Virus record (IMG/VR): IMGVR_UViG_3300028591_000098 | Span: 32,001 to 96,000 of that record | Origin: a virus | Taxonomy: Duplodnaviria > Caudoviricetes | Direction: 5' to 3' (one strand) | DNA: 64,000 nucleotides | Shown here: positions 1 to 64,000 of the stretch, in pieces | How the letters are laid out: every line of letters starts with the position of its first letter | How positions within the stretch are numbered: position 1 is the first letter of the stretch | Notes under the pieces: generated by a model | Seen by the model: the letters and a program-made list of their open reading frames with translations, nothing else | Database searches by the model: none | What the model was told of the DNA's origin: nothing | Translations under genes and position numbers: made by a program

Positions 1-148
1 TAGTTAAATTTCTAAACATCAAAAAATATGAATACACTAATGTTTTATCATTTATTTTAACTGTAAATCCATGAACATTATTCTCATTGAAATAAATTTC
101 TAATTCATCTCTATTTATTTTTCCAAATGAATTTATTCTTGGTCTCAT
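1..148 (-). CDS. hypothetical protein, runs off window edge
   Basis: ATG at 148 (MRPRINSFGK...), open to the window start, just downstream of the conserved promoter motif at 173-200. Confidence 0.55.
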   Translation of the reverse strand, partial: MRPRINSFGKINRDELEIYFNENNVHGFTVKINDKTLVYSYFLMFRNLT

Positions 149-172
149 ATTTATTTTATTTTTTTCATATAT

Positions 173-200
173 AATATAGAAATAAAAAATGAATTTTCAA
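173..200 (-). promoter_or_regulatory. conserved phage promoter motif TTGAAW-N16-TATATT
   Basis: minus strand reads TTGAAA-attcattttttatttc-TATATT; the same motif and spacing recur at 33563, 35215, 36256 and 48900. Confidence 0.65.
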
Positions 201-252
201 TAAAATAATAACACAAATATTATTTTTATTTATAAATAGTATAATTATATAA

Positions 253-2544
253 ATGATTAGAAGAACATTAAATATAGGATATTATAAATTTTTAACTGAA
301 TATTATAATGTTAATAAAGATAATATAACAATTCATAAAAAACAATTTGTAATGATTCGTAATTTTAATATTATGAATGACATTATAAATGATACTGAAA
401 TTTATATTATGGATGTTAATGATTGGAAAGAAATGGTTAAAGAATACGATAGTGATGAAAATAATTATTTTCCAAATATTAGTTCCATAGCATTTCCTAT
501 ATCTTCAAATAATGTTACAGGATTTTCTAATACACCAACAGATTTTAATTCTAATATATCTAAGCTTTCATTATATAAAAAGAATGATAATAATGATTAT
601 GAATATGGATCTGATGTATATCCATTGTTAGATTCAAATGGAAATACTAAAGATATTAAATGTGATGTCATTAGAATATATCATCCAATGATAAAAAAAT
701 CATTAAAATATTTAATTTGCATAGATAATTATATAAATAATATTCACTTTTATTATTTATGTAAACCAAATTATTTATATGAAACTAATTCAGAAACAGA
801 AATAAAAAGTAATAATCAAATATATTCTGAATATATAGAAATATATTTTCCAAATTTAGATGATTTATTTAAAGTAAATTCAACCAATGAAAATATTGAT
901 ATATATAATGTTTATTTTAATGAGAATTTAAATACTGTTGTTTCAAAAAAGAATGAGAAATTTATAGAACAAATACTTTCAAATAATGGTGAAGAAGAAA
1001 CATATACAAAATTTTCAAATGATAATAATGGGTATTTGATTTTTAAAGAGCAATTAGTTCCATTAAATTTGTTATTACAACCATATAGAATAGCAGAAGA
1101 TGTTGATCCATTTACTGGTGAATTGCATAATGTAAAACTTTATTTGAAACAATATATGTCAATGGAAAATAATTATTTGACAAATCCGTTTAATTTAATT
1201 GTATTTCCATATGATTCAATAGATGAAAACACTCATCAATATTTATTAATGGATGGTTATTCTTCAGTTGAATTAACATATATAACTGAACATAAATTTA
1301 CAATCAATTCAAAAATTGGATTTGATGATAAACATAAAATATCATTAATATCAGAATTTGATTTTCCTAATAAAGAATTATTTATAGAAAATAACAATAA
1401 TAATCTTCAAAAAGCATTATTAGAAGCATATAAATATTATTATAATGTAGATGAAGATAATTATAAATATTATTGGGTTAATAAATTACGTATAGATTAT
1501 CCAGATATAGTTGATGAATTGTTGGCAGACTTTAAAAATTTTTGTTCAGAAAATAATATTAATCAAAATGATGAATATTCCGATAATGAAAAATTAAGAA
1601 TTATGATCGAATATAATTATAAATACAATGATGAAGGTATTTATGATATGTTAAGAGATCCTGAAGTTGAAGAAGAATTTGAAACTGGTATGAATTTTAT
1701 TGGTTTTAGAATTCAAATGGCAACAGATTTACATTATAAAAATTTAATATATAATCAAACATTTACAATAAAATTAGAAGAACTTGATAATTTTTTATTT
1801 AATTTGAATGGTTTATTTGGTTCATGGGTTGAATATCCAGATTTTTTAATAGTTAGAACAATTTTTATTGATAGAATAGAAAATATTTATATATCAAGTA
1901 ATAATGTTGTAATAACTAAAGAAATGTTTAAATATATGATTAATGATAATAATTATTATACAATTGATTTATTAAATATAGAAAATAATAATATGATAGA
2001 ATTAAAAGGTGATAATATAATAAATCCAATTACGATTTTAAATAATTATACAGAAAGTATTAAAAATTTAATTTCAGAAAATATAAGTGATTCGAATAAA
2101 TTAAAAAAGTTAAAAAGTAGTATTGATAACGAATATAAAAAACAAATATTAAATAATTTAAATAATTTATCAAAGTTTAATTTTATAAATAATATTAATT
2201 GTATTATTAATAATTCTAATTCAAATGAAAATAATTCAATTAATAAAATAAATGAATCAAAAATTATATTTAAACCAATATTTTATAAAACACAAGATTT
2301 ACAAAATGTTAGATTACGTAGTGGTGTAAAACAAAAAATAGGTATTAATCTTGTTAATTATATGACAAAGGTTGATACATTCAAATTAAATATAGATGGA
2401 ATAGAATTTGTTGAAAATAGTAGAAATGATATTTATGTAATATTTGAAATAAATTCGGCAATATTTACTTCTTCATCAGGTACTTATAATATTACAAATC
2501 AAGATGATGAATACATATCATCAGGTAATTGGATTCTTTATTAA
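253..2544 (+). CDS. large hypothetical protein, probably virion/baseplate-associated
   Basis: 763-aa ORF directly upstream of gp25- and gp6-like genes; no motif recognised. Confidence 0.6.
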   Translation: MIRRTLNIGYYKFLTEYYNVNKDNITIHKKQFVMIRNFNIMNDIINDTEIYIMDVNDWKEMVKEYDSDENNYFPNISSIAFPISSNNVTGFSNTPTDFNSNISKLSLYKKNDNNDYEYGSDVYPLLDSNGNTKDIKCDVIRIYHPMIKKSLKYLICIDNYINNIHFYYLCKPNYLYETNSETEIKSNNQIYSEYIEIYFPNLDDLFKVNSTNENIDIYNVYFNENLNTVVSKKNEKFIEQILSNNGEEETYTKFSNDNNGYLIFKEQLVPLNLLLQPYRIAEDVDPFTGELHNVKLYLKQYMSMENNYLTNPFNLIVFPYDSIDENTHQYLLMDGYSSVELTYITEHKFTINSKIGFDDKHKISLISEFDFPNKELFIENNNNNLQKALLEAYKYYYNVDEDNYKYYWVNKLRIDYPDIVDELLADFKNFCSENNINQNDEYSDNEKLRIMIEYNYKYNDEGIYDMLRDPEVEEEFETGMNFIGFRIQMATDLHYKNLIYNQTFTIKLEELDNFLFNLNGLFGSWVEYPDFLIVRTIFIDRIENIYISSNNVVITKEMFKYMINDNNYYTIDLLNIENNNMIELKGDNIINPITILNNYTESIKNLISENISDSNKLKKLKSSIDNEYKKQILNNLNNLSKFNFINNINCIINNSNSNENNSINKINESKIIFKPIFYKTQDLQNVRLRSGVKQKIGINLVNYMTKVDTFKLNIDGIEFVENSRNDIYVIFEINSAIFTSSSGTYNITNQDDEYISSGNWILY

Positions 2545-2546
2545 TT

Positions 2547-2888
2547 ATGTTAGATTTAGCAATAGATAATAGAATATTTATTAATGACACTTTAGATGCA
2601 GCGGTACAAGAATTAGATATGATTTTTAATACCGAAAATACTGAGTTGATTGGATATCCACAATATGGTACTAATTGGTTACAATTTTTGTGGAGAATTA
2701 ATCCATCTGCAGAAGATTTAAAAAAATACATTTATGAAAAAATACAAGATTCATATTTCTTACAACAAGTAAAAGTTGATGTTAATGTTAATATTATACA
2801 TGATAATTTTTATGATAATATGTATCAGGTTGTAATTAAAGTAAATGATGATAAAAATGAAAAAATAAGAGTATACGACATAAAATAA
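2547..2888 (+). CDS. baseplate wedge protein, gp25-like
   Basis: about 113 aa; EL.MIFNT..TELIG.PQYGT motif typical of gp25/GPW; directly before the gp6-like gene; ATG 2547 preferred over TTG 2529. Confidence 0.7.
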   Translation: MLDLAIDNRIFINDTLDAAVQELDMIFNTENTELIGYPQYGTNWLQFLWRINPSAEDLKKYIYEKIQDSYFLQQVKVDVNVNIIHDNFYDNMYQVVIKVNDDKNEKIRVYDIK

Positions 2889-2889
2889 T

Positions 2890-4566
2890 ATGAAATTATT
2901 TACAACATATCAAACAATGTTTAACAATTTTGATCAAACTGTTAGATCATATTTGTCAAAAACATTAAATAATTTAGGATTACAATATTCGCATTCACAA
3001 ATTTTTGGTGTAATATTTGATGGTATTAAAGGTATTATGCAAAATATGCTTTTCTATATAGAAGATGCATTAACAGAACAAAATATCTTTACTGCTACAC
3101 GTAGAAAATCAATTTATTCATTGGCTAAAGTTTCAGGATATACACCTTATTATGGTTCAGCTGCACAAGGAACTGTAATGGCACGTTTACAAATAAATAA
3201 TGGATTAGAATCACAAACAACGAAATTATATATTAAAAACAATACAAAAATAATCAATAAAAATACTAATATAACATATTTAATTGATCTTCCTACTGAT
3301 TATTATGTTGTTGATATTTCTAAACCATTAATAAATCATGAATTTAAAATAATTCAGGGATATTTTGATAGAGCACAATTTGTGGCTAAAGGATATGCCC
3401 TTGAAAATTTTGAAATAACAACTGTTGATTTATTTGATAAAGAATATATTAAATTAAAAATTAATGGGGTAGAATGGAAACAAGTACCTTCATTATATGA
3501 TATGACAGAAAATGGTCATGAATATGTATGTGAATTAAGTTATGATGAAAAAATAAATATTATGTTCGGTAATGATATTTATGGTTCTAAACTTAATAAT
3601 GGTGATGTTGTAGTTGTAGAATATTTGAAACATTCAGGTATAATGGGAAATATATTATCAGATGAAATTACTGATTTTAAATTTGCCGATTATGGTGAAG
3701 ATGTTTATGGAAATGGTGTCGATATTAATAATTATCTTAAAATAGATATGGTTAATTGTATTTCTGGAGGTAATAATTCTGACTCAATAGAATTTATACG
3801 TAATATGATAGGTAAGAATTCTCGTTCATTAGTATTAGCATCTAAAGACAATTTTGAATTATTTTTTAAACGTTTCTCTTTTATTGGTAATGTGAATTGT
3901 TGGGCAGAAAATAATTCAATGTTTATTGTTGCATCATGTACTAGAAATATAAATAATGAATTGAAAACCCCGGAAGATTATTTTAAAATCAATACGAATG
4001 ATCTTTTTCTTAAGAAAACAGAAAAGGAAATGATACAAAACACACTTGAAAATTCTAAACGTGCATTTGCTGGTGTATCTCTTAAATTTGAAGATCCTAT
4101 TATTCGTAAATTCGCAATAATATGTTATGTAAAAATAGAAAACACATATCAAAAACATATTGTAGAAACTGCAATAAAAAGATATTTAGCAGAATATTTC
4201 TTAAAGAGATTAATTAATACACAATTCATTGCAAAATCAGATATTATCAAATATTTACTTGATAATATTCCTGAAATTAAATCATTAAACATTTCAATAT
4301 TCTCAGGTATGGCTGAAGATGCATATAAGAATTCTTATTATTATAAATATGTATTTAAAAATGTTAATGGTACATATGAATATGATAAAAAGAAAATTAT
4401 ATATGAAAAAAATTCTACACCAGGATTAGATACATTTGAAAATATATCATTAGATTCTAAAATAGAAATGCCAATACTATCAAATATTACGTATTATCAA
4501 AATAAAGATATAAATAATAAAAATAATAGTATAACAATGGATGCAGTCCAAGTATATTTTGCATAA
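2890..4566 (+). CDS. baseplate wedge subunit, T4 gp6-like
   Basis: EQNIFTATRRKSIYSLAKVSGYTP..AA, I.FGNDIYG and SGGNNSDSIEFIR motifs of the gp6/baseplate J family. Confidence 0.8.
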   Translation: MKLFTTYQTMFNNFDQTVRSYLSKTLNNLGLQYSHSQIFGVIFDGIKGIMQNMLFYIEDALTEQNIFTATRRKSIYSLAKVSGYTPYYGSAAQGTVMARLQINNGLESQTTKLYIKNNTKIINKNTNITYLIDLPTDYYVVDISKPLINHEFKIIQGYFDRAQFVAKGYALENFEITTVDLFDKEYIKLKINGVEWKQVPSLYDMTENGHEYVCELSYDEKINIMFGNDIYGSKLNNGDVVVVEYLKHSGIMGNILSDEITDFKFADYGEDVYGNGVDINNYLKIDMVNCISGGNNSDSIEFIRNMIGKNSRSLVLASKDNFELFFKRFSFIGNVNCWAENNSMFIVASCTRNINNELKTPEDYFKINTNDLFLKKTEKEMIQNTLENSKRAFAGVSLKFEDPIIRKFAIICYVKIENTYQKHIVETAIKRYLAEYFLKRLINTQFIAKSDIIKYLLDNIPEIKSLNISIFSGMAEDAYKNSYYYKYVFKNVNGTYEYDKKKIIYEKNSTPGLDTFENISLDSKIEMPILSNITYYQNKDINNKNNSITMDAVQVYFA

Positions 4567-4586
4567 ATTAAATAATAATATATAAT

Positions 4587-6191
4587 ATGAAATCAGTTAA
4601 TTTTTTAGATTTTTTAAATAAAAGAAAAACCGCATTAGTTAATGAATCATTTTCCGAAAAAACAATAGATAAAGGAATTGAATTAATAACTAAAATTTTA
4701 AATAAACATATTGATGGTTTGATTCCATTAGAAGGTATTGTTATTAATAAAGTTGAAGATAAGAAAGTTTATTCGAAACAATTTATGGTATTACATAATA
4801 AGAATTTTGGAAAGACTTCATTATTTCAAATTAATTTTGTTAATAACGAAGTATATTCAATTGATTTTTTTAATGATCTTGAATTATTGTTTAATGGTAA
4901 GTCAAAAGCAAACTTAACATTATATACATTAGGAAAATCAATTGCATATTATCTTCCAATTATTTGGACTGTTGCAGTTAATCAAAACTATAGTTTATCA
5001 GAAAAAGAAGCTATTGAATTAGGACGTTCTGTATTTAAATCTTCAAAAATAAAAGAAAGTAAATATTACATTGGAGCATTAGAATATAGAATAATTGAAA
5101 ATTTGTCATTAGATAAAATTGACGAAATATTTAAAATGACTACTGAAGCAGTCGATCAAGATCTTAAAGATTTTAAAAACAAAAAACGTGATGAAAGAGA
5201 CGAAGCATTTAATAATCGTAAAAACTCAATAGACGATTATAATAGATATAAAGAATTAGATAAAGAATATCATGCTATATATGATGCAATAAAAGGTGGG
5301 GTGACAACATTACAAGAACTTAAAATTGTATTGAAGCATAATATGAATATTACAATGGAGTTTGATGATGAGCTTGAAAAAATAAATACTGATTTTAAAG
5401 CTAAAACAGAAGATCCAAAGGTTGTATTCAAAAAAATGGCTGCATATGTAAACATGGTTATTAATGGTACCAATCCTTCAGTGATTCTTTGTGGTGCACC
5501 AGGTGTTGGTAAGACATATCGTATCAAACAACAACTTAAAGCACATAATTATGTAGAAGGTCAAAACTTATTTACTATTAAAGGTAAATGCACACCAAGA
5601 GTTCTTTATACAACACTTTATGATTTCCAGAAAAAAGGTGAAATAGTTGTAATAGATGATGCAGATGGATTAGTTGGTCCAAAAGCTCCAGAAGATTGTA
5701 TAAATATTCTTAAGGGTGCATTAGATTCTACTTCTGATGATGAAGGTCGTTTAGTATCTTATGGTATAGCTGGTAAACTTGTAGATGATGAAGGTATAGA
5801 ACTTCCAAAGAGATTTTATTATAACGGTGGAATAATTGTTATAACAAACTATAATGCAGGTTCATTAGATACTGCTCTTCGTGGACGTTCATTTATACAA
5901 GACATACACTTCACAACAGAAGATATATTGAAAATCATTAAAGATTTGATGCCTTCATTAGATCCACAACATTTAAAAGAAAAATCAAAGCAAAAGGCAT
6001 ATGATTATTTAGTTGAACTTGCTGAGAAAAAAGAAAAAATGGAAATCTCTATTCGTACATTTACTATATGTGCTAAAATATTTGAATCATGTTCAGATAT
6101 GGAAGATATGAGTGATGATGATTGTAGAGCAATGATTAAAGAGCAAATGAAACTACAATCATTAAGGGCTTCTCGTAATGCTAAATATTAA
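4587..6191 (+). CDS. AAA+ ATPase with long N-terminal region
   Basis: Walker A GAPGVGKT, Walker B VVIDDAD, sensor IVITN, Arg finger ALRGR. Confidence 0.8.
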   Translation: MKSVNFLDFLNKRKTALVNESFSEKTIDKGIELITKILNKHIDGLIPLEGIVINKVEDKKVYSKQFMVLHNKNFGKTSLFQINFVNNEVYSIDFFNDLELLFNGKSKANLTLYTLGKSIAYYLPIIWTVAVNQNYSLSEKEAIELGRSVFKSSKIKESKYYIGALEYRIIENLSLDKIDEIFKMTTEAVDQDLKDFKNKKRDERDEAFNNRKNSIDDYNRYKELDKEYHAIYDAIKGGVTTLQELKIVLKHNMNITMEFDDELEKINTDFKAKTEDPKVVFKKMAAYVNMVINGTNPSVILCGAPGVGKTYRIKQQLKAHNYVEGQNLFTIKGKCTPRVLYTTLYDFQKKGEIVVIDDADGLVGPKAPEDCINILKGALDSTSDDEGRLVSYGIAGKLVDDEGIELPKRFYYNGGIIVITNYNAGSLDTALRGRSFIQDIHFTTEDILKIIKDLMPSLDPQHLKEKSKQKAYDYLVELAEKKEKMEISIRTFTICAKIFESCSDMEDMSDDDCRAMIKEQMKLQSLRASRNAKY

Positions 6192-6230
6192 TTATTATTA
6201 ATTATAAATTTAATGACATATATATAATTT

Positions 6231-6635
6231 ATGAAATCAATTAAAGATATAATATTAGAAGGAAAAGATCAATCTATTATATCAACATTTAAAGATGGAG
6301 AAAATTCAATGCTTTCAATGATCGCTAAGCGTATTGAAAAATGGGATAAAAATTCAGGTAAACATTCTCAAGAACCAATGTTTTTGACAGACATTAATTT
6401 TTCAAATATGTCATGGGAAACTGTTGATTCTTTAAATATTGAAGTTGGTGATCCAAATAATAGTACTGATAATTCTAAGAATGTTGGTTTATATGATGGA
6501 TTCTTAAAAGAGTATATTATGGGTGAGAAAACTCCTAATGAACAATATATACTTGGTGTATTTATTGATAGATGTTTCTTACCTATTGTTGATAAAGAAA
6601 CATTCGATAAATTTTGGAATAAATTAAATAAATAA
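6231..6635 (+). CDS. putative internal head protein (capsid-targeting-like leader)
   Basis: starts MKSIKDIILE|G. Confidence 0.6.
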   Translation: MKSIKDIILEGKDQSIISTFKDGENSMLSMIAKRIEKWDKNSGKHSQEPMFLTDINFSNMSWETVDSLNIEVGDPNNSTDNSKNVGLYDGFLKEYIMGEKTPNEQYILGVFIDRCFLPIVDKETFDKFWNKLNK

Positions 6636-6637
6636 TT

Positions 6638-7387
6638 ATGAAAGATTTATATACATACCTATTAGAAGAAAAAATCTTAGATAATAAATCCATATATCTT
6701 TGGAATTATGTTCAAATGAATGAATGGAATGAACAACAAATACTTAAAAAACTTGAAGATACATTAATTGATTTTGGAATGAAATGTACTTTTGTTATGG
6801 TAGATGTTGCTAAAAATAAAAATTATCAAGAAGAGCATGATTATCCTATAAAACTTAGAGATGCAGCAATTAAAGCATCAAAAGAGTATAAATCATTTGA
6901 TAAGAAAAATGATAAAGAAAAGGAAAAATGGATTCTTAACAAAATTGAAGAAATTAAAAAGAATGCAGAATATTTAACTAAAGATGATGGACGTTTAAAA
7001 CATTTAGTTAAAGATACTAATAAGGTTCCATTGATAGTTCCCCCAACAAAAATAGATTTAACAACAATTGGATTAAATGATTTCAATATACATATTAAAT
7101 CAGATATTCATAATCAAATGAGCGAAAGGGTTATTAAATGGAAATCTGATAATGTTAAAGAATTATCTAAAGAAATATTTGATGCATTTCCAAAGAATGA
7201 TGAATTTAAAGAACATTTTAAAGGATTCGCAATATATACCAAAAATCAAGTAATAAACAAATTTGATTCAATATATATAACATTTATGTTTGATGATGAA
7301 TTTGAAAACACATTAGAAAAAAATATTAAAAGATTCTCAGATAAAATGCGTGATTTATATGCATCAGGAGAATATATGGGAGACTAA
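6638..7387 (+). CDS. putative internal head protein (capsid-targeting-like leader)
   Basis: starts MKDLYTYLLE|E. Confidence 0.55.
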   Translation: MKDLYTYLLEEKILDNKSIYLWNYVQMNEWNEQQILKKLEDTLIDFGMKCTFVMVDVAKNKNYQEEHDYPIKLRDAAIKASKEYKSFDKKNDKEKEKWILNKIEEIKKNAEYLTKDDGRLKHLVKDTNKVPLIVPPTKIDLTTIGLNDFNIHIKSDIHNQMSERVIKWKSDNVKELSKEIFDAFPKNDEFKEHFKGFAIYTKNQVINKFDSIYITFMFDDEFENTLEKNIKRFSDKMRDLYASGEYMGD

Positions 7388-7390
7388 ATT

Positions 7391-7774
7391 ATGAAAGTTA
7401 TAAAAAATAATTTTATTCCTTGGGGAGATGCTGATTATATTAATGTATTTGGTGTAATATTTACAAAAAAAGATAATGACAAATTATCTAAAAAGGTTCT
7501 TAATCATGAATCTATACATACATTACAAATGAAATATTTGTTATATATTCCATTTTATATTTTATATGTAATAGAATGGTTGTTAAAAATACCAGTATCT
7601 ATGTTTATAAATCAATCAAAATATGATCTTTTAGATTATGCATATAGATCAATATCTTTTGAACAAATGGCATATTATAATGATAAAAATTATGATTATT
7701 TAGAAACTGCAAATCCTTATGAATGGGTAAAATATATATTTAAAATGTATGAAATCAATAGAAGAAATAGCTAG
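7391..7774 (+). CDS. HExxH zinc-metallopeptidase-like membrane protein
   Basis: NHESIH motif, hydrophobic LYIPFYILYVIEW stretch and AYRSISFEQMAY. Confidence 0.6.
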   Translation: MKVIKNNFIPWGDADYINVFGVIFTKKDNDKLSKKVLNHESIHTLQMKYLLYIPFYILYVIEWLLKIPVSMFINQSKYDLLDYAYRSISFEQMAYYNDKNYDYLETANPYEWVKYIFKMYEINRRNS

Positions 7775-8036
7775 TGAAAATTCGCAAGTAAATGAATCAT
7801 TAGTATATGATCAAATAATACAAAAACTTAATGAAGCAAAAGAAGCTGGTACACCTATAGATGAAGGTTTGCTTGGTGCTGTTGGTGGTGCAATTTTGGG
7901 TACTGCATTTGGACCTAAATTAGGAGGAGCAATATGTAAAGCTCTTGGTGTAGATGTTAAGGGTGCATTTGGCTCATTAATAACATCTCGTCTTGTAATG
8001 GGTGCGATAGGTACAACAATGGGATGGAGAATGTAA
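7749..8036 (+). CDS. glycine-zipper protein with acidic pro-region
   Basis: MKSIEEIASE leader; VNE, LNE and IDE sites; then GLLGAVGGAILG... hydrophobic Gly-rich C-terminus. Confidence 0.6.
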   Translation: MKSIEEIASENSQVNESLVYDQIIQKLNEAKEAGTPIDEGLLGAVGGAILGTAFGPKLGGAICKALGVDVKGAFGSLITSRLVMGAIGTTMGWRM

Positions 8037-8040
8037 TAAT

Positions 8041-8718
8041 ATGAAAAACTTACAAGATATAATACAAGAAAAACTTCAAATAGGAAGTAAAACAAAAGTT
8101 AGTTCACATAAATATCAACCAAAAAATAGAGATGAATTAAAAGAATTAGTAGATCATCTTATTGAAGAAAGAGGATTATTTGCTAATTTAAATGACATTG
8201 ATACTTCTAAAATAGATGATATGTCTAAATTATTTTTTGAATCAAACTTTAATGGTGACATATCTAAATGGGATGTAAGTAATGTTGAAAATATGTTTCG
8301 TATTTTTAGCCGTTCTAATTTTAATGGCGATATATCTAATTGGGATGTAAGTAAAGTAGAAAATATGGAATGTATGTTCTCAGCATGTGAATTTAATAAA
8401 GATATATCGAAGTGGAACGTAAGTAATGTCAAAAATATGGGTGGTATGTTTGCTAATGGTTTTTTTGATAAAGATATATCAAAATGGGATGTTAGTAATG
8501 TAACTAATATGGACGAAATGTTTGAAAATTCTGTATTTAAAGGTGATATATCAAAATGGGACGTACGTAATGTTGAAGATATGTATTGTATGTTTTATAA
8601 TTCCAAATTTAATGGTGATATATCTAAATGGAATGTTAAAAAATGTAAAAAAATGAGTTTTATGTTTGATGAATCTCCTTTAAAAAATCATCCACCTAAA
8701 TGGTATAGTGAGAAATAA
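8041..8718 (+). CDS. DUF285/BspA-like repeat protein (6 repeats) with capsid-targeting-like leader
   Basis: MKNLQDIIQEKLQIGSK leader; 24-aa FNGDISKWDVSNVxxMxxMF repeats; PPKWY cap. Confidence 0.85.
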   Translation: MKNLQDIIQEKLQIGSKTKVSSHKYQPKNRDELKELVDHLIEERGLFANLNDIDTSKIDDMSKLFFESNFNGDISKWDVSNVENMFRIFSRSNFNGDISNWDVSKVENMECMFSACEFNKDISKWNVSNVKNMGGMFANGFFDKDISKWDVSNVTNMDEMFENSVFKGDISKWDVRNVEDMYCMFYNSKFNGDISKWNVKKCKKMSFMFDESPLKNHPPKWYSEK

Positions 8719-8722
8719 TAAT

Positions 8723-9268
8723 ATGAAAAACTTACAAGACATAATACAGGAGAAACTCCAAATTGGATCTAAATCTAAAATTAGTAGTTATAAGTATCAC
8801 CCAAAAGATAGAGATGAATTGATAAAAATAATCAAAACATTATTAGATGAACGCGGAAAAGATGCAAATTTAAACGATATTGATACATCTAAAATAACTG
8901 ATATGTCTTATTTATTTAAATGGTTTGATCCTCATAATATAGATATATCTAAATGGGATTTATCCAATGTTACTGATATACATGGTATGTTTTCTGGATG
9001 TAATAAATTTAATTGTGATTTGTCTAATTGGAATGTATCTAATGTTAAAAATATGGGTGTTATGTTTAATGGTTGCGAAAAATTTAATTCGGATTTAAGC
9101 GAATGGGACATATCTAATGTTAAAAATATGTATGGTATGTTTTATGATTGTAAAAATTTTAATTCAGATTTAAATAATTGGGATGTATCTAATGTTGAAA
9201 ATACAAGATTTATGTTTATTGGCAGTCCTTTACAAAAAACTCCCCCAAAATGGTATTATAAATCATAA
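8723..9268 (+). CDS. DUF285/BspA-like repeat protein (4 repeats) with capsid-targeting-like leader
   Basis: ATG at 8723 gives the MKNLQDIIQE leader; 25-aa WDVSNV repeats. Confidence 0.85.
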   Translation: MKNLQDIIQEKLQIGSKSKISSYKYHPKDRDELIKIIKTLLDERGKDANLNDIDTSKITDMSYLFKWFDPHNIDISKWDLSNVTDIHGMFSGCNKFNCDLSNWNVSNVKNMGVMFNGCEKFNSDLSEWDISNVKNMYGMFYDCKNFNSDLNNWDVSNVENTRFMFIGSPLQKTPPKWYYKS

Positions 9269-9294
9269 ATGATTAAAATTAATATAAAAATAAG

Positions 9295-9759
9295 ATGAAA
9301 AACTTACAAGACATAATACAAGAGAAACTTCAGATTGGATCTAAATCTAAAATTAGTCAATATAAATATCATCCTAAAAATTGGAATGAATTAAAAGTAT
9401 TATTAAAACGATTATTAAGTGAACGTGGTAAAGATGCTGATTTAAATGATATTGATATATCTAAAATAACTAATATGGCAAGGTTATTTATTGGTTTAGA
9501 TCCTCATAATATAGATATATCTAAATGGAACGTATCTAATGTAACAAATATGGGGGACATGTTTGATGGATGTAAAAACTTTGATTCAGACTTAAGTGAA
9601 TGGGATGTATCTAATGTTAAAGATATGGATGGTATGTTTTATTTATGTAAAAATTTTAATTCAGATTTAAGTGAATGGGATGTATCTAAAGTAAAAAATA
9701 TGAGATTCATGTTTAATGGTAGTCGACTAGAAAAAAATCCACCGAAATGGTATAAATAA
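9295..9759 (+). CDS. DUF285/BspA-like repeat protein (3 repeats) with capsid-targeting-like leader
   Basis: MKNLQDIIQE leader; WDVSNV repeats; NPPKWYK cap. Confidence 0.85.
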   Translation: MKNLQDIIQEKLQIGSKSKISQYKYHPKNWNELKVLLKRLLSERGKDADLNDIDISKITNMARLFIGLDPHNIDISKWNVSNVTNMGDMFDGCKNFDSDLSEWDVSNVKDMDGMFYLCKNFNSDLSEWDVSKVKNMRFMFNGSRLEKNPPKWYK

Positions 9760-9848
9760 AAAATAACAAATTTTATTATTATTATATAAATAACAATATT
9801 ATTAAATATTGTTTATAACATTATAAAAATATAACAAATATATAAGTT

Positions 9849-11150
9849 ATGAGCGTAAAATTACTTAAAGACCTGAACTTTGCTGAAAAGATCAATTCAA
9901 CAGAAGCTATCACAGAGGCAGGTAAAGAAATCTTGAATAACTACCGTGCTTATGTTTATACAAATCCAGCAACATGCGGTATTGTTAATGGCTTCGTTAT
10001 GGAAGCGTCTAAATTTGGCTTTGATACAGGTTTGAAGAGTATATTGGAATCTGTAAATAAGTTTATTAGTGAAAATAATATTTCTTGGAAACTTGCATCA
10101 GCATGCGAAAGTATTTCAAACAACAATTCAACTTATAATTACATCAATAAGCTTGGTGTACAACAAGTTGAAAAAATTTTGGAAATGGATGAATCTAATG
10201 TAGTATCTTACATCAAAGCTGGAGCATTAAAGAATATCCAATATATTCCAGAATTTAGACAAGTTTGCAAAGAAGTATATAAGACTAATATTACAGAAGC
10301 TTATAATACAACTTATAGTGTAACAAATCCTATTTCTTACATTTTAACTGAAGGTGAAAACATAACATTCCAAGTTAATGGAACTGCTTATAAGATTACT
10401 GAAGGTAAAGTAGAACAAGTTAACTGTGATAATGCAGTATTTGCAAGAATGAACAAACTTCTTGAATCATTCAAGAGAGATTCAGACAATAATTTGATTT
10501 ATGAATTTAGAGATAATCAAAATAATATCACTAAAATTACTCTTATAGATAAAGAAGTTAATGAAAACGAATTTGAAAAGAAAATCAAATTTGAAAAAGG
10601 TAAGATTAATGAAGAATTTACTGAAAGTGTTAAATTCCGTGAATTTGCAAATATGCTTTCAAAGGCAATGCCAATGAATGAAAAACTTTCGTTCATGAAT
10701 ATTACTTCTACAATAGCTGATGTATTTGAAAATATGGAAAACATTGGTGTACTTAATAATGTTAAAGTTCTTACATGTGCAAATGGTACAACATGTGCTA
10801 TTATCGAGGCAAAAGATAATGTTAACTTAACAGTATTCCATTCAATTAATGCAGGTTCATCTTGTAACAACTATGAGTTTATGGCAGAAGCTCTTAATAA
10901 CGTAATTAAAGTTTCAGGTATAGATCTTAGAAGTATGTATGAAGAACGTATTAATGAAGATTGTAAGAAGATGGAAACACCTGAAGCAAAAGAAATACGT
11001 GAACAATTAGAAGCTAATAAAGAAGCACAATATGATATTCGTAAGAAGAAGATTGCAATGTTAGCAGAACAATATAGAAATGATCCTGTAAAACTTGCTT
11101 TACTTAATAAAGTTGCGAAAGATTTAGCTATTTTAGAAAAACAACAATAA
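9849..11150 (+). CDS. hypothetical head-associated/scaffold-like protein
   Basis: 433 aa; many I/L/V-x-E sites (ITE, ILE, LLE, VNE, INE); C-terminal coiled coil; followed by a terminator. Confidence 0.5.
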   Translation: MSVKLLKDLNFAEKINSTEAITEAGKEILNNYRAYVYTNPATCGIVNGFVMEASKFGFDTGLKSILESVNKFISENNISWKLASACESISNNNSTYNYINKLGVQQVEKILEMDESNVVSYIKAGALKNIQYIPEFRQVCKEVYKTNITEAYNTTYSVTNPISYILTEGENITFQVNGTAYKITEGKVEQVNCDNAVFARMNKLLESFKRDSDNNLIYEFRDNQNNITKITLIDKEVNENEFEKKIKFEKGKINEEFTESVKFREFANMLSKAMPMNEKLSFMNITSTIADVFENMENIGVLNNVKVLTCANGTTCAIIEAKDNVNLTVFHSINAGSSCNNYEFMAEALNNVIKVSGIDLRSMYEERINEDCKKMETPEAKEIREQLEANKEAQYDIRKKKIAMLAEQYRNDPVKLALLNKVAKDLAILEKQQ

Positions 11151-11169
11151 ACTTAAATATTTTAAAGTT

Positions 11170-11197
11170 AAAAAGAGACACCCGAGTGTCTCTTTTT
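11170..11197. terminator. bidirectional intrinsic terminator
   Basis: aaaaagagacac-ccga-gtgtctcttttt hairpin between convergent genes. Confidence 0.8.
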
Positions 11198-11260
11198 TGT
11201 TTGTATATATAGTTTATTAGATTTACTATTATATGTTATCTCGATGCATCGAGTGAACAT

Positions 11261-11881
11261 CTATGACCATTTTTTATATAGTTCCATAGAATAACAACTC
11301 ATAAAATATGCATCTGCAATATCATCAATTTTTGGTATACTAATTAAATGTGAATGTGAAGCTTCAAATAAATGTATCATAGAATCTTTATTTGCTGCAC
11401 CATTACCAGTTGTAAATTTCTTTATTTCAGATGGAGGTACAATCCAAAATGTTATACCTTCTTTTTCAACAAAATAACTACGAATCATATAGTTTAGACC
11501 AGCTAAATCAAAAATAGATTTTGTCCTACTCATAGATCCATAACTTATACCTTCTATAACTATATGTATTTGTTTATTTCTACCTTTAGTATATTCTAAA
11601 ATAATTTCTTTTATTTTATCAACTAATTTTATCATGTTATACGATTTCCAATATTCATGAAATAAATTATTATCATTATATAATTTTAAATCATCTGCAT
11701 CATAAAAAACATATTGAAAATCTTTACATTGTTCTTCTGCTAATTTTTCTTTTTTCTTTAATTCATTAGTTGATGGTCTTATTATAAAAAAATCTTCTCT
11801 AATTTTCTTTTCTCCTTCATACTTTTGAATACATAATCCTGTACTATTCATAGAAGGATCAATTCCTATAAAATATTCCAC
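11261..11881 (-). CDS. ruvC: RuvC-like Holliday junction resolvase
   Basis: IGIDPS..STG, IVIEG, PSEIKKF.TG.G.ANK, DDIADA. Confidence 0.85.
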   Translation of the reverse strand: MEYFIGIDPSMNSTGLCIQKYEGEKKIREDFFIIRPSTNELKKKEKLAEEQCKDFQYVFYDADDLKLYNDNNLFHEYWKSYNMIKLVDKIKEIILEYTKGRNKQIHIVIEGISYGSMSRTKSIFDLAGLNYMIRSYFVEKEGITFWIVPPSEIKKFTTGNGAANKDSMIHLFEASHSHLISIPKIDDIADAYFMSCYSMELYKKWS

Positions 11882-11927
11882 GTTTTATCATTATATATTT
11901 GTGGATTAATAATAATATAGAAATTTT

Positions 11928-12293
11928 TTAACAAACATTTAAACTATATTTAATCATTATATTCTGGGCTACAATTTTTGATTCTTCTGCCGTATATTGA
12001 TAAAGATTTCTAATTACTTTTGACAAGTCATTTTCAAACTCTTCAAATTGTTCCTTGGACCATTTATAATTTTCTGTCCATTTATTATCCTTTGTTATAA
12101 GTTTAACAATTTGATAGTTTCGTTTATTACTACCTATTTTTCTAAACATTCCAATAATAATAGAATACAATAAACTTTTTGAATTTTTATTGAATAACCA
12201 ATTCAAATCTGATTCTGTCAATTCTTCATTCATAAGATATTCAATCGGAAAAATACGAATACCATAAACAGTTTGAAATTTTGATTTACCCAT
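11928..12293 (-). CDS. hypothetical protein
   Basis: intact ORF in a packed operon. Confidence 0.6.
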   Translation of the reverse strand: MGKSKFQTVYGIRIFPIEYLMNEELTESDLNWLFNKNSKSLLYSIIIGMFRKIGSNKRNYQIVKLITKDNKWTENYKWSKEQFEEFENDLSKVIRNLYQYTAEESKIVAQNIMIKYSLNVC

Positions 12294-12307
12294 TTTGATG
12301 TTTTTAA

Positions 12308-12532
12308 TTATTTATCTTTGCTTAATCTGTTTAATACTTTTAATAAATCTAATCGTATATCTTCTGGTACATCTAAATTACCACCAGCACCAGGACCACA
12401 AATTTTAACTACTGGACCAAATGCATTATACCCATCTTTCTCCCAATAAGTACTAATAAAATAATCATCACCTGTTGGATTAGTGAATATTTTAAGACAA
12501 GCACCATCTACATTATCACTTCGTATTATCAT
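12308..12532 (-). CDS. hypothetical protein
   Basis: intact ORF in a packed operon. Confidence 0.55.
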   Translation of the reverse strand: MIIRSDNVDGACLKIFTNPTGDDYFISTYWEKDGYNAFGPVVKICGPGAGGNLDVPEDIRLDLLKVLNRLSKDK

Positions 12533-12534
12533 AA

Positions 12535-13008
12535 TTAATATTTATAATGCCAACGCACATGAAATTGATAATTATTTAATTCTTTATTAATTTCTTTTTG
12601 ATTATATAATTTTATCTCAACTTTCAATCCGTTATTAGTTAACCATTTTTCATAATAATTTCTATCATTATTTTTTTCTTCACATGTTAATATGAAATCT
12701 GCCCAACATTGTCCATCATAAGAATTATCTCTCATGGTTTTTTGCATCATATTCAAGGTTTCACTTCGTAACAATTGCCAATCTTTATATCTTTTATCAT
12801 AACAATCTTCATAAAGTTTATCCAATTCATCACATAATTTATATGTTCGAGGTTTATCATTATATAATTTATCCATATATTTTATGTCTCCACATTTTTT
12901 ACATTTCCAAATAGAACGTTTACCACCATAATAATTTATTTGATCGCCATATATGTTGCGAACAAATTCATATTCATGCTCACAAAATAAACTTTTAAAC
13001 CAATTCAT
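12535..13008 (-). CDS. hypothetical protein with N-terminal Cys/His zinc-binding-like motif
   Basis: FCEHEY...WKCKKCG; ATG at 13008. Confidence 0.55.
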   Translation of the reverse strand: MNWFKSLFCEHEYEFVRNIYGDQINYYGGKRSIWKCKKCGDIKYMDKLYNDKPRTYKLCDELDKLYEDCYDKRYKDWQLLRSETLNMMQKTMRDNSYDGQCWADFILTCEEKNNDRNYYEKWLTNNGLKVEIKLYNQKEINKELNNYQFHVRWHYKY

Positions 13009-13174
13009 AATTATCATATTTAAATGTTAAATTACAATCACTTGTGTTATAATCTTTATCACCATAAAATTCACAATTTAAAAATCGATATTCCTTACCA
13101 TTATCACATTTAAGAGATATGTCAATTTTTCCATTTTCTTTGATACCAGATGAGTGAAATTCTTTAATTTTCAT
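12995..13174 (-). CDS. hypothetical protein
   Basis: ATG at 13174 (MKIKEF...). Confidence 0.5.
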   Translation of the reverse strand: MKIKEFHSSGIKENGKIDISLKCDNGKEYRFLNCEFYGDKDYNTSDCNLTFKYDNYELV

Positions 13175-13181
13175 AATTCTA

Positions 13182-13781
13182 TTATTGTTTTGAATATTGA
13201 TTTTCAAATGTACCATCACCTATTTCATCATTACTTATTATCATGTTTCCTGTCTTTGGATCGATTTTTGAATGTTTCTTATGCCATTCATATGATTCTT
13301 CTGGAGACATTGCTTTAATACCATTTCCAAATTCAAACCCAAGAGTTTTTGAAACTGTATTTAAAGTAAAATTAAATAATGATTTTTGGAAATTTTCTTC
13401 TTGTTTACAAAGATCTGACGTAGATATACTTTTATCATAATAGAATTTATTTCTATCAATTTTCAAATCATTATCTAATGCACCACCAATTAAAAGACGT
13501 TGTAAGTTATGTATTTTACGAAGTTCTTTACCATTAGCTGTTGCCATACCAACTTTAAACTGCTTAGAACCCCCATTATATCCAATAAAAATTTCATAGC
13601 CTAAATCTTCAAGATCAAACGATAAATGTCCAATATCATAAGTAACAATATGTTGCATATTATATTTAATGGCTTCTTCAGTATCAAAATATGAATAACA
13701 TAATGTTCTTTTTGGAAATGAAATAAATAATGATGGATATAACTCAAATGAGTCAAGTATAAAAAATATTGTTTTATTCAT
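13182..13781 (-). CDS. hypothetical protein
   Basis: intact ORF in a packed operon. Confidence 0.6.
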   Translation of the reverse strand: MNKTIFFILDSFELYPSLFISFPKRTLCYSYFDTEEAIKYNMQHIVTYDIGHLSFDLEDLGYEIFIGYNGGSKQFKVGMATANGKELRKIHNLQRLLIGGALDNDLKIDRNKFYYDKSISTSDLCKQEENFQKSLFNFTLNTVSKTLGFEFGNGIKAMSPEESYEWHKKHSKIDPKTGNMIISNDEIGDGTFENQYSKQ

Positions 13782-13784
13782 AAT

Positions 13785-14045
13785 TTATCTTCCTATATAA
13801 TTAATTGTAACATTTCCAGAATATGCAGCAATTAATAGTGTAATTAATATGTATAACCATATACAATTAATAAAAAAATTACACATATGTTCACAACTAA
13901 CATATTCATCGACATCTTTTAATATAGTTTCAATAGTAAACTTTCTAACTTTATCATTGAATACTACTAACAAATTTTTACAAATTAAGTAAACTATTCT
14001 AATAAGTAATAGTATGATAATAATTTTAAATATAAGTAATTCCAT
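13785..14045 (-). CDS. small membrane protein
   Basis: two hydrophobic segments. Confidence 0.55.
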   Translation of the reverse strand: MELLIFKIIIILLLIRIVYLICKNLLVVFNDKVRKFTIETILKDVDEYVSCEHMCNFFINCIWLYILITLLIAAYSGNVTINYIGR

Positions 14046-14046
14046 A

Positions 14047-15951
14047 TTATTTTATTGTTTTTATTCTGTTTTGTAATTCGACAGGATATTGATTTTTTGT
14101 ACTATAATATAAATATTGAAAGCATGCATCCAATATATATGTGACACACCAATCTCCATTATAACGTACTCCTCTACCTATACCTTGTATTATTTCATTA
14201 GATGTATGTGAATTATACCACAAAGGATATAACTTATTTCTTTCATTAACTAATTTATCTGCTAAAGATGGATATGGTACTTTTAGTATTATAATAAATC
14301 TACAATTATCACCAGGCAAATCCACTCCAGTATTTAATGTTGGACCTAATAAAATAGTATCTTGTGACATTTGATGAATTTTTGTCATCATTACCTTTTC
14401 TCTAGATCCATTATATGTCAATAATCTTTGTCTAATATCTAATGGTGCCTCATCATAAAGACGTTTCATAAATTCATATGAACCAGTTTGAATCATTCCT
14501 TTTTGTCCTTTAAATTTAGTTGAACAAATAGAATATATTGCATTCTTTAAATGATTAAATGATACTTCACGTTCTTTATATGACATCCTAAACTTATTTA
14601 AGAAATATATAGGAGATTGTGAAAAATCAAATGTTGAAGGAATAATTTCTAAATATGATTCATTAACAATTGCATTATCATGATCCCACATATTTTTTTG
14701 TTCATAAGAAAATCCCATTCTTTCATCGTATGCTTCTTTCGAACCTATTGTTGCAGATACCATAACTTTATGTTGAGCACGTTGTAAAAAGAAAAACCAT
14801 GTTATATAATCTTCTTTAGTACATTTAAATGCAACTGATATATGTTTATCACTATTAGAAATTGTGATATCTTTTAATAAGTATTCTTTACCGGTTTTAT
14901 TAATAGCCTCACAATAATCATGCCAATGACACATATAATTTTCATGCCAAGAACACAATTTAAACATTGCAATATCATCTTTTGATAAAGGTTGTTTCAA
15001 TTGTTTCTTAAGACATATAGCAGATTTTAAGTTACATACAATTGGTGCAAATAATTCCAATACTTTAAGATATTTATTAGATGCTTCAACATCTTCATCT
15101 TTACGTGACTCAGGACATGTCCATATTTTCCAAAATTTATATAAATCTGTTTCTAATTCACTAAATGTTTTATATTTATCATAAATAGAATCTTTAATTT
15201 CACTTTTATTAAATTCTTCAAATAATGAACGTTGAGGATCTATTGTTTGATTATAAAGGTTTTCTAATTTTGTAAAATCTTCTTCTACTATTGTAGGTGA
15301 ATATTGTAACTGAACTATTTCTGGAATATTATGACACTCATCACAAAATAATACATCATGAACACTAAATATAGGTAAACCATGAGTATCAGTATTGAAT
15401 TCCTTATTATTCATAATAAATAAGAACAATTGATATGTCATGACACAAACTTTAGCTTTAATTGCTTTACGACGAGCTCTAACATATTCACAAGTTAATG
15501 CACAATTAAAACCATTATCAATACATGTTTGTTTATTAAATAAAGAGGCCCATGAAATACCCGCCATTCTACAATCGGCATTTTTCATATCTTCTCCATT
15601 AATCTTACAAGTATAGTTTCCAGTTTGTCCTTTTAATGATGCAATACCTGTATTTTTATGTTCCTTTAAAAAGTTTTCATATTGTTCCCATAAAAACAAA
15701 TCTGAACATAAAATATAAGATGTCATATCATAATATTCTGCCAATACACCTGCTGATATTATATTAATTAAAGACTTACCAGATCCTGTTGGTGCTTCTA
15801 CTATATAATTTTGATAATTATGATCTAATATATTTTTTATTATTCTTACAATACATTCAAATTGATGTTCTCTAAACTTAAAATCTGTACCAATTTTATT
15901 GTTAACCCAATTTTTTATATTTTGTTCTATTGTTTCTTGACTAATCTCCAT
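14047..15951 (-). CDS. DinG/Rad3-like superfamily 2 helicase
   Basis: VEAPTGSGKS, DECH, Cys cluster, GVDLPGD.CRFIIILKVPYP, QGIGRGVR. Confidence 0.85.
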   Translation of the reverse strand: MEISQETIEQNIKNWVNNKIGTDFKFREHQFECIVRIIKNILDHNYQNYIVEAPTGSGKSLINIISAGVLAEYYDMTSYILCSDLFLWEQYENFLKEHKNTGIASLKGQTGNYTCKINGEDMKNADCRMAGISWASLFNKQTCIDNGFNCALTCEYVRARRKAIKAKVCVMTYQLFLFIMNNKEFNTDTHGLPIFSVHDVLFCDECHNIPEIVQLQYSPTIVEEDFTKLENLYNQTIDPQRSLFEEFNKSEIKDSIYDKYKTFSELETDLYKFWKIWTCPESRKDEDVEASNKYLKVLELFAPIVCNLKSAICLKKQLKQPLSKDDIAMFKLCSWHENYMCHWHDYCEAINKTGKEYLLKDITISNSDKHISVAFKCTKEDYITWFFFLQRAQHKVMVSATIGSKEAYDERMGFSYEQKNMWDHDNAIVNESYLEIIPSTFDFSQSPIYFLNKFRMSYKEREVSFNHLKNAIYSICSTKFKGQKGMIQTGSYEFMKRLYDEAPLDIRQRLLTYNGSREKVMMTKIHQMSQDTILLGPTLNTGVDLPGDNCRFIIILKVPYPSLADKLVNERNKLYPLWYNSHTSNEIIQGIGRGVRYNGDWCVTYILDACFQYLYYSTKNQYPVELQNRIKTIK

Positions 15952-16030
15952 AAAAATAATTATTCGAATAATTAATTTTAAAATAGAAAAATACTAACTA
16001 AAATTCATATATTAATTGAAAAAAAGAAGA

Positions 16031-16753
16031 CTATATATTATAGTCTTCTAAATTAACTCCTTGATATTTATAACGATCATATGTATTATCTTTACCATGA
16101 ACCTTTATTCTAAAATTGTTATCAAATAATTTTTGTACTGCAATATTTTTTATTGGAACATATCTGTTTAATGTTTGATCAATTTCTTTATCAACACTAA
16201 ATATACTAAAACATGTAAAATAATCAGGAGTCGGTTGCCAAAAATTATAATTATCAATTAAGTGTTTTTGCATTTTTCTTGAACACATATAACAAGCTGC
16301 CGAAAATATTCTTTTTATTGTGTTAAAATTGATAAAACCATATTCATCAATGGTATCTATTTTCTTCTTAAATTCTAATAGCCTATCAATTTCCTTTTCT
16401 TCATATCCAAAAATATAATCAAATAAAATTAAATCTGCTATATTTGGTTTTTGTTCTAAAACTTTTTCTATTTCATTAATATCTTTCAAAAACCTTATAT
16501 CATTTTCTAAAATAAGAACATTATCATAACATTTATTATATGCATCTTCTAAACATTTTTTATGATTTAATGTTATTTTATATGCAGGATTTTTATATTC
16601 ATTTTTATCTTCATCTGTATAAATATATTCAAAGATATCGGAATCTAATATACCAACACGTTTTAATTCATTATTTAACTCTTCAAATCTTTCAACATGT
16701 GGTTTATAATGAATACAATATATATGATCAAAATATTTTTTCCAATCTATCAT
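16031..16753 (-). CDS. glycosyltransferase, GT25-like
   Basis: IYCIH...ER; H..CL..A...YDNVLILEND; SAACY. Confidence 0.7.
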   Translation of the reverse strand: MIDWKKYFDHIYCIHYKPHVERFEELNNELKRVGILDSDIFEYIYTDEDKNEYKNPAYKITLNHKKCLEDAYNKCYDNVLILENDIRFLKDINEIEKVLEQKPNIADLILFDYIFGYEEKEIDRLLEFKKKIDTIDEYGFINFNTIKRIFSAACYMCSRKMQKHLIDNYNFWQPTPDYFTCFSIFSVDKEIDQTLNRYVPIKNIAVQKLFDNNFRIKVHGKDNTYDRYKYQGVNLEDYNI

Positions 16754-16960
16754 TTATCAAATTTAATATAGGATTAATATCTTTATTTTTTAAATATCTT
16801 CAATAATGGACAATTCCAACAATAATTTCCTTCACTTGCACCACACCAACTACTAGATAGTTTTTCATCACATATTATTGATCCATCACTATTTATATGT
16901 ATCATGTTATTTTAATTATTCTTCTTTAATGTTTCAAATAACAAATTTACACATAATATA

Positions 16961-17266
16961 TTATTTTTTAAAAGTTTTCTTATCTCGTTTTGCTATCTTT
17001 ATTGCCGATTTCATTTTAGATATTATATTATTCTTTATATCATCTTCAAGAATAAACAAATCTATATTACTCAAAATAAAATTTGCAATTTCAATTGTTT
17101 CATCACATGATTGTTCATCTATTAAATTATCTGCACTTATTAAAGAAACAATAAACATAGAACGAGTTGTTTCATTTTCAAATATTGAATTATAATTTAA
17201 TATACGATTACAAAATGATATAAGATTAGGATTCTGCGATATCTTTTTCAATATTGTCTTTTCCAT
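16961..17266 (-). CDS. hypothetical protein
   Basis: intact ORF in a packed operon. Confidence 0.55.
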   Translation of the reverse strand: MEKTILKKISQNPNLISFCNRILNYNSIFENETTRSMFIVSLISADNLIDEQSCDETIEIANFILSNIDLFILEDDIKNNIISKMKSAIKIAKRDKKTFKK

Positions 17267-17627
17267 AATATTCTATAATTTTTTTAAAACATTCTTCTTC
17301 TTTTTCTAATCTGTTTATTTTATCTGTGCATCTAATTTTTTCAATTTGAATATTATCTATCTTTTCAGATAATAATTTTATTAACTCTTCTCTAGCTTCA
17401 TCAAAATTATCATATACATATTGATTTACAAATGCTTCTCTTTCTTCACCAAATGCCTTATTTAATATTTTCACTAAATCATTATTATCAAGAATTTTAA
17501 ATTTAATTCTTGGCATTTTAAAATTTATATTATGTGCATCGCCTAAATGCTTACACTTACAAACTTTATTGAACATTATATGATAAAATATATCTCCTTC
17601 TTTTAAGTCATTTAACCAAATCTTCAT
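17226..17627 (-). CDS. hypothetical protein
   Basis: intact ORF with C-terminal coiled coil. Confidence 0.55.
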   Translation of the reverse strand: MKIWLNDLKEGDIFYHIMFNKVCKCKHLGDAHNINFKMPRIKFKILDNNDLVKILNKAFGEEREAFVNQYVYDNFDEAREELIKLLSEKIDNIQIEKIRCTDKINRLEKEEECFKKIIEYYGKDNIEKDIAES

Positions 17628-17994
17628 AATGAAATTCTTTATTAAATCTTTCTATTTCTTTTTTTCTACAATCCTCACATAGAGTCATAACCCAACCATG
17701 AGTCCATTCCGTACTAACATTTTTATTAGTTCCACAATGTTCACAAATCTCTAATGATTTATTTTCTAATGTATGTATTTGATCAGCAATTTCTGGAACA
17801 TAATAATTTAAATATAAGCATAATTCACCCCATTTTTCTTTTATTTGAGTAAATTCAACAGGTATAAAATCTTCATCTAGTTTATGTTCATCATTATATT
17901 TTTTAATTATATCTATAGCTTTATTAACTAATGGACGCCAACCTTCATCACATTCTATACCAAATAATTCAAATGGTGTATTATTTGCTTCCAT
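17608..17994 (-). CDS. conserved phage hypothetical protein
   Basis: ECDEGW..L, QIKEKWGEL.LY, S..ICEHCG...LCEDC motif set common in phages. Confidence 0.65.
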   Translation of the reverse strand: MEANNTPFELFGIECDEGWRPLVNKAIDIIKKYNDEHKLDEDFIPVEFTQIKEKWGELCLYLNYYVPEIADQIHTLENKSLEICEHCGTNKNVSTEWTHGWVMTLCEDCRKKEIERFNKEFHYEDLVK

Positions 17995-17996
17995 AT

Positions 17997-18440
17997 TTAC
18001 TTTATATATTTTCGTTTGTCATTAAGATCATTTATTTCTCCCTTAATGTTTTGATATATTGCAAGTAAATCTAATTTTTTAAAATAAATCATATCATATA
18101 TTTTATTATATGCTTCTAATTTCGCATCAATAATATCTTTTTGACTATAAGATACAGATTTTTTATTTTTAAATTTTTGTTTAGCCGAATTATTTTTTTC
18201 TTCATCTAATGCCTTTTTAAGATCATTAATGACTATAAGTTGTTTTTCAATAATTAATTGTTGATCCCTTTCTCTATTAGATAAATTATCTTTTACTATT
18301 GGTTTATTTACTGATGATTTATCGCAATCATTTATAGCTGTTCTATAAGCAAATTCAATAATTTCACTGGTTTGCTTAAAACAAAGCTTATTATCGCTTT
18401 GTAATTCTCTGATTCTTTCTTCTATAAATTCTTTATCCAT
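17997..18440 (-). CDS. hypothetical protein
   Basis: intact ORF in a packed operon. Confidence 0.55.
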   Translation of the reverse strand: MDKEFIEERIRELQSDNKLCFKQTSEIIEFAYRTAINDCDKSSVNKPIVKDNLSNRERDQQLIIEKQLIVINDLKKALDEEKNNSAKQKFKNKKSVSYSQKDIIDAKLEAYNKIYDMIYFKKLDLLAIYQNIKGEINDLNDKRKYIK

Positions 18441-18441
18441 A

Positions 18442-18729
18442 TTATTGTATTTTAAAACATTTATTAATTTTTATTGGTGCTGTTGTAGATAATAATTCCT
18501 CTGTATTATTTTGCTCTAACAAAAAGTTAGTACCCTGAAATGAACAAGTATAAATTGAATCATCTGTATAAATTGTATCTATCTCAATTGCATATGTTGA
18601 ATAGTATATAACATATTCTGTATAATATTTACCAATCATTGTTGTATCATATTCTTTAGATTCTTGACATGATATAAACATAATTATAAATAGAAATATA
18701 AAAAAAATATGTTTAATATTTAATCCCAT
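18442..18729 (-). CDS. putative lipoprotein
   Basis: hydrophobic N-terminus ending FISC (lipobox-like). Confidence 0.55.
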   Translation of the reverse strand: MGLNIKHIFFIFLFIIMFISCQESKEYDTTMIGKYYTEYVIYYSTYAIEIDTIYTDDSIYTCSFQGTNFLLEQNNTEELLSTTAPIKINKCFKIQ

Positions 18730-19300
18730 ATATATTTTGATTTAACTTTTCTTTTAATTTTTTTAATCCTTTATTTATTCCTTCCTGATCATAATAACCA
18801 CAACCTATAACATCACATATAATATGGTGCAATTCATCAACAGAACTTTCAGAAATTACTTCGCGTATATCTTTATCTTCCTTTAAATCACTCATAATTT
18901 CTTCATAAACTTCATCACGATATTCTTCTCGAACATCTTCATCATGTGAGTCTAATTCAAATGATCCATCTAATTTATCTAATAAATAACCTTTATCAAC
19001 ATTATCTAATACTTCATCAATATCTAATTCATCAACTATTTCATCTAATGAATACTCTTCTTGAATTATTCCAAGTATATCTCTAATACCTCTTGAACTA
19101 ATTATTGCTTTTATTTCATCATCATCATATTCTTTATTTGGGTCTTTGTAAATATCTGATGCATGAATAATATCTGAACTTGTGATATAACCATGCTCTA
19201 AACCAAATTCCAATATTTCTTCAAAATCGCGGGATAATTCCCATACTTTATTTAATGCATCATCCCAATCCTTTTGTGTCCAACGTGTACTTATTTTCAT
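18713..19300 (-). CDS. acidic hypothetical protein
   Basis: intact, D/E-rich ORF. Confidence 0.6.
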   Translation of the reverse strand: MKISTRWTQKDWDDALNKVWELSRDFEEILEFGLEHGYITSSDIIHASDIYKDPNKEYDDDEIKAIISSRGIRDILGIIQEEYSLDEIVDELDIDEVLDNVDKGYLLDKLDGSFELDSHDEDVREEYRDEVYEEIMSDLKEDKDIREVISESSVDELHHIICDVIGCGYYDQEGINKGLKKLKEKLNQNIYGIKY

Positions 19301-19551
19301 ACTATAATTTCTCCTTTAGATTTACGAATATTAATTGTAACATTAGGGCCATGATTAGTATATCCTATAATATTATACCAATTTCCTGTTGGTTGGCCAT
19401 TTTCATCAAACTCTTGTGCATATACATAAGAATCTTTAAGTTCTTTAATCCATGCCTCATTATGATCTTTTGACCATTTAGTTAGTTTTTCAGTAAACCA
19501 TCTCCACATTTCAATAAAATATGCCGATGTCGCTATTCCTTCTTTATTCAT
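19297..19551 (-). CDS. hypothetical protein
   Basis: ATGA overlap with the next gene. Confidence 0.55.
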   Translation of the reverse strand: MNKEGIATSAYFIEMWRWFTEKLTKWSKDHNEAWIKELKDSYVYAQEFDENGQPTGNWYNIIGYTNHGPNVTINIRKSKGEIIV

Positions 19552-19593
19552 AAATTTTATATTTTTATATTAATACCTTCCGGTGATTTTATA

Positions 19594-19785
19594 TTATAAT
19601 TCTGTCAATATCGCTGCAAAGCCTAATATTCCTAAAATTAATGGAAATAATAAACATAATATAAATATAATAACTTTTTCAAAAAAATTTAAGGTTAAAA
19701 TATTAGTTGTTAAAAAATAAAAACCGATGGCACAAAAAACATACCATAATCCAATAAATATATATAATATTATAATGTTTTCCAT
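19594..19785 (-). CDS. small two-TM membrane protein
   Basis: two hydrophobic helices. Confidence 0.5.
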   Translation of the reverse strand: MENIIILYIFIGLWYVFCAIGFYFLTTNILTLNFFEKVIIFILCLLFPLILGILGFAAILTEL

Positions 19786-19884
19786 TTATTTTTCTTTTTT
19801 CTTTTTGATTTTTTATATGCTTCTAAATCTGCCTCATACATAAGTTGTTGTAAATATTCGGCAGTTTTAGGTCCAACAATAAAA

Positions 19885-20271
19885 CTACTCATCATAATCA
19901 TAATATCTAAATCCTTGAAATCCCTTACAAGGTATTGGGTCTATCTTATGAAATGGTCCTGTTCGCTGTAAAAACTTCCCATCCCATTTTTTATCAGTTG
20001 TAGTACATTTAAATGGTTTATCAGAAGTACCTACGAATTTTTGCCAACCAATAATATTACCTTGATATACTAAATAAACTCTTTTTATATTATTAGTATT
20101 TTTTGGTAAAAATGGCACCTTAAAATTCATTACCTGAGATTCATCCTCAACAGTTTTTAATTCCTTTTCATAATCTTCCCATTTAATAGAACTTGGTAAA
20201 GTTATTAAAAGTGCATTTTTCCTTTTTAGTACAGGTTTAACATTTATTATACTTTCCAATAATGTTTTCAT
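19885..20271 (-). CDS. hypothetical protein
   Basis: intact ORF; starts MKTLLE|S (possible short leader); ends KGFQGFRY. Confidence 0.55.
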   Translation of the reverse strand: MKTLLESIINVKPVLKRKNALLITLPSSIKWEDYEKELKTVEDESQVMNFKVPFLPKNTNNIKRVYLVYQGNIIGWQKFVGTSDKPFKCTTTDKKWDGKFLQRTGPFHKIDPIPCKGFQGFRYYDYDE

Positions 20272-20932
20272 AATTTCTAAATATATCTAAAATATTTAAT
20301 AATCTATTATATATTTTTATTTTTTCTGGTATTATATTTTCAATATACTTTACATAATTCCATGTTGTACTATCTGCCGGATCTGCTGCGTCTTTATATG
20401 AATACCAAACTTTATATAATTTATCATCTTTGATTTTTTCTTCTATACCTTCGGGATAAATCCAATAAGTAGGATCACTATATCTTGGTTCTTCGGTATG
20501 CAAATATTTTCCTAAAGATATTTTTACTCTCCAGTTTAAATCATCTGGTTTATTCATTAATGATGATTGTTTAATATTTACAAGCTTAATGGAATATTTT
20601 TCAACCTTATCAAGTAATTCATTCAATTCATTATGTAATTCATCAACAGTAAAATCTCTTTCTTCACCAAGCACACCATCTGTTACATCAATTGAATTTT
20701 CATCTTCATCATATATTTCAGCTTTAATTGGATCTATAACATGAGTATGGTCTCCCCAATGTCGCATTGAATCATCCATGGCATCTGTACATTCATCAAT
20801 ATAACTTTGTATACGTTCTTTAAGTGTATCGCCTTCTCCCATACTTGTATGAGAATTACAAATTACATCAAAAGTAATTCGTACAGGAAAATCATCTTTA
20901 CATTGTATTTTATTTAATATTTCTTTATTCAT
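20237..20932 (-). CDS. hypothetical protein
   Basis: intact ORF. Confidence 0.6.
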   Translation of the reverse strand: MNKEILNKIQCKDDFPVRITFDVICNSHTSMGEGDTLKERIQSYIDECTDAMDDSMRHWGDHTHVIDPIKAEIYDEDENSIDVTDGVLGEERDFTVDELHNELNELLDKVEKYSIKLVNIKQSSLMNKPDDLNWRVKISLGKYLHTEEPRYSDPTYWIYPEGIEEKIKDDKLYKVWYSYKDAADPADSTTWNYVKYIENIIPEKIKIYNRLLNILDIFRNYENIIGKYNKC

Positions 20933-20950
20933 AATATATATTGTTTAATT

Positions 20951-21604
20951 TTATGATGGTTCATATTCTCCATCGTTTTTAATAGCTTCCTCTCTTATAA
21001 GCTCAAAAGTGGCTTTACTCATTGGTCTATAAATTTCATAATCACCACCACAAGATGTATCAATATAGAAATTACCATCTTTTCCGAGCATAAACATATT
21101 TTCACTATTAATGTTCATATCAGTTTGCTTAGTTAAACACCAACGTTTATATTTATCATCTGAATGTTTTCCATAAGCTGTTTCTTGAAGCCAAATATAA
21201 TCTTGTTGATGCCAAGTATCATTATTATATTTTATATATTTCTCATACAAGAAATTATCTACATGATGATCACTTTCATAATAAGTACTATCATAGTCAT
21301 CCCTGATTCCGACAACTTTCATAGCAACTGTTTGCTTTTTATTTATAAAACATTCACCAATCAATTTTTTATAGTCTTCTTCAGTTGCTTCAAAATATTT
21401 ATCTTGTCTTTGATAACAATAATCATCAATACATTCAAATTTACCAAGTTTAGATTTAAGAGTATATCCAACACCTATTGGTAAATGCTCTAAAATATAT
21501 TGTAAATTTGATAATTCAGTTACAGGAATATCATCTAAATCTTTATCTTGCCACTCATATAATTGATCTAGCAATGTTTCATCTCTATCTTTGAAATAAG
21601 CCAT
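20951..21604 (-). CDS. hypothetical protein
   Basis: intact ORF. Confidence 0.6.
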   Translation of the reverse strand: MAYFKDRDETLLDQLYEWQDKDLDDIPVTELSNLQYILEHLPIGVGYTLKSKLGKFECIDDYCYQRQDKYFEATEEDYKKLIGECFINKKQTVAMKVVGIRDDYDSTYYESDHHVDNFLYEKYIKYNNDTWHQQDYIWLQETAYGKHSDDKYKRWCLTKQTDMNINSENMFMLGKDGNFYIDTSCGGDYEIYRPMSKATFELIREEAIKNDGEYEPS

Positions 21605-21687
21605 TTTTAAAAAATTATTTATTTATTTATGATAATCTTCAATATATTTAATATCTTTATAATTATCAATTGTTATCTTCATATACT

Positions 21688-21993
21688 TTAAGAATTTGAT
21701 TCATCTTCAAAAAATATATCATCAACTTGAATTATTCCATTACATAATTGTAATGTTTCTTCATCTTTCCAAGCTTTAATTTTAAATACAATCATTTGTT
21801 TGTTTCTGGTTCTAATCAAATCTTCTGGTTGAATATTTAATGATGAATCTTTTTGATTAACCCAATTAATTATATCTTTCATAATTTCACCCATTCTTGA
21901 AATCGCTTTATCTTTAGAATGATAATAAAATGGACCCCAAGTAAGCATTTCTTCATTAGGATAAATTATATTTCCTTCAACTTTATAATACAT
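21688..21993 (-). CDS. hypothetical protein
   Basis: intact ORF. Confidence 0.55.
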   Translation of the reverse strand: MYYKVEGNIIYPNEEMLTWGPFYYHSKDKAISRMGEIMKDIINWVNQKDSSLNIQPEDLIRTRNKQMIVFKIKAWKDEETLQLCNGIIQVDDIFFEDESNS

Positions 21994-21998
21994 AATAT

Positions 21999-22445
21999 CT
22001 AATTAAAAATGTTCCAAATATTAGAAAACCTAAGTTTTCTATGTTTATTTTTATTTTTCGTATCATCTTTTTTAGGAAGAACTTCATGATATCTTTTAGG
22101 TAGATTTTCAATAGAATATAATGAAATGTAATATTCACCTGGTTCTACTTTATCACGAATTTCATAATATCTTTGAGAAAAACCATTTGATGGTACTCCA
22201 CAAATAGTTCCTTGAATTGTTTTATTACATTCAACCAAAGCTGGAATAGCCATTGGATATTCAGCCATTTGCCAAACTGCCTTTGTCATATCTTCTGGAA
22301 CCAATTTGACACGATATTCAAATTTCTCAAAATTCCAAATAGGATTAATGTCATCTTGCCATTTTTTTGATTCTATAGGTTTGGATTCTATTCTATAACC
22401 TTCTTTATAAGCAGTTATTACATGTAAAATTTCTTTTTCTGTCAT
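21999..22445 (-). CDS. conserved phage hypothetical protein
   Basis: AYKEG..IE...W....P.WNF...EYRVK motif common in phages. Confidence 0.6.
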   Translation of the reverse strand: MTEKEILHVITAYKEGYRIESKPIESKKWQDDINPIWNFEKFEYRVKLVPEDMTKAVWQMAEYPMAIPALVECNKTIQGTICGVPSNGFSQRYYEIRDKVEPGEYYISLYSIENLPKRYHEVLPKKDDTKNKNKHRKLRFSNIWNIFN

Positions 22446-22476
22446 ATTATTTCTTAAATTTTTTGCATTATATTAT

Positions 22477-22908
22477 TTATTGATGAATATTTTTATATTT
22501 GAATGTTATATCATAAGCTGTATTACAATTCATATAAAGAAATACATATAAAATATCTTTCCAATCCTCTTCTTCATAATGTTTAACGCAAAACTTTAAA
22601 TCCTTATCAAGACATGCATATGCCATTCCCTTTGTCATATAATCTTTATAAAAATCTTCTATTATATGTATTGGAAATATTCCACCATTTTTAATTGTGG
22701 TTTTAAGTTCTGTGATTTGTCTACTAATAATTTCAAGAATATTTTCAGGACTAATATCACTTACACCAAAATCTTTATTTTTACTACTATAAGGACTTAA
22801 CATAACACTTAATAACACATTTGCCTGACCAAGTCCACCACCAGCATAAAGATTATTTTTTATATCTTCAATACGGTTTTTCCAATCTTTATTTTTTAAA
22901 TCTTCCAT
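22477..22908 (-). CDS. hypothetical protein
   Basis: intact ORF. Confidence 0.55.
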   Translation of the reverse strand: MEDLKNKDWKNRIEDIKNNLYAGGGLGQANVLLSVMLSPYSSKNKDFGVSDISPENILEIISRQITELKTTIKNGGIFPIHIIEDFYKDYMTKGMAYACLDKDLKFCVKHYEEEDWKDILYVFLYMNCNTAYDITFKYKNIHQ

Positions 22909-23095
22909 AATTAAATTATATTAACTGAATGAAACTAATTATTATTTCTTTTTAGCCCAATCACATCTTAAAAATTGATTACATTTATTTTGTCCAGATT
23001 CTATTTTCTTTCCTTCATGCCAATAACAAGTAGGATTTTCAATCTTATGATATATTTCTCTACCCCAGAAGCAAACATCACAAGTACCAGGCTCT

Positions 23096-23779
23096 TTATA
23101 CTTCTTCATAATATTTAATTTTCATCAATTCTGCTTTCTTCCAATTTTTTGTCCAATGTTCGTCAGTGGTAACATGATTAGGTCGTACCCACTTACAAAC
23201 ATAATTTGGAAAATATTTATCTTCAAAAGCTTTAGTTACTCTTATAACTACACCTTCTCGTTGTGGACCAAATAAAGATGGTTCACTAGTAAATTTTTCA
23301 ACAAGATTTTTAAGTTGTTCTTCTGACTCTATCTTTCCACTCCAAAGTTCTGGTACAGTTGGTACATTAAGAATCTCGGCAAATTCTTTTATATAATCCC
23401 AACTCATCCACCAATTAATATCTGATTCATATCCGGCAAACATAAACCAATATGCAGGCAACTTATCATAATGAATAGAATGTTCACCATACAAGTTTTC
23501 CCCAAATATAATCTCTTCTTCACCTATAAATTTTTTTATTCTCCAATATAAACCATCAGAAGGATCCCATAAATTACGAGACCATGGAGAACGTGTAGGT
23601 GCCCCATGTGAACGTGCATAAACATCTTGTGAAGTAAATGCACTATTTTCACCATCTAACTTTTCTGTTATGACAATTTCTTCGCCTTTAAAATAGTTAA
23701 ACCAATTACCCTGAAGCTTCTTATCATCTTTGGTAGCTCCAGGTGAATATGGTAAATGATATGTTCTTGGGTATTTCAT
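23096..23779 (-). CDS. ATP-dependent RNA ligase family protein
   Basis: KYPRTYHLPYSPG, motif I TEKLDGEN, FGENL, EGVVIR, KWVR. Confidence 0.85.
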   Translation of the reverse strand: MKYPRTYHLPYSPGATKDDKKLQGNWFNYFKGEEIVITEKLDGENSAFTSQDVYARSHGAPTRSPWSRNLWDPSDGLYWRIKKFIGEEEIIFGENLYGEHSIHYDKLPAYWFMFAGYESDINWWMSWDYIKEFAEILNVPTVPELWSGKIESEEQLKNLVEKFTSEPSLFGPQREGVVIRVTKAFEDKYFPNYVCKWVRPNHVTTDEHWTKNWKKAELMKIKYYEEV

Positions 23780-24270
23780 TTCTTAACCTTCTTTAATTTA
23801 ATTGTACTTGCATTTTGTATTTGTTGTTTCATCTCACCATCTTTATTAGGTGCATAACAAGAAGATTTACCTGTTATAACCTTCATACCTTTAAGATCCG
23901 GAAACATTTTATAAAATCTTTTCCATGCAGATTTTCTCTTAAGTTTAGGAACTCGTAATGCGGAACAATTGGCCCACCCTTCACCTTTACCAACAAAACT
24001 TAAATCATTATCCTTTTGCGGCCGAGGTTTTTTATAACTGTATGAATGACGCTGAACATAATAATCAATATTCTTTAATTTATCTTGTGCATATGCTAAT
24101 TTATCTTTAACTCTTTTCTCATCATTACAATTTTCAAGGCAACCTACTTTAAAATAACTGCGATGACCATTAAGCCAATTTTGACAATGCTTTACTTCAC
24201 ATTCCCAATTATCTTTAAACCACTTTCGATAAGCCTCATTATATTCTTCTATGGAATTAAACTTCTTCAT
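23776..24270 (-). CDS. hypothetical protein
   Basis: ATG at 24270 (MKKFNS); ATGA overlap with the RNA ligase. Confidence 0.55.
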   Translation of the reverse strand: MKKFNSIEEYNEAYRKWFKDNWECEVKHCQNWLNGHRSYFKVGCLENCNDEKRVKDKLAYAQDKLKNIDYYVQRHSYSYKKPRPQKDNDLSFVGKGEGWANCSALRVPKLKRKSAWKRFYKMFPDLKGMKVITGKSSCYAPNKDGEMKQQIQNASTIKLKKVKK

Positions 24271-24432
24271 TATCTTTTTTGATGGTTTTATAATTAATCC
24301 AACATATAATATAACACACAACACAAATCATACTATCTTGAAAATTTATATATGTTGGATCATTTATTGTACAACTAACAGAAATAATAGATAATATACA
24401 AACTATAATAAATATTAATTTACATGCCCAAA

Positions 24433-24909
24433 TCATCTTTTCTTATTCTTTCTATAATTAATCAACCATTTACGATAATCTTTGTTATTAAAGATACCTA
24501 CATGCTCACGGTTTGAAAGTTCATTTTTAAGATCTTGAATTTTTCCTTCCCAATACATTCCTTCAAATCTAAAACTTATTTCATCACCAAATTGCCATTC
24601 ATTATATCCATAATAATATCCATCCTCATCCCAATGAGCATCTTGTTTACTTTTAATAGTTGTAAACTTTTTATGGCATTCTTCTCCAGTTGATTTTGTA
24701 TATCCTAAGCATACAGGATCATAGATTACTCCATCTTTTTCAAATGGTCCATAAAAAGGAATCCAATATTCTGTCCTTTTAGTATTCCGATTATAAACTT
24801 CTTTATACTTCCAGTGATCAGTATAACAAAGTCTATTCTTACGATAGAAATGTAAAATTACTTCTGTTGGAAATTTACTTAATGGTGTTATAATTATATT
24901 TCGTTCCAT
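24433..24909 (-). CDS. hypothetical protein
   Basis: intact ORF. Confidence 0.55.
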   Translation of the reverse strand: MERNIIITPLSKFPTEVILHFYRKNRLCYTDHWKYKEVYNRNTKRTEYWIPFYGPFEKDGVIYDPVCLGYTKSTGEECHKKFTTIKSKQDAHWDEDGYYYGYNEWQFGDEISFRFEGMYWEGKIQDLKNELSNREHVGIFNNKDYRKWLINYRKNKKR

Positions 24910-24978
24910 ATTAATAAAAAATATCTATACTATAAACTTCATATTTATAATATAGACATTTTTATATGTTATTTAAAA

Positions 24979-25356
24979 TTATATTAAATTAAATTCATAA
25001 TGCACCCAATATTCTGTATCTTCTGGTTCACTTGAATTACATTTAGATTGAAAATCTAAATCCGATTTTATCAAAAAATATTTTTCCCTCCACCCCAATA
25101 ATTCTTTTTGATTTTTAATTTTATCTCGAACTATATAGAATGTAATATGATGTTCAAGCTTTTCAACAATTACATAAGGAGGTATTGGAAAACCATATTT
25201 AAGAAAAATGGTTCTAATTGAAGCATCAACTTGTACATAAAACCAATTTTCTTTATTAAATGGAATCTCTATTAATTCAAATTTGGATTTATCTTCATTA
25301 TATTCTTTCAAAAAATATTTGGTTTGTTTACCTAAATTTGTTTTCATGACATCCAA
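24979..25356 (-). CDS. hypothetical protein
   Basis: intact ORF. Confidence 0.5.
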   Translation of the reverse strand: MDVMKTNLGKQTKYFLKEYNEDKSKFELIEIPFNKENWFYVQVDASIRTIFLKYGFPIPPYVIVEKLEHHITFYIVRDKIKNQKELLGWREKYFLIKSDLDFQSKCNSSEPEDTEYWVHYEFNLI

Positions 25357-25496
25357 TTTTTTAAAAATACATTTTGTTCTCTTAAAAGTTCTTGCATATT
25401 ACATTCAATACCATTTGATTCATAATACTCAATTTGTTTACCGAATCTTTTATATAAAGCTTCCATTTGATTTTTATTCATAATTTATATATCTTA

Positions 25497-25682
25497 TCAT
25501 TTATAGTTTTCATCATGATAAAAATCATAATATATTGCGCATTCTTTTAATCCTAAATTTGTATGAGTTTTTATATATTTAAGTGCTGCAGGTTTTAATA
25601 ATGATTTCATTTCATTAAATTGCTCTTCTGTCAATAAATCTTTTTTATACCCATCACGAATTAATTCTTCTATATCTTCCAT
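25497..25682 (-). CDS. small protein with ribosomal bL12 C-terminal-domain-like motif
   Basis: AALKYIKTHTNLGLKECAIYYD resembles bL12 IK.VRE.TGLGLKEAK..VD. Confidence 0.5.
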   Translation of the reverse strand: MEDIEELIRDGYKKDLLTEEQFNEMKSLLKPAALKYIKTHTNLGLKECAIYYDFYHDENYK

Positions 25683-25684
25683 AT

Positions 25685-26065
25685 TTATTCTCCCCACTTA
25701 TTTATTATTCCAGCTTCCATAGCTAATGTATAAAAATCATAATTTGGATATTTTTTATCTTCATATTTTTCAATTAGTTTATCAGGTATTCTTATGTCAT
25801 GAAGATTTATACCCATATAATCTATACATTGTATTGGTGTTATTCTTCCTTGTTCAGCATCTAAATGATGTTTAGAACAAAGAGCAGCCCCATTTGAAAG
25901 ATAATAACCTCCATCATTCCAAAGCTTACGATCCATTATATGATGTGCATCTACAGCATCACAATCACATCCAGGAACACAACATTTCCCATTTGTCTTA
26001 GCAAATACTTGTTTCTTGAATTCTTCTCTAGTTAATAAAATATCTTTATTATTGGTTTTCATCAT
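25685..26065 (-). CDS. HNH endonuclease-like protein
   Basis: CCVPGC..DAHHI...NGAALCSKHH. Confidence 0.7.
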   Translation of the reverse strand: MMKTNNKDILLTREEFKKQVFAKTNGKCCVPGCDCDAVDAHHIMDRKLWNDGGYYLSNGAALCSKHHLDAEQGRITPIQCIDYMGINLHDIRIPDKLIEKYEDKKYPNYDFYTLAMEAGIINKWGE

Positions 26066-26137
26066 ACTTAATTATTTTATATCCAGAATAATATATTAAA
26101 CCCGCAAAAATTAAACCAATAACCAAATAGATTTCAT

Positions 26138-26353
26138 CTACCATAATCCACTTTCCTTTTTAACCTTTTCAATCATATCCAAAAATGCTACAGTTTCAAT
26201 AAATCCACCAATTGTCCCACCACGATTTAGTGTATCATACATTTCACCAAATTCTTTACCAGCATCTTCTCCAAATTCCTTTGTGCATGCATCAATACAA
26301 GCTTGACGCAAATCAAAATGCTTACGTTTCCACCATTTAATTATTATATTCAT
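26138..26353 (-). CDS. hypothetical protein
   Basis: intact ORF. Confidence 0.55.
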   Translation of the reverse strand: MNIIIKWWKRKHFDLRQACIDACTKEFGEDAGKEFGEMYDTLNRGGTIGGFIETVAFLDMIEKVKKESGLW

Positions 26354-26358
26354 TGTTA

Positions 26359-26601
26359 CTAAATTATATTCTTAAATCTTCTAATCATTTTATTTTTTGA
26401 ACGATCATAATGTACATCTACCCAATAACCTCTCCCAGTAACAGAATTAATATAAGACTTCTGAATAAAATACAAAGGATAATTATGACAACTTAATTTA
26501 GTTTCAATAAGTCTTCGACCTTCTTCTTCTAAAATTACTGTAACTGGTCCATCCCCATCTCCTAACATCCAATCTTTACGACCAGTAATATTTTCATTCA
26601 T
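26359..26601 (-). CDS. hypothetical protein
   Basis: intact ORF. Confidence 0.55.
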   Translation of the reverse strand: MNENITGRKDWMLGDGDGPVTVILEEEGRRLIETKLSCHNYPLYFIQKSYINSVTGRGYWVDVHYDRSKNKMIRRFKNII

Positions 26602-26643
26602 AAATTTTTCTTTTAATTATATATAGAAATTATTTTAGAATAT

Positions 26644-27075
26644 TTAATTTTCACACAAGTCTAAACTTATCAATTTAACATTTTTTATAGTATATATTGG
26701 GTTGCCATTTTCATCTATTTTTTGATTACCTTCTTCATCTAAAACTGGTTCTCTATCACCTAACATACGTGGATTCAATTTAAATTCGTAACCTTTATCC
26801 ATAAGTTCTTTAACTACTTTACCTTTAGGAGTATCTAATAATTCAATTTTACCATATACTTGATTATTTTCAATCCAAATATTTTCCACCTTCCCAGCCG
26901 CATTAATTAAATTATTACTTAAAAAATTTTCATAATCTGGATGAAGTTCACATATTTTATTACCTTCTTTATTAAATTTTTCTATAGCTTTTTTCATCAT
27001 ATTAGAATCATAAATTCTTCCATTATGATTAGGATGATTAAGCTCTCCCATAATACATCTTAAATCTAATTCCAT
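26644..27075 (-). CDS. prohead protease (T4 gp21-like) paralog, probably inactive
   Basis: NHNGRIY, ELHP, VYGKIELLDTPKG motifs; catalytic SSRG.G replaced by NPRMLG. Confidence 0.7.
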   Translation of the reverse strand: MELDLRCIMGELNHPNHNGRIYDSNMMKKAIEKFNKEGNKICELHPDYENFLSNNLINAAGKVENIWIENNQVYGKIELLDTPKGKVVKELMDKGYEFKLNPRMLGDREPVLDEEGNQKIDENGNPIYTIKNVKLISLDLCEN

Positions 27076-27105
27076 AATTATTTTAAATCTTTTAATAACA
27101 TTTAT

Positions 27106-27435
27106 CTAATTACATATTAAGTTATATAAATAATCTTGTATAGGTCCTTGGAAAATATCAAAATTATTATCCTTTAAGAACTTTTCAAACTTATCTTTAA
27201 AAATTCTTGGATCCTCATGAGTATTTTTGTATTCTATTACCTTTGGATCATTTTCATCTAAACAATTATAATCCTCTATACAAGCATATTTGCCAATATG
27301 AAGCATATTAAAGTTAACTGTTTCACCTAAATGATTTTCATATGATCTTGGTTCTACTTTTGTTACAATAGCTTCACCTACACTATTATCAACATAATAC
27401 TCAAAAAATATTCTATCACCTGCTTTGTAATTCAT
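27106..27435 (-). CDS. hypothetical protein
   Basis: intact ORF. Confidence 0.55.
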   Translation of the reverse strand: MNYKAGDRIFFEYYVDNSVGEAIVTKVEPRSYENHLGETVNFNMLHIGKYACIEDYNCLDENDPKVIEYKNTHEDPRIFKDKFEKFLKDNNFDIFQGPIQDYLYNLICN

Positions 27436-27619
27436 ATTTACTCAATTTTTTTATTTCTTTTTGACCAATTTTGGTTATTTTTCTAATTGTATTTGGGTTA
27501 TAAAAATAAAAAAAGTTATTCTTAAGTGAATGTATCATCGCATCATTCCACATACACTCATAAGAATTCAAATATATTTTGTTAGCTAATTTTAAAGCTT
27601 CATGTTGTTCTATATTCAT
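27416..27619 (-). CDS. hypothetical protein
   Basis: intact ORF. Confidence 0.45.
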   Translation of the reverse strand: MNIEQHEALKLANKIYLNSYECMWNDAMIHSLKNNFFYFYNPNTIRKITKIGQKEIKKLSKYELQSR

Positions 27620-27622
27620 AAT

Positions 27623-27826
27623 TTATCCCGGTAATCTTACATCTTTATTATATTCCCAATCATAGTCATCATCTGGAAATATTTCTTTGGTATATGCACC
27701 AAATGCACAACCACTATTTTCATTACAAGGAAATCCTATAATTTCTGTACCTGCATTACATTTAACTTCATTATCATCAATAGATAAATTATAATGACAT
27801 TCTTTACATTTGATAAATCTATTCAT
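27623..27826 (-). CDS. small Cys-rich hypothetical protein
   Basis: CKECH..C..C..C. Confidence 0.5.
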   Translation of the reverse strand: MNRFIKCKECHYNLSIDDNEVKCNAGTEIIGFPCNENSGCAFGAYTKEIFPDDDYDWEYNKDVRLPG

Positions 27827-27865
27827 ATATTATATAACCTTTCATAATTTAATATTTTCATGATT

Positions 27866-28162
27866 TCATATTGTTATTTCTTCACATATCGGAAAACATG
27901 ATTTAATATCTTCTATTGTGAAATCTTTTATATTCATATAAAAGAAATGTTCATAATCATTTTCAACCATCAATGGATAAATTACATTATTAACATATTG
28001 TTCTTGTTTGCTATTCATTAATTGATAATTTATAATATAAATATATCCTCTATAAAAGTTATTTTTATATTTATGCCTCTTTTGTAAAACTACAAATTTA
28101 AGATTTATACTATCAAATAGATTGGTTAATTTATTTATAAGTTTTGTGTTTGATAACTTCAT
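27866..28162 (-). CDS. hypothetical protein
   Basis: intact ORF. Confidence 0.5.
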   Translation of the reverse strand: MKLSNTKLINKLTNLFDSINLKFVVLQKRHKYKNNFYRGYIYIINYQLMNSKQEQYVNNVIYPLMVENDYEHFFYMNIKDFTIEDIKSCFPICEEITI

Positions 28163-28178
28163 AATTATAACATATTTT

Positions 28179-29006
28179 TTATAATTTTGATAGTAATGTT
28201 ATAATTGTAATTGATTTTGGAACAAAATTTGATATTACTCCATTAATACATTGACTGATTGTTTCTCCAGAAGATATTGTGTCATCTAAAATCAATATAT
28301 CTTTACCATCAATTTTTGATCTTATATCTTCATCATACTCAGTACTTATATATTTTATATATTTTAAATATTTTTTATTCATCATTTTTACCTCAAATGA
28401 TGTCCCTTTCATTCTTCTAAAACTACGATGAATTTCGGCAATCACTTTATTAAATTCATTTGGGTAATCTTTTTGTATTTGTTCTTTATCAATTAAATCA
28501 TCATCAATAATTTCTTCAATAGATAATTTAACAAAAAATTCATTTAATATGTCTTTAGACTTTATTTGATCCGAAATGATTTTCATGAATTTTTCATTAA
28601 TATCACTTGTTGATGGTGTTACGATGATAGTATCATATTGTGAATTTATCTTTTTACAAATACTTAAAAATCTTTTAATATACTTATAAATTTCTTCATT
28701 CGTTATATTAAATTTCCATCCATATTTATTCTTTAATGCATATATAAAAGGATTTCCATCTCTTTGTTGATTATCTATATCATATAACTTTGTTCTCTTA
28801 AATATTGATATGACATCATATTCTTTATATTTTGAATATACCGGATTATTTACTAATGAAAAGTCAATACCATGATTATGTGTATCTGTCAATGATACTG
28901 TTTTAGATATTGGATCAATATTTAAGCCCTCAACAATATATGAATCAAGTTCATTTATGTCAGTACTATTAAATGATTCTTTTATTATTTGTGAAAGTGA
29001 TTTCAT
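28179..29006 (-). CDS. type I phosphoribosyltransferase-fold protein with capsid-targeting-like leader
   Basis: MKSLSQIIKE|S leader; PRPP-binding loop ILILDDTISSGETI; DGNPFIYALK. Confidence 0.75.
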   Translation of the reverse strand: MKSLSQIIKESFNSTDINELDSYIVEGLNIDPISKTVSLTDTHNHGIDFSLVNNPVYSKYKEYDVISIFKRTKLYDIDNQQRDGNPFIYALKNKYGWKFNITNEEIYKYIKRFLSICKKINSQYDTIIVTPSTSDINEKFMKIISDQIKSKDILNEFFVKLSIEEIIDDDLIDKEQIQKDYPNEFNKVIAEIHRSFRRMKGTSFEVKMMNKKYLKYIKYISTEYDEDIRSKIDGKDILILDDTISSGETISQCINGVISNFVPKSITIITLLSKL

Positions 29007-29051
29007 GTTATTAATAATATAATATTAAATTTTATATTAAAATAGTAACAA

Positions 29052-29077
29052 ATGGTAGAGAAATCAATCTCCACCAT
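29052..29077 (-). terminator. intrinsic terminator of rtcB
   Basis: minus-strand RNA AUGGUGGAGA-UUGAUU-UCUCUACCAU followed by UUGUU. Confidence 0.55.
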
Positions 29078-29151
29078 CTGCTGCCTTAATTTTAATCTTT
29101 TATTAAAGATATACATCAATCGCCTCCGTCGGCGGCCTTGATGTTAATCTT
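29064..29151 (-). repeat. duplicated rtcB 3' end (two 36-bp copies)
   Basis: 29064-29099 encodes KIKIKAADGGD*, 29116-29151 encodes KINIKAADGGD*; 7 differences, all at third codon positions. Confidence 0.85.
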
Positions 29152-30447
29152 AGGTATCATCATGAACTTAATCTTGCAAGTTTCTTGAATCAAGTCCTTA
29201 ATCTCATTAGTGTCCTTATAAGCCATTGGTGATTCATCAATAGTTCCCTTACAAACTGTTGTAGAGTAAACATTCTTCATTGAATCTTCAAATTCCTTCA
29301 TAGATACATTCTCTTTAGCCTTTGAACGAGACATCTTACGTCCGGCACCATGGGCACAAGCATTTAACCACTCCGGATTTGAAAGACCTTCACAAATAGC
29401 TACACCATCTCTCATATTGAAAGGAACAAGCATCTCTTCTCCTACATAAGCTCTAATAGCACCCTTACGAATAATAGGTATCTCTTCGTCAAAATCAATA
29501 TAGTTATGTGTAGATATAATTTCCTTAGTAATCTTACATCCATATTTAGCAACTATATTATCAATTGTACGATGAAGAATAATATGATTGAATCGTGCAT
29601 ATGTTCTTGCAGTATACATATCACAGAAATAACCAAACATATTATCACCTGTTAAAAATCCTTCAATATGACCTTCAGTCTTTGACTCAAGATACTTCTT
29701 AAGAGTATCCTTGAAGCCTTCCATATTCTTTCTTCCATGTTCTTCAATATATGCCTTTTTGAACTCATTAGTATACTCCTTCATTTCAGCCTTTGATAGA
29801 GCGGCACCCTTAGACTTATTTTCCCAATATTTGCAAACCTTTACTCCAAAATTTCGAGAACCACAATGAACAGTTATTCCATAAAGATTATTCTCTTCAT
29901 TAACATCATATTCACAGTAGTGGTTACCTCCCCCAAATGAGTTAATTGAGTAATACCATGTCTTAGGATCCATTCCTAAACGATTAAGCATATCAGACAC
30001 CCACTTCTCTGTTACTGTATCAGGAAGTGCAGAGAAAATCTCAGGATGCTTTGATTTTGCCTTCCTAAATTCAGTTGACATAAACTTATAAAGCTCTTTA
30101 TCTTCATACATCTTCTTAGGAGACAAATTGAATCCCCAACCACATTCCTTAAGAATCTTATGATTTAATTCTGCATACTTATCTTCAGGAATTGGTCTGT
30201 CATAAAGATGCATTGAGATTTCACAACCTATGTCGACCCCCACTGTGCGAGGATCAATGTATTTTCCAAAAGTTGAGCAAAAACCTATGACTGATCCTTT
30301 TCCACAGTGGGTATCGGGCATAATTCGTATTGTCTGACCTTCATAAGCCTTACAATTAACTATTCCATATATTTGTGCAATTGCCTCTTCTTCAATATTA
30401 TCATTATAAACAATTGCTTTTGTATACTTTCCAACTAATTCTATCAT
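29116..30447 (-). CDS. rtcB: RtcB RNA-splicing/repair ligase
   Basis: IMPDTH.G.G..IG, VGVDIGC, GGGNH, VHCGSR, HNY, RKGA, HGAGR.MSR, DESPMAYK. Confidence 0.95.
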   Translation of the reverse strand: MIELVGKYTKAIVYNDNIEEEAIAQIYGIVNCKAYEGQTIRIMPDTHCGKGSVIGFCSTFGKYIDPRTVGVDIGCEISMHLYDRPIPEDKYAELNHKILKECGWGFNLSPKKMYEDKELYKFMSTEFRKAKSKHPEIFSALPDTVTEKWVSDMLNRLGMDPKTWYYSINSFGGGNHYCEYDVNEENNLYGITVHCGSRNFGVKVCKYWENKSKGAALSKAEMKEYTNEFKKAYIEEHGRKNMEGFKDTLKKYLESKTEGHIEGFLTGDNMFGYFCDMYTARTYARFNHIILHRTIDNIVAKYGCKITKEIISTHNYIDFDEEIPIIRKGAIRAYVGEEMLVPFNMRDGVAICEGLSNPEWLNACAHGAGRKMSRSKAKENVSMKEFEDSMKNVYSTTVCKGTIDESPMAYKDTNEIKDLIQETCKIKFMMIPKINIKAADGGD

Positions 30448-30478
30448 AATATTTTTTATTTAATACTTAATATATTAT

Positions 30479-30661
30479 TTATATTTTACCATCTCTTGTT
30501 TGAATATTCAAAAGCTCATTTGTCACATTTTTAATATCCATAATAGCATGATTTATTCCTGGTCGTCTAATAGAATATTGATCCATATAAGCTAATGCAA
30601 ATTCACATAAATCATAAAAATGTTTTGCATTTCTTTTATTAATTGAAATATATTTTATCAT
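30479..30661 (-). CDS. hypothetical protein
   Basis: intact ORF. Confidence 0.5.
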   Translation of the reverse strand: MIKYISINKRNAKHFYDLCEFALAYMDQYSIRRPGINHAIMDIKNVTNELLNIQTRDGKI

Positions 30662-30664
30662 AAA

Positions 30665-30973
30665 TTATTCAATAATTATTTTACATGCTTTATTGAAAAG
30701 ATTCCACATTTCTTCATTTGTATAATATTTTCCATTTTCTTCATACACCCAAGGACATGCTTCTTTACCATTTGGGTTATATGATTCATTCCATTTCTCT
30801 AAATTTTCATATTTGTCCCAGAAAAAAATTGCAAAATCTACTAAAGAATAATGCAAACAATCTTCATTACTAATTTTTCCTAAATTATAAAAGTAATCAA
30901 ATATTTGTGACCACGCACATTGAATTTTAAAACATTTATAAAAATATTCTTTATCAAAATTATTAATATTCAT
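30665..30973 (-). CDS. hypothetical protein
   Basis: intact ORF. Confidence 0.55.
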   Translation of the reverse strand: MNINNFDKEYFYKCFKIQCAWSQIFDYFYNLGKISNEDCLHYSLVDFAIFFWDKYENLEKWNESYNPNGKEACPWVYEENGKYYTNEEMWNLFNKACKIIIE

Positions 30974-30985
30974 ATTATTTTTTAT

Positions 30986-31183
30986 TTACTTATTACTTAA
31001 ATATCTATATATAACAATTACAAAACAGAATATACTTATTAAAACTAATGGCAAAAAAATTACCAGTGTTTCATTATCAAATCCATATTTACTAACATGA
31101 TATCCAAATGCAGATGAAGTCATTATAAGACCTACTGTTACCATGATAATACTTAATATTGATAAATCATTTATCTTTTTCAT
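30986..31183 (-). CDS. small two-TM membrane protein (paralog of 35293-35469)
   Basis: TM-GYHVSKYGFD-TM. Confidence 0.55.
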   Translation of the reverse strand: MKKINDLSILSIIMVTVGLIMTSSAFGYHVSKYGFDNETLVIFLPLVLISIFCFVIVIYRYLSNK

Positions 31184-31186
31184 AAT

Positions 31187-31534
31187 TTACTTTTCTAAAC
31201 TATTAAGTAATTCACAATGCTTGCGACCAATTTGTATTAAATTCATCATGCTTCTGCGTACATGAGCCATTTCCCAAGGCAAATCAGAAAGATTCCCATA
31301 GTTGTCCATTGTAATCTTTACTTCTTCACCCATCTTACCATCATTTGTATCTTTGTGACCAATGAAATAAAATCTATTGAGAATTGAAATGTTCTTAGTA
31401 TCTACAATGTACTCCAAAACACTTTCTCTAATCTTATTTACTTCATCTACAGTAACATTACCTATAAAATTATCATCAACAAAATATTGAAGTGTCGTAT
31501 TTGTAATCTTTGGTATTTCAAGTACTTTTTCCAT
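31187..31534 (-). CDS. hypothetical protein
   Basis: intact ORF. Confidence 0.55.
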   Translation of the reverse strand: MEKVLEIPKITNTTLQYFVDDNFIGNVTVDEVNKIRESVLEYIVDTKNISILNRFYFIGHKDTNDGKMGEEVKITMDNYGNLSDLPWEMAHVRRSMMNLIQIGRKHCELLNSLEK

Positions 31535-31553
31535 ATTTAATTAAATTTATATA

Positions 31554-31745
31554 TTAAAGATATTTCTTTGCGAGTTCTGAATAATTATTCAAAATATAGA
31601 TATAATTACGATAACCAATCCCATATTCTGCAATGACTTTATTCATATCCATTACCATATTGTACTTACCCGACTGACGAACTTCTTCATATTTCATGAA
31701 CTCCTGTTTGAGCATCTCTGAATAATAGTTCTTTGGTACTTTCAT
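31554..31745 (-). CDS. conserved small phage hypothetical protein
   Basis: YEEVRQSGKYNM...I..NYSEL motif. Confidence 0.55.
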   Translation of the reverse strand: MKVPKNYYSEMLKQEFMKYEEVRQSGKYNMVMDMNKVIAEYGIGYRNYIYILNNYSELAKKYL

Positions 31746-31769
31746 TATAAATTTATTTTAATTACAATA

Positions 31770-32273
31770 TTATTCAAACAATTCAAATTTTTCTTTATAA
31801 TAAAATATATCTTCTGGGTCTTCATTTCTAGATGAATACCAATGACTAATTTCATTATATTCTTCAAATGATATATCTCTAAAACCTTCAACAAGTATTT
31901 GAAATAAATAAAATTTATCTTTATCATTCATTTCATAATAAAGACTATCATCAAACCTACGTCCGGCATATTTAGATTCTAATTCTTTATATGCATTCTT
32001 AGCTGATTTATTTAAACTATCATAATTAAATCTTTTAAGGAATCCTGTTTTCTTTGGACTTGATACTTCATTTATTAAGAGATTTTTAACTCTTTTATGA
32101 AAATTATTTCGACAAGAAAACCAATGTTCTTTCGATATTTTTACATGATCATCTTTATGCTTATCTATCTCGATAAGCTCATCGGCCTTTTCATCAGATA
32201 TACAAACTCCTAAATTTTTACTATAAGAAAGTTCCCACTGATCATATCTACGTTTTACTACTATTACTTCCAT
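31770..32273 (-). CDS. hypothetical protein
   Basis: intact ORF. Confidence 0.55.
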   Translation of the reverse strand: MEVIVVKRRYDQWELSYSKNLGVCISDEKADELIEIDKHKDDHVKISKEHWFSCRNNFHKRVKNLLINEVSSPKKTGFLKRFNYDSLNKSAKNAYKELESKYAGRRFDDSLYYEMNDKDKFYLFQILVEGFRDISFEEYNEISHWYSSRNEDPEDIFYYKEKFELFE

Positions 32274-32274
32274 A

Positions 32275-32412
32275 TTATTTCTTTTCTTTTGCGAATTCTA
32301 TTAATGTTTCTATTGCTTCTGTGTCCTTACTGGATAATACATGCCAATCAGGATATTCATAAAAAGCATCTAAAAATCCTTCTAATATATGTATTGCTTC
32401 TTCTTTTGTCAT
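32275..32412 (-). CDS. small hypothetical protein (45 aa, not in the ORF track)
   Basis: MTKEEAIHILEG...ETLIEFAKEKK*; ATGA overlap upstream, 1-nt gap downstream. Confidence 0.55.
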   Translation of the reverse strand: MTKEEAIHILEGFLDAFYEYPDWHVLSSKDTEAIETLIEFAKEKK

Positions 32413-32696
32413 ACTTTACTTTTTATATAAGGTAAATTCATACTACTAATATTTAATTTGGTATTTTCCAAAAGTTCTTCTTTTGAATATGGAAAACTCC
32501 CAACATTATTAAGATATGTATCTATAATATCTTCATGACATCTCCTTGCTCCACCAGGTTCACCAGATGCATAATATCGATTATAAAAATCTTTAGCATC
32601 AAATACACAAAACCAACCAACACCAAGAAGTCCTTCAGATATTAATGTAACATATACTTCTTTTGTATTATTAATATATTCGGTTTTAAGTACCAT
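32409..32696 (-). CDS. hypothetical protein
   Basis: intact ORF. Confidence 0.55.
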   Translation of the reverse strand: MVLKTEYINNTKEVYVTLISEGLLGVGWFCVFDAKDFYNRYYASGEPGGARRCHEDIIDTYLNNVGSFPYSKEELLENTKLNISSMNLPYIKSKV

Positions 32697-32698
32697 AA

Positions 32699-33082
32699 CT
32701 AATCTATTTTACCATAATAATTTTCATAATTATTTTTTGCCGTTTCAATACTATTTTTATTTCTTCTAAGTGCAGTAACTAATGACCACGAAATCATTGG
32801 ATAAGAAGTAGGACCTTTGAAAATCTTATCTAACTTAACCCATAAATTTTCATCAGTTAAATTAATTCTTGTACTATTCTTATAAAAGTTATGTTCATCA
32901 AAATTCTCTATACATACATAATAGTCATTATCCTTATCAAATAATGCCTGAATTATACAGTCTTCCAATTCATCTATATGATTAACATAATCCACATATT
33001 CAATAGTTGAACATCCCTTTCTAACAGCCTTATATATTTTTAACTTTTGGGGAAAATCACTTAAACGTCTTTTTACTTTCAT
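32699..33082 (-). CDS. hypothetical protein
   Basis: ATG at 33082 (MKVKRR). Confidence 0.55.
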   Translation of the reverse strand: MKVKRRLSDFPQKLKIYKAVRKGCSTIEYVDYVNHIDELEDCIIQALFDKDNDYYVCIENFDEHNFYKNSTRINLTDENLWVKLDKIFKGPTSYPMISWSLVTALRRNKNSIETAKNNYENYYGKID

Positions 33083-33130
33083 ATTATTTTTTTTTTCTTT
33101 TGCAAATTCAATTAATATTTCCAATTTATG

Positions 33131-33538
33131 TTATTTCATTATTTTTTCTAATATTTCAAAATCATCATTCAAAAGAATTTTAGTACCTTCATCCATTCCA
33201 TAAATTCTAATATGACCGATGTCAATATGATTTATAAAATTGGTTGAATAATCATATATTATTACAATTTCATCTATCTTTCTTATAGTATAAAATATTG
33301 TTCCAATTTCTACATCTGCATTGGTAATATTATCAACAATAAAATCGTTTTCAATAATATCATTACATAAATCAAAAACATGGTGAAATGCTGAACTATT
33401 ATTATTTTCCCAAGAAATTGTTACATTTGTTTTATCTATAGAAATATTTCCACCAACATTAGAAATATAAAATTTCCAATTATTTTTAATATCATCCAAT
33501 TTCCAATCTGGTAAATTTTTAAGAACTATATATTTCAT
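33131..33538 (-). CDS. hypothetical protein
   Basis: first gene after the promoter at 33563. Confidence 0.55.
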   Translation of the reverse strand: MKYIVLKNLPDWKLDDIKNNWKFYISNVGGNISIDKTNVTISWENNNSSAFHHVFDLCNDIIENDFIVDNITNADVEIGTIFYTIRKIDEIVIIYDYSTNFINHIDIGHIRIYGMDEGTKILLNDDFEILEKIMK

Positions 33539-33562
33539 ATTTATTATTTATTTTACATATTA

Positions 33563-33590
33563 AATATAGAAATAAATTCAAAAAATTCAA
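33563..33590 (-). promoter_or_regulatory. conserved phage promoter motif
   Basis: minus strand (T)TTGAAT-tttttgaatttatttc-TATATT. Confidence 0.7.
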
Positions 33591-33625
33591 ATATAATATG
33601 TATTTCTTACATATAATGTAATATA

Positions 33626-33653
33626 AAAGAGCACCAAATTAATGATGCTCTTT
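33626..33653 (-). terminator. intrinsic terminator
   Basis: aaagagcacca-aattaa-tgatgctcttt hairpin just downstream of 33660-34484. Confidence 0.6.
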
Positions 33654-33659
33654 AATATT

Positions 33660-34484
33660 TCATACTTCTTTTAATATTGACATTAATTTATATTCTATGA
33701 AATCACCGAAATCATAATGATCAATAACTTTCTTTACTCGGCAAAGATATTTCTTTGTTTTATCGAAATTGATACAATGATCATAAATATTTAATTTCAA
33801 ATAATCATCACCTTTAAATTTAATGTTTCCTGGGTTACATAACAATTCTCCAGATACTTCAACTTCTTCACAATCAAGAAGACTATCAGTACCAATAATA
33901 ACAGCTACATCTTGCCAATTCTTACCGTGAATCCAAGCTTCTGTTTTTTCAAATTCATCATCAGCAATTTCTTGCTCTTTATAATCAGGAAAATATTCAT
34001 TTATTTTATTGATAATATCACAATGCATATCAGCAAATGTGAAACTTGGCTCATTATTAGGTCTATATTGCCCATCAGAATAATATGCTTCATGATAATA
34101 TAATGGCAAAACATTTTCATTTGGCCTTACTAAAAGCTCATTAAAATATTCACTTTCAACATTTGCAATAATATTTCTATAATGAAGAATGATAGCATCA
34201 TTCATATTTAATCCTTCATGATAATACCATTCATCACGTCTTATAATATTATTTACTTCCTGCCAGAAGTATGTTAAATTTAGTTGATTCTTATATGGAA
34301 AATTCTCATCTTCTCGAAGTGAATCCATGCGATGCATACACCAATCTACAACATCATTTTTAGACCACAATGACCACCCATCGGCATTAATACAATGTAT
34401 CATATCCATCCACATATTCTTAACACTACCATCACGATGTTTATACCATCCCTTACAATAAAGAGCTACATTTCCAAATCTCAT
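33660..34484 (-). CDS. hypothetical protein
   Basis: 274-aa intact ORF. Confidence 0.6.
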   Translation of the reverse strand: MRFGNVALYCKGWYKHRDGSVKNMWMDMIHCINADGWSLWSKNDVVDWCMHRMDSLREDENFPYKNQLNLTYFWQEVNNIIRRDEWYYHEGLNMNDAIILHYRNIIANVESEYFNELLVRPNENVLPLYYHEAYYSDGQYRPNNEPSFTFADMHCDIINKINEYFPDYKEQEIADDEFEKTEAWIHGKNWQDVAVIIGTDSLLDCEEVEVSGELLCNPGNIKFKGDDYLKLNIYDHCINFDKTKKYLCRVKKVIDHYDFGDFIEYKLMSILKEV

Positions 34485-34518
34485 ATTAAAAATTATTTTA
34501 TATTAAAAAATATGTTTA

Positions 34519-34761
34519 TTATTTTTTACACTTACTACATATTGGACTATGATCCAAATCAGAACCTATACCATAATAAGTTTGCCATCTATGAAATAAA
34601 AAATCATGTCCTTCAATTACAATCTTTTCATACTTTACATCTCTTATTGTAATATATTCAACTCCTTCATATTTAACATTAGAAACTTTTGATGGCACAC
34701 TACTATTATCACAAGAAGTAAAAATCAATGTTCCAATAACAAACAAAAGTAATTTTTTCAT
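34519..34761 (-). CDS. putative lipoprotein
   Basis: MKKLLLFVIGTLIFTSC signal peptide II; C-terminal HSPICSKC. Confidence 0.6.
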   Translation of the reverse strand: MKKLLLFVIGTLIFTSCDNSSVPSKVSNVKYEGVEYITIRDVKYEKIVIEGHDFLFHRWQTYYGIGSDLDHSPICSKCKK

Positions 34762-34762
34762 A

Positions 34763-35095
34763 TTAAATTTCATTTTTAAATTGTTCATACATATCTTCAT
34801 CCATTAAAAGAATAACATCGGCTACAAGCTTTTCATTCTTAAAGAAGTTATTAATATTTTCAACAGTTTCTGGTGTAGCTGAACCTTCATAAAGATAATC
34901 ACTAGAATCAATTCGTTGTATAATTCCGGCGAGATTTGTTTCTCCATTATGAAAATATTCAAAAATCATATCTCGAAGATATTCTTTACGCTCTTCAAAA
35001 GTTGAAGAAGCAACCTCCCAAAAATCAAAACAATCTTCGTTTATCAATTCTCCAAGAATTTGAAATGCTTTATTAAGTGATTCTGTACTTGTCAT
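34763..35095 (-). CDS. acidic hypothetical protein
   Basis: downstream of the promoter at 35215. Confidence 0.55.
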   Translation of the reverse strand: MTSTESLNKAFQILGELINEDCFDFWEVASSTFEERKEYLRDMIFEYFHNGETNLAGIIQRIDSSDYLYEGSATPETVENINNFFKNEKLVADVILLMDEDMYEQFKNEI

Positions 35096-35214
35096 ATTAT
35101 TTATTTTATATATATAATGAAATTTCTTTGTTTAAACAAATCATTTCATAATGATTATGTTTTACAAATATATACATCTTTATGATGTAAATTTATATAT
35201 TAAAATACATATAT

Positions 35215-35242
35215 AATATAGAAATTCTTGTAAAAAATTCAA
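35215..35242 (-). promoter_or_regulatory. conserved phage promoter motif
   Basis: minus strand (T)TTGAAT-tttttacaagaatttc-TATATT. Confidence 0.7.
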
Positions 35243-35292
35243 ACTATATTTAAAAAATTATAGGAATAATATAAAACAAATAAAATATGAAA

Positions 35293-35469
35293 TTATTTAT
35301 TTAATGCCACATAAATAAAACAAAATATGGTCCAAACTAATGAAGGTAAAAAAAACGTAAAAAATTTCAAATCATAACCATTTTTACCTAAATGATAACC
35401 ACAAATTATTGATACACCTAACATTGAAATAAATGTAAGTATAAAACAAACTAAATAAAACTTATTCAT
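35293..35469 (-). CDS. small two-TM membrane protein (58 aa, not in the ORF track)
   Basis: MNKFYLVCFILTFISMLGVSIICGYHLGKNGYDLKFFTFFLPSLVWTIFCFIYVALNK*. Confidence 0.55.
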   Translation of the reverse strand: MNKFYLVCFILTFISMLGVSIICGYHLGKNGYDLKFFTFFLPSLVWTIFCFIYVALNK

Positions 35470-35470
35470 A

Positions 35471-35812
35471 TTATCTATTTTTTGATTTTAAATATTTTCC
35501 AAACTTACGATTCCAAAAATTTTCAGATGTACCGGCAGATTTACGACCAAAATATGGATCATTAACATAAAAATCTTTATCTTCTTTCTTAATCAAATAT
35601 GTACCATCAGTTGGTTCACACAAAGAATTATGAATTGGTACTTCAGCAACTGGAATAAGATCTGCAACAGTATCAATATCATTATTTGCTATAAGGTTAC
35701 GAAGTGAATGACGATTCTTTGCACGGCATTTACGATTCATATTGCGATAATACTCAGTATTAGAACCAGTACAAATTCCGCACTTTACAGCTTTACGATA
35801 AGTTCTTGACAT
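35471..35812 (-). CDS. basic hypothetical protein
   Basis: MSRTYRK start; intact ORF. Confidence 0.55.
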   Translation of the reverse strand: MSRTYRKAVKCGICTGSNTEYYRNMNRKCRAKNRHSLRNLIANNDIDTVADLIPVAEVPIHNSLCEPTDGTYLIKKEDKDFYVNDPYFGRKSAGTSENFWNRKFGKYLKSKNR

Positions 35813-35960
35813 ATTATTTATGCTTTAATTTTATTAGTGTATATTCGAAATCCATCTTGTAATATCAAAACAAATTGATGAAATGGAGAAGTAATTATTC
35901 GTTTAACACAACTATCATCAATAGTCATATAATTACCATATTGTGAAATATATTGCATAA

Positions 35961-36239
35961 TTATTTATTCATTAATTTAAGAAGTTTCTTTTTAACAATT
36001 GGCTGATCTATCTTTTCACGAAAGACAAGTGAAACAACCTTATCAATATCTTCACCATTTTCAACAGCATCAATCATTGCATCGATATAATCATCAAATC
36101 TATCAAAGTCATATTTCATTGAGCCATCTTCAAAAAATATGAAATTCTTACATCTTTCTTTAATACGTTTACCATATTTGGCATCCATATATTCTTCCCA
36201 AGTATTATAAAAACTTCTTGCTGTATACATATTATTCAT
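35961..36239 (-). CDS. hypothetical protein
   Basis: first gene after the promoter at 36256. Confidence 0.55.
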   Translation of the reverse strand: MNNMYTARSFYNTWEEYMDAKYGKRIKERCKNFIFFEDGSMKYDFDRFDDYIDAMIDAVENGEDIDKVVSLVFREKIDQPIVKKKLLKLMNK

Positions 36240-36255
36240 ATTTATTTACATATAC

Positions 36256-36283
36256 AATATAGAAACAAATATGAAAAATTCAA
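36256..36283 (-). promoter_or_regulatory. conserved phage promoter motif
   Basis: minus strand (T)TTGAAT-ttttcatatttgtttc-TATATT. Confidence 0.7.
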
Positions 36284-36365
36284 ATATAATTTAATTTTCT
36301 AAAGAAAATAAATGAATTTAGAATATAATTTAATTTTGTCAAATTAAATAATAAATAATATAAAA

Positions 36366-37646
36366 TTATTTTGCCCAATCAGGAATATATACATCTTCAC
36401 ACATTTCTAATAGGTGAAGTTTTTCATATACATGTGCAGTTTCATATGGATCTCCTTTAATCCATTTAGAATCATCTAATCCCAATTCTTCTAATCTATT
36501 ATGTATATCTTCATCATAAAATATTGAAGCTAATCTAACTCTTCTTTGAATATCGGAAATATTTCCTTGTCCATCTGAATCTGGAATTTCATTTTTATAT
36601 TGTGAATTATTACCATCAAATCGTTGAGCATAACAACAAATATGTATATGTGTAAATCGTGTTTTAAAAAATGTCCTAATTAATAATTCATAATCATCTG
36701 CTATACGCATATGTTGATTATGTCCTCCAATACTAAAATAAAGATTACGTTCCCAACATCTAAAATGATTAGGTACTCCAACGATATGTCTTATGGTTGC
36801 GTTGTTTATTGGACCTGATGAATCAGTTCTAATTGTTGTATTATCTGGTGTTTTTGATTGATAAGAATATCCATATCCTAATCCCCATGTATAATCTGGA
36901 CCAAATGCACATTCAGTAACATTATCATATTGATCTATTGTTGTATTATCTGAATATATAAATTTATTTTCTGGATATGCTTCAATTGCTTCATTAATTA
37001 CTTCTAAACACCAATAATTTAACATATCGTCATGATCTAATTCTATTAACCATCTTCCTTTAGACATACAACTAGCTCTCCATTTGGTTAGTCCTATATT
37101 TCCATTGGTTGGTTCAATTCTAAAATATTTTAATCTTACATCATATTGTTTATATATATAATTTCTAACATTAGTTAATTCTTCTGGGGAATCATCTAAT
37201 AATATCCATTCCCAATCATTAACTCTTTGATTACATAATGAATCATAACATTTTTTAAAATATTCTAAATTAGTATTATATAAAGATGTTATAAAAGAAA
37301 ATTTAGGAGTATTTGAATAAGATAATATTGATTTATTTATTTTTAAAGCCAAATCAATTCCATAATTATTATTTGCATCATAATAGTAAACTATTCTTTT
37401 ATAATAATCTGGAAGTAAATCAATATTATGTAATTCAGGTTTTTTGTTTTCAAATTGGACTACTATTGCATCCACTTCATTGTTATTTAATATAATATTT
37501 ATCAAATTATCATCATTTGGTATATTTATTATATCAAAATTTCTTTTTTCAAAACTATAATAAGTATCAAATGTTAATGTTATATTTTCATTATCTGTTA
37601 TTCTTATAACTTTATATGATGAATTTTTCGTAAAATTTATCTTCAT
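36366..37646 (-). CDS. glycosyltransferase family 2
   Basis: FSFITSLYNT, WEWILLDDS, ELDHDD, ADDYEL. Confidence 0.85.
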   Translation of the reverse strand: MKINFTKNSSYKVIRITDNENITLTFDTYYSFEKRNFDIINIPNDDNLINIILNNNEVDAIVVQFENKKPELHNIDLLPDYYKRIVYYYDANNNYGIDLALKINKSILSYSNTPKFSFITSLYNTNLEYFKKCYDSLCNQRVNDWEWILLDDSPEELTNVRNYIYKQYDVRLKYFRIEPTNGNIGLTKWRASCMSKGRWLIELDHDDMLNYWCLEVINEAIEAYPENKFIYSDNTTIDQYDNVTECAFGPDYTWGLGYGYSYQSKTPDNTTIRTDSSGPINNATIRHIVGVPNHFRCWERNLYFSIGGHNQHMRIADDYELLIRTFFKTRFTHIHICCYAQRFDGNNSQYKNEIPDSDGQGNISDIQRRVRLASIFYDEDIHNRLEELGLDDSKWIKGDPYETAHVYEKLHLLEMCEDVYIPDWAK

Positions 37647-37648
37647 TA

Positions 37649-38983
37649 TTACTTATTTACTGCGTTTATTTCTGAAATTGAATTTATAATTAATTGTGGT
37701 GTTCCAATAAATTTATTTAATGTTAAACAATTAGTATATGACATAGCTGAACGTAAATAACTAATCATATTATCTACCCAACATTTAAGTGTATATTTTA
37801 CTGGTAAATATTTTGTAATTCCTTCAGCTGTCTTTGTTTTTGTACCATTTATAGATTTTTGACCATCGGCAGAAGCCATACCAAAGAATTTTACTTTTAT
37901 ATTTCCAAGATATTGTTGTTGTTTTAAATTTGCATACTTAACTATATAGTTTAATTTATTTAATTTATATTGATAGTTATTATTAAAATCTGTATCGAAA
38001 TATTCAGAATTTACTGTCATAAATTTTTCGTATTCATTTTTCTCATCTTTACATAACATATCTATATAATCATTTTTATATTGCGCATACCATTTATTAT
38101 CAATTATTTCAAAATTTTCATAATTATTCAAATCAATATCTTGAACTTCATTATTATCATTCTTTAATATTTTTTCACCTGCAGATTCTATACATTGTGA
38201 AAATAAACTACCAATCATAACATAATCTGCACCAAGAGCAAATGCTTTAATTACATGATCATAATTACGTATGCCACCATCAGCAACAATTTTTGGAAAT
38301 AATGATTCAACAAATTCTGGTTCACCTAAATTGTCTCGTAATGTTATTGCATTTTTCTTTTCTTTATAACATTCATCAATAAGAGATGCTTGTGGGTAAT
38401 GAATTGACACATTAGATGTAGTAATGCATCCAGAACCACCACCTATACCAACTCTTATATAGTCAATAACTCTACTCTTTGCCAAATAATTTAAATCACA
38501 AATCCATCTATATGTCTTAGGATTAGCAATATTTCCAGTCATTATAATTAATTTATATTTATTGGCAATTGCATTTTTCTTTGCATTATGACATATATCA
38601 TATAATGATTTCATATGTCCATTTGCAATATCGATACAAATATTATATGTGATATGTTTTTTTCTTTCATTTGCATTATCTATAAATAAATCAATAAATT
38701 CTTTCAATGATAACGCTACCCAAGCGTCATCTATTAACATTTCTTCTTTACGTATTTCTAAATCTATATTTCTTGGTAATATTGGTATAATTCCATTATG
38801 TAAAAAATCTACTATATTTTTATCATTAACTACACTTGCCATAGGTGCAGTAAATATTGGTAAAAATGAATCTGTATCTTCTAAAAATGGATCACATTCT
38901 AAACGTGAATTTATTGTAGTTATAGATTCCGGTATAATTGTTACGTCATTATATGAATAACCTGTTTTATTAATTAATCCCAT
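37649..38983 (-). CDS. GMP reductase / IMP dehydrogenase family enzyme with internal insertion
   Basis: APMASV, DIANGH, GNIA, RVGIGGGSGCIT, ADGGI, GADYVMIGS, GMAS, EG, LRSAMSY. Confidence 0.85.
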   Translation of the reverse strand: MGLINKTGYSYNDVTIIPESITTINSRLECDPFLEDTDSFLPIFTAPMASVVNDKNIVDFLHNGIIPILPRNIDLEIRKEEMLIDDAWVALSLKEFIDLFIDNANERKKHITYNICIDIANGHMKSLYDICHNAKKNAIANKYKLIIMTGNIANPKTYRWICDLNYLAKSRVIDYIRVGIGGGSGCITTSNVSIHYPQASLIDECYKEKKNAITLRDNLGEPEFVESLFPKIVADGGIRNYDHVIKAFALGADYVMIGSLFSQCIESAGEKILKNDNNEVQDIDLNNYENFEIIDNKWYAQYKNDYIDMLCKDEKNEYEKFMTVNSEYFDTDFNNNYQYKLNKLNYIVKYANLKQQQYLGNIKVKFFGMASADGQKSINGTKTKTAEGITKYLPVKYTLKCWVDNMISYLRSAMSYTNCLTLNKFIGTPQLIINSISEINAVNK

Positions 38984-39064
38984 AAATATATTGATATATT
39001 TTTAAACTATTTTAACAATATTAAATAGAAATAATACAATGGTTAATTCAATTTAACATAGAGA

Positions 39065-39132
39065 CACACGGTGTCACTTATAAACGTCATATATAGATTT
39101 ATATATTTTTGATTTATAAGTGACACCGTGTG
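39065..39132. repeat. perfect 20-bp inverted repeat with 28-nt spacer
   Basis: cacacggtgtcacttataaa (39065-39084) / tttataagtgacaccgtgtg (39113-39132). Confidence 0.9.
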
Positions 39133-39153
39133 CATTCTAGATATTAAAAAATG

Positions 39154-39804
39154 TTAAATATCTTCTACATCAACAATATCTTTTGAATTATCTTCTATAT
39201 TAATAAATTGAAAATCAAAATTTTGATATTTAAATTCTACCTGAAATGTTTCTGATTGTGCAACTGGTTGTGTAAAATTAAAGCTTAACATATCCATAGA
39301 ATTGATTAAAGGTTTCATTAACACAATTCTTGAATAAAATGAACCTTTTTCATTAAATATATCTACATTAAAATCATAATGTATATCTGCATAAGTTCTA
39401 TCTCTAGTATATTGATACCAAAAATTTTCAAACAATAAGAAATAATTCAAATAACCGAGTGTATGTCTAAAATGAATATTTATAGTTCTATCAATTAAGT
39501 CAATAGGAGATTTTTCTGATCTATAATAATGATCAGTTTCTGGAAACATAAATTTATTTTCATTTATTCTTTTTGAATCTATCATTGGTTCACCACTGGA
39601 TGATTGTCTTTGAATAGTAGTACCATTATTAAAACCTAATACTTCTACACTTTGTATTGATTCATTTAAAAAATCAATAGGTGTATAATAAAAAGAATGT
39701 TTAGAACGAATTATATTTGTATACTTTTCTTCTATTTCTTTACATATAAATTCTTTTGGTAATAATAATCTAAACGCATCCTGTCTTCCTTTTAATGCAA
39801 ACAT
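39154..39804 (-). CDS. tail-tube-fold protein (gp19/gp3/gp54-like)
   Basis: C-terminal L..P.I.S...LSF.......TFQVEFKY..F pattern; near the tape-measure-like gene. Confidence 0.45.
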   Translation of the reverse strand: MFALKGRQDAFRLLLPKEFICKEIEEKYTNIIRSKHSFYYTPIDFLNESIQSVEVLGFNNGTTIQRQSSSGEPMIDSKRINENKFMFPETDHYYRSEKSPIDLIDRTINIHFRHTLGYLNYFLLFENFWYQYTRDRTYADIHYDFNVDIFNEKGSFYSRIVLMKPLINSMDMLSFNFTQPVAQSETFQVEFKYQNFDFQFINIEDNSKDIVDVEDI

Positions 39805-39822
39805 GTTAATATTTAAATATAT

Positions 39823-39999
39823 TTAAACAATTGTACAAACTCTGGTTATTAATTTGTTTGTTGGTATTTTTTCCATTTCACCTGTTATTGGATGTTTTTT
39901 ATAAATATAATCTTGTTTTAATACTTCTACTAATGTTTCTTTATTAATAGGAATATTGTTTATTCTTTTTGAATTATAATAAATATCATACGCCTTCAT
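39823..39999 (-). CDS. small hypothetical protein (58 aa, not in the ORF track)
   Basis: MKAYDIYYNSKRINN...TRVCTIV*; fills the gap in the operon. Confidence 0.55.
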   Translation of the reverse strand: MKAYDIYYNSKRINNIPINKETLVEVLKQDYIYKKHPITGEMEKIPTNKLITRVCTIV

Positions 40000-40018
40000 A
40001 TATTATCTTAATATTAAT

Positions 40019-43000
40019 TTATGATTTATGTCTAATTGTCTTACCATCTATTTGCCATTTAGTTCCTTGTAATACTTGTTTCATTGCAATCATAATATCT
40101 TCTTCACCATATCTTGCATTTGCGCCAGATTTTTTAATTGGTGTTTTATTAGTATTAGTTGATTTTGACCATGGTGTTTCTATTACACCAGAAGTATTTT
40201 GATCTTTTACTATTGGTGTATAGTCTGAACCTCCAGTTTTGGTTGTTGATGGATTAGGTGTTGTAGAAGGATCACCACCAGTTTTAGTTGGGTCAGTTAA
40301 TGTATTATCATCTGTTACTTGTGCAATTTCAATACGTAATGATTGTCCTAATATTTCTTTAACATTATTAACTTGTTTTTCAATAATTTCTTGACGTTTC
40401 TTTTGAATTGTTTCTGCTTGATTTATAACATTCTTTGCATTTGTCAATTCTTTAGTCAATTTACTTAATTCTTCAGATAATTTATTTGCTATAGCATCTG
40501 TCAATCCATCAAGATTACCTAATTTATTTGCTAATATATTCATTGATTTAACAAATTCAGTAACCTTTGAAAGTTTAACTGTGTTTATTTTATTTACTAT
40601 ACCTGAAAATTCATCTAAGTCATCATTAAAATCTTCTAATTCATTATTTTGTTTAATTTGTGAAACTGCCTTATTTATATCAATAATACCATTGGAAAGT
40701 ACGTTAAAACCATTCTCTCCGACATCCTTAGCATTTTTTGCAGTATTTATAATGTTTTCTAATATTTTTCCTAATTCTTCAAAATCTGCAGTTATTGTTG
40801 AATTTTTTCCAAAAATAGAATCTATTAAATCAACATTTTTATCATTAAAATTACCAAAACCAATAATTGTTTTAATAACTTCTTTATATCCGTCTAATAA
40901 TCGTAAAATTTTTCCTTTTCCATTACCTTGTTCATCACCAAGACCAAATAAATCGTTGATTATTGTGCCATCACCTAATAATTTTTGTGTATTAACAAGT
41001 TGTTTAATAATATAATACATACTATTATTAAATGCTATACAATTATCTGTTCCCTTTTTAACAAAATTATAATTACTATTTATGAGTTTTACATAATTAG
41101 GTGATGAAATTAATTCAGAAATTGAATCTATTAAAGTTTTAAATACTAATAAAATATTATTTTTTGCAATAGTTGCAGTAACACTATTCCAAGGAATATA
41201 TACATATTTAGGTTTACCATTATTATCATAACCAGTTATAAGTGGGAATTGTCCTTTCGCATACATACCAATAATATATGCTAATGTTGTAATAGGTATA
41301 GATAATTTAGCTATTGCGTTTGCTGCTATCATTGCTGGTGCTTTAGATGCATCACCCGCAAATATTAATCCAGGTGCACCAAAAATATCTTTATTACCTT
41401 TAACTACACTGGTTATTGCATTACCAATACATGTTATTATCATATATATTCCTGCAGCTGCTCTACCAAAATCAACAGCAGTCATTAATCTATAACCCTT
41501 TCGTTTACCCGTTTTTTCATCATATATAGGTATTCTTAAAGATGCATAACTTTGAACAACACCAGCTAATAATGATAAAGGAGGAGCCATAGCCCCAATA
41601 GCTTTAGCTGCTAATATTGCAGGAGCTTTTGATACATCTCCACCAAATATTGAATCTGGTGCACCAAATACCTCTGTATTACCTTTAACAACATCAACTA
41701 TTGCATCACCTACTGTTGTAATAATTTGACCTATTCGATACTTTGCAGTTTCAAAATCAGTTTTTGACATTTTTTCAAAACCAACTATTAATCCATTTTT
41801 GTTGTATTTAGGAATTGTTAAAGTTGCATAGTTTTTAATAACGGTAGCCATATCGCTTAACATTTCAGACATAGCTGATAATGCTTTACTTACTTTTATT
41901 ATATCATCAGCTCTTTTAATCATTGGTGCAAATTCATCAACAATTGCAAATACAGCTTTCATTGAAGATACTAAACTACTTGCATCAAATGCTTTTATTT
42001 TAGATAATTTATCAATAGAATTAACAATTTTACCCATAGCATCGGCAACTACCCATATTGCGGCCGCACCTGCTAATACTACACCTATTGCGGCCATTAC
42101 TAATACAGATTGTGGGCCACCTAATGCTACACCTAATTGAAATAATCCAAAAGAAAGTATACCTAATACCGCAACTGCACCCACCACAACTCCTATAAAT
42201 GTACCAACACCGCCGGATTTACTTATTATTGCAGAAACTTTTGCAAAATTTTGAAATGCCTTTGATATAATCCAAATAGCACCTGCAACAACAAGTAATG
42301 CAAGTTCTCCTTTTTTAAGATCTTTTTCTGTTTTAGATAATTTATAAAGTATAAATGCAACACCACCAGTAAGGACTAATGTGGTTATAACAAAACTCCA
42401 AATATTACCTGACATATTTGGATCTTCTGACATCATATTACCAGCAAACAATAATACTCCACCAAGAACAAGAACTAATAATGTAAACTCTAAAGCTATC
42501 CATTTGTTTTTTTCAATTCCTTGTCCTGCTAACCATAATGCTATTCCAATACCAATTACAAATAATGCTAAAACAGCCGCAAATCCCCATACTGCACCTT
42601 TATCCAATTCATTATAGAATATTGATCCAAATAATAATACTATACCACACACTGCAACTAATGTACCAAATCCAGCAATTCCAACCATATTACCTTTCAT
42701 ATTTTTAGTTGCAATTTGTATAGCGAATGATATGCCAAGTATGAATAAGAATAATACAGCAGCAAAACCAAGTAATGAACCTTTATCTATATTTTTATAT
42801 AACATTGCACCAAAGATAAGTGTAAATCCTGAAAGAGCTATTAAAATACCAAATTCAGCCATTCCTACAGTAACCTTTTTCAATATTTGTGAAGCTGAAC
42901 CTTTTTCACCAAATATTTTTCCTGCTAGCAAGCATGAACCCCATAACGCTACGATCATTCCAAGTACAAATAATCCTAATGTTGTGGCAAATTCAACCAA

Positions 43001-45103
43001 TGATTCCCAAGGTATAAATTGATATAACATTGCACCAAAGATAAGTGTAACTCCACAAATAGCAATAAATGTACCGAATTCTTCCATTCCTTTTAATCCT
43101 ACTGAAATATTATCGGAATTAATACTAACAGCTTTTGTAGTTAACCAAATAAACGCACCTAATACTACCGCAAATAACGTAGCACCAACAATTAATTTTT
43201 GACTAGCCAATAATCCTGCCAATATAAGAATTACACCCGCACCTATAACTAATTCTGCCAAACCTCTTAATATTGGACCAGAATCTTTAATATCTCTAGA
43301 GTTTACTAATATTACCGATGTTATTCCACTAATAAGTACTCCTAACATTATAGTAAACTCAGTTATATTACCTAAAATTATAAATGATGATATAACACTT
43401 ACAAATAATAACATACTTGCACATGTAACAATTAAAAAGTTTAATTCACGTAATGAACTAAATAATAAATTAAAATTTTTATTATCTATTACAGGTAATT
43501 TATTATATAATGTAATAAGTGTTGATAATCCATTAAATAATTTTTCTAATAATTGTGTTTTAATTGTTGCAAGAAATAATATACCTATAGAAGGAAGTGA
43601 ATCAACAATAGTATTTATATATTTAACAAATAATACAAAATTATCCATTGTTTTCGAAATATCACCTAATGGAACATTATTATTTATTTTATTAAATATT
43701 TTTTCTAAGTTGTCAACAACATCTTCCATGAATTCAAAACTATCTATTACTTTAGATTGTTTTTTCTTATCAAAATCAACTAATTGAAATAATACATTAA
43801 TAAAGTTTCTTACATTATTTATTATTTTAGTTGATTTATTTACATCCGAACTTATTTCTTCTAATGAAGTAATTATTTCTTCAAAACCATATGTCAAATT
43901 ATTTGCCATTATATTAAAATTACGATGCATTCTAAATAATTCTAATAAACTAACGTCTGTTAATTTTAATATTGCATCAATAAATAATGACAATACAATA
44001 ATTGATTCTTGTTTTGATTTTTTTGATTCTACTGCCTGTTTATTTAATGTATCTAATAATTCACCTAAATCTGAATCAATAATATGATTTAATAATATTA
44101 TTTTAAATTTTGAATGTATTATATCTGAAAGTTTAACGGACGCAATTTTAGATATTGCATCAACAATATAATTTATTGATACAATGTTTTCATTAATAAT
44201 TTTTTTATCAATTTTAAACTGTTGTAATTTATTTAATAATTCATATAAAACATCAAAAGTTGATAACATTTCTCTAACGTTTTTAATAGAATCAGAAATA
44301 TTTTCCAAACTATTCATTGCAGAAAAAATGTCCTTTATAGATATTATTTTATCATCACCTCCAGCTATAACTTTTTTAATTGCTTCTAAACGAGCATACA
44401 TACTATTATCTATACCTGGTAAATCATTTAAATCATTATCTACAAAATTTTTGAAGTTTTCTATATTTTCACTACTTAATGATATAACATCCTTTTCTTT
44501 TAATTGTTCATTAATAGTATTAACTGCTTCAAATATATCATTAATATTATTTATTATTTTGTTTTTATCTAAATTTATATTATTAAATTCTTGTACACCA
44601 TTAGCCAATGAATTTATTACTGCCACAACTTCAGTAAAAAGTTCCAAATCACCAGGATTTTTAGGATCTGTAAATTTAATTAGTGATTCAAGCATTTTTG
44701 TCAAATCACTTGTATTAGATATAATTTCAATAATTAGTTTATTATTTACACCTTCTTGATTTTTTATATTATTTGTTTTATTGGTGATATTTACTTTTTT
44801 ATAATTTTTATTATCTTCAATAATTTGTTTTTTAATATCATCAATTGTATCTTTTATATTCTTAAAAATTCCACCAGAAATACCTTTTTTATCTTCTTTT
44901 AATTTTGACAGAACATTATTTTCATTTATATCTTGTCCAATTAATGTTCCATAAATTGCACATAATACGGCTAATTGATCAACTTGTATTTCTTCAGATT
45001 GATCATTACCTGCAGGAAGTTTAGGACCAAATTGTTTAGTATTTTTATTTATTTCTTTAACATTAGAATTTAAAGATGACAATATCTCGTTTTTTTTGGC
45101 CAT
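40019..45103 (-). CDS. tape-measure-like protein with many hydrophobic helices
   Basis: 1694 aa; helical/coiled N- and C-termini; central Gly/Ala-rich hydrophobic repeats; near the tail-tube-like gene. Confidence 0.6.
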   Translation of the reverse strand: MAKKNEILSSLNSNVKEINKNTKQFGPKLPAGNDQSEEIQVDQLAVLCAIYGTLIGQDINENNVLSKLKEDKKGISGGIFKNIKDTIDDIKKQIIEDNKNYKKVNITNKTNNIKNQEGVNNKLIIEIISNTSDLTKMLESLIKFTDPKNPGDLELFTEVVAVINSLANGVQEFNNINLDKNKIINNINDIFEAVNTINEQLKEKDVISLSSENIENFKNFVDNDLNDLPGIDNSMYARLEAIKKVIAGGDDKIISIKDIFSAMNSLENISDSIKNVREMLSTFDVLYELLNKLQQFKIDKKIINENIVSINYIVDAISKIASVKLSDIIHSKFKIILLNHIIDSDLGELLDTLNKQAVESKKSKQESIIVLSLFIDAILKLTDVSLLELFRMHRNFNIMANNLTYGFEEIITSLEEISSDVNKSTKIINNVRNFINVLFQLVDFDKKKQSKVIDSFEFMEDVVDNLEKIFNKINNNVPLGDISKTMDNFVLFVKYINTIVDSLPSIGILFLATIKTQLLEKLFNGLSTLITLYNKLPVIDNKNFNLLFSSLRELNFLIVTCASMLLFVSVISSFIILGNITEFTIMLGVLISGITSVILVNSRDIKDSGPILRGLAELVIGAGVILILAGLLASQKLIVGATLFAVVLGAFIWLTTKAVSINSDNISVGLKGMEEFGTFIAICGVTLIFGAMLYQFIPWESLVEFATTLGLFVLGMIVALWGSCLLAGKIFGEKGSASQILKKVTVGMAEFGILIALSGFTLIFGAMLYKNIDKGSLLGFAAVLFLFILGISFAIQIATKNMKGNMVGIAGFGTLVAVCGIVLLFGSIFYNELDKGAVWGFAAVLALFVIGIGIALWLAGQGIEKNKWIALEFTLLVLVLGGVLLFAGNMMSEDPNMSGNIWSFVITTLVLTGGVAFILYKLSKTEKDLKKGELALLVVAGAIWIISKAFQNFAKVSAIISKSGGVGTFIGVVVGAVAVLGILSFGLFQLGVALGGPQSVLVMAAIGVVLAGAAAIWVVADAMGKIVNSIDKLSKIKAFDASSLVSSMKAVFAIVDEFAPMIKRADDIIKVSKALSAMSEMLSDMATVIKNYATLTIPKYNKNGLIVGFEKMSKTDFETAKYRIGQIITTVGDAIVDVVKGNTEVFGAPDSIFGGDVSKAPAILAAKAIGAMAPPLSLLAGVVQSYASLRIPIYDEKTGKRKGYRLMTAVDFGRAAAGIYMIITCIGNAITSVVKGNKDIFGAPGLIFAGDASKAPAMIAANAIAKLSIPITTLAYIIGMYAKGQFPLITGYDNNGKPKYVYIPWNSVTATIAKNNILLVFKTLIDSISELISSPNYVKLINSNYNFVKKGTDNCIAFNNSMYYIIKQLVNTQKLLGDGTIINDLFGLGDEQGNGKGKILRLLDGYKEVIKTIIGFGNFNDKNVDLIDSIFGKNSTITADFEELGKILENIINTAKNAKDVGENGFNVLSNGIIDINKAVSQIKQNNELEDFNDDLDEFSGIVNKINTVKLSKVTEFVKSMNILANKLGNLDGLTDAIANKLSEELSKLTKELTNAKNVINQAETIQKKRQEIIEKQVNNVKEILGQSLRIEIAQVTDDNTLTDPTKTGGDPSTTPNPSTTKTGGSDYTPIVKDQNTSGVIETPWSKSTNTNKTPIKKSGANARYGEEDIMIAMKQVLQGTKWQIDGKTIRHKS

Positions 45104-45178
45104 ATATTATTTTTACAAACATTTTTATTTCTTATATAAAAATAAAATAAATGCCTAATATTTCAAAGTTTTTCACAT

Positions 45179-45212
45179 AAAAAAATGACCAACTCTTACG
45201 AGCCAGTCATTT
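45179..45212 (-). terminator. intrinsic terminator of the OmpA gene
   Basis: minus RNA AAAUGACUGGCUC-GUAA-GAGUUGGUCAUUUUUUU. Confidence 0.8.
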
Positions 45213-45235
45213 AATGTTTCACCTTTTATAAACTG

Positions 45236-46360
45236 TTACTTATTTGTAACAACTGCTACTCTACCTGTTGTAGGACCAAATACTACTCCGAGACCTTCAA
45301 CAGTATCTACTCGTGCGCCTCTATCGCGAAGATATTGTGCAACAGCTTCAGCTCTCTTCAATGAAAGTGCCTTGTTATACTCTGTTGAACCTTCACTAGA
45401 TGCATATCCACGTACTACATAAACTCCATTTTGTCCGAGCTTATCAAGTGTTTCCTTGGCATTTGCATCAAGTTCAGCACTGTCAAATGCGAAGAATACA
45501 GTTTCCTTTACACCAAATCCTGTTGCTTCCTTTACTGCATTAGTTGCAGGTACTTCCTTAACAACTACCTTTTCAATTACCTTAGGCTTCTTAGCAAGTT
45601 CTGCATTCAAACGTTCATTTTCGGCAATCATATCACCAACATTATATGTCTTGAAATGATGTGTACCATTTGAAGTCTTAAAATGATAAGCATAACCAAC
45701 TATTAAACCAAGTTGTGCATAATTCTTGTTAAATTGAATATCACCTGTTTCACTAAGATTCCAATATACACCTGGAGATACTGTGATAGTATGTTCCTTA
45801 GCTTTACCTACATTAAATGCAAAATCTACTGCTGTCTTAGCAACCAATGCATTTTTATTACTTGTTACATACCAACCACCAAGGGGTGCCTTAGGTGAAT
45901 ATGTACCAAAATAATGCAACCAACCTAAACCTGTATTTGACTTAATTTCAAAGAAACGTGGAGTTCCTTGATATCCAAATAAAAGATTAGACCAATTGAT
46001 TACACCATTCAATCCAACAGTTGTGGCTTTAATAAATGTATTAACTTTACCAGCCTTATGTACATTAAATGAACCAAATGTTGGAATAGATGCATTTACA
46101 CCCTCACGATAGAAATTATCACCAAAAACTGCCATACCTTCAACTTCCAACCCAAATACTGGAGTGAGTTCCTTACCAGCCTTAATACCTACAACAGTAT
46201 TAATAGGGAACATCTTATTGAAGTTAAGAGGAGTTGTAGCACCAACTTCTACGCCAACATAAGTGTTATCAAACACCTTTGAATTCTCAGTAGCTACCTG
46301 AGCATTAGCTGTAAACATCATGGTCAATGCCATGACAATTGTCAAAATAAACTTTTTCAT
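45236..46360 (-). CDS. OmpA-family outer membrane protein (Bacteroidota type)
   Basis: signal peptide MKKFILTIVMALTMMFTANAQ; beta-barrel region; YHFKTSNGTHHF; OmpA C-domain FFAFDSA..GYASSEG..EYNKALSLKRAEAV. Confidence 0.9.
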   Translation of the reverse strand: MKKFILTIVMALTMMFTANAQVATENSKVFDNTYVGVEVGATTPLNFNKMFPINTVVGIKAGKELTPVFGLEVEGMAVFGDNFYREGVNASIPTFGSFNVHKAGKVNTFIKATTVGLNGVINWSNLLFGYQGTPRFFEIKSNTGLGWLHYFGTYSPKAPLGGWYVTSNKNALVAKTAVDFAFNVGKAKEHTITVSPGVYWNLSETGDIQFNKNYAQLGLIVGYAYHFKTSNGTHHFKTYNVGDMIAENERLNAELAKKPKVIEKVVVKEVPATNAVKEATGFGVKETVFFAFDSAELDANAKETLDKLGQNGVYVVRGYASSEGSTEYNKALSLKRAEAVAQYLRDRGARVDTVEGLGVVFGPTTGRVAVVTNK

Positions 46361-46428
46361 TTTCTCGTTAAATTAAAAATTAATTAATATATTTTGGATA
46401 TAAGATATATAATCATTATATCAATTTT

Positions 46429-46458
46429 AATATAGATTTATTTTTTTATTTTTTTCAA
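46429..46458 (-). promoter_or_regulatory. promoter motif variant upstream of ompA
   Basis: minus strand TTGAAA-N18-TATATT. Confidence 0.45.
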
Positions 46459-46473
46459 TATTTTTTAATTTTT

Positions 46474-47004
46474 TTAAAATATACGTGATAATTTATCTAC
46501 TTCTTTTAATGCAGTAGGTATTCTATATTTACCATGCATTTTAAATACATGCCAAGGAGCAACAATTGGTGCAGCTGTTGTTTGAACATATAATGGTTTT
46601 TTTGATTTACCTCTAAATACTTTACTAGATATTTTGTCACAATCACCAAAATTATTTTTTGCTACACCATATACAATTTTACTATGTCCATATTTAATTA
46701 AATAATTATGTAAATGATCACCTAATCCGCCCCATTCTTTATCCCCAACTTTTAAAGTAATATAACCATCTACAATAACTGCATGAATTTTGTCCCATAA
46801 TTCTAATTGTTCTTTAATAAATTTTTTAAGTATTTTCTTTATACCTGGAAGTTCCCTTTTATAAAACTCTCCTGGAACATAATCAAAAGTTACTTTGGTA
46901 TATATTGTATCTGAATAAATAATTTTATCATCTTCTAATTTAAATACAACCAATGATGTATTACATACATTATCTTTATAATAAGAATCTAATGCTAAAA
47001 ACAT
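46474..47004 (-). CDS. nfi: endonuclease V family protein
   Basis: LALDSYY, YVPGEFYKRELP, VIVDGY, GVAK, RGKSKKPLYV, MHGKYRIPT.LK.VD. Confidence 0.85.
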   Translation of the reverse strand: MFLALDSYYKDNVCNTSLVVFKLEDDKIIYSDTIYTKVTFDYVPGEFYKRELPGIKKILKKFIKEQLELWDKIHAVIVDGYITLKVGDKEWGGLGDHLHNYLIKYGHSKIVYGVAKNNFGDCDKISSKVFRGKSKKPLYVQTTAAPIVAPWHVFKMHGKYRIPTALKEVDKLSRIF

Positions 47005-47006
47005 AA

Positions 47007-47234
47007 TTATATTTTATCAATTTTTTTAAAATATGCATCTGGATGATTTTTCTTAAATTCAGTATCTTTTATAACACCTTTAGATAGACACATACAATAT
47101 TCGATATTATTTAAATCATCTGCTAGTCTATCACAATCATCAGATAACTCACAACAATTACATGGATTTTTATCATTAACTCCCCAATCATCCAAATAAT
47201 AACCATTATATAACCTATTATTATCAATTTGCAT
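47007..47234 (-). CDS. small Cys-rich hypothetical protein
   Basis: PCNCCEL..DC...CMC. Confidence 0.5.
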   Translation of the reverse strand: MQIDNNRLYNGYYLDDWGVNDKNPCNCCELSDDCDRLADDLNNIEYCMCLSKGVIKDTEFKKNHPDAYFKKIDKI

Positions 47235-47436
47235 AATTTTTTTTCCTATTATTTTTACTTTTTAATGATTGCTCATAAATTTTAGGTGAAGAATTATAAT
47301 TTTTAGGTATATTATTCGGTATTTTATATTTTTGAATTCCTCTATATTCTTGACCTTTAATAATCATCAATAATTCATTAACCTCTTTTACTGTTAAATT
47401 AACTAATTCTTCAGAAATTTCTTGAATACTACTCAT
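47224..47436 (-). CDS. ribosomal protein bL12 N-terminal-domain mimic
   Basis: EELVNLTVKEVNEL matches the Bacteroidota L7/L12 dimerisation helix; no bL12 hinge or CTD. Confidence 0.7.
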   Translation of the reverse strand: MSSIQEISEELVNLTVKEVNELLMIIKGQEYRGIQKYKIPNNIPKNYNSSPKIYEQSLKSKNNRKKNYAN

Positions 47437-47437
47437 A

Positions 47438-47785
47438 TTAAATTATTAAATGTGTTATTTTAATATTCCTGATTTTACCATTTTTTATTATTGGTTGATA
47501 ATCCATTTTCCACATCGTATTAATATGTGAATTTATAAATCTAAGTTTATTATCATCTATAAGACGACGAATATCATTACCTTCAAATATCCAATTTTGG
47601 TCAACCCATATTTTAAACCATTCTTGAATACAATCTTTCAAACATTTATGTAACAAAACATTTTCTGCAAAAATCCAATATAAATTTCGTTTCTGTTCAA
47701 ATTCTACATAGACATGGCGAAATTTTTTATTATCTTTTGTATATAATTCAAATAAAATTTCTGATTTTTTCCAAAATAAACTCAT
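47438..47785 (-). CDS. hypothetical protein
   Basis: intact ORF. Confidence 0.55.
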   Translation of the reverse strand: MSLFWKKSEILFELYTKDNKKFRHVYVEFEQKRNLYWIFAENVLLHKCLKDCIQEWFKIWVDQNWIFEGNDIRRLIDDNKLRFINSHINTMWKMDYQPIIKNGKIRNIKITHLII

Positions 47786-47787
47786 AA

Positions 47788-48039
47788 TTATTTAACAATA
47801 ATTTCAATTTGTCCAATATTTGTATTATACCATTTTGATGTTACTCTAAATACCTTCCAATCATTATTGTACCAAAGTGTAATAAAATCACCAATATTAG
47901 GTATCATAAAATTTGGATATATTATAAGAGAAACATTACCAATAAATTCAAATGGATGTAAATGCCAAAATCCTTTATCTAAACTAAAATGAACATTATT
48001 CATTTTTTGACCACCCATCATTTTTTCAAAATATTCCAT
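47788..48039 (-). CDS. hypothetical protein
   Basis: ATG at 48039 (MEYFEK). Confidence 0.5.
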   Translation of the reverse strand: MEYFEKMMGGQKMNNVHFSLDKGFWHLHPFEFIGNVSLIIYPNFMIPNIGDFITLWYNNDWKVFRVTSKWYNTNIGQIEIIVK

Positions 48040-48043
48040 ATTA

Positions 48044-48367
48044 TTATCTATTTGCAATTTCTATAAGTTCATTTACTAAGTTTTCAACACCTTCATCATT
48101 ACCAAGAATATCATAATTATAAAGAATATCGTAAATAGACTTGGCAATACTTTTACGTACCTTTTCTCCATCTAATGAATATATTGCACAATAATGGGAA
48201 ATAGGAGTAGATTCAATCCCAAATTCATCCCTTTCAATACAGAAATAATCGTTTGTTAATTCTCGAATAGCTTTGAGTATCTTACCAAATTCATCGTTAT
48301 CACGAATTTCCCAAAGCTTCATTTCTTCATCAAGTGTCATCTTAGCCATATTATTCAAATTTTCCAT
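48044..48367 (-). CDS. hypothetical protein
   Basis: intact ORF. Confidence 0.55.
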   Translation of the reverse strand: MENLNNMAKMTLDEEMKLWEIRDNDEFGKILKAIRELTNDYFCIERDEFGIESTPISHYCAIYSLDGEKVRKSIAKSIYDILYNYDILGNDEGVENLVNELIEIANR

Positions 48368-48698
48368 TAACGATTTTTGAAGGTAATTTATAAGCCCAAT
48401 TCAAATATTTCTTAAATGCTTCAAAATCAGTAAAATCTTTAGTCATAAAAGGATCAAATCTATCAATATCTATATCTGTATGTGTTGAAAAATGAATATA
48501 AATATTACCACTAAGAGAAGCAGATATTCCTACCAAAAGCCAAGAATTATCTTTATGAATCATATTTAAGGAATTGTCATATGCTAATCTATAATTGTCT
48601 TTTAAATAATTACGAACCTCTTCTGTGTTAGCTATAATTGGGCATTTAGGAAGAATTTTTCCTCCACAACTTTTGTAAGTATTAAATGGCGCTTTCAT
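48351..48698 (-). CDS. hypothetical protein
   Basis: intact ORF. Confidence 0.55.
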   Translation of the reverse strand: MKAPFNTYKSCGGKILPKCPIIANTEEVRNYLKDNYRLAYDNSLNMIHKDNSWLLVGISASLSGNIYIHFSTHTDIDIDRFDPFMTKDFTDFEAFKKYLNWAYKLPSKIVNGKFE

Positions 48699-48727
48699 AT
48701 TAAATTCAATGTTTTATATACTAACTA

Positions 48728-48874
48728 TTATTTATTGTCATTAACACCCGCTTCATAAATCTTAGTAACCATTCTCTTAATTGCCTTCTTTCTATCAATA
48801 GGACTGGCATAATAAGCATTCAAAACTTGATGAAGCTCAGTAACTAAATTTCCAATTCTAACTGCTGTAGTCAT
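48728..48874 (-). CDS. small hypothetical protein (48 aa, not in the ORF track)
   Basis: MTTAVRIGNLVTELHQV...GVNDNK*; first gene after the promoter at 48900. Confidence 0.5.
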   Translation of the reverse strand: MTTAVRIGNLVTELHQVLNAYYASPIDRKKAIKRMVTKIYEAGVNDNK

Positions 48875-48899
48875 ATTTAATTTAATTAATTACAAATAC

Positions 48900-48928
48900 A
48901 ATATAGAAATTTTTTAAAAAAAATTCAA
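48900..48928 (-). promoter_or_regulatory. conserved phage promoter motif
   Basis: minus strand (T)TTGAAT-N17-TATATT, spacer ending ATTTC. Confidence 0.7.
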
Positions 48929-48937
48929 ATATAATTA

Positions 48938-48965
48938 AAAAAAGGAGTAACTTAAATTACTCCTT
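48938..48965 (-). terminator. intrinsic terminator
   Basis: aaggagtaa-cttaaa-ttactcctt hairpin with an A-run on + (U-tract on -). Confidence 0.7.
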
Positions 48966-49293
48966 ATTTCATAAATAAAATTTCTTTACCATAAACTTCT
49001 GCTGTAAATTTTTCTACTTTACAACCTCTAGAATTTTCCCACCCAGGACACATTAATATAGCATCACATAATATAACTTGTTCTATATCTCTTCCCATAT
49101 AATAAGCTGTCTTCTCAATTTGAAGATGATTACCTAATGCTTCATCATCAATATGATTAGCATCTATTGGAGAAATATAATCATATTTTGGGTATTTCAT
49201 CTGTAAATATGTCTTTGCACATTCATTGCGTTTATAAACAGTATCTTCTTGAAATGCTATTGGTAAAGATATGTAAATTTTCTTTTTATTCAT
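48964..49293 (-). CDS. DUF4406 / nucleoside 2-deoxyribosyltransferase-like protein
   Basis: KIYISLPI...SP...CDAILMCPGWENSRGCKVE. Confidence 0.75.
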   Translation of the reverse strand: MNKKKIYISLPIAFQEDTVYKRNECAKTYLQMKYPKYDYISPIDANHIDDEALGNHLQIEKTAYYMGRDIEQVILCDAILMCPGWENSRGCKVEKFTAEVYGKEILFMK

Positions 49294-49295
49294 AA

Positions 49296-50072
49296 TTAAT
49301 GTTTAATATCTTGACTACCAAAACCTTTATCACCTCTTTGTGAATTTGACATTACACTATTATATGTTTCTTCATCAGCATCAACATATTCATCATGGAA
49401 TATAGGAATAAGCATCATTTGTGTTAATTTATCTCCACAATAAACAATATTTTCTTTACTATGTTCTAATACTTCTTTAGTATAAGATACTGAAAGATGT
49501 ACAAATCCTGAATAATCCTCATCCACAAGACATGCACGTACATCCCAACCTTTATTTCCCATTCCTGATTTATTAACATATAAACCGGCAACACCAATTC
49601 CAAGTTTTCTTAAAAGAGATACTATATCTTGATCATTTTTATCTGACAAAACAGTATCTAATGCTATCTTAATACCAGAATTAATAAATAAAGTATCATT
49701 AGGACAAACTTTAATACCTACTTTATTATTTTCTTTATCATAAACTATAAATTCATCTACAAAACTATAAACACCTTGAATTAATGAATACTGTTTTGTT
49801 TCTTCTAAAATTGGATTATAAAAACCTAAAAATAAATGTATTAAATTAGGAATTTGATAATCAGGAATTTCTGGACGTAGTTCTTTTAATACAATATTAA
49901 AATATTCTATTAATTTTTGAATATCTTCTGTTGATTTCTTATAAGATTTTTCAAAAGCAATTAAAGCTTTACTAATTTGTTCATCTGTTTTTAAATTTGG
50001 AATATAATAATCAGAACCTGCAGATGTAAAACTGTTTGTTGGTTTTATACCAAATGCATTGTAACATTTCAT
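49296..50072 (-). CDS. dut: dUTPase (trimeric type) with insertion
   Basis: SAGSDYY, NSGIKI, NKSG, VDEDYSG, GDKLTQ, QRGDKGFGS. Confidence 0.85.
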   Translation of the reverse strand: MKCYNAFGIKPTNSFTSAGSDYYIPNLKTDEQISKALIAFEKSYKKSTEDIQKLIEYFNIVLKELRPEIPDYQIPNLIHLFLGFYNPILEETKQYSLIQGVYSFVDEFIVYDKENNKVGIKVCPNDTLFINSGIKIALDTVLSDKNDQDIVSLLRKLGIGVAGLYVNKSGMGNKGWDVRACLVDEDYSGFVHLSVSYTKEVLEHSKENIVYCGDKLTQMMLIPIFHDEYVDADEETYNSVMSNSQRGDKGFGSQDIKH

Positions 50073-50128
50073 TAAATTATGTTAAAATATATTTATATAC
50101 TAAAATAGAATTTTTTATAAATTAAATT

Positions 50129-51058
50129 CTATGTAATGTTATATGTTAAATTTGTAAAATTATTTGGATATAAAAAACTTAACATATAAGTATTGAATTT
50201 AGATAATTCATTAAACCCTGGATCATTACTTGTATGATTTAATAATACGGGTTTAAAATCCATAAGTGAACGTATATACATTGCCTTTAATATATTTCTA
50301 TTATCTTTAAATATTGGAAATAATTCGGCAATTGAATTTATCGTTCCAATTCTTGTTGTTAATGAATCTGATGTAATTATTGAATTAGGTACTTTATTAT
50401 AATTAATTTCTACGGATGGCATTATAACAATTTTATGTGCATTTGCTACCCATATTGGTATTGTATCAACATCTTCAAACGTACGTCTAATTGAATAAGG
50501 ATATGATACAGAAATACTTTGTTTGATTATTTTTGTCCATACATGAAATTTAATAAAATTATCTTTAAACAATAATATTTCTGCCCTTTCAACATCATCC
50601 TCAATTACAATTTTTTCTTTTGAATAATGTTTATAAGGACCAGATTTAATCAAATTTAGATATTGAACACCATATTCGACTATATCTGCATTATTCTCTA
50701 TAATATCATTAACTGCTCTATTAACAAAATCATTATTAATATAACTATCGTCTGCATCAACAAACATTAAATAATCACCTGTAGAATTGTCAATACCAAA
50801 TTTTCTGGCACCGCCACATCCTAAATTTTCTGGGGTATTTAATAATTTTATATTTATATTTTCATTATTATTTGTCAATATTAATTCATTAATAATACTT
50901 AAAGAATTATCTGTTGAACAATCATTTACTAATAAATATTCAACATAAATATTTTTGTCAATTTGTTGATTAATTACACTATTAAATGATTCCTTAATAT
51001 ATTGTTCTGTATTATAAAATGGTGTTATAATACTAACTGTTATTTTATCTTTGTTCAT
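50129..51058 (-). CDS. glycosyltransferase family 2
   Basis: VSIITPFYN, VNDCSTD, NLGCGGAR, FVDADD, FED. Confidence 0.9.
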   Translation of the reverse strand: MNKDKITVSIITPFYNTEQYIKESFNSVINQQIDKNIYVEYLLVNDCSTDNSLSIINELILTNNNENINIKLLNTPENLGCGGARKFGIDNSTGDYLMFVDADDSYINNDFVNRAVNDIIENNADIVEYGVQYLNLIKSGPYKHYSKEKIVIEDDVERAEILLFKDNFIKFHVWTKIIKQSISVSYPYSIRRTFEDVDTIPIWVANAHKIVIMPSVEINYNKVPNSIITSDSLTTRIGTINSIAELFPIFKDNRNILKAMYIRSLMDFKPVLLNHTSNDPGFNELSKFNTYMLSFLYPNNFTNLTYNIT

Positions 51059-51687
51059 TTTAAAAATATAACTATTGATTTTTCAGATAATCTTTGAAGT
51101 ACTTTAAATTTAACATTCTTATATTCGGAATTTGTTAATGGTACAGCAATACCTAAATTATCTGAGTTGTCATCTCTATTAATAGTACAATATTCTCCCG
51201 GAACACATTCACCATTATCTAAAACAATACACTTACCTAATAATGTTACAGTAATCCATGGTGCTCTATCTATTCTATTAACATATGGACGATTTTCATC
51301 ATATGATTCATTAATTACAGGTTTTGGATATCCTTCATTATATGTTGAAATAATTTCGAATACATCACCATTACCTTCATCAATATTAATTAGTCGTCCT
51401 TTTACTAACTCACCAGATGATTGATATATTGTTTCACCAGTTATTGACATATAATATTTACCTGGCCATACTTCCTGATTATTAGCTATATATGATGGAT
51501 TTGCACTAGTAACCCCTATATATTCAAAAGGTTTATTACATAATGTTATATGATCAAATGGTTCATTATTATCAAATTGCACAAACCTTCCATAAGGAGA
51601 TGTATTATATTTACTAAAATAATTTAAAGTTTCTTGATTTAATTCATATAATTCGGCATAACCAAATCTATTCGTTAAACTTATCAT
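51055..51687 (-). CDS. stand-alone peptidase G2 / intramolecular-chaperone-like domain
   Basis: YAELYE, GRFV, IGVTSANP, W.GKY, YDE.RPY..R..R..W..V.LLGK..V.DNGEC.PGEYC. Confidence 0.65.
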   Translation of the reverse strand: MISLTNRFGYAELYELNQETLNYFSKYNTSPYGRFVQFDNNEPFDHITLCNKPFEYIGVTSANPSYIANNQEVWPGKYYMSITGETIYQSSGELVKGRLINIDEGNGDVFEIISTYNEGYPKPVINESYDENRPYVNRIDRAPWITVTLLGKCIVLDNGECVPGEYCTINRDDNSDNLGIAVPLTNSEYKNVKFKVLQRLSEKSIVIFLK

Positions 51688-51689
51688 AC

Positions 51690-52121
51690 TTATCTAATGT
51701 AATTTTTAGGATCATCTCCACTTAGTTCAATTTCCTTTTTGGTTTTAACAAATTCCAAATTCATTGCGTCATGATACCACATCATCATCTTACCAAAATT
51801 AAATTCATTTAAATATTCAGGTACAGAATTTATAATAATATCTGGATTATTCATTGAACGATTTTGTGCAACCTCATATGATGTTTGTTTGTCAATTATT
51901 GTGTCCTTAGGGTTTTGACGAGCAATACCTACATGCAAAATTGTATTTCCATATGTATCTCTCCAAACATTACCTACCATTGTAACTGCTTGTAATTTTC
52001 CCCATTTAGTATATGTACGTCCATTAATCACAACTTCTGCACATGATTCACGATTTTTTGTTATTGTTGTAAAACTAAATGAATTAACTAACTCCTTTGT
52101 CAAATAATCAAATTTTTTCAT
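51690..52121 (-). CDS. hypothetical protein
   Basis: VGIARQNPKD...DKQTSYEVAQNR, resembling a common phage G.A.C.P.D.F.K..G..IA..R motif. Confidence 0.55.
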   Translation of the reverse strand: MKKFDYLTKELVNSFSFTTITKNRESCAEVVINGRTYTKWGKLQAVTMVGNVWRDTYGNTILHVGIARQNPKDTIIDKQTSYEVAQNRSMNNPDIIINSVPEYLNEFNFGKMMMWYHDAMNLEFVKTKKEIELSGDDPKNYIR

Positions 52122-52160
52122 AGTTTAAAAAAGATATTTTTATAATAAATTTAATTAAAA

Positions 52161-52637
52161 TTACGAATATAATTTAACATTCGTATAAAATCTCTCTTTA
52201 GTATATTTAATACTCTCCTTTGGACATTCAGGTGTATTTACTGTTCTAAATGTTGTAGAGTCTGCATCATTAAATAAATCTAACAAAGAAATTTCGTTAA
52301 GTTCAACAATCTCGTCATCAAAATATGTGCAGTATAATTTTGATAGACCTTTACTATAAATCTCTAATTCTAATTTTTGTACTCGATATCCTAATTTATC
52401 TAATGCAAGAATATCTGCATAAGTCAATTTACATATACCAAATAAAAAATATTTAAAACAGTTAAGTGAATTAAATGCAAATTTAGATTTAGGATAATAA
52501 GGAACACAATGGGTCCATGGTCTTATTGTCTTTAATCTAGAATTTATTTTTTTAATTACTTCACTGTTAGATAAATTATCAATCCCAAAAATTATTTCAT
52601 TATTAGGATCAACATCTATTAATCTATAAGCTTCCAT
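52161..52637 (-). CDS. hypothetical protein
   Basis: intact ORF. Confidence 0.55.
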   Translation of the reverse strand: MEAYRLIDVDPNNEIIFGIDNLSNSEVIKKINSRLKTIRPWTHCVPYYPKSKFAFNSLNCFKYFLFGICKLTYADILALDKLGYRVQKLELEIYSKGLSKLYCTYFDDEIVELNEISLLDLFNDADSTTFRTVNTPECPKESIKYTKERFYTNVKLYS

Positions 52638-52665
52638 AAATAATAATTTTTATTAAAAAAATAAA

Positions 52666-52694
52666 TGTCTATTATATCATAGATAAAATAGACA
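52666..52694 (-). terminator. putative terminator hairpin
   Basis: tgtctatt.tatc-ata-gata.aatagaca. Confidence 0.45.
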
Positions 52695-52720
52695 CTTTAC
52701 AAATAAAAATTTTAAATTTA

Positions 52721-53695
52721 TTAAATATTTAATTTGTTTCTAAAATATTCAATTGTTTTAATTAATCCTTCATGTAATTCAATTTTTGGTGTATATCCAA
52801 ACATTTTATATGCTTTAGATATATCTGCTTTACGTTGGAGAGGATCATCTTTAGGTAATTCCTTAAATACAATTTCTGATGTTGATTCTGGAATTAATTC
52901 TAAAACTAAATTAGCTAATTCATTTATTGTAAATTCTTCTGGATTACCTATATTTACTGGACCAAACTCATCATTTTTCATAAATTCGATCATCCCATGT
53001 ATTAAATCATCTATGTATTGAAATGATCTAGTTTGATTACCATCTCCATATATAGTTATTGGTTTATTAATTAATGCTTGACATACAAAATTAGATATTA
53101 CTCTTCCATCATCTGGATCCATATAAGGACCATATGTATTAAATATTCTAATTATTTTACAATTAACACCAAGTTTACGACATTCATATAATATTGTTTC
53201 TGCTATACGTTTACCTTCATCATAGCAAGATCTTGGACCAATAATATTTACATTTCCAAAATATGATTCATTTTGTGGATGATGATTTATATCTGGATTG
53301 CCATAAACTTCCGAAGTTGAAGCATGTAATAATTTTGCATCATAATATTTTGTCAATTTACAAATATCGTCAACTGCCAATGAAGCTTTAATTGTTTCTA
53401 TTGGGTATTTTAAATATTTTGGTGGTGATGCTGGACATGCCAAATTATAAATTTCATCAACAAAATTATAGAAAAAATCTTCTATAATATCTTTTAAAGC
53501 AATAAAAGTACCTTTATCAGTAATATCAGCCACCCAACAACAATAATTCTTATTACTTAAAAATTTATTTACATTTGATAATTTACCTGTATAAAAATTA
53601 TCTATACACATTATCTTATTTCCTTCTTCTAATAGTTTTTCGGTAAGATTTGTCCCAATAAAACCAGCGCCTCCAAATATTATTATATGTTTCAT
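52721..53695 (-). CDS. UDP-glucuronate decarboxylase (UDP-xylose synthase), SDR family
   Basis: GGAGFIG, IYNLACPASP, ASTSEVYG, RSCYDEGKR, RIFNTYGP, DGRVISNF. Confidence 0.9.
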   Translation of the reverse strand: MKHIIIFGGAGFIGTNLTEKLLEEGNKIMCIDNFYTGKLSNVNKFLSNKNYCCWVADITDKGTFIALKDIIEDFFYNFVDEIYNLACPASPPKYLKYPIETIKASLAVDDICKLTKYYDAKLLHASTSEVYGNPDINHHPQNESYFGNVNIIGPRSCYDEGKRIAETILYECRKLGVNCKIIRIFNTYGPYMDPDDGRVISNFVCQALINKPITIYGDGNQTRSFQYIDDLIHGMIEFMKNDEFGPVNIGNPEEFTINELANLVLELIPESTSEIVFKELPKDDPLQRKADISKAYKMFGYTPKIELHEGLIKTIEYFRNKLNI

Positions 53696-53700
53696 ATTTA

Positions 53701-53892
53701 TTAATTATGTATATTACTTATTGGTTCTTTCTTTATATGAAGTCTAAATGCTGGGAATTTACTTTCTTGTTCATCCTTTTCTCTTTTAGCTTCTTCTTCT
53801 GTATTATAATAATTATACATTGTATTATCATCATAATATAATACATAAATATCTTGTGAATTTTCTAAAATAAAATTTTTAATATTTTTCAT
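53701..53892 (-). CDS. putative internal head protein (capsid-targeting-like leader)
   Basis: MKNIKNFILE|N. Confidence 0.6.
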   Translation of the reverse strand: MKNIKNFILENSQDIYVLYYDDNTMYNYYNTEEEAKREKDEQESKFPAFRLHIKKEPISNIHN

Positions 53893-53913
53893 AAATTAAA
53901 TTATATTATATAT

Positions 53914-54303
53914 TTATTCTTTTACGACAATTACCATTATATTATTAGATTCTATCATATTAAGTATGTCATCATAACTATATGTATGTTCATCAGAATT
54001 AAAGAAATCATTATCTATATTATACACCTTAACTCTAAATTCTTCATTAGTATGACATACCCAAGTTGATTTATTTTTTAATTCTGCTAAAAATATATGT
54101 TTATCTTTCCAATATTCATCATTATGTTTTATTTTATCAATAAGTTTATCAAATGATTCCTTATCATATGCATATAATGTTGGTTCTATTTCTTCATTGG
54201 TTTGTTCACATCTTATTTTTATAGAATCAATTGTTCTACCTTCTAATAATGAAATTTTGGAAATTTCATAATTTTCCAATATAAAGTCTTTTAAATTTTT
54301 CAT
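53914..54303 (-). CDS. putative internal head protein (capsid-targeting-like leader)
   Basis: MKNLKDFILE|N; second site LLE|G. Confidence 0.6.
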   Translation of the reverse strand: MKNLKDFILENYEISKISLLEGRTIDSIKIRCEQTNEEIEPTLYAYDKESFDKLIDKIKHNDEYWKDKHIFLAELKNKSTWVCHTNEEFRVKVYNIDNDFFNSDEHTYSYDDILNMIESNNIMVIVVKE

Positions 54304-54304
54304 A

Positions 54305-54769
54305 TTATTTATACCATTTAGGTGGATTTTTTTGTAGTGGACTTGCAGAAAACATATTTGTCATATCTTCAACATTTGATACATTCCATTTTGATAAATC
54401 TGAATTAAATTTCATACATTTATAAAACATATATTTCATATTTGTAACATTAGATACATCCCAATTAGACAAATTCGAATTGAAATTTTTACAGTTATAA
54501 AATATCCATTCCATAGTAGTAACATTAGATACATCCCATTTAGATATATCTATATTATGAGGATCTAAGTATTCAAATAAATCAGACATATCAGTTATTT
54601 CAGATGTATCAATATCATTTAGATCTGCATTGTTACCACGCTCATCTAATAATTGTTTTAATAATTTTTGAAGTTCATCTTTATCTTTTGGATAATAATT
54701 ATATCCACTAACTTTAGTTTTACTACCTATTTGAAGTTTTTCTTGTATTATATCTTGTAAGTTCTTCAT
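54305..54769 (-). CDS. DUF285/BspA-like repeat protein (3 repeats) with capsid-targeting-like leader
   Basis: MKNLQDIIQE leader; WDVSNV repeats; NPPKWYK. Confidence 0.85.
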   Translation of the reverse strand: MKNLQDIIQEKLQIGSKTKVSGYNYYPKDKDELQKLLKQLLDERGNNADLNDIDTSEITDMSDLFEYLDPHNIDISKWDVSNVTTMEWIFYNCKNFNSNLSNWDVSNVTNMKYMFYKCMKFNSDLSKWNVSNVEDMTNMFSASPLQKNPPKWYK

Positions 54770-54774
54770 ATTAT

Positions 54775-55317
54775 TTATTCTTTATACCATTTAGGTGGAT
54801 TTTTTTCTATTCCACTTTTCCAAAACATTTTAAACATTGATTTAACTTTAGATACATTCCAGTTATTTAAATTTGCTTTGAAATTTTTACAATTATTAAA
54901 CATTTGTTCCATATTTGTAACGTTAGAAACATTCCAATTACTTATATCAGAATTAAAATTATAACAGTCGAAAAACATAGAATCCATATTTATATTATTT
55001 GACATATCCCAATTACTTAAATCAGAATTAAAATGCTTACAATCATAAAACATATTATAAGTATAAATAACGTTAGACATATCCCACTCCGATATATCTA
55101 TATTATGTGGATCTAATCCATCAAATAAATATGACATATCTGTTATTTTAGATGTATCAATATCATTTAGATCTGCATCTTTACCACGTTCTTTTAATAA
55201 TTTTTTTAATATTTCCAATAAATCATCAGTTGTATTGGGGTGATACTTATATTTAGTAATCTTAGATTTAGATCCTATTTGAAGTTTTTCTTGTATTATA
55301 TTTTTTAAATTTTTCAT
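54775..55317 (-). CDS. DUF285/BspA-like repeat protein (4 repeats) with capsid-targeting-like leader
   Basis: MKNLKNIIQE leader; repeats; NPPKWYK. Confidence 0.85.
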   Translation of the reverse strand: MKNLKNIIQEKLQIGSKSKITKYKYHPNTTDDLLEILKKLLKERGKDADLNDIDTSKITDMSYLFDGLDPHNIDISEWDMSNVIYTYNMFYDCKHFNSDLSNWDMSNNINMDSMFFDCYNFNSDISNWNVSNVTNMEQMFNNCKNFKANLNNWNVSKVKSMFKMFWKSGIEKNPPKWYKE

Positions 55318-55352
55318 TAGTTTGCAATATTGTACGATTTATTACATATATG

Positions 55353-56408
55353 TTATAATAAGTTATCATCATCACCGCGAGAATCATCATCTTCATCATC
55401 TTCATCATCAGAATTATTCTTATTATCATCTTCTTCTTTTTTATCTTTCTTATCATTTTCTTTATCTTCTTCATCATCTTCTTTCTTATCTTCTCTTTCT
55501 TTACGTTCTCCTGTTAATGAGAATATAGCTGGATCATCAGTTTTATCGGCTTCTAATAAATCAAGAATTGATTCAATAAGTTTCTTTACATCATCTGGTA
55601 ATTCTATTAAAGAATCTTCTGCAAAATCTTGTACCCATATAGCCTTTTCACCTTTACCAAAAATATGCATAAGTGAACGTGTGTTTTCAATAGATATTTC
55701 TTTAAATTCTCCTTCACCTTCTGCTTTACCAAATGGCATCTTCTTAGTATATTTCCAACGAAGTGCTATAGCTTCTTCACCACTCTTAAACTTAATTGCA
55801 GAGAAATAATATTCTCTTGGTAAAGATATTTCATTAGATACTAAAAGTTCAAGTTGTTTAGCAGCTTTAACTTTATCAGGACCATCAAGAAGTTCTAAAA
55901 CCTTTTCAACAGTTTCTGACTTCATTTCTTCTTCACCATCATCTTCTTTAATAATTTGAGTAAATTCAAATTCATTTAAAAATGATTCATTACATTCTCC
56001 TGGGCATGGACATATTGATTTAACCATTGTTGCAGGATTTTTAGCAGTAGCCACATCTTCAGGAGAAAAATATACAACCCAATACATACCAAGATTAATT
56101 TTAGTCATTTTAGTAAGACCTTGTTGCATAATATATCCAGCTAATGTAGTAAATCTATCTAATGGATTAAATAATACATTATTAATAGATTCTTCATTAA
56201 CAAATTTTGTACTATGTAATTTAATAGATACGTTATCTTCACCAACCGCAGCAACTACACCTAATCTTAAACAAAATAAATTATTAATATTTGTCAATAT
56301 ATTTTCTATAGGTGTATAATGATTAGTTACACCTGTTGTTGTCAATGCATTTCCAGGTTGTACATCGGCAGTTTTAGCTGATTCAACTATTTGTGTAAAT
56401 TTTCTCAT
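55353..56408 (-). CDS. putative internal head protein with very acidic C-terminal tail
   Basis: MRKFTQIVE|S leader; internal LNE and IKE sites; D/E/K low-complexity tail. Confidence 0.6.
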   Translation of the reverse strand: MRKFTQIVESAKTADVQPGNALTTTGVTNHYTPIENILTNINNLFCLRLGVVAAVGEDNVSIKLHSTKFVNEESINNVLFNPLDRFTTLAGYIMQQGLTKMTKINLGMYWVVYFSPEDVATAKNPATMVKSICPCPGECNESFLNEFEFTQIIKEDDGEEEMKSETVEKVLELLDGPDKVKAAKQLELLVSNEISLPREYYFSAIKFKSGEEAIALRWKYTKKMPFGKAEGEGEFKEISIENTRSLMHIFGKGEKAIWVQDFAEDSLIELPDDVKKLIESILDLLEADKTDDPAIFSLTGERKEREDKKEDDEEDKENDKKDKKEEDDNKNNSDDEDDEDDDSRGDDDNLL

Positions 56409-56436
56409 TTGTTATTATTATATTTATTTATTCATA

Positions 56437-57144
56437 TTATTCTTTATTAATATACCATTTTGGAGGATTTTTTTCTATTTCACTTTTCCAAAACATTTTT
56501 CTCATTTTTACATTTTTAGATACGTCCCATTTTGATAAATCTGAATTAAAATTTTCGCATCTATAGAACATATATGTCATATCGTTAACATTAGATACAT
56601 CCCAATTACTTAAATCTGAATTAAATTTTTCACACTGTGAAAACATACTAACAGTATTTGTAACTTTAGATACATCCCATTTACTTAAATCAGATTCAAA
56701 GTTTTCACAATCATAAAACATATCTTTCATATTTGTAACTTTAGATATATCCCAGTTAGACAAATCTGAATTAAAATTATGACAACCTTCAAATACACCT
56801 TTCATACTTCTAACATTAGACACATCCCATTTTGATAAATCCGAATTAAAGTTTGTACAATTCCAAAACATAAATTCCATGTTTTCTACATTAGACACAT
56901 TCCATTGCGATATATCTATATTATGTGGATCTAATCCATTAAATAAATCTGATAAATCTGACATATCAGTTATTTTAGATGTATCAATATCATTTAGATC
57001 AGCATCTTTACCACGTTCATCTAATAATTGTTCTATTAATTTTCCAAGTTCATCTTTATCTTTAGGATGATATTTATATGAACTAACTTTTGTTTTACTG
57101 CCAATTTGAAGTTTTTCTTGTATTATATCTTGTAAGTTTTTCAT
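56437..57144 (-). CDS. DUF285/BspA-like repeat protein (6 repeats) with capsid-targeting-like leader
   Basis: MKNLQDIIQE leader; repeats; NPPKWY. Confidence 0.85.
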   Translation of the reverse strand: MKNLQDIIQEKLQIGSKTKVSSYKYHPKDKDELGKLIEQLLDERGKDADLNDIDTSKITDMSDLSDLFNGLDPHNIDISQWNVSNVENMEFMFWNCTNFNSDLSKWDVSNVRSMKGVFEGCHNFNSDLSNWDISKVTNMKDMFYDCENFESDLSKWDVSKVTNTVSMFSQCEKFNSDLSNWDVSNVNDMTYMFYRCENFNSDLSKWDVSKNVKMRKMFWKSEIEKNPPKWYINKE

Positions 57145-57145
57145 A

Positions 57146-57691
57146 TCAATTTTCCTTATACCATTTTGGTGGATTTTTTTCTAAAGGACACCCATTAAAT
57201 GCTCCTCTCATGTCTTTAATTTTAGATACATCCCAATTTGATAAATTTGACTTAAAATCATAACAACCATAAAATATATTTAATATATGTTCAACATTAG
57301 ATACATCCCATTTAGATAAATCAGAATTAAAATTATAACATTTATAAAACATCCATCCCATATTATTTACATTTGATACATTCCAATTTGATAAATCAGA
57401 ATTGAAATCATAACATTCGGCAAACATACCCCACATATCTTTAACATTAGATACATCCCATTTAGATATATCTATATTATGAGGATCTAAATTATCAAAT
57501 AACTCTGTCATATCAGTTATTTTAGATGTATCTATATCATTTAAATTAGCATCCTTACCACGTTCATCCAATAATTGGTTTAATAATTTTCTAAGTTCAT
57601 CTTTATCTTTAGGGTAATATTTATATGAACTAACTTTTGTTTTACTGCCAATTTGAAGTTTTTCTTGTATTATATATTGTAAGTTTTTCAT
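57146..57691 (-). CDS. DUF285/BspA-like repeat protein (4 repeats) with capsid-targeting-like leader
   Basis: MKNLQYIIQE leader; repeats; NPPKWYK. Confidence 0.85.
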   Translation of the reverse strand: MKNLQYIIQEKLQIGSKTKVSSYKYYPKDKDELRKLLNQLLDERGKDANLNDIDTSKITDMTELFDNLDPHNIDISKWDVSNVKDMWGMFAECYDFNSDLSNWNVSNVNNMGWMFYKCYNFNSDLSKWDVSNVEHILNIFYGCYDFKSNLSNWDVSKIKDMRGAFNGCPLEKNPPKWYKEN

Positions 57692-57724
57692 TATTATAAA
57701 TGTTTATGTATAATTAATAATAAA

Positions 57725-58390
57725 TTAAAATTGTCTCCAAAAGTGAAATATCTGTTGGAGAGTTGCTTTAGAAAAGTGTCCTTCAGTAAAACATGCGGTC
57801 GGTACTAATCTAGTAGGTAATACATATGATGCACCTCTTAATACTGGTATATACATTTTTATTCCAAAACCAATTTTTGCATTTACTTTCGCTAAATGTT
57901 TTATTTCAGAATAAGAAATCCACGTGTTTGGTTTACCTGTTACTTCATTAAAATTCTTATCAAAATAAGGTTTAAAATGTTTATATACCTCATTAATTAT
58001 TTTAGTTCTGGTAAATGGTGGATAATAATGTAAATTTATTCCAACCTCTCTAATATTACCATCATCTGTTCTTGTTATACCACAAAATAACGTTAATGGA
58101 GAAGCATCATAATACGCCAGTTCTTCTTTATATTTAGGTTGAGAATAATGAAATAAAACAATTTGACCAGGTAATAAATATTTCTTTGTAGGTTTTGTTA
58201 ATGATAATAATTCTTTATATGCTAATTTAGAACGAATAGATGTTGGACGTTTAGCTAATGGATGTTCATTAATTGACTCCAACATCTTAAAATATTTTAT
58301 TTCATCTTCATCATAAATCTTTCTATCTAAATCTTTAAGACTAAATATGTGACCTAATGTTGTTTTTTCTGGCTTATGTATTATTGGCAT
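57725..58390 (-). CDS. DNA end protector protein, T4 gp2-like
   Basis: PGQIVLFHY..PKYK..L.YYD..PL and GINLHYYPP..R motifs. Confidence 0.8.
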   Translation of the reverse strand: MPIIHKPEKTTLGHIFSLKDLDRKIYDEDEIKYFKMLESINEHPLAKRPTSIRSKLAYKELLSLTKPTKKYLLPGQIVLFHYSQPKYKEELAYYDASPLTLFCGITRTDDGNIREVGINLHYYPPFTRTKIINEVYKHFKPYFDKNFNEVTGKPNTWISYSEIKHLAKVNAKIGFGIKMYIPVLRGASYVLPTRLVPTACFTEGHFSKATLQQIFHFWRQF

Positions 58391-58433
58391 ATCAAAATAA
58401 AAAATTATTTTTATTTAAAAATAACTATATAAT

Positions 58434-59573
58434 ATGAATATACTTATTGTAGGCGCTGGATTATTTGGTGTTACTATAGCTAGACTATTAACTAATAAAG
58501 GTCATGTATGTACAATAATAGATCAACGAAATCATATTGGTGGTAATTGTTATGATGAACCATATTCAATTGATAATCATACAATGACTGTTCACAAATA
58601 TGGACCTCATGTATTTCATACAAGTAATCAACAAGTTTGGACTTTTGTTAATAAATATGCTAAATTTAATAATTTTAGAACTAATATATTAGCAAAAGAT
58701 GATAATAATAAGTTATATCATCTTCCATTTAATATGAATACATTTTACGATATATTTGGTATATTTAATATAGAAAAAGTTAAGAATATAATACAACAAG
58801 AAATTAAAGACGCAAATATAACCAAAATAACGAATCTTGAAGAAAAAGCAATTTCTATGGTAGGTACAACTGTTTATAATATATTAATAAAAAACTATAC
58901 AGAAAAACAATGGAATTGTAAATGTACTGAACTTTCTCCAGATATAATATCTAGATTACCTTTACGTTTTTATTTTGATAATAATTATTTTAATGATATT
59001 TATCAAGGTGTTCCTATAGGCGGATATACTAAATTAATAGAAAATATTATAAATGGAGTTGATAATGAAAAACCAATTAAATATATTTTAAATACTAAAT
59101 TTGATTTATCAATATATGACAACTATGATAAGATAATTTATTGTGGATCTATAGATGAATTATTAAATTACAAATTTGGATATTTAGAATATAGAAGTTT
59201 AAAATTTGAAAATACTGAATATATATTTGATTTTATAAATTCAAATGGTTGTGCTCATATAAATTTAGTAGGAACACAAAGAGGAACTAGAGAAATTGAA
59301 CATGTATATTATACTCCTGAAAGTTTAGAATATTTTATTGGTCAAAAATTAATTAAAACATTGGAAGTACCTGATGACTGGGATTTAACTAAAGAAAGAT
59401 TTTATAGTATTAATAACAATAAAAATAATGATTTATATGAAAAATATGTAAATTATTTAGAAAAAACATATCCAAATATTATATTGGGAGGTAGACTCGG
59501 TTTATATAAATATTTAGATATGGATGATGTTATATTGTTAGCTTTTGATAAATCAAATGTTATTAACATGTGA
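58434..59573 (+). CDS. glf: UDP-galactopyranose mutase
   Basis: VGAGLFG, R.HIGGNCYD, HKYGPHVFHT, YTEKQW, RLPLR, YQGVP..GYT, GGRLG.YKYLDMD. Confidence 0.92.
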   Translation: MNILIVGAGLFGVTIARLLTNKGHVCTIIDQRNHIGGNCYDEPYSIDNHTMTVHKYGPHVFHTSNQQVWTFVNKYAKFNNFRTNILAKDDNNKLYHLPFNMNTFYDIFGIFNIEKVKNIIQQEIKDANITKITNLEEKAISMVGTTVYNILIKNYTEKQWNCKCTELSPDIISRLPLRFYFDNNYFNDIYQGVPIGGYTKLIENIINGVDNEKPIKYILNTKFDLSIYDNYDKIIYCGSIDELLNYKFGYLEYRSLKFENTEYIFDFINSNGCAHINLVGTQRGTREIEHVYYTPESLEYFIGQKLIKTLEVPDDWDLTKERFYSINNNKNNDLYEKYVNYLEKTYPNIILGGRLGLYKYLDMDDVILLAFDKSNVINM

Positions 59574-60599
59574 ATTAATTAATTTATCATATACCAATGT
59601 TTTTTCAAAAGCATTAATAAATATTTTATTTTCTTTGAATATATTAAATGTAGATAATAATTTGGTAAAAAAATTAACATTACAATTAATAAATAAATTA
59701 ACTAACCATTCAATTGTATATCCAAAAAATCTCCAATTATTACAATATGTATTTAATCCATAATTTGTTTCAGGATTAAATATTTCTTTATAATATTTAA
59801 AATGTTGAAAATTTTGATAAAATAATTTATATTTATCTACAATTGAATGTTCGATATTATATATTATTTTATCAAAATTTTTTCTAAAATATTCAATAAG
59901 ATAAAAATTTACAAAATCCACACATTCATTATAATCGAATAAATTGTAGTGATATTTGTTTTCTAAATAATTTATATAACCATTTATAAATTTCATCATA
60001 TTTATAAACATTATTTTATTACATGTAAACATTGATCTTGCAATAAAATAATGTTCATATTTTTTTAATTCAAAACGTTTACATTTATTTATTATTTTAT
60101 ATTGGTCTATAATTGTTTGTTGTTTTAAATATTCTATTATATCTTCACAAATATATAAAGGATAACCCATGCTCATAAAATATTCGAATATATACCAATA
60201 ATTATTATATTCATATTCTATCTTATTTAATTCTTCATTTGATATGTGATTTAATTGTAATCCATCATGATGGAAATTTCTTTCATAATATTGTATTTCA
60301 TTACGATTAATTTTATATTCATTAATTAAATAAATATTAGGAATACGTCTATAATGGCCTAATGACACAGTATCATATTTTTCATATAATTTATTTTCAT
60401 AAATATAATATAATGTACAATACTCATTATATATATGATTTAAATTGTTTATATTTTTTAAATCAATTTGTTTATTTGTATTAAAAAAAATATAGTTTGA
60501 TGTTGCATCATCAAACAAATATTTTATTACATCTTCATAAACTTTATTATCTTCTTCACTTAAATGTGTTTGTAAAAAAATTCCATGATTTAAATCCAT
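59553..60599 (-). CDS. DUF4422-like glycosyltransferase
   Basis: NINNLN..YNEYCTLYYIYEN...GHYRR and R.FGY..E.L motifs. Confidence 0.6.
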   Translation of the reverse strand: MDLNHGIFLQTHLSEEDNKVYEDVIKYLFDDATSNYIFFNTNKQIDLKNINNLNHIYNEYCTLYYIYENKLYEKYDTVSLGHYRRIPNIYLINEYKINRNEIQYYERNFHHDGLQLNHISNEELNKIEYEYNNYWYIFEYFMSMGYPLYICEDIIEYLKQQTIIDQYKIINKCKRFELKKYEHYFIARSMFTCNKIMFINMMKFINGYINYLENKYHYNLFDYNECVDFVNFYLIEYFRKNFDKIIYNIEHSIVDKYKLFYQNFQHFKYYKEIFNPETNYGLNTYCNNWRFFGYTIEWLVNLFINCNVNFFTKLLSTFNIFKENKIFINAFEKTLVYDKLINSHVNNI

Positions 60600-60601
60600 T
60601 T

Positions 60602-61051
60602 CTAATCATAATATTTTTGAATATATTGAAATACATCAGGAATACATTTAGTTTGCTTTTCTTTAATAGTTTCTTCATTAAACCATTTATATCTTGAATG
60701 TTCTCTCGATATTTTTACTTCTGGTTTTGTTTCTAAATTAACTATGAAATATTGTGTGTCTGAACCATTATCATGTACTTCTTTTCCAAAAGACTTCATA
60801 GAATGTTCTTCATTAAATGATAGTGTTATTCCAGTTTCTTCTTTAATTTCTCTAATTAAAGCATCTTTAGGCGATTTATCTTTTTCATCAATAGCACCAC
60901 CAACAAACCCCCATTTTCCACCAAATAGTTTAACATATCCAGCTCTTTGTAATAAAAGAATTTCATCAGTATCTTTACAAACTAAAATACCATCTACATA
61001 ATGTTTTATTTCTTCTTTGTTTTCCTTTATATATTTTAAAATAGATTTCAT
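60602..61051 (-). CDS. Nudix hydrolase with capsid-targeting-like leader
   Basis: MKSILKYIKE|N; Nudix box GGAIDEKDKSPKDALIREIKEETGI; S.EH..YKW. Confidence 0.85.
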   Translation of the reverse strand: MKSILKYIKENKEEIKHYVDGILVCKDTDEILLLQRAGYVKLFGGKWGFVGGAIDEKDKSPKDALIREIKEETGITLSFNEEHSMKSFGKEVHDNGSDTQYFIVNLETKPEVKISREHSRYKWFNEETIKEKQTKCIPDVFQYIQKYYD

Positions 61052-61052
61052 A

Positions 61053-61610
61053 TTATATAAATTTTATTTTATATTTATACCATTTAGGTGGATTTTTTTG
61101 TAAAGGACAATTATAAAACATATTATTTATATTTTCAACATTAGATACATCCCATTTACTTAAATCTGAATTAAATTTCTCACACCCAGAAAACATATAA
61201 TACATATCTGTAACTTTGGATACGTCCCATTCATTTAAATCTGAATTGAAATTATAACAACATTCAAACATACATCTCATATTTGTAACATTAGATACAT
61301 CCCATTTTGATAAATCTGAATTAAAATCATAACAATTATAAAACATACATTTCATATTTTCAACATTCGATACGTCCCATTGTGATATATTTATATTATG
61401 AGGATTTAAATTATTAAATAAATATGCCATTTCTGTTATATTAGATGTATCAATATCATTTAGATTTGCATTTTTACCACGTTCTTTTAATAATTGTTTT
61501 AATAATACTCTAAGTTCATCCCAATTTTTCGGGTGATATTTATATCCACCAACTTTAGTTTTACTACCAATTTTAAGACCTTCTTTTATATAATTACTTA
61601 AAAACTTCAT
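61053..61610 (-). CDS. DUF285/BspA-like repeat protein (4 repeats) with capsid-targeting-like leader
   Basis: MKFLSNYIKE|GLKIGSKTKV; repeats; NPPKWYK. Confidence 0.85.
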   Translation of the reverse strand: MKFLSNYIKEGLKIGSKTKVGGYKYHPKNWDELRVLLKQLLKERGKNANLNDIDTSNITEMAYLFNNLNPHNINISQWDVSNVENMKCMFYNCYDFNSDLSKWDVSNVTNMRCMFECCYNFNSDLNEWDVSKVTDMYYMFSGCEKFNSDLSKWDVSNVENINNMFYNCPLQKNPPKWYKYKIKFI

Positions 61611-62082
61611 TGTATTCTTCTTTTAAATATTGTTTTATTTGATTAAATCTTTTTAATAAATATTTATCACTTACTGATAATCGAGATGTTGGTAATTTAG
61701 ATATTTTTTTTGTTTTTTCTTCATAATATTTATAATAAAAAATTAAAAACTCTTTTGTTTCTTTATCAAAATATTCTTTAAGTTTATCATATTTTTCTGG
61801 AAGATTTAATCTAATAAAATCTATAACATCTTTATTATCAAATTCCTTTTTATTTTTTCTATTTTCTCTTAATAATTCAGAAATTTGAAGTTCTATTTCA
61901 TGTATTTTATTAGATTCTATTCCATATTTTCTTGCATAGTGTTGTTTTTCCTTTTTTTCTATTGCATAAGAAACATTATTATAATCATCCCTCATTTCTT
62001 CTTCAGAATAATTAAAATTATTTACCTTTGTATTACTTCCTATTTTAATACCTTCCTTTATATAATTAACTATGTATTTCAT
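61594..62082 (-). CDS. helical protein carrying the same extended leader as the DUF285 family
   Basis: MKYIVNYIKE|GIKIGSNTKV followed by an unrelated sequence. Confidence 0.65.
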   Translation of the reverse strand: MKYIVNYIKEGIKIGSNTKVNNFNYSEEEMRDDYNNVSYAIEKKEKQHYARKYGIESNKIHEIELQISELLRENRKNKKEFDNKDVIDFIRLNLPEKYDKLKEYFDKETKEFLIFYYKYYEEKTKKISKLPTSRLSVSDKYLLKRFNQIKQYLKEEYNEVFK

Positions 62083-62091
62083 AAAAATAAA

Positions 62092-62712
62092 TTAAAAATT
62101 TTTATACCAATTTAGTTCATTACCTTCTAGTGGTGAATCCATAAACATATGATTTATATTACATAATTTACTAACTTTCCATTTTGATAAATCATTATTA
62201 AATATAATACTTCCTCTAAACATATACTCCATATTTTTAACATTAGATACATCCCAATTAGACAAATCTGAATTAAATTTCTCACACCCGTAAAACATAC
62301 AATACATATCTGTAACGTTAGATACATCCCAATTAGACAAATCAGAATTAAAATTATAACAACATTTAAATATACTTTTCATATCTGTAACTTTAGATAC
62401 ATTCCATTTACTTAAATCTGAATTAAAATCAAAACAATTATAAAACATATATTTCATATTTTTTACATTAGATACATTCCATTTAGATATATCTATATTA
62501 TGAGGATTCAAATTATTAAATAGAAGATCCATATCAGTTATTTTAGATGTATCAATATCGTTTAAATCTGCATCTTTACCACGTTCCTTTAATAATTGTT
62601 TTAATATTTTTCTAAGTTCATCGTTATCTTTTGGATAATAATTATATACTCTAACTTTTGTTTTACCGCCAATTTGAAGTTTTTCTTGTATTATATCTTG
62701 TAAATTTTTCAT
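62092..62712 (-). CDS. DUF285/BspA-like repeat protein (5 repeats) with capsid-targeting-like leader
   Basis: MKNLQDIIQE leader; repeats; divergent cap ELNWYK. Confidence 0.85.
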   Translation of the reverse strand: MKNLQDIIQEKLQIGGKTKVRVYNYYPKDNDELRKILKQLLKERGKDADLNDIDTSKITDMDLLFNNLNPHNIDISKWNVSNVKNMKYMFYNCFDFNSDLSKWNVSKVTDMKSIFKCCYNFNSDLSNWDVSNVTDMYCMFYGCEKFNSDLSNWDVSNVKNMEYMFRGSIIFNNDLSKWKVSKLCNINHMFMDSPLEGNELNWYKNF

Positions 62713-62714
62713 AT

Positions 62715-63410
62715 TTAATTTCCCTTATACCATTTTGGTGGATTTTTTTCTAATGGAGTATCATAAAACATATAGTCCATATCTCTAACTTTAGAAACGT
62801 TCCATTTATTAAGATCAGAATTAAAAATATGACAATATTCAAATACACCTTTCATATTTGTTACGTTAGATACATTCCATTTACTTAAATCTGAATTAAA
62901 GTTTTCACAATCTCTAAACATCCATGACATATCTGTAACTTTAGAAACGTTCCATTCATTAAGATCTGAATTAAAATTATGACAACTTTCAAATGTGCCT
63001 TTCATATTTGTTACGTTAGATACATCCCATGCACTTAAATCTGAATTAAATTGTTTACATTGAAAAAACGTACCAAACATATTTTTAGTATTAGACACAT
63101 CCCATTTTGATAAATCACAATTAAAATGTATACAATTAAAAAACATACCTTCCATTGTATTAACGTTAGACACATCCCATTGTGATATATCAATATTATG
63201 AGGATCTAAATATGCAAATAATCTTGACATATCAGTTATTTCAGACGTATCAATATCATTTAGATCTGCATCTTTACCACGTTCATTTAATAATTGTTTT
63301 AATAATTTTTTAAGTTTATCTTTATCTTTTGGATGATATTTATATGAACTAACTTTTGTTTTACCACCAATTTGAAGTTTCTCCAGTATTATGTCTTGTA
63401 AGTTTTTCAT
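62715..63410 (-). CDS. DUF285/BspA-like repeat protein (6 repeats) with capsid-targeting-like leader
   Basis: MKNLQDIILE leader; repeats including a 150-bp internal duplication. Confidence 0.85.
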   Translation of the reverse strand: MKNLQDIILEKLQIGGKTKVSSYKYHPKDKDKLKKLLKQLLNERGKDADLNDIDTSEITDMSRLFAYLDPHNIDISQWDVSNVNTMEGMFFNCIHFNCDLSKWDVSNTKNMFGTFFQCKQFNSDLSAWDVSNVTNMKGTFESCHNFNSDLNEWNVSKVTDMSWMFRDCENFNSDLSKWNVSNVTNMKGVFEYCHIFNSDLNKWNVSKVRDMDYMFYDTPLEKNPPKWYKGN

Positions 63411-63413
63411 ATT

Positions 63414-63794
63414 TTACCAACCACATTTATCTGAATTAGCATAATCCCATTCAATTCTATAATCTTCTTCTTCCTTAGTTAAATTTAATTCACCTTCGTT
63501 TTCTACACCTTTAATTACACATGCAGTAACAAATTTAGTTAAACGTTTTCTATCTTCTCCAGTTAAATGTCCATTAACTTTACGAAGAATTATTTGACAT
63601 AATTTTGATATTACTGATGAATTTTCTAATTTTTCAATTTCAAATTCACCTTTTTTATATTTTTTAACTAAATTATCTATTAATGGTTTAAAATAATGTT
63701 TATATATATCTGAATTATTATCCAATTCCATACAAGCATCAAATATTATTTTATTTGCATTAGATTCCGTAATATATTCTTTAATGTTCTTCAT
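63414..63794 (-). CDS. putative internal head protein (capsid-targeting-like leader)
   Basis: MKNIKEYITE|S. Confidence 0.6.
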   Translation of the reverse strand: MKNIKEYITESNANKIIFDACMELDNNSDIYKHYFKPLIDNLVKKYKKGEFEIEKLENSSVISKLCQIILRKVNGHLTGEDRKRLTKFVTACVIKGVENEGELNLTKEEEDYRIEWDYANSDKCGW

Positions 63795-63807
63795 ATTTTT
63801 ATTAAAT

Positions 63808-63999
63808 TTATTTTTTTATTCTAACATATAAATTAATACCACCATCGGCATCATATATTTCTCCAATTTTTAATGCTTTAACAGCCTTTTCTCCAGTATC
63901 ATCACCTTCAAAATCTTTAGTCCATTGTTTTAAATCATCTTCAGTATAAGGTGTAATTATTTGACTATCAGTATTAATATATAACCATTTTACATCTTT
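63808..63999 (-). CDS. 3' end of a hypothetical protein entering from beyond the window
   Basis: open frame ...KWLYINTDSQ...YDADGGINLYVRIKK*. Confidence 0.55.
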   Translation of the reverse strand, partial: KDVKWLYINTDSQIITPYTEDDLKQWTKDFEGDDTGEKAVKALKIGEIYDADGGINLYVRIKK

Positions 64000-64000
64000 A

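Follow-up and report, generated by a model that had tools for sequence, protein, structure and literature searches.

A ten-residue N-terminal tag resembling the T4 capsid-targeting sequence recurs on unrelated proteins of an uncultured rumen jumbo phage

The window, a 64-kb stretch of the 163-kb record of an uncultured rumen jumbo phage (G000; 250 ORFs), carries 20 genes whose products begin with a common ten-residue tag. The sequence-only reading had listed 19 ORFs with Glu at position 10, and the nine non-DUF285 and ten DUF285 starts were all found as written when re-read, conforming to M-K-x-[LI]-x-x-[YFI]-[IL]-x-E with Glu as residue 10. On the plus strand, a 134-aa tagged gene at 6231..6635 (MKSIKDIILE) lies in a baseplate-module operon; its cargo has no Pfam or PHROG match, and its orthologue at 218662 in G002, a relative that is 97% complete, is also tagged (MKSLDTFITE), the two sharing 28% identity. 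It is followed by a 249-aa gene at 6638..7387 (MKDLYTYLLE then EKILDNK), in whose family L4, Y7 and E10 are kept in 11 of 11 homologues and whose G002 orthologue lies within the head module, and by a 95-aa gene at 7749..8036 (MKSIEEIASE), whose cargo has its homologue in the C-terminal region of an untagged 232-aa G002 protein. DUF285 genes come next, one of 225 aa at 8041..8718 with the long leader MKNLQDIIQEKLQIGSKTKV (Pfam DUF285, 1.7e-56) and paralogs of 181 aa at 8723..9268 and 154 aa at 9295..9759, the former having been listed from a GTG at 8708 although its true start is the ATG at 8723.

All other tagged genes are on the minus strand, for which the earlier coordinate was the low end, so that the start codon lies at the high end. 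The block of small ORFs at 11.9-36 kb is nearly tag-free, as had been claimed, with one tagged gene at 28179..29006 (275 aa, MKSLSQIIKE). Its weakly PRTase-like C-terminus matches Pfam Pribosyltran at 1.4e-5 and 24.9 bits, under the 26.3-bit cut-off, and it has no PHROG match; the tagged PRTase proposed earlier is therefore retained as a weak, sub-threshold match. Further along are tagged genes of 63 aa at 53701..53892 (MKNIKNFILE) and 129 aa at 53914..54303 (MKNLKDFILE), followed by DUF285 paralogs at 54305..54769 (154 aa), 54775..55317 (180 aa, MKNLKNIIQE), 56437..57144 (235 aa) and 57146..57691 (181 aa, MKNLQYIIQE). The Nudix enzyme named in the sequence-only reading is borne out at 60602..61051 (149 aa, MKSILKYIKE; Pfam NUDIX, 1.2e-17, domain from residue 19). 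Additional DUF285 paralogs occupy 61053..61610 (185 aa, MKFLSNYIKE), 62092..62712 (206 aa) and 62715..63410 (231 aa, MKNLQDIILE), and between the first two lies a chimeric gene at 61594..62082 (162 aa), in which a DUF285-type long leader, MKYIVNYIKEGIKIGSNTKV, precedes a non-DUF285 cargo matching an internal part of a 390-aa G002 protein without a tag. The window closes with a 126-aa gene at 63414..63794 (MKNIKEYITE) and the 3' part of a twentieth tagged gene, beyond the 19 listed, at 63808..64000 (99 aa, MKNIKNYINE; full gene at genome 95808-96107).

The three variants proposed earlier fared differently. A 351-aa gene at 55353..56408 on the minus strand (MRKFTQIVE, Glu at 9; no Pfam or PHROG match) is a probable variant, supported by the start of its G002 orthologue, MKKFSKSINE. 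The start at 19885 (MKTLLE) reaches no more than about 3 bits when scored against a position-specific scoring matrix (PSSM) of the leader, and 4587, which begins MKSVNFLDFL and reaches the end of its LVNE at residue 20, is off the pattern. The gene at 51690 (MKKFDYLTKE) fits a loose pattern, probably by chance, since the tag is missing from its orthologue.

The DNA pattern ATGAARNNNNTNNNNNNNWWHNTNNNNGAR occurs 19 times in the window against 0.40 expected, a count reached by none of 100 shuffled sequences; 18 matches are gene starts and one lies inside a 1694-aa ORF, and the pattern misses two tagged genes, 7749 with GCT as codon 8 and 63808 with its start outside the window. Across the whole 163-kb record the tag is N-terminal in 37 of 250 ORFs (approximately 1 in 7) versus 1 in about 1,000 internal Met residues. 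A chance origin is excluded by these counts, and the claim that the tag is not a generic AT-rich start is supported, as internal Met and shuffled DNA are without the pattern. Information content in the leader PSSM is highest at positions 2, 4, 7, 8 and 10. At position 10 Glu is found 111 times and Asp three times, none of the three Asp cases being a real leader; the two residues are equally frequent in the background. Conservation is at the protein level: the leaders are encoded by 113 distinct DNA 30-mers, with synonymous codons at conserved positions. None of the portal, terminase, baseplate, fibre, helicase, RuvC or RtcB genes carries the tag.

The tagged set of the source record consists of 25 singleton cargoes and 12 DUF285 paralogs, that of G002 of 35 singletons and 44 paralogs, so that at least 25 unrelated cargoes are tagged per genome. 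Compared with each other by BLASTP after residue 12, the 25 non-DUF285 cargoes showed no similarity; judged by sequence, paralogy accounts for the 12 DUF285 genes only. The phrase '19 diverse cargoes' was thus overstated because 10 of the 19 belong to one family, DUF285, while the unrelatedness of the remainder stands. A minority of the 25 have an assigned domain, among them NUDIX, ferritin-like and the weak PRTase. With a median pI of 5.2-5.6 the mature cargoes are acidic, orthologues retain the tag at 28-56% cargo identity, and many tagged genes stand among sugar-nucleotide and other non-head genes. A second form of the tag, a 'long' leader of approximately 20 residues (…E-K-h-x-h-x-K-D/T…), was also observed, and three G002 genes carry this DUF285-type leader on other cargoes.

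Structural models support a detachable helix followed by a disordered linker of variable length and then the cargo. The AF2 model of 8041 (pLDDT 93) predicts a leader helix at residues 4-13, pLDDT below 50 at residues 15-20 and then a domain at pLDDT 98, for which Foldseek returned weak matches only, all LRR proteins. For 6638, a helix is predicted at residues 4-10 and disorder at 11-19. A Glu-terminated, leader-like start was found in 34 of 36 NUDIX homologues sampled and a degenerate start in two, with a linker of 3-13 aa between leader and domain.

The T4 capsid-targeting sequence (CTS) MKTYQEFIAE, with which ipII and ipIII begin, fits the tag expression. Its score against the leader PSSM is 15.3 bits, a value exceeded by two of 3,216 internal-Met decamers, a third reaching 15.0. 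T4 has five tag matches, ipII and ipIII among them. The start of T4 gp61.1, MKTFKEFIKE, scores 22 bits although gp61.1 is not, to our knowledge, a component of the virion, so the motif cannot by itself prove packaging. In the T4 CTS, targeting relies on residues 4 and 7 and processing on 8 and 10, an Asp at position 10 preventing the latter (PMC9026906). Conservation of the tag at 4, 7, 8 and 10, with Glu and not Asp, falls on these residues, in support of a similar function.

The clade has T4-type head genes. Portal_T4 is detected in the source record (7e-86), and G002 encodes a Gp23-type capsid protein (3e-29) and a Peptidase_S77 whose His and Ser align with T4 H85/S140, the catalytic residues of gp21, a protease preferring I/L-x-E (PMC12991175). 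The gp21-type protease of the clade is fused to a scaffold half containing 5-10 tandem W-[IV]-x-E repeats (VQNW[IV]xEEFAPE), and capsid proteins begin M[FL]I[TN]E; the propeptide of T4 gp23 ends in FLTE65. The aromatic-[IV]-x-Glu motif of the tag thus recurs in the scaffold repeats and at the capsid-protein start, in support of a capsid-targeting and cleavage role. In G002 approximately 15 tagged genes (68.7-82.1 kb) immediately precede, on the same strand, the genes for the protease (82.9 kb) and the capsid protein (84.7 kb), and tagged genes are upstream of the protease at seven further rumen-lineage loci. Neither a capsid gene nor an active-looking prohead protease was found in the 64-kb window or the 163-kb record, both being known from relatives. 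The sole S77-like ORF of the record (26644..27075, minus strand, 143 aa) keeps the His and is likely an inactive paralog because Asn replaces the catalytic Ser. An upstream ORF sharing its frame terminates with TAG. Relatives have 26-89 tagged genes each (79-89 in a 410-kb relative) and a sister lineage has 11-14; there are 1-5 matches in Lak-A1, PTm1, PAU and an uncultured 462-kb phage.

These observations are best explained, with a probability of roughly 0.65, if the tag (M-K-x-[LI]-x-x-[YFW]-[IV]-x-E) is a T4-type capsid-targeting propeptide. The modular address tag of the sequence-only reading is in this respect partly backed by sequence, context and models. We infer that a short amphipathic helix, held apart from its cargo by the flexible linker, would dock the protein on the scaffolding core while the prohead is being assembled, the core being in this clade the C-terminal half of the protease-scaffold fusion with its tag-like repeats. 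Once the shell has closed, the gp21-type serine protease would cut after Glu10 (aromatic P4, Ile/Val P3, Glu P1), as well as cutting the scaffold repeats and the capsid protein N-terminus, and the cargo would remain in the head and exit with the DNA at infection. Several observations count against a capsid tag: the acidic cargo pI differs from that of the basic T4 internal proteins, many tagged genes have sugar-nucleotide and other non-head neighbours, and the record has no capsid gene and Asn at the Ser of its S77-like ORF. With approximately 15% of all genes tagged, the set is also far above any packaged set known to us, which counts against packaging. Ferritins form oligomers, and the ferritin-like cargo, if oligomeric, would be an odd object for ejection through a tail.

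It is unlikely that the tag instead addresses another machine (a modifying enzyme, leader peptidase, chaperone or degradation system) with the capsid uninvolved. Candidates are a RiPP-like radical-SAM modifier, radical-SAM genes being present in G000 and G002, and, as peptidase, a small HExxH protein, the 127-aa HESIH protein (phrog_15610 'protease', 9e-28) inside the tagged-gene arrays of both; gp61.1, bearing the motif and not known in the virion, also fits. However, no SPASM domain is seen in the radical-SAM ORF, the dispersed tagged genes do not adjoin it, and such a machine leaves unexplained the T4 CTS match, Glu and never Asp, the motif in scaffold and capsid protein, and the massing of tagged genes beside protease and capsid genes. 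Less probable still is a start without protein function, a by-product of tandem-array duplication and recombination or of AT-rich start context. Tandem paralogs do make up many tagged genes, the long leader has moved onto other cargoes in 61594 and the three G002 genes, and AAA is common as second codon in AT-rich genomes. Such an origin is nevertheless opposed by 25 mutually unrelated cargoes, by upstream DNA that showed no sharing when tagged genes were compared, by a constant residue pattern with varying synonymous codons that is missing from internal Met and shuffled DNA, by retention in orthologues at 28% identity and by a tag set that is not a feature of Lak-A1, PTm1 or PAU.

Slightly less probable than another machine is that the tag is a substrate site of the prohead protease and the tagged proteins are not delivered cargo, a late cytoplasmic cut serving as an activation or inactivation switch, or prohead entry being followed by degradation or expulsion like scaffold. 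The motif is also in the scaffold, which in T4 is destroyed, the acidic pI is unlike that of DNA-bound internal proteins, and the substrates of gp21 extend beyond the virion, a host CD-NTase being one example (PMC12991175). Against this, the same 10 residues in T4 suffice to package and retain foreign proteins, and conservation of positions 4 and 7, the T4 targeting residues, favours docking besides cutting.

The capsid-targeting reading can be set beside known systems. The T4 CTS likewise comprises 10 residues from Met1 ending in Glu, with the same pattern at positions 4, 7, 8 and 10, on unrelated cargoes in a phage with T4-type portal, capsid protein and S77 protease and tagged genes near head genes. 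It differs in scale, a handful in T4 compared with 37 of 250 ORFs here, and in cargo, T4's being small and basic whereas those here are acidic and often enzymes or LRR-like repeat proteins; the long leader and protease-scaffold fusion are further differences. In T-even phages, the polymorphic internal-protein loci that bear a CTS (Repoila et al. 1994, cited in PMC9026906) similarly combine a conserved tag with fast-changing, non-homologous cargoes in plastic arrays, with evidence that cargoes have been exchanged while the 5' end stayed constant, but here one expanded DUF285 family (12-44 copies) dominates the arrays, which are distributed over more than 10 genomic clusters. The jumbo phages phiKZ, 201phi2-1 and SPN3US have propeptide-bearing inner-body and ejection proteins cut by a gp21 homologue at S/A/G-x-E (PMC5694885). 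They too process many head proteins after Glu by a gp21-related protease and have a truncated, presumably inactive protease paralog (compare 26644-27075), but their propeptides are heterogeneous, mostly long (many >100 residues, a few ~13-20) and small at P3 (Ala/Ser/Gly), in contrast to the uniform 10-mer here with aromatic-Ile-x-Glu as in T4. Dar proteins of phage P1 are also loaded into the particle and are delivered alongside DNA or in its place, by different machinery and signals. In contractile injection systems (PVC, Afp) short N-terminal regions can be loading signals; proteins are again loaded into a particle and delivered, with particle machinery and signals unlike those considered here.

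An anti-defence or host-takeover role for the tagged proteins would be speculation. The tag is nearly identical in pattern to the T4 head-loading signal, so dozens of different proteins are probably packaged by this phage along with the DNA.

Across the window, the sequence-only reading had listed 19 ORFs that begin with a 10-residue tag or leader, M-K-x-h-x-x-h-h-x-E, with Glu at residue 10 and the rest of the protein as cargo; the N-termini were exactly as given in every ORF listed. In the whole 163-kb record (G000), the loose protein pattern M-[KR]-x-h-x-x-h-h-x-E occurs at 37 of 250 ORF starts versus one in ∼1,000 internal Met, and the matching DNA pattern gives 19 matches in the window versus 0.40 expected from shuffles. 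The earlier claim that the leader is not a generic AT-rich start was borne out, such an origin being ruled out by internal Met, shuffled DNA and AT-rich outgroups. Pure paralogy is also ruled out as the source of the tag: 12 of the 37 tagged genes are DUF285 paralogs with ∼25 N-terminal residues in common, and the remaining 25 tagged proteins have no mutual similarity detectable beyond residue 12 in all-against-all BLASTP of the cargoes. The leader has three hydrophobic positions only, with polar residues after, and lacks the ∼10-residue hydrophobic core following a basic N-region of a Sec, Tat or lipoprotein signal peptide; genuine signal peptides in the genome differ from it, for example MKKFILTIVMALTMMFTANAQ at 45236–46360.

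The tag is a clade-wide trait. The IMG/VR virus record, in which the window spans bases 32001–96000 (163,395 bp in all, 25% G+C, estimated completeness 64%), has its best DNA match in a sheep-gut metagenome and encodes a T4-type portal (PF07230, Portal_T4; 7e-86), with portal relatives at 67–87% identity on contigs of up to 410 kb and 32–42% identity to the closest named phages, an uncultured 462-kb phage, Sphingomonas phage PAU, Tenacibaculum PTm1 and the Lak phages. In G002, a 97%-complete relative of 410 kb, 89 pattern matches were obtained versus one for the reversed-pattern control; three other relatives (158–236 kb) gave 26–30 versus 0–1, G007 (170 kb) 20 versus 0 and G009 (75 kb) 17 versus 1. 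A sister lineage (two genomes 100% and one 90% complete, 255–294 kb) gave 11–14 versus 0–2, Lak-A1 (542 kb) five versus 0 and PTm1 (225 kb) three versus 0. When Tyr was permitted at codon 4 (variant pattern), two matches were found in uncultured phage LR756500 (462 kb) and one in PAU (219 kb), with controls of 0 in both. T4 (169 kb) gave five matches with either pattern and none in the control, and its variant-pattern matches (n = 5) include ipII and ipIII. Tagged ORFs comprise 79 of 541 in G002, 44 DUF285-like and 35 singletons, with only two internal matches.

The leader resembles the capsid targeting sequence (CTS) of phage T4. The N-terminus of T4 ipII and ipIII, read from the T4 record, is MKTYQEFIAE, described in one paper as the CTS and as removed by a single cut. 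This peptide conforms to the pattern, and its score on the PSSM, which was built from 84 unique leaders, is 15.3 bits; among 3,216 internal-Met decamers only two exceed it, a third reaching 15.0 bits. PSSM information is maximal at positions 2, 4, 7, 8 and 10, and the leader, as the CTS, is an N-terminal peptide of ∼10 residues with hydrophobic residues at 4, 7 and 8 and a final Glu. In T4 the first 10 residues of IPIII are sufficient; targeting rests mainly on residues 4 and 7, and processing needs residues 8 and 10, Asp at 10 blocking it (PMC9026906). Position 10 in the clade is Glu 111 times and Asp three times, with no real leader among the Asp cases, and each residue makes up 7% of the proteome. 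The CTS and its use by T4-like phages to load varied proteins have been described (PMC9026906, PMC3012670), and a literature search found no description of such an expansion of tagged genes. A near-perfect CTS-like N-terminus, MKTFKEFIKE, is also present on T4 gp61.1, a 54-aa hypothetical protein encoded beside the primase gene (NC_000866 18966–19130, locus L064).

Like the T4 CTS, the tag sits on mutually unrelated cargo proteins (BLASTP, G000 and G002). Domain matches were obtained for a NUDIX cargo (1e-17) and for a ferritin-like cargo encoded outside the window, in which the domain begins directly after the tag (6e-18), and a PRTase cargo gave a sub-threshold match. DUF285 (PF03382) is matched at 8041–8718 with 189.6 bits, above the Pfam gathering score, and the nine other copies in the window align at 53–64% identity. 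All other cargoes of the record had no match in Pfam or PHROGs, and none of nine further cargoes checked had a PHROG annotation. The tagged ferritin-like or rubrerythrin-like protein is encoded at G000 8497–9000 (locus L002) by the first gene of an operon with five tagged genes and a DUF285 gene. In the predicted DUF285 structure (pLDDT 93), residues 4–13 form a separate helix and residues 15–20 have pLDDT <50, after which comes an LRR-like solenoid; its structural matches are weak and LRR-like only. The model of the protein encoded at 6638, poor overall, also has a leader helix followed by a disordered linker; with a pLDDT of 59, it was not good enough for a fold to be assigned to this family. 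Among 36 sampled NUDIX homologues (53–92% identical), 34 begin with a leader-like sequence that ends in Glu and two with a degenerate version, followed by a linker of 3–13 residues and a conserved KHYVDG core. Cargo is exchanged behind a constant tag: the DUF285-type 20-residue leader precedes other cargoes in gene 61594 and in three genes of G002, and the 7749 cargo corresponds to the C-terminal portion of a 232-aa G002 protein that has no tag; orthologue pairs retain the tag though cargo identity is only 28–56%. Unlike the T4 internal proteins IPI–III, which are small, highly basic and DNA-associated, the cargoes are acidic, the mature pI having a median of 5.2–5.6 and exceeding 8 in only 13–16%.

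Protease, scaffold and capsid genes provide the context for the tag. In G002, a 565-aa ORF with an intact Peptidase_S77 domain, the family of the T4 prohead protease gp21, is followed by the gene for a Gp23-type capsid protein (3e-29), and ∼15 different tagged genes, forming one operon-like block with them, are found immediately upstream on the same strand; seven other rumen-lineage loci likewise have tagged genes ahead of the protease. The catalytic residues of gp21 are H85 and S140 (PMC12991175), and the corresponding motifs GELEHP and ISSR are kept in G002 and >1,900 homologues. Scaffold-like features occupy the C-terminal half of the protease ORF: an acidic low-complexity region, a helical segment and 5–10 tandem 12-residue repeats, VQNW[IV]xEEFAPE, whose core aromatic-[IV]-x-Glu matches positions 7–10 of the tag; some NUDIX leaders include NWITE or DWINE. 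Repeat copy number differs by strain in G002 82910–84607 (L058:1414–3111) and homologues P0140–P0251, giving lengths of 477, 489, 501, 513 and 525 aa. A check for leader and scaffold repeat varying together between lineages yielded no usable difference. Capsid proteins of all lineages start with M[FL]I[TN]E and have further h-h-x-E sites ahead of a Gly/Ala/Pro-rich stretch; in T4, the 65-residue gp23 propeptide ends in SFLTE and gp22 begins with MLKEQLIAE. NWVSE in the G002 capsid protein was rejected as a conserved cut site because relatives have Q or D.

In the record itself (64% complete) no Gp23-type capsid gene was matched, and ORF 9849–11150 was dropped as a capsid candidate, having no Pfam, PHROG or phage match and an orthologue in the G002 baseplate region. 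The sole Peptidase_S77 match, a 143-aa ORF at 26644–27075, keeps the His and is doubtful as a working protease because Asn replaces the catalytic Ser of G002 and T4, resembling the truncated, presumably inactive protease paralogs of SPN3US-like phages (PMC5694885). At 26644–27435 (−), a 109-aa ORF ending in TAG precedes the S77-like ORF in the same frame with 10 sense codons between; readthrough by the phage's amber suppressor, if it occurs, would yield a 263-aa fusion.

Several other features accompany the tagged genes. A conserved promoter-like motif, AAATTATTTTTAAT, recurs in both genomes 25–60 nt ahead of the portal gene, of large fibre-like genes and of several tagged genes or operons (G000 8456, 22673, 31097, 107177 and 144103; G002 136446, 193094, 199905, 266295 and others), and was not seen upstream of identified replication genes. 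Within tagged-gene arrays, window 7391–7774 (+) encodes a 127-aa protein with a HESIH (HExxH) motif and a hydrophobic segment (phrog_15610 'protease', 9e-28), as does the G002 orthologue at 255798–256163; the nearest atlas cluster with a Pfam family has PF13699 (eCIS_core) in only 17% of members. Between arrays, 49296–53695 and 58434–59573 contain sugar-nucleotide and glycan genes, for a GT2 glycosyltransferase, an NAD-dependent epimerase/dehydratase and a UDP-galactopyranose mutase, along with genes for a dUTPase-like protein and a protein with a Peptidase_G2 intramolecular-chaperone domain. The phage also encodes an IMPDH/GMP-reductase-like protein and an RtcB-type RNA ligase, at 37649–38983 (−) and 29116–30447 (−).

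The simplest account of these sequence features (probability roughly 0.65) is that the tag is a T4-type capsid-targeting propeptide which the gp21-type protease of the clade would cleave after Glu10, and the tag may dock by its likeness to the scaffold repeat. Several observations call for caution in this reading: the very many tagged genes per genome, the acidic cargoes, in contrast to T4 internal proteins, the near-perfect motif on T4 gp61.1, which is not known to be a virion protein, and the sugar-nucleotide genes, rather than head genes, that surround many tagged genes. It is unlikely that the tag is instead read by another enzyme, such as the small HESIH protein at 7391–7774 or a radical-SAM enzyme; radical-SAM ORFs are present in the genomes, but a RiPP-like radical-SAM/SPASM link is unsupported, as these ORFs do not adjoin the tagged genes, which are dispersed, and gave no SPASM match. 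Lower still is the probability that the tag is cut with no delivery of the protein. An origin as a by-product of recombination or start context is largely excluded; a search for common upstream DNA indicative of a shared cassette found none, and the leader codons form 113 different DNA 30-mers with synonymous codons at conserved positions, indicating that constraint acts on the peptide.

Beyond capsid targeting itself, we suggest, tentatively and at less than even odds, that this rumen/gut jumbo-phage lineage packs most tagged proteins and injects them, up to ∼80–90 products, with 12–44 LRR-like DUF285 binders as a variable library alongside NUDIX, ferritin-like, HAD and P-loop enzymes and with the tag mimicking the phage's own scaffold repeat; no known virion-delivered proteome would approach this one in size. 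T4 proteins carried into the cell include anti-defence and takeover factors (IPI, Alt). Should the tag function as it does in T4, a simple sequence pattern would suffice to identify the proteins delivered into the cell by uncultured jumbo phages. The same functional positions and the matching scaffold repeat offer a testable idea of CTS docking, which is still unclear in T4, and the tag and protease domain are open to in vitro work without phage culture. With one tag in front of them, the expanded DUF285 arrays would, if this is true, point to a diversified set of delivered binding proteins, and the packaging code, if it works as in T4, would be old and portable across very distant T4-type phages.

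Follow-up and report, generated by a model that had tools for sequence, protein, structure and literature searches.

The DNA that we analysed, a stretch of 64,000 nucleotides from an IMG/VR virus record and hereafter called the window, carries on its minus strand an open reading frame (ORF) of 70 codons whose ATG is located at positions 47436-47434 and whose stop codon occupies positions 47226-47224. Both the ORF list and the sequence itself support this gene (47224..47436, minus strand), which in its entirety encodes a protein of 70 amino acids followed by a TGA stop codon; the translation start is exactly that quoted in a preliminary description of the locus. We refer to it as the bL12-anchor gene. 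An identical protein is present in the protein collection, where it stems from a contig of 163,395 b (P0001). The TGA codon is directly followed by the triplets TAA TAA TAG, and the end of the protein would consequently be the same under any reassignment of stop codons. Such a stop-proof C-terminus matters because the phage possesses a suppressor tRNA with a CTA anticodon. The corresponding cluster of nine tRNA genes lies outside of the window in its full record (G000:158655-163330), and its one CTA anticodon reads TAG. Recoding of TAG has been reported for Lak megaphages. The genes of the window are readable well with genetic code 11.

Only 1 base separates the bL12-anchor gene from the stop codon of the gene upstream of it (47438..47785, minus strand), and its end extends 11 nt into the downstream gene, whose ATG begins at 47234, an arrangement that reveals a long, tightly packed array of genes on the same strand. 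The upstream gene encodes a protein of 115 amino acids that could not be assigned to a family (no Pfam match; best PHROG match only at E 0.057), and the downstream gene (47007..47234, minus strand) encodes a Cys-rich protein of 75 amino acids with neither a Pfam nor a PHROG family. In a comparison of three loci that included the window, the genes surrounding the bL12-anchor gene were not conserved, and neither of its two neighbours was kept beside the family gene at the carrier loci L082 or L083. The sole terminator-like hairpin between positions 46300 and 50200 is found at 48942-48965 (minus strand), after the gene at 48964-49293; judged by its position, eight small genes that span 48874 to 46474, the bL12-anchor gene among them, may form one transcription unit. 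A scan for sigma-70 promoters returned 43 matches, no better than the 38.8 +/- 6.6 obtained with shuffled sequences. Two genes downstream of the bL12-anchor gene, a protein of 176 amino acids (46474-47004, minus strand) has a partial match to Endonuclease V (Pfam, 1.1e-06, residues 14-80). Further along, a protein of 374 amino acids (45236-46360, minus strand) combines a Bacteroidota-style signal peptide with a C-terminal OmpA domain (Pfam, 1.3e-11); its gene looks like a host-derived outer-membrane gene and adjoins the gene for a multi-transmembrane protein of 1694 amino acids (40019-45103).

The full record of the window comprises 163,395 bases at a GC content of 25%, is 64% complete according to CheckV, and contains phage genes for a baseplate wedge protein, a helicase, RtcB, a dUTPase, and others. 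Genes in the window for an RtcB RNA ligase (29116-30447), an IMPDH/GMP-reductase-like dehydrogenase (37649-38983) and a dUTPase-like protein (49296-50072), all on the minus strand, are consistent with RNA repair and nucleotide metabolism in a large phage. The helicase comes closest to those of the Lak megaphages of Prevotella, with 39% identity along its entire length; no match to the bL12-anchor protein was found in 15 Lak records. A second carrier of the gene (G003) is an IMG/VR virus record of 122,574 bases with a GC content of 56.5% that is 100% complete according to CheckV, and a third is an AT-rich metagenome contig of 24 kb. When the two carrier virus records were compared by BLASTP, only five common ORFs were found: the bL12-anchor gene, a homologue of the initiation factor IF-1, a protein of 88-92 amino acids, and two others. 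The IF-1 homologue lies above the Pfam cut-off in both viruses (85.5 and 76.8 bits), and each of them hence possesses a second translation-related gene; IF-1 and the bL12-anchor protein may possibly represent co-occurring functions for the takeover of translation. The IF-1 genes are located at L174:1501-1686, which corresponds to G000:7409-7594 (minus strand) outside of the window, and at L175:1501-1683 in G003. The protein of 88-92 amino acids has no known family and is 47% identical over 74 residues between the two viruses; it is encoded at 35964-36239 of the window (minus strand; P0279) and at 107851-108114 of G003 (P0280), there at a distance of 2.5 kb from the bL12-anchor gene. A gene for bS21 was not found in the record of the window.

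The preliminary description had viewed the N-terminus of the 70-residue protein as that of a Bacteroidota bL12 ribosomal stalk protein, that is, as a homologue of the hairpin through which bL12 dimerises and binds uL10. Our comparisons bear this out for residues 1-34 (47335..47436, minus strand). When a profile of the phage family was aligned by hhalign with a profile of 19 Bacteroidota bL12 proteins, a probability of 98.7% and an E value of 2.8e-16 were obtained, and the alignment places columns 1-34 on bL12 positions 1-34, with nothing beyond. In BLASTP, the window protein shares 23 of 35 residues (66%) with the bL12 protein of a Prevotella sp. (E 5e-11), and a conserved-peptide scan of species-representative genomes retrieved hundreds of Bacteroidota rplL genes whose products match residues 1-29, 1-31 or 1-35 of the window protein at 57-67% identity. 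The search with the Pfam model Ribosomal_L12_N (PF16320), which had been proposed as a check, gave a divided result: the model does match residues 4-26 (E 0.0018), but its score of 18.4 bits falls below the gathering cut-off of 25. Several other members of the family carry a precomputed PF16320 match. Judged by these sequence comparisons, the likeness of the window protein to bL12 is far beyond chance.

The longest run of residues identical to host bL12 amounts to 14 in the window copy and to 16 in canonical members of the family. When individual positions were compared with a set of host bL12 proteins, a set biased by the search pattern, residues 8-22 proved to be essentially invariant in 136 aligned members and identical to host bL12 while the rest of the protein diverges, and the family differed from the host hairpin consistently at four positions (K5Q, A6E, T24M/H, L26M). 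These four shared substitutions fit one main origin of the family, followed by specialisation.

Other searches added no relatives. No match resulted from a phmmer search of the window protein against PDB sequences, PHROGs offered no family for it, the ESM Atlas gave no usable match, and a single-sequence search for longer proteins yielded none at E values up to 1. Several candidates were rejected. The only PDB matches of the family profile, two AI-designed repeat TIM barrels, are an artefact of summed weak repeats, and weak tblastn matches elsewhere in the record of the window (G000, 107.8 kb and 134.3 kb) are due to chance, one of them containing an internal stop codon. The sole match in INPHARED, the 'Bacteriophage sp.' entry MT836236, is no phage homologue and in reality a bacterial rplK-rplA-rplJ-rplL-rpoB fragment; as a Prevotella-type bacterial fragment deposited in a phage collection, this entry (MT836236.1, 1-5830) would yield false 'phage bL12' matches.

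The best bacterial matches of the hairpin are the bL12 proteins of Prevotella, Alistipes and Tidjanibacter, and their lead over other Bacteroidota amounts to 1-2 residues. The proposal of a Prevotella-like host accordingly holds in part: it fits the kinship of the helicase (39% identity) and the best bL12 matches, but the sequence motif on which it was founded is common to the Bacteroidales and beyond. We view the window phage as a large, Lak-related phage from gut or rumen Bacteroidales; the hairpin matches and the kinship with Lak phages, taken together, make a host from the Bacteroidales likely, and one from Prevotella plausible.

AlphaFold2 predictions are in keeping with the assignment of the N-terminus to bL12. 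For both the window copy and the canonical member P0012, a two-helix hairpin as in host bL12 is predicted. In the window protein (mean pLDDT 79), helices are predicted for residues 4-12 and 16-33 (pLDDT 84-94), followed by an unstructured segment (residues 34-50) and a helix at residues 51-69 (pLDDT 83-87); in P0012, the helices comprise residues 3-12, 16-30 and 49-61, the last of them with a pLDDT of about 90. Superposition by VIA-align onto the N-terminal fragment of Thermotoga maritima L12 (1dd3_C) gave an rmsd of 2.2 A over 32 residues with 34% identity, at a Z score of 2.8 that is not significant. In the wide VIA-align search, nothing scored above Z 3.5 and this fragment ranked 10th, level with unrelated helices, and Foldseek found no match in the PDB.

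What follows the hairpin differs from bL12. Host bL12 proteins possess an invariant A-A-A-A-V-A-V-A run in their Ala-rich hinge; this hinge is absent from the phage protein, and an unrelated linker of variable length stands in its place (residues 35-48; 47293..47334, minus strand; no secondary structure, AlphaFold2 pLDDT 56-64). The C-terminal domain (CTD) of bL12 (PF00542) is missing as well, not only from the protein: no match to it was found in the whole record of 163,395 bases, and control genomes did give matches. The protein is thus indeed, as had been surmised, an N-terminal-only form. Because the two defining features of bL12, hinge and CTD, are absent, it should not be called bL12, and we regard it as a bL12-derived anchor protein.

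The third part of the protein is a conserved C-terminal module (residues 49-70; 47227..47292, minus strand) that was delineated from the alignment and the AlphaFold2 model; it consists of the motif S-P-K-x-Y-G, with E replacing G in the window copy, and a cluster of Lys and Arg residues. The initial view of a basic, low-complexity tail was correct with respect to its charge, which in the window copy amounts to a net +5 from S50 to the end; mere low complexity does not do it justice, since its motif is conserved across the family and a helix is predicted. All family members share the motif [ST]-P-[KR]-x-Y-G, and Lys/Arg residues come after it; of 136 aligned sequences, every one has S/T and K/R at the respective positions, 135 have Y, 133 have G and 129 have P. 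The motif is hence conserved almost as well as the anchor; the linker is poorly conserved among the same 136 members. From residue 34 to the motif, the linker varies between 1 and 23 residues across the family, and even at its minimal extension, in a protein of 52 amino acids (P0274) whose hairpin is joined almost directly to the motif, the latter is kept. Averaged over the family, residues 1-30 bear a net charge of -3.8 and the tail one of +5.6. Within this pattern, the window copy is atypical: it carries A8S, has a Glu residue in place of the near-invariant Gly of the Y-G pair, and its linker lacks D-[IM]-P; its tail may work less well or differently. An HMM built from the tail only detected no relative among uL11, uL1, uL10, bL12 and RpoB at about 160 bacterial loci, nor did it reveal another protein bearing this tail in G000, G003 or L083.

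The family to which the protein belongs is large. A single-sequence search returned 8 relatives, and a profile search at least 120 clusters at 90% identity with lengths of 59-72 amino acids, all of them unnamed or annotated as 'hypothetical'. When 1.84 billion representatives were searched exhaustively with HMMER, at least 28 full-length members emerged as representatives at 50% identity. Beyond these full-length members, the HMMER matches consist of bL12 fragments that match positions 1-34 only. The members range from 52 to 74 amino acids in length, and the window protein aligns with the family from end to end. Residues 4-22 are near-invariant across the 136 aligned members, and even divergent members retain the host-like end of the hairpin with its E-Y-G-I-E-P stretch. 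Several members reside on contigs of 376-474 kb (P0013, P0056, P0058, P0064, P0081). A pattern encoding IQEIAEEL retrieved no family member from 401 sampled Bacteroidales genomes; its single match there, an AraC-type regulator, was dismissed as a chance occurrence. Sequence evidence thus portrays the gene as one member of a large family and not as a one-off, and the concern that it could be a non-conserved fragment of host DNA is largely removed by the at least 120 clusters with a common length class and tail motif.

The bL12-anchor gene has a GC content of 0.21 and a GC3 value of 0.10, compared with GC3 values of 0.30-0.47 in host rplL genes, and its codon usage fits the base composition of the phage. 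Among codons 4-22, the window and L083 differ by synonymous changes in 7 of the 18 identical codons. L082 departs from the window by 9 synonymous and 3 replacement changes. As synonymous sites vary while the peptide remains unchanged, purifying selection acts on the protein encoded by the gene, and the capture of the hairpin from a host is old and not recent.

How might such a protein act? In bacterial ribosomes, the N-terminal domain of L12, a module of two helices, mediates dimerisation and attachment to the C-terminal helix of L10, and the CTD recruits IF2, EF-Tu, EF-G and RF3 (PMC4592705). Shortening of the hinge renders ribosomes as poor as those depleted of L12 (PMC4592705), and in E. 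coli, ribosomes that possess a single L12 dimer rather than two carry out the steps that depend on IF2 and EF-G more slowly (PMC3299993). Host ribosomes can take in viral ribosomal proteins (PMC6375957). On this basis, we favour, with a little more than even confidence, the view that the phage protein is a headless stalk protein, which would attach to uL10 or form pairs with host bL12 and present a basic helix where the GTPase-recruiting head normally sits; in doing so, it would probably rewire the stalk of the host ribosome. Its three parts are a hairpin that resembles that of the Bacteroidales nearly letter for letter, a flexible linker and, at the C-terminus, a conserved basic helix. In the infected cell, the hairpin would pair with its own kind or with host bL12 and clamp the C-terminal helix of uL10, and the stalk would become occupied either on new ribosomes or through exchange on existing ones. 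Wherever the protein sits on the stalk, one GTPase-recruiting CTD would be lost and a tethered basic helix gained at the GTPase-associated centre, and ribosomes would at the least have fewer factor-recruiting heads. The tail should add a function of its own, for instance by contacting rRNA or mRNA close to the factor site or by recruiting a partner; its conservation argues against a purely passive blocking role of the protein, and its charge makes nucleic acid the simplest guess for its target.

Several observations speak for docking on the stalk. The homology covers exactly the anchor region, and no CTD occurs in the protein or in the record. Furthermore, the hairpin has stayed identical to that of the host in phages with GC contents of 25 and 56.5% while synonymous sites have drifted. 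Self-association alone would permit the sequence to drift, and the preserved identity with the host consequently suggests that a partner from the host, either bL12 or uL10, imposes the constraint. The conserved tail motif, the carriage of the gene by phages and the companion IF-1 genes are likewise in favour of this reading. Against this interpretation count the sub-threshold Pfam score of the window copy and its atypical features (A8S, E for G, no D-[IM]-P). The consistent hairpin substitutions K5Q, A6E, T24M/H and L26M could alter or abolish binding to uL10, and a pure inhibitor of translation would harm the phage too.

The protein might also serve recruitment, a variant that we consider rather unlikely: anchored on uL10 in the manner of a P-stalk, the basic S-P-K-x-Y-G helix would bring a partner to the factor-binding site, and candidates are phage mRNA, a factor from the phage, or its own IF-1. 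The archaeal and eukaryotic P1/P2 proteins likewise place an N-terminal dimerisation domain on the C-terminal helices of an anchor protein and continue with a flexible linker that leads to a short, conserved peptide at the C-terminus (see also PMC4379515, PMC3616719). In P1/P2 it is this peptide that does the recruiting, and its tail is acidic-hydrophobic, whereas that of the phage protein is basic and could be ascribed a recruiting role by analogy only. No Pfam match besides PF16320 was found at E values up to 1, and we take the resemblance to be one of architecture, an analogy without homology. If recruitment of this type does occur, ribosomes of infected cells would be biased toward phage translation and not simply slowed.

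The protein might also act away from the ribosome, a scenario that we consider unlikely. It would capture free host bL12 in heterodimers, or free uL10, so that new ribosomes would arise without a working stalk; alternatively, complexes between uL10 and the phage mimic could upset the autoregulation of rplJL. The homology and the host-identical conservation on which docking on the stalk relies speak for such a sequestration to the same extent, and nothing in our data separates the two. The basic helix would in this case help to hold or to mislocalise the captured partner, and given the acidic nature of bL12 and the opposing charges of the N-terminal domain (-3.8) and the tail (+5.6), host stalk proteins could conceivably be clamped electrostatically. 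The tail HMM, for its part, has no similarity to uL10, uL11, uL1 or bL12. Autoregulation of rplJL by the L10-L12 complex is established for E. coli but not for the Bacteroidales.

Small dimeric basic proteins are common among phage regulators, and the hairpin could serve solely as a compact dimeriser for a nucleic-acid-binding helix whose target would be phage or host DNA or RNA and not the stalk. We hold this to be more doubtful than sequestration. The C-terminal helix is rich in Lys and Arg, and with its S-P-x-x-Y start it is reminiscent of the final helix in AraC-type HTH domains, although this is a chance match (L166); the tail alone is too short for a recognised DNA-binding domain and has neither a Pfam nor a PHROG match. 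A module that only associates with itself could co-evolve, yet residues 8-22 have remained host-identical in unrelated phages at varying synonymous sites.

That the gene is a dead fragment of a captured host rplL or an annotation artefact is highly improbable, for although the window copy deviates at family-conserved positions, remains below the Pfam threshold, and many metagenomic bL12 fragments have a similar length, this notion is largely refuted by the family data, with the same length class and tail motif in the at least 120 clusters and at least 28 representatives, as well as by the phage-like codons (GC3 0.10), the many synonymous differences with unchanged peptide, and the tight packing of the ORF between its neighbours.

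Set against the bL12 protein of the Bacteroidales (L7/L12, rplL; PF16320 plus PF00542), the phage protein thus shares residues 1-34 and the predicted hairpin, but has a linker of 1-23 residues and a basic helix instead of an Ala-rich hinge and a CTD; its gene is phage-borne, has AT-rich codons and bears the substitutions K5Q, A6E, T24M/H and L26M. The statement of the preliminary description that phage homologues of bL12 mostly carry the CTD agrees with the literature, as the published viral proteins were defined by the Ribosomal_L12 (CTD) domain (PMC6375957). Those described by Mizuno et al. (2019) were found via this domain, retain the residues that contact uL11, EF-G and EF-Tu, and often occur within larger proteins of proteobacterial phages (PMC6375957). 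Like the protein studied here, they are phage-encoded bL12 derivatives, phage parts for exchangeable positions of the ribosome; the window protein, lacking the CTD, represents the opposite half of bL12. Huge phages, some of which infect Bacteroidetes, possess genes for IF1, IF3, S1, S21 and L7/L12 (Al-Shayeb et al., 2020; PMC7162821). The one annotated L7/L12 example in the supplement of that study is a CDS of 384 nt, which encodes about 127 amino acids and is thus bL12-sized (PMC7162821). Their L7/L12 is full-length, in contrast to the anchor-plus-tail proteins of 52-74 amino acids reported here, and an NTD-only form was not described (PMC7162821). Full-text literature searches for Ribosomal_L12_N together with phage, for PF16320, and for bL12 together with uL10 and phage-encoded likewise retrieved no description of an NTD-only phage form. 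The bS21 proteins of the same huge phages offer a parallel (Al-Shayeb et al., 2020), since they too are versions of a ribosomal protein with an added basic segment; these basic, aromatic-rich extensions were proposed to function in ribosome binding or in the selection of phage mRNA (PMC7162821). They concern another protein and another subunit and keep the whole fold, whereas the functional head has been removed from the window protein. New among phage-encoded homologues of ribosomal proteins is a phage derivative of bL12 that has retained the anchor only and has joined it to a conserved peptide of its own; the published viral ones are of the CTD type or full-length.

From the combined evidence we infer that the protein would bind uL10 or bL12, enter ribosomes and influence translation. 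If docking on the stalk is correct, a ribosomal function would be subtracted or replaced by a phage and not duplicated. With no fewer than 120 clusters at 90% identity, the family is abundant, and it is found among unrelated phages of a phylum that is ecologically dominant in gut and rumen. Its tiny size makes the protein easy to synthesise and to assay on Bacteroidales ribosomes. Should it dock on uL10, it would provide a natural tool to change the copy number of bL12 or to tether cargo at the GTPase-associated centre, and it would give a concrete handle on the takeover of translation by megaphages in hosts that initiate translation without Shine-Dalgarno sequences.

Follow-up and report, generated by a model that had tools for sequence, protein, structure and literature searches.

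DUF285 repeat proteins and many unrelated proteins of a phage genome share an N-terminal leader resembling the T4 capsid targeting sequence

In phage T4, the gp21-processed internal proteins IPI, IPII, IPIII and Alt carry an N-terminal tag of about ten residues, with hydrophobic residues at positions 4 and 7, Ile or Leu at position 8 and Glu at position 10. Mutagenesis of this capsid targeting sequence (CTS) assigned positions 4 and 7 to targeting and positions 8 and 10 to processing (PMC9026906). The tag is portable onto unrelated proteins, and in the T4 record both IPII and IPIII start with MKTYQEFIAE, exactly as a previous sequence-only reading of this DNA had stated. Heads of large myoviruses provide another precedent: SPN3US family B (20 members) and the phiKZ inner-body proteins (PF12699) comprise many small paralogs, found by mass spectrometry, whose protease cuts after Glu, whose propeptides often exceed 100 residues and whose copy number differs between relatives. 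DUF285 (BspA-type) repeats occur in bacterial proteins, usually with a signal peptide or lipobox or starting directly at the N-cap, and inside giant proteins of Aeromonas LAh10, Kosakonia Kc263 and Sphingomonas PAU. A DUF285 gene expansion is also present in Aureococcus anophagefferens virus (AaV), two members of which were detected in purified particles (PMC7507832). By analogy only, encapsulin cargo-loading peptides are short terminal peptides, usually C-terminal and uncleaved, that steer unrelated enzymes, including ferritin-like proteins, into a DNA-free HK97-fold shell.

The contig analyzed here, from a large uncultivated phage, has a T4-like background, including gp2-like and gp6-like genes and, in its relatives, an S77 protease and a Gp23 capsid protein. 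Its tag is short, T4-like and N-terminal, unlike the long propeptides of giant phages and most encapsulin tags, and its tagged loci, like those of the T4 internal proteins, change fast among related phages. Several features differ from T4. Against the handful of tagged genes there, 35–80 per genome bear the tag here; most of the putative cargo is acidic whereas T4 internal proteins are basic; and its main family has a repeat-protein fold that T4 internal proteins are not known to include. Packaging and cleavage are predictions here. The giant-phage head families resemble the present one in their variable copy number but are unrelated in sequence to the DUF285 paralogs, for which the head location is a prediction; PF12699 was absent from a Pfam scan of all ten copies. 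The bacterial and jumbo-phage DUF285 proteins, with ~6,500 homologs at E ≤ 1e-10, share PF03382 and an identical pattern of N-cap, repeats and C-cap; the contig instead has small genes with a capsid-tag-like leader, one per cassette. AaV, a giant virus of eukaryotes, assembles its capsid in an unrelated way and has no tag of the T4 type.

The window, a 64-kb stretch of a 163-kb contig, contains ten intact DUF285 (PF03382) paralogs; the contig contains twelve, the additional copies lying outside the window at genome positions 10621–11181 and 21232–21690. All ten ORFs are present at the starts claimed by the sequence-only reading and are intact under code 11. Each scores well over the Pfam DUF285 cut-off (best E 2e-66; first copy, 189.6 bits against a gathering cut-off of 25), and all align end to end, with 53–64% identity to the first copy. 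A plus-strand trio comprises 8041..8718 (225 aa, six repeats of 24 aa, leader MKNLQDIIQE), 8723..9268 (181 aa, four repeat anchors) and 9295..9759 (154 aa, three anchors). For the 8723 copy, the ATG at 8723 was taken as the start, an upstream GTG at 8708 being less likely. The minus-strand copies are 54305..54769 (154 aa), 54775..55317 (180 aa, leader MKNLKNIIQE), 56437..57144 (235 aa, six anchors), 57146..57691 (181 aa, the first gene past a gp2-like gene), 61053..61610 (185 aa, variant leader MKFLSNYIKE), 62092..62712 (206 aa, divergent C-cap) and 62715..63410 (231 aa, leader MKNLQDIILE). Other Pfam matches among the ten copies were weak, with Ig_NOMO in three and four single-copy matches.

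The alignment bears out the shared architecture that had been described: a leader of 10 residues, then a flexible linker and an N-cap, followed by three to six repeats of 24–25 residues and a C-cap. The leader MKNLQDIIQE or a near variant, the linker KLQIGSKxKV and a C-cap ending in PLEKNPPKWYK are shared. The repeat period is 25 residues in nine of the twelve contig copies and also in the 56437 copy, which has in addition a three-residue insertion in its N-cap; the 24-residue period is found in the 8041 copy and in one copy outside the window. As had also been noted, neither a signal peptide nor a lipobox is recognizable: the first 20 residues, read from sequence, are charged and lack a hydrophobic stretch. 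A signal-peptide-like start is seen in just four of the 120 best DUF285 homologs. The DUF285 genes most likely encode small, cytoplasmically made proteins.

The AF2 model of the 56437 copy (mean pLDDT 92, pTM 0.85) forms an LRR-like solenoid with one short strand per 25 residues, preceded by a loosely attached leader helix (residues 4–14, pLDDT ~63) and a disordered linker (residues 13–19, pLDDT <50). Its top Foldseek matches are LRR proteins, with E values of only ~3e-3. Framework positions of the repeats are almost invariant, and nine positions numbered from the Trp (6, 7, 9, 10, 13, 14, 16, 17 and 24) vary strongly (entropy 1.6–3.2 bits) and are enriched for K, Y, E, G, W and C, in agreement with the earlier description of a fixed framework carrying variable residues. 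These residues occupy one contiguous half of each repeat, residues 6–17 (plus 24) of the 25-residue turn, and would therefore be stacked along one side of the solenoid. At these variable positions dN/dS is 1.6, an overestimate because the positions were selected for variability. The proposal of an antibody- or VLR-like library is consistent with this contiguous arrangement but finds no counterpart in diversification machinery, none of which was detected; RVT_1 has no match on the incomplete contig. The DUF285 diversity is one of germline paralogy and of gain and loss.

The leader had been presented as a trait of the DUF285 family; it is found on all these genes but extends far beyond them. The motif M-K-x-[IL]-x-x-[YFI]-[IL]-x-E starts 35 of the 241 contig ORFs, where 0.6 are expected. 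With the leader masked, the 23 tagged non-DUF285 proteins fall into 23 separate families, and five of them have orthologs in relative G001 that retain the tag. Together with DUF285, itself one putative cargo class, this makes at least 24 unrelated families that bear the tag. They include a ferritin-like protein and a Nudix hydrolase (60602..61051, minus strand; leader MKSILKYIKE) whose orthologs keep the leader in G001 and G003 and have a different start in G002. The Pfam domains of both enzymes start beyond residues 17–19, that of the Nudix protein at residue 19. A 162-aa non-DUF285 protein (61594..62082, minus strand) carries the same leader and linker (MKYIVNYIKEGIKIGSNTKV), showing that the leader–linker module has been shuffled onto other bodies. 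The tag is absent from portal, terminase, baseplate, helicase and RtcB proteins, and its carriers are mostly acidic.

An information profile over all MK-start non-DUF285 ORFs of the contig, computed without pre-selecting the motif, peaks at positions 4, 7, 8 and 10 (0.91, 0.72, 0.60 and 0.83 bits); a 410-kb relative independently gives peaks at the same four positions. In the ten DUF285 copies, positions 4 and 7 are always hydrophobic or aromatic and I8 and E10 are invariant, and E10 is likewise invariant in alignments of 34 and 28 sequences that include related loci. The strict leader is found on 111 of 134 DUF285-like ORFs from 47 related loci, the remainder being mostly variants or start miscalls. 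Leader dN/dS is 0.09 (dS 1.3) and the codons for I8 and E10 vary synonymously, indicating selection at the peptide rather than the DNA level. As a point against capsid loading, [IL]-x-E motifs show no depletion in the bodies of the putative cargo; in those of DUF285 proteins they occur above chance. Against a profile built from the contig's leaders, the T4 IPII/IPIII tag scores 9.4 bits, compared with 19–27 bits for the contig's own; judged by these scores, the two tags are alike in pattern, not in sequence. No such leaders were present in a 50-kb chunk of PTm1, and no cultured close relative was found.

Head genes of related phages supply a further connection. The only S77 (T4 gp21-type) homolog on the contig, which is ~64% complete, is a truncated 143-aa prohead protease paralog (26644..27075, minus strand) that retains the His motif but has Asn-Pro in place of the relatives' invariant Ser-Ser and thus lacks the catalytic serine; no capsid gene or Gp23 match was found on the same contig. 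The true prohead protease is presumably encoded on the third of the genome that the contig lacks, and the protease link therefore depends on relatives. Relatives with the same leader–DUF285 genes encode a 565-aa S77 protease–scaffold fusion with conserved His and Ser-Ser, followed by a Gp23-family capsid gene. The fusion contains six to nine EEFAPEVQNW[VI][CT]E repeats, each of which presents a hydrophobic-x-Glu site, and its own E10 is invariant. In G001, a 97%-complete relative in which 80 genes are tagged, 16 of these fill 19 kb just upstream of the S77 fusion/Gp23-type capsid module and share its strand; tagged genes including DUF285 occupy the corresponding same-strand position in at least five further contigs.

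The DUF285 genes also change rapidly. As had been claimed, four copies lie in an operon headed by a gp2-like DNA end protector (57725..58390, minus strand; phrog_429, E 5e-18), a leaderless protein encoded by the first gene of a minus-strand run with orthologs in G003, G002 and G001 (86%, 69% and 62% identity). The four DUF285 genes come after it in the same orientation, separated by ≤35 bp, and the run contains no terminator-like site. The syntenic gp2-like operon of the close relatives G003 and G002 contains no DUF285 genes, which marks the copies here as recent insertions; the family turns over fast between related phages. Within this run, a 351-aa protein with an acidic tail (55353..56408, minus strand) has a leader-like start (I7-V8-E9), and its G003 ortholog starts with the strict leader MKKLTQLLVE. 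In four genomes its gene is conserved either adjacent to the gp2-like gene or a few genes away. It has no Pfam or PHROG match, and its AF2 model was too weak for use.

Considering the constraint at positions 4, 7, 8 and 10, the unrelated carriers, the purifying selection, the tagged orthologs and the linkage to head genes, the leader is most likely this phage lineage's own capsid targeting sequence, of the T4 type. This part of the sequence-only reading has good indirect support; the packaging, cleavage and injection that it also proposed may take a T4-like course, and its anti-defence role would be consistent with the data. Because their starts resemble T4's head-loading tag, the DUF285 proteins may be delivered with the DNA. 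Hydrophobic residues 4 and 7 would dock each protein on the prohead's scaffold core during assembly, and the S77 prohead protease would cleave behind I/L8-x-Glu10. The released solenoids of 16–26 kDa would remain in the DNA-filled head and exit together with the DNA at infection, where the set could serve as binding proteins against changing host factors, whether defence proteins or others. Fast turnover and variation mainly on one contiguous half of the repeat would fit such binders. We consider the chances evenly balanced that the DUF285 proteins are packaged, cleaved and ejected cargo whose solenoids suit the binding of changing host factors.

If the leader instead had a non-packaging role, for example in translation initiation or protein stability, as a degron or as a handle for another phage complex, the DUF285 proteins would be host-takeover binders that are made and act in the infected cell and stay out of the capsid. 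The mainly acidic carriers, the ordinary-looking enzymes among them (Nudix, ferritin-like), the only moderate score of the T4 tag and a tagged share of 15–20% of ORFs, unprecedented as capsid cargo, all speak for this possibility. Yet a generic start effect would not predict constraint at exactly positions 4, 7, 8 and 10 with a fixed Glu10; moreover, the leader's synonymous sites are unconstrained, tagged genes form same-strand clusters beside protease–scaffold/capsid genes in several genomes, and the tag never occurs on replication or tail proteins, so that we hold such a role to be possible though unlikely. A head role after leader-directed packaging, as core or inner-body filler or in DNA organization or pressure control, perhaps with degradation after assembly, appears improbable. 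The T4 protease motif does occur on core and shell proteins (gp24 starts with MAKINELLRE in the T4 record; gp22, gp67 and gp68 are chopped up), the 20-member head paralog family of SPN3US has an unknown role, and the excess of [IL]-x-E in DUF285 bodies fits the same idea; against it, differing copy number and presence among close relatives and a variable surface on a fixed framework are unusual for pure structural filler, and solenoids of this fold are classic scaffolds for binding.

Location on the virion exterior, where the proteins, attached to fibres or the head surface, would serve as adhesins or as exchangeable accessories for receptor binding and the paralogs would broaden recognition of hosts or surfaces, is suggested by other DUF285 contexts. 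In LAh10, Kc263 and PAU the repeats lie within proteins of 1700–2300 aa, and the LAh10 and Kc263 versions adjoin baseplate genes and have tail-fibre-like N-termini, so the fold is apparently used outside the virion there. The annotation of bacterial homologs as BspA-type surface proteins points the same way, as does the position of the window's first trio 3′ of a baseplate wedge gene. We nevertheless judge an exterior location quite improbable: the same leader is found on Nudix and ferritin-like proteins and on some 20 further small, unrelated proteins, not all of which can belong to fibres; the small DUF285 proteins have no fibre-attachment domain; and the leader matches the tag of internal proteins, which is missing from T4 exterior proteins, Hoc for example. 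Returning to the capsid-cargo reading, its broadest version holds that huge gut and rumen phages preload dozens of T4-type-tagged proteins, including a germline library of LRR-like DUF285 binders with diversified surfaces, and inject this library with the DNA to neutralize varied host defence proteins ahead of all phage gene expression. This version is rather unlikely; if true, the injected cargo of such phages could be predictable from sequence alone.

The window has further leader-bearing genes. On the minus strand, proteins of 63 aa (53701..53892; MKNIKNFILE) and 129 aa (53914..54303; MKNLKDFILE) precede the 54305 copy in coordinate order, and one of 126 aa (63414..63794; MKNIKEYITE) follows the 62715 copy. 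The 3′ part of a 99-aa leader-bearing gene (63808..64000, minus strand; MKNIKNYINE) lies in the window, with the remainder past its edge. On the plus strand, two leader-bearing genes (6231..7387; 134 and 249 aa) are located 3′ of the baseplate wedge gene and 5′ of the first DUF285 trio. A further leader-bearing protein of 275 aa (28179..29006, minus strand) has a weak phosphoribosyltransferase match in its C-terminal part.

The window covers positions 32001–96000 of a single IMG/VR viral contig. This 163,395-bp contig (25% G+C, an estimated ~64% complete) encodes a T4-type gp6-like baseplate wedge (window 2890–4566) and a gp2-like DNA end protector (window 57725–58390), as well as RtcB, a helicase and, beyond the window, a portal and a large terminase. 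Comparison of the baseplate protein places the contig closest, among annotated relatives, to uncultured huge phages (LR756500 and others), Sphingomonas phage PAU, Tenacibaculum phages and Lak megaphages. The pattern M-[KR]-x4-[IFYLV]-[ILV]-x-E opens 35 of its 241 ORFs, against 0.6 expected. Among 71 MK-start non-DUF285 ORFs, not pre-selected for the motif, information peaks at positions 4, 7, 8 and 10 (0.91, 0.72, 0.60 and 0.83 bits, respectively), compared with 0.12–0.37 bits at other positions. The same four peaks emerged independently in the related phage genome G001 (410 kb, 97% complete, 29% G+C), in which 80 of 513 ORFs bear the leader, 42 of these being DUF285 genes. After masking of the leader, the contig's 23 tagged proteins other than DUF285 fell into 23 unrelated families, five of which retain the tag in their G001 orthologs. 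Pfam domains of tagged proteins start only beyond residues 17–19, and one non-DUF285 gene (window 61594–62082) carries the leader together with the DUF285 linker. On the contig, the portal, terminase, baseplate, helicase and RtcB proteins are all untagged. Among paralogs, leader dN/dS is 0.09 (dS 1.3), with both Ile codons and both Glu codons in use at positions 8 and 10; selection targets the leader peptide. The observation behind the sequence-only reading, which had noted the leader on DUF285 paralogs, is confirmed and goes further than first described, since the tag forms a system that extends across the lineage.

Tagged proteins with recognizable domains include a Nudix hydrolase (window 60602–61051, minus strand; Pfam match), a protein with a weak phosphoribosyltransferase-like C-terminus (window 28179–29006, minus strand) and, outside the window, a ferritin-like protein with the leader MKSIYNIINE (genome 8497–9000; PF00210, E 6e-18), which recalls the ferritin-like cargo of encapsulins. 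Enzymes of the Nudix and phosphoribosyltransferase classes have roles in counter-defence pathways by which phages restore NAD.

Among known systems, the nearest are the T4 internal proteins, which bear a capsid targeting sequence (CTS), and the families of paralogous head proteins in giant phages. In the T4 record, IPII and IPIII both begin MKTYQEFIAE, and the gp21-trimmed vertex protein gp24 begins MAKINELLRE. The ten N-terminal residues of IPIII are sufficient for packaging (Kuhn and Thomas, PMC9026906); targeting depends mainly on residues 4 and 7 and processing on residues 8 and 10, and CTS-like tags occur on varied proteins of T4 relatives (PMC9026906). These four mapped residues coincide with the four constrained leader positions. 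Against the contig-leader profile the T4 tag scores 9.4 bits, compared with 19–27 for the contig's own leaders, and outscores all but 4 of 206 untagged N-termini. Judged by this comparison, the likeness is one of pattern, not sequence. Our literature search found no earlier description of capsid targeting of DUF285 or BspA proteins in phages. The cultured relative Tenacibaculum phage PTm1, which has a mass spectrometry-based annotation, was considered as a proxy and rejected, as a 50-kb chunk contained no leader-bearing ORF.

The contig's only homolog of the S77 (gp21-type) prohead protease, above the Pfam cut-off, spans 143 residues (window 26644–27075, minus strand) and keeps the His motif, with Asn-Pro replacing the invariant catalytic Ser-Ser of its relatives. 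The most fitting interpretation is a truncated paralog, resembling the cryptic protease copy described in SPN3US (PMC5694885); it lies among small non-structural genes. A Gp23 capsid search of the ~64%-complete contig gave no match, and this phage's own protease and capsid genes presumably lie on the missing third of the genome. In G001 and nine other IMG/VR loci, a protease-scaffold fusion of 540–585 residues was identified, with conserved GELEHPN and ISSR(G/A)AG motifs and an acidic linker. At residue 10 the fusion always has Glu, preceded by [VI]-[FY], and its scaffold-like region contains 6–9 tandem EEFAPEVQNW[VI][CT]E repeats (L057:1414–3111; fusion alignment A3), each a potential hydrophobic-x-Glu cleavage site. 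A Gp23-family capsid gene follows (E 1.9e-28), and then two conserved ORFs of ~1,000 and ~195 residues, whose size and position alone suggest tail sheath and tube genes. Immediately upstream of this head module in G001, 16 tagged genes occupy 19 kb on the same strand. Tagged genes, some of them DUF285, hold the same place in five further loci (L081, L082, L084, L086 and L088), and in L081 one tagged gene sits between the protease-scaffold and capsid genes.

All ten DUF285 ORFs previously recognized in the window are intact and match the Pfam family (best E 2e-66); they align end to end, with 53–64% identity to the first copy, and two additional copies lie elsewhere on the contig. The proposed common architecture holds: leader (MKNLQDIIQE or a close variant), linker KLQIGSKxKV, N-cap, 3–6 repeats and a C-cap ending KNPPKWYK, with a hydrophobic N-terminus absent from every copy. 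The repeat period is 25 residues in 9 of the 12 copies and 24 in two; the copy at 56437 likewise repeats every 25 residues but has 3 residues inserted in its N-cap. The described division into fixed framework and variable sites was likewise recovered. Counted from the repeat Trp, positions 0–5, 8, 11, 12, 15 and 18–23 are nearly invariant, whereas positions 6, 7, 9, 10, 13, 14, 16, 17 and 24 vary, with K, Y, E, G, W and C abundant. When the copy at 56437 was modeled with AF2 (34 sequences; mean pLDDT 92, pTM 0.85), the leader formed a helix (residues 4–14, pLDDT ~63), residues 13–19 fell below pLDDT 50, and the remainder folded into a regular solenoid in which a short strand recurs every 25 residues. 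Since each repeat makes one turn of the modeled solenoid, the variable block (positions 6–17) must, on this model, stack along one side. The top Foldseek matches were weak (E ~3e-3) and comprised bacterial LRR proteins (4fs7, 4h09 and 4gt6), TpLRR and a VLR-based design.

Across 36 pooled paralog pairs, framework repeat sites had a dN/dS of 0.15 and the N-cap one of ~0.4. The value of 1.6 at variable repeat sites (36 pairs) is biased upward because these sites were picked for being variable. A reverse transcriptase (DGR) search of the ~64%-complete contig gave no match, so the DUF285 diversity is attributed to germline paralogy. Two related genomes, G003 (gp2-like protein 86% identical to that of the contig) and G002, share the gene order epimerase, small tagged gene, 351-residue acidic-tail protein, gp2-like gene, Nudix hydrolase and more tagged genes; the Nudix hydrolase is tagged in G003, and its G002 ortholog has a different start. 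Neither genome has DUF285 genes at this syntenic locus, which marks the seven copies at 53.7–63.8 kb as insertions within a tagged-gene island that is otherwise conserved; judged by synteny, turnover is fast. The strict leader is found on 111 of 134 DUF285-like ORFs in 47 related loci, most others being variants or start miscalls, and in 40 of the best 120 database homologs. Tandem double leaders were seen in DUF285 genes of relatives (L011:10694–11488, L017:11470–12351 and L024:8185–9060; e.g. MKKLNQYISEAERAFGITKYITEKFRL...), a pattern that suggests recombination at the tag. The contig's 351-residue protein (window 55353–56408, minus strand) has a leader-like start and a strongly acidic tail ending SRGDD-x-LL, and in four genomes it is conserved in the vicinity of the gp2-like gene; it had no family match, and its AF2 model was too poor for structure search (pLDDT 56).

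The sequence-only reading proposed that the DUF285 proteins form a capsid-packaged, injected, antibody/VLR-like binder repertoire, plausibly directed at host defences. Several observations weigh against packaging. Tagged proteins are mostly acidic, [IL]-x-E motifs are not depleted in cargo bodies, and the count of tagged genes is far above that of T4. In cultured jumbo phages, DUF285 repeats occur within giant proteins of 1700–2300 residues; those of LAh10 and Kc263 adjoin baseplate genes and have tail-fibre-like N-termini, so the fold also appears to be used on virion exteriors. PAU gp103 is similar in size, and a simple motif search did not reveal the cassette boundaries in the LAh10 and Kc263 proteins. 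That the leader acts as a capsid-targeting sequence is given about even odds or slightly better. Injection, binding to defence proteins and a library-like role of the DUF285 proteins would be plausible further steps.

Should the tag function as it does in T4, genomes of uncultivated huge phages would directly reveal which proteins are packaged and injected: at least 35 on this partial genome and 80 in the 97%-complete G001, which would make phage protein delivery an order of magnitude larger in scale than currently known. The DUF285 binders, Nudix hydrolase and ferritin-like protein would then be first-minute counter-defence candidates, and a testable role as a binding scaffold would emerge for DUF285, a very large family whose function is unknown. 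So short a tag could also help to pack foreign proteins into large capsids.

Between 52.5 and 64 kb of the window, scans for promoters and terminators remained at chance level. The sole 8-mer enriched upstream of genes, AAATGGTATAA, was rejected as a promoter because it encodes the preceding DUF285 C-cap (KWYK). An Atlas feature search returned no matches. Sugar-nucleotide genes are interspersed among the tagged genes (window 52721–53695, 58434–59573, 37649–38983 and 36366–37646), comprising apparent NAD-dependent epimerase/decarboxylase-like and UDP-galactopyranose-mutase-like ORFs, recognized by eye, a dehydrogenase (PHROG match) and an ORF weakly matching a GtrB-like glycosyltransferase. 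These genes may have a role in DNA or glycan modification. Another N-terminal motif that recurs, MGIL(K/N)xIT..., opens several DUF285-like proteins (270–350 residues) in the IMG/VR relative L040 and two proteins of 500–640 residues on the contig itself (genome 130107–134142). The cultured T4-like Campylobacter phage vB_CcoM-IBB_35 encodes a small DUF285 protein of 180 residues (L092:5004–5546), near a Vgr-like baseplate gene, whose start, MNFYNLIYEK, is a near-variant of the leader with hydrophobic-x-Glu at positions 7–9 and Glu at position 9; it could serve as an accessible test case.
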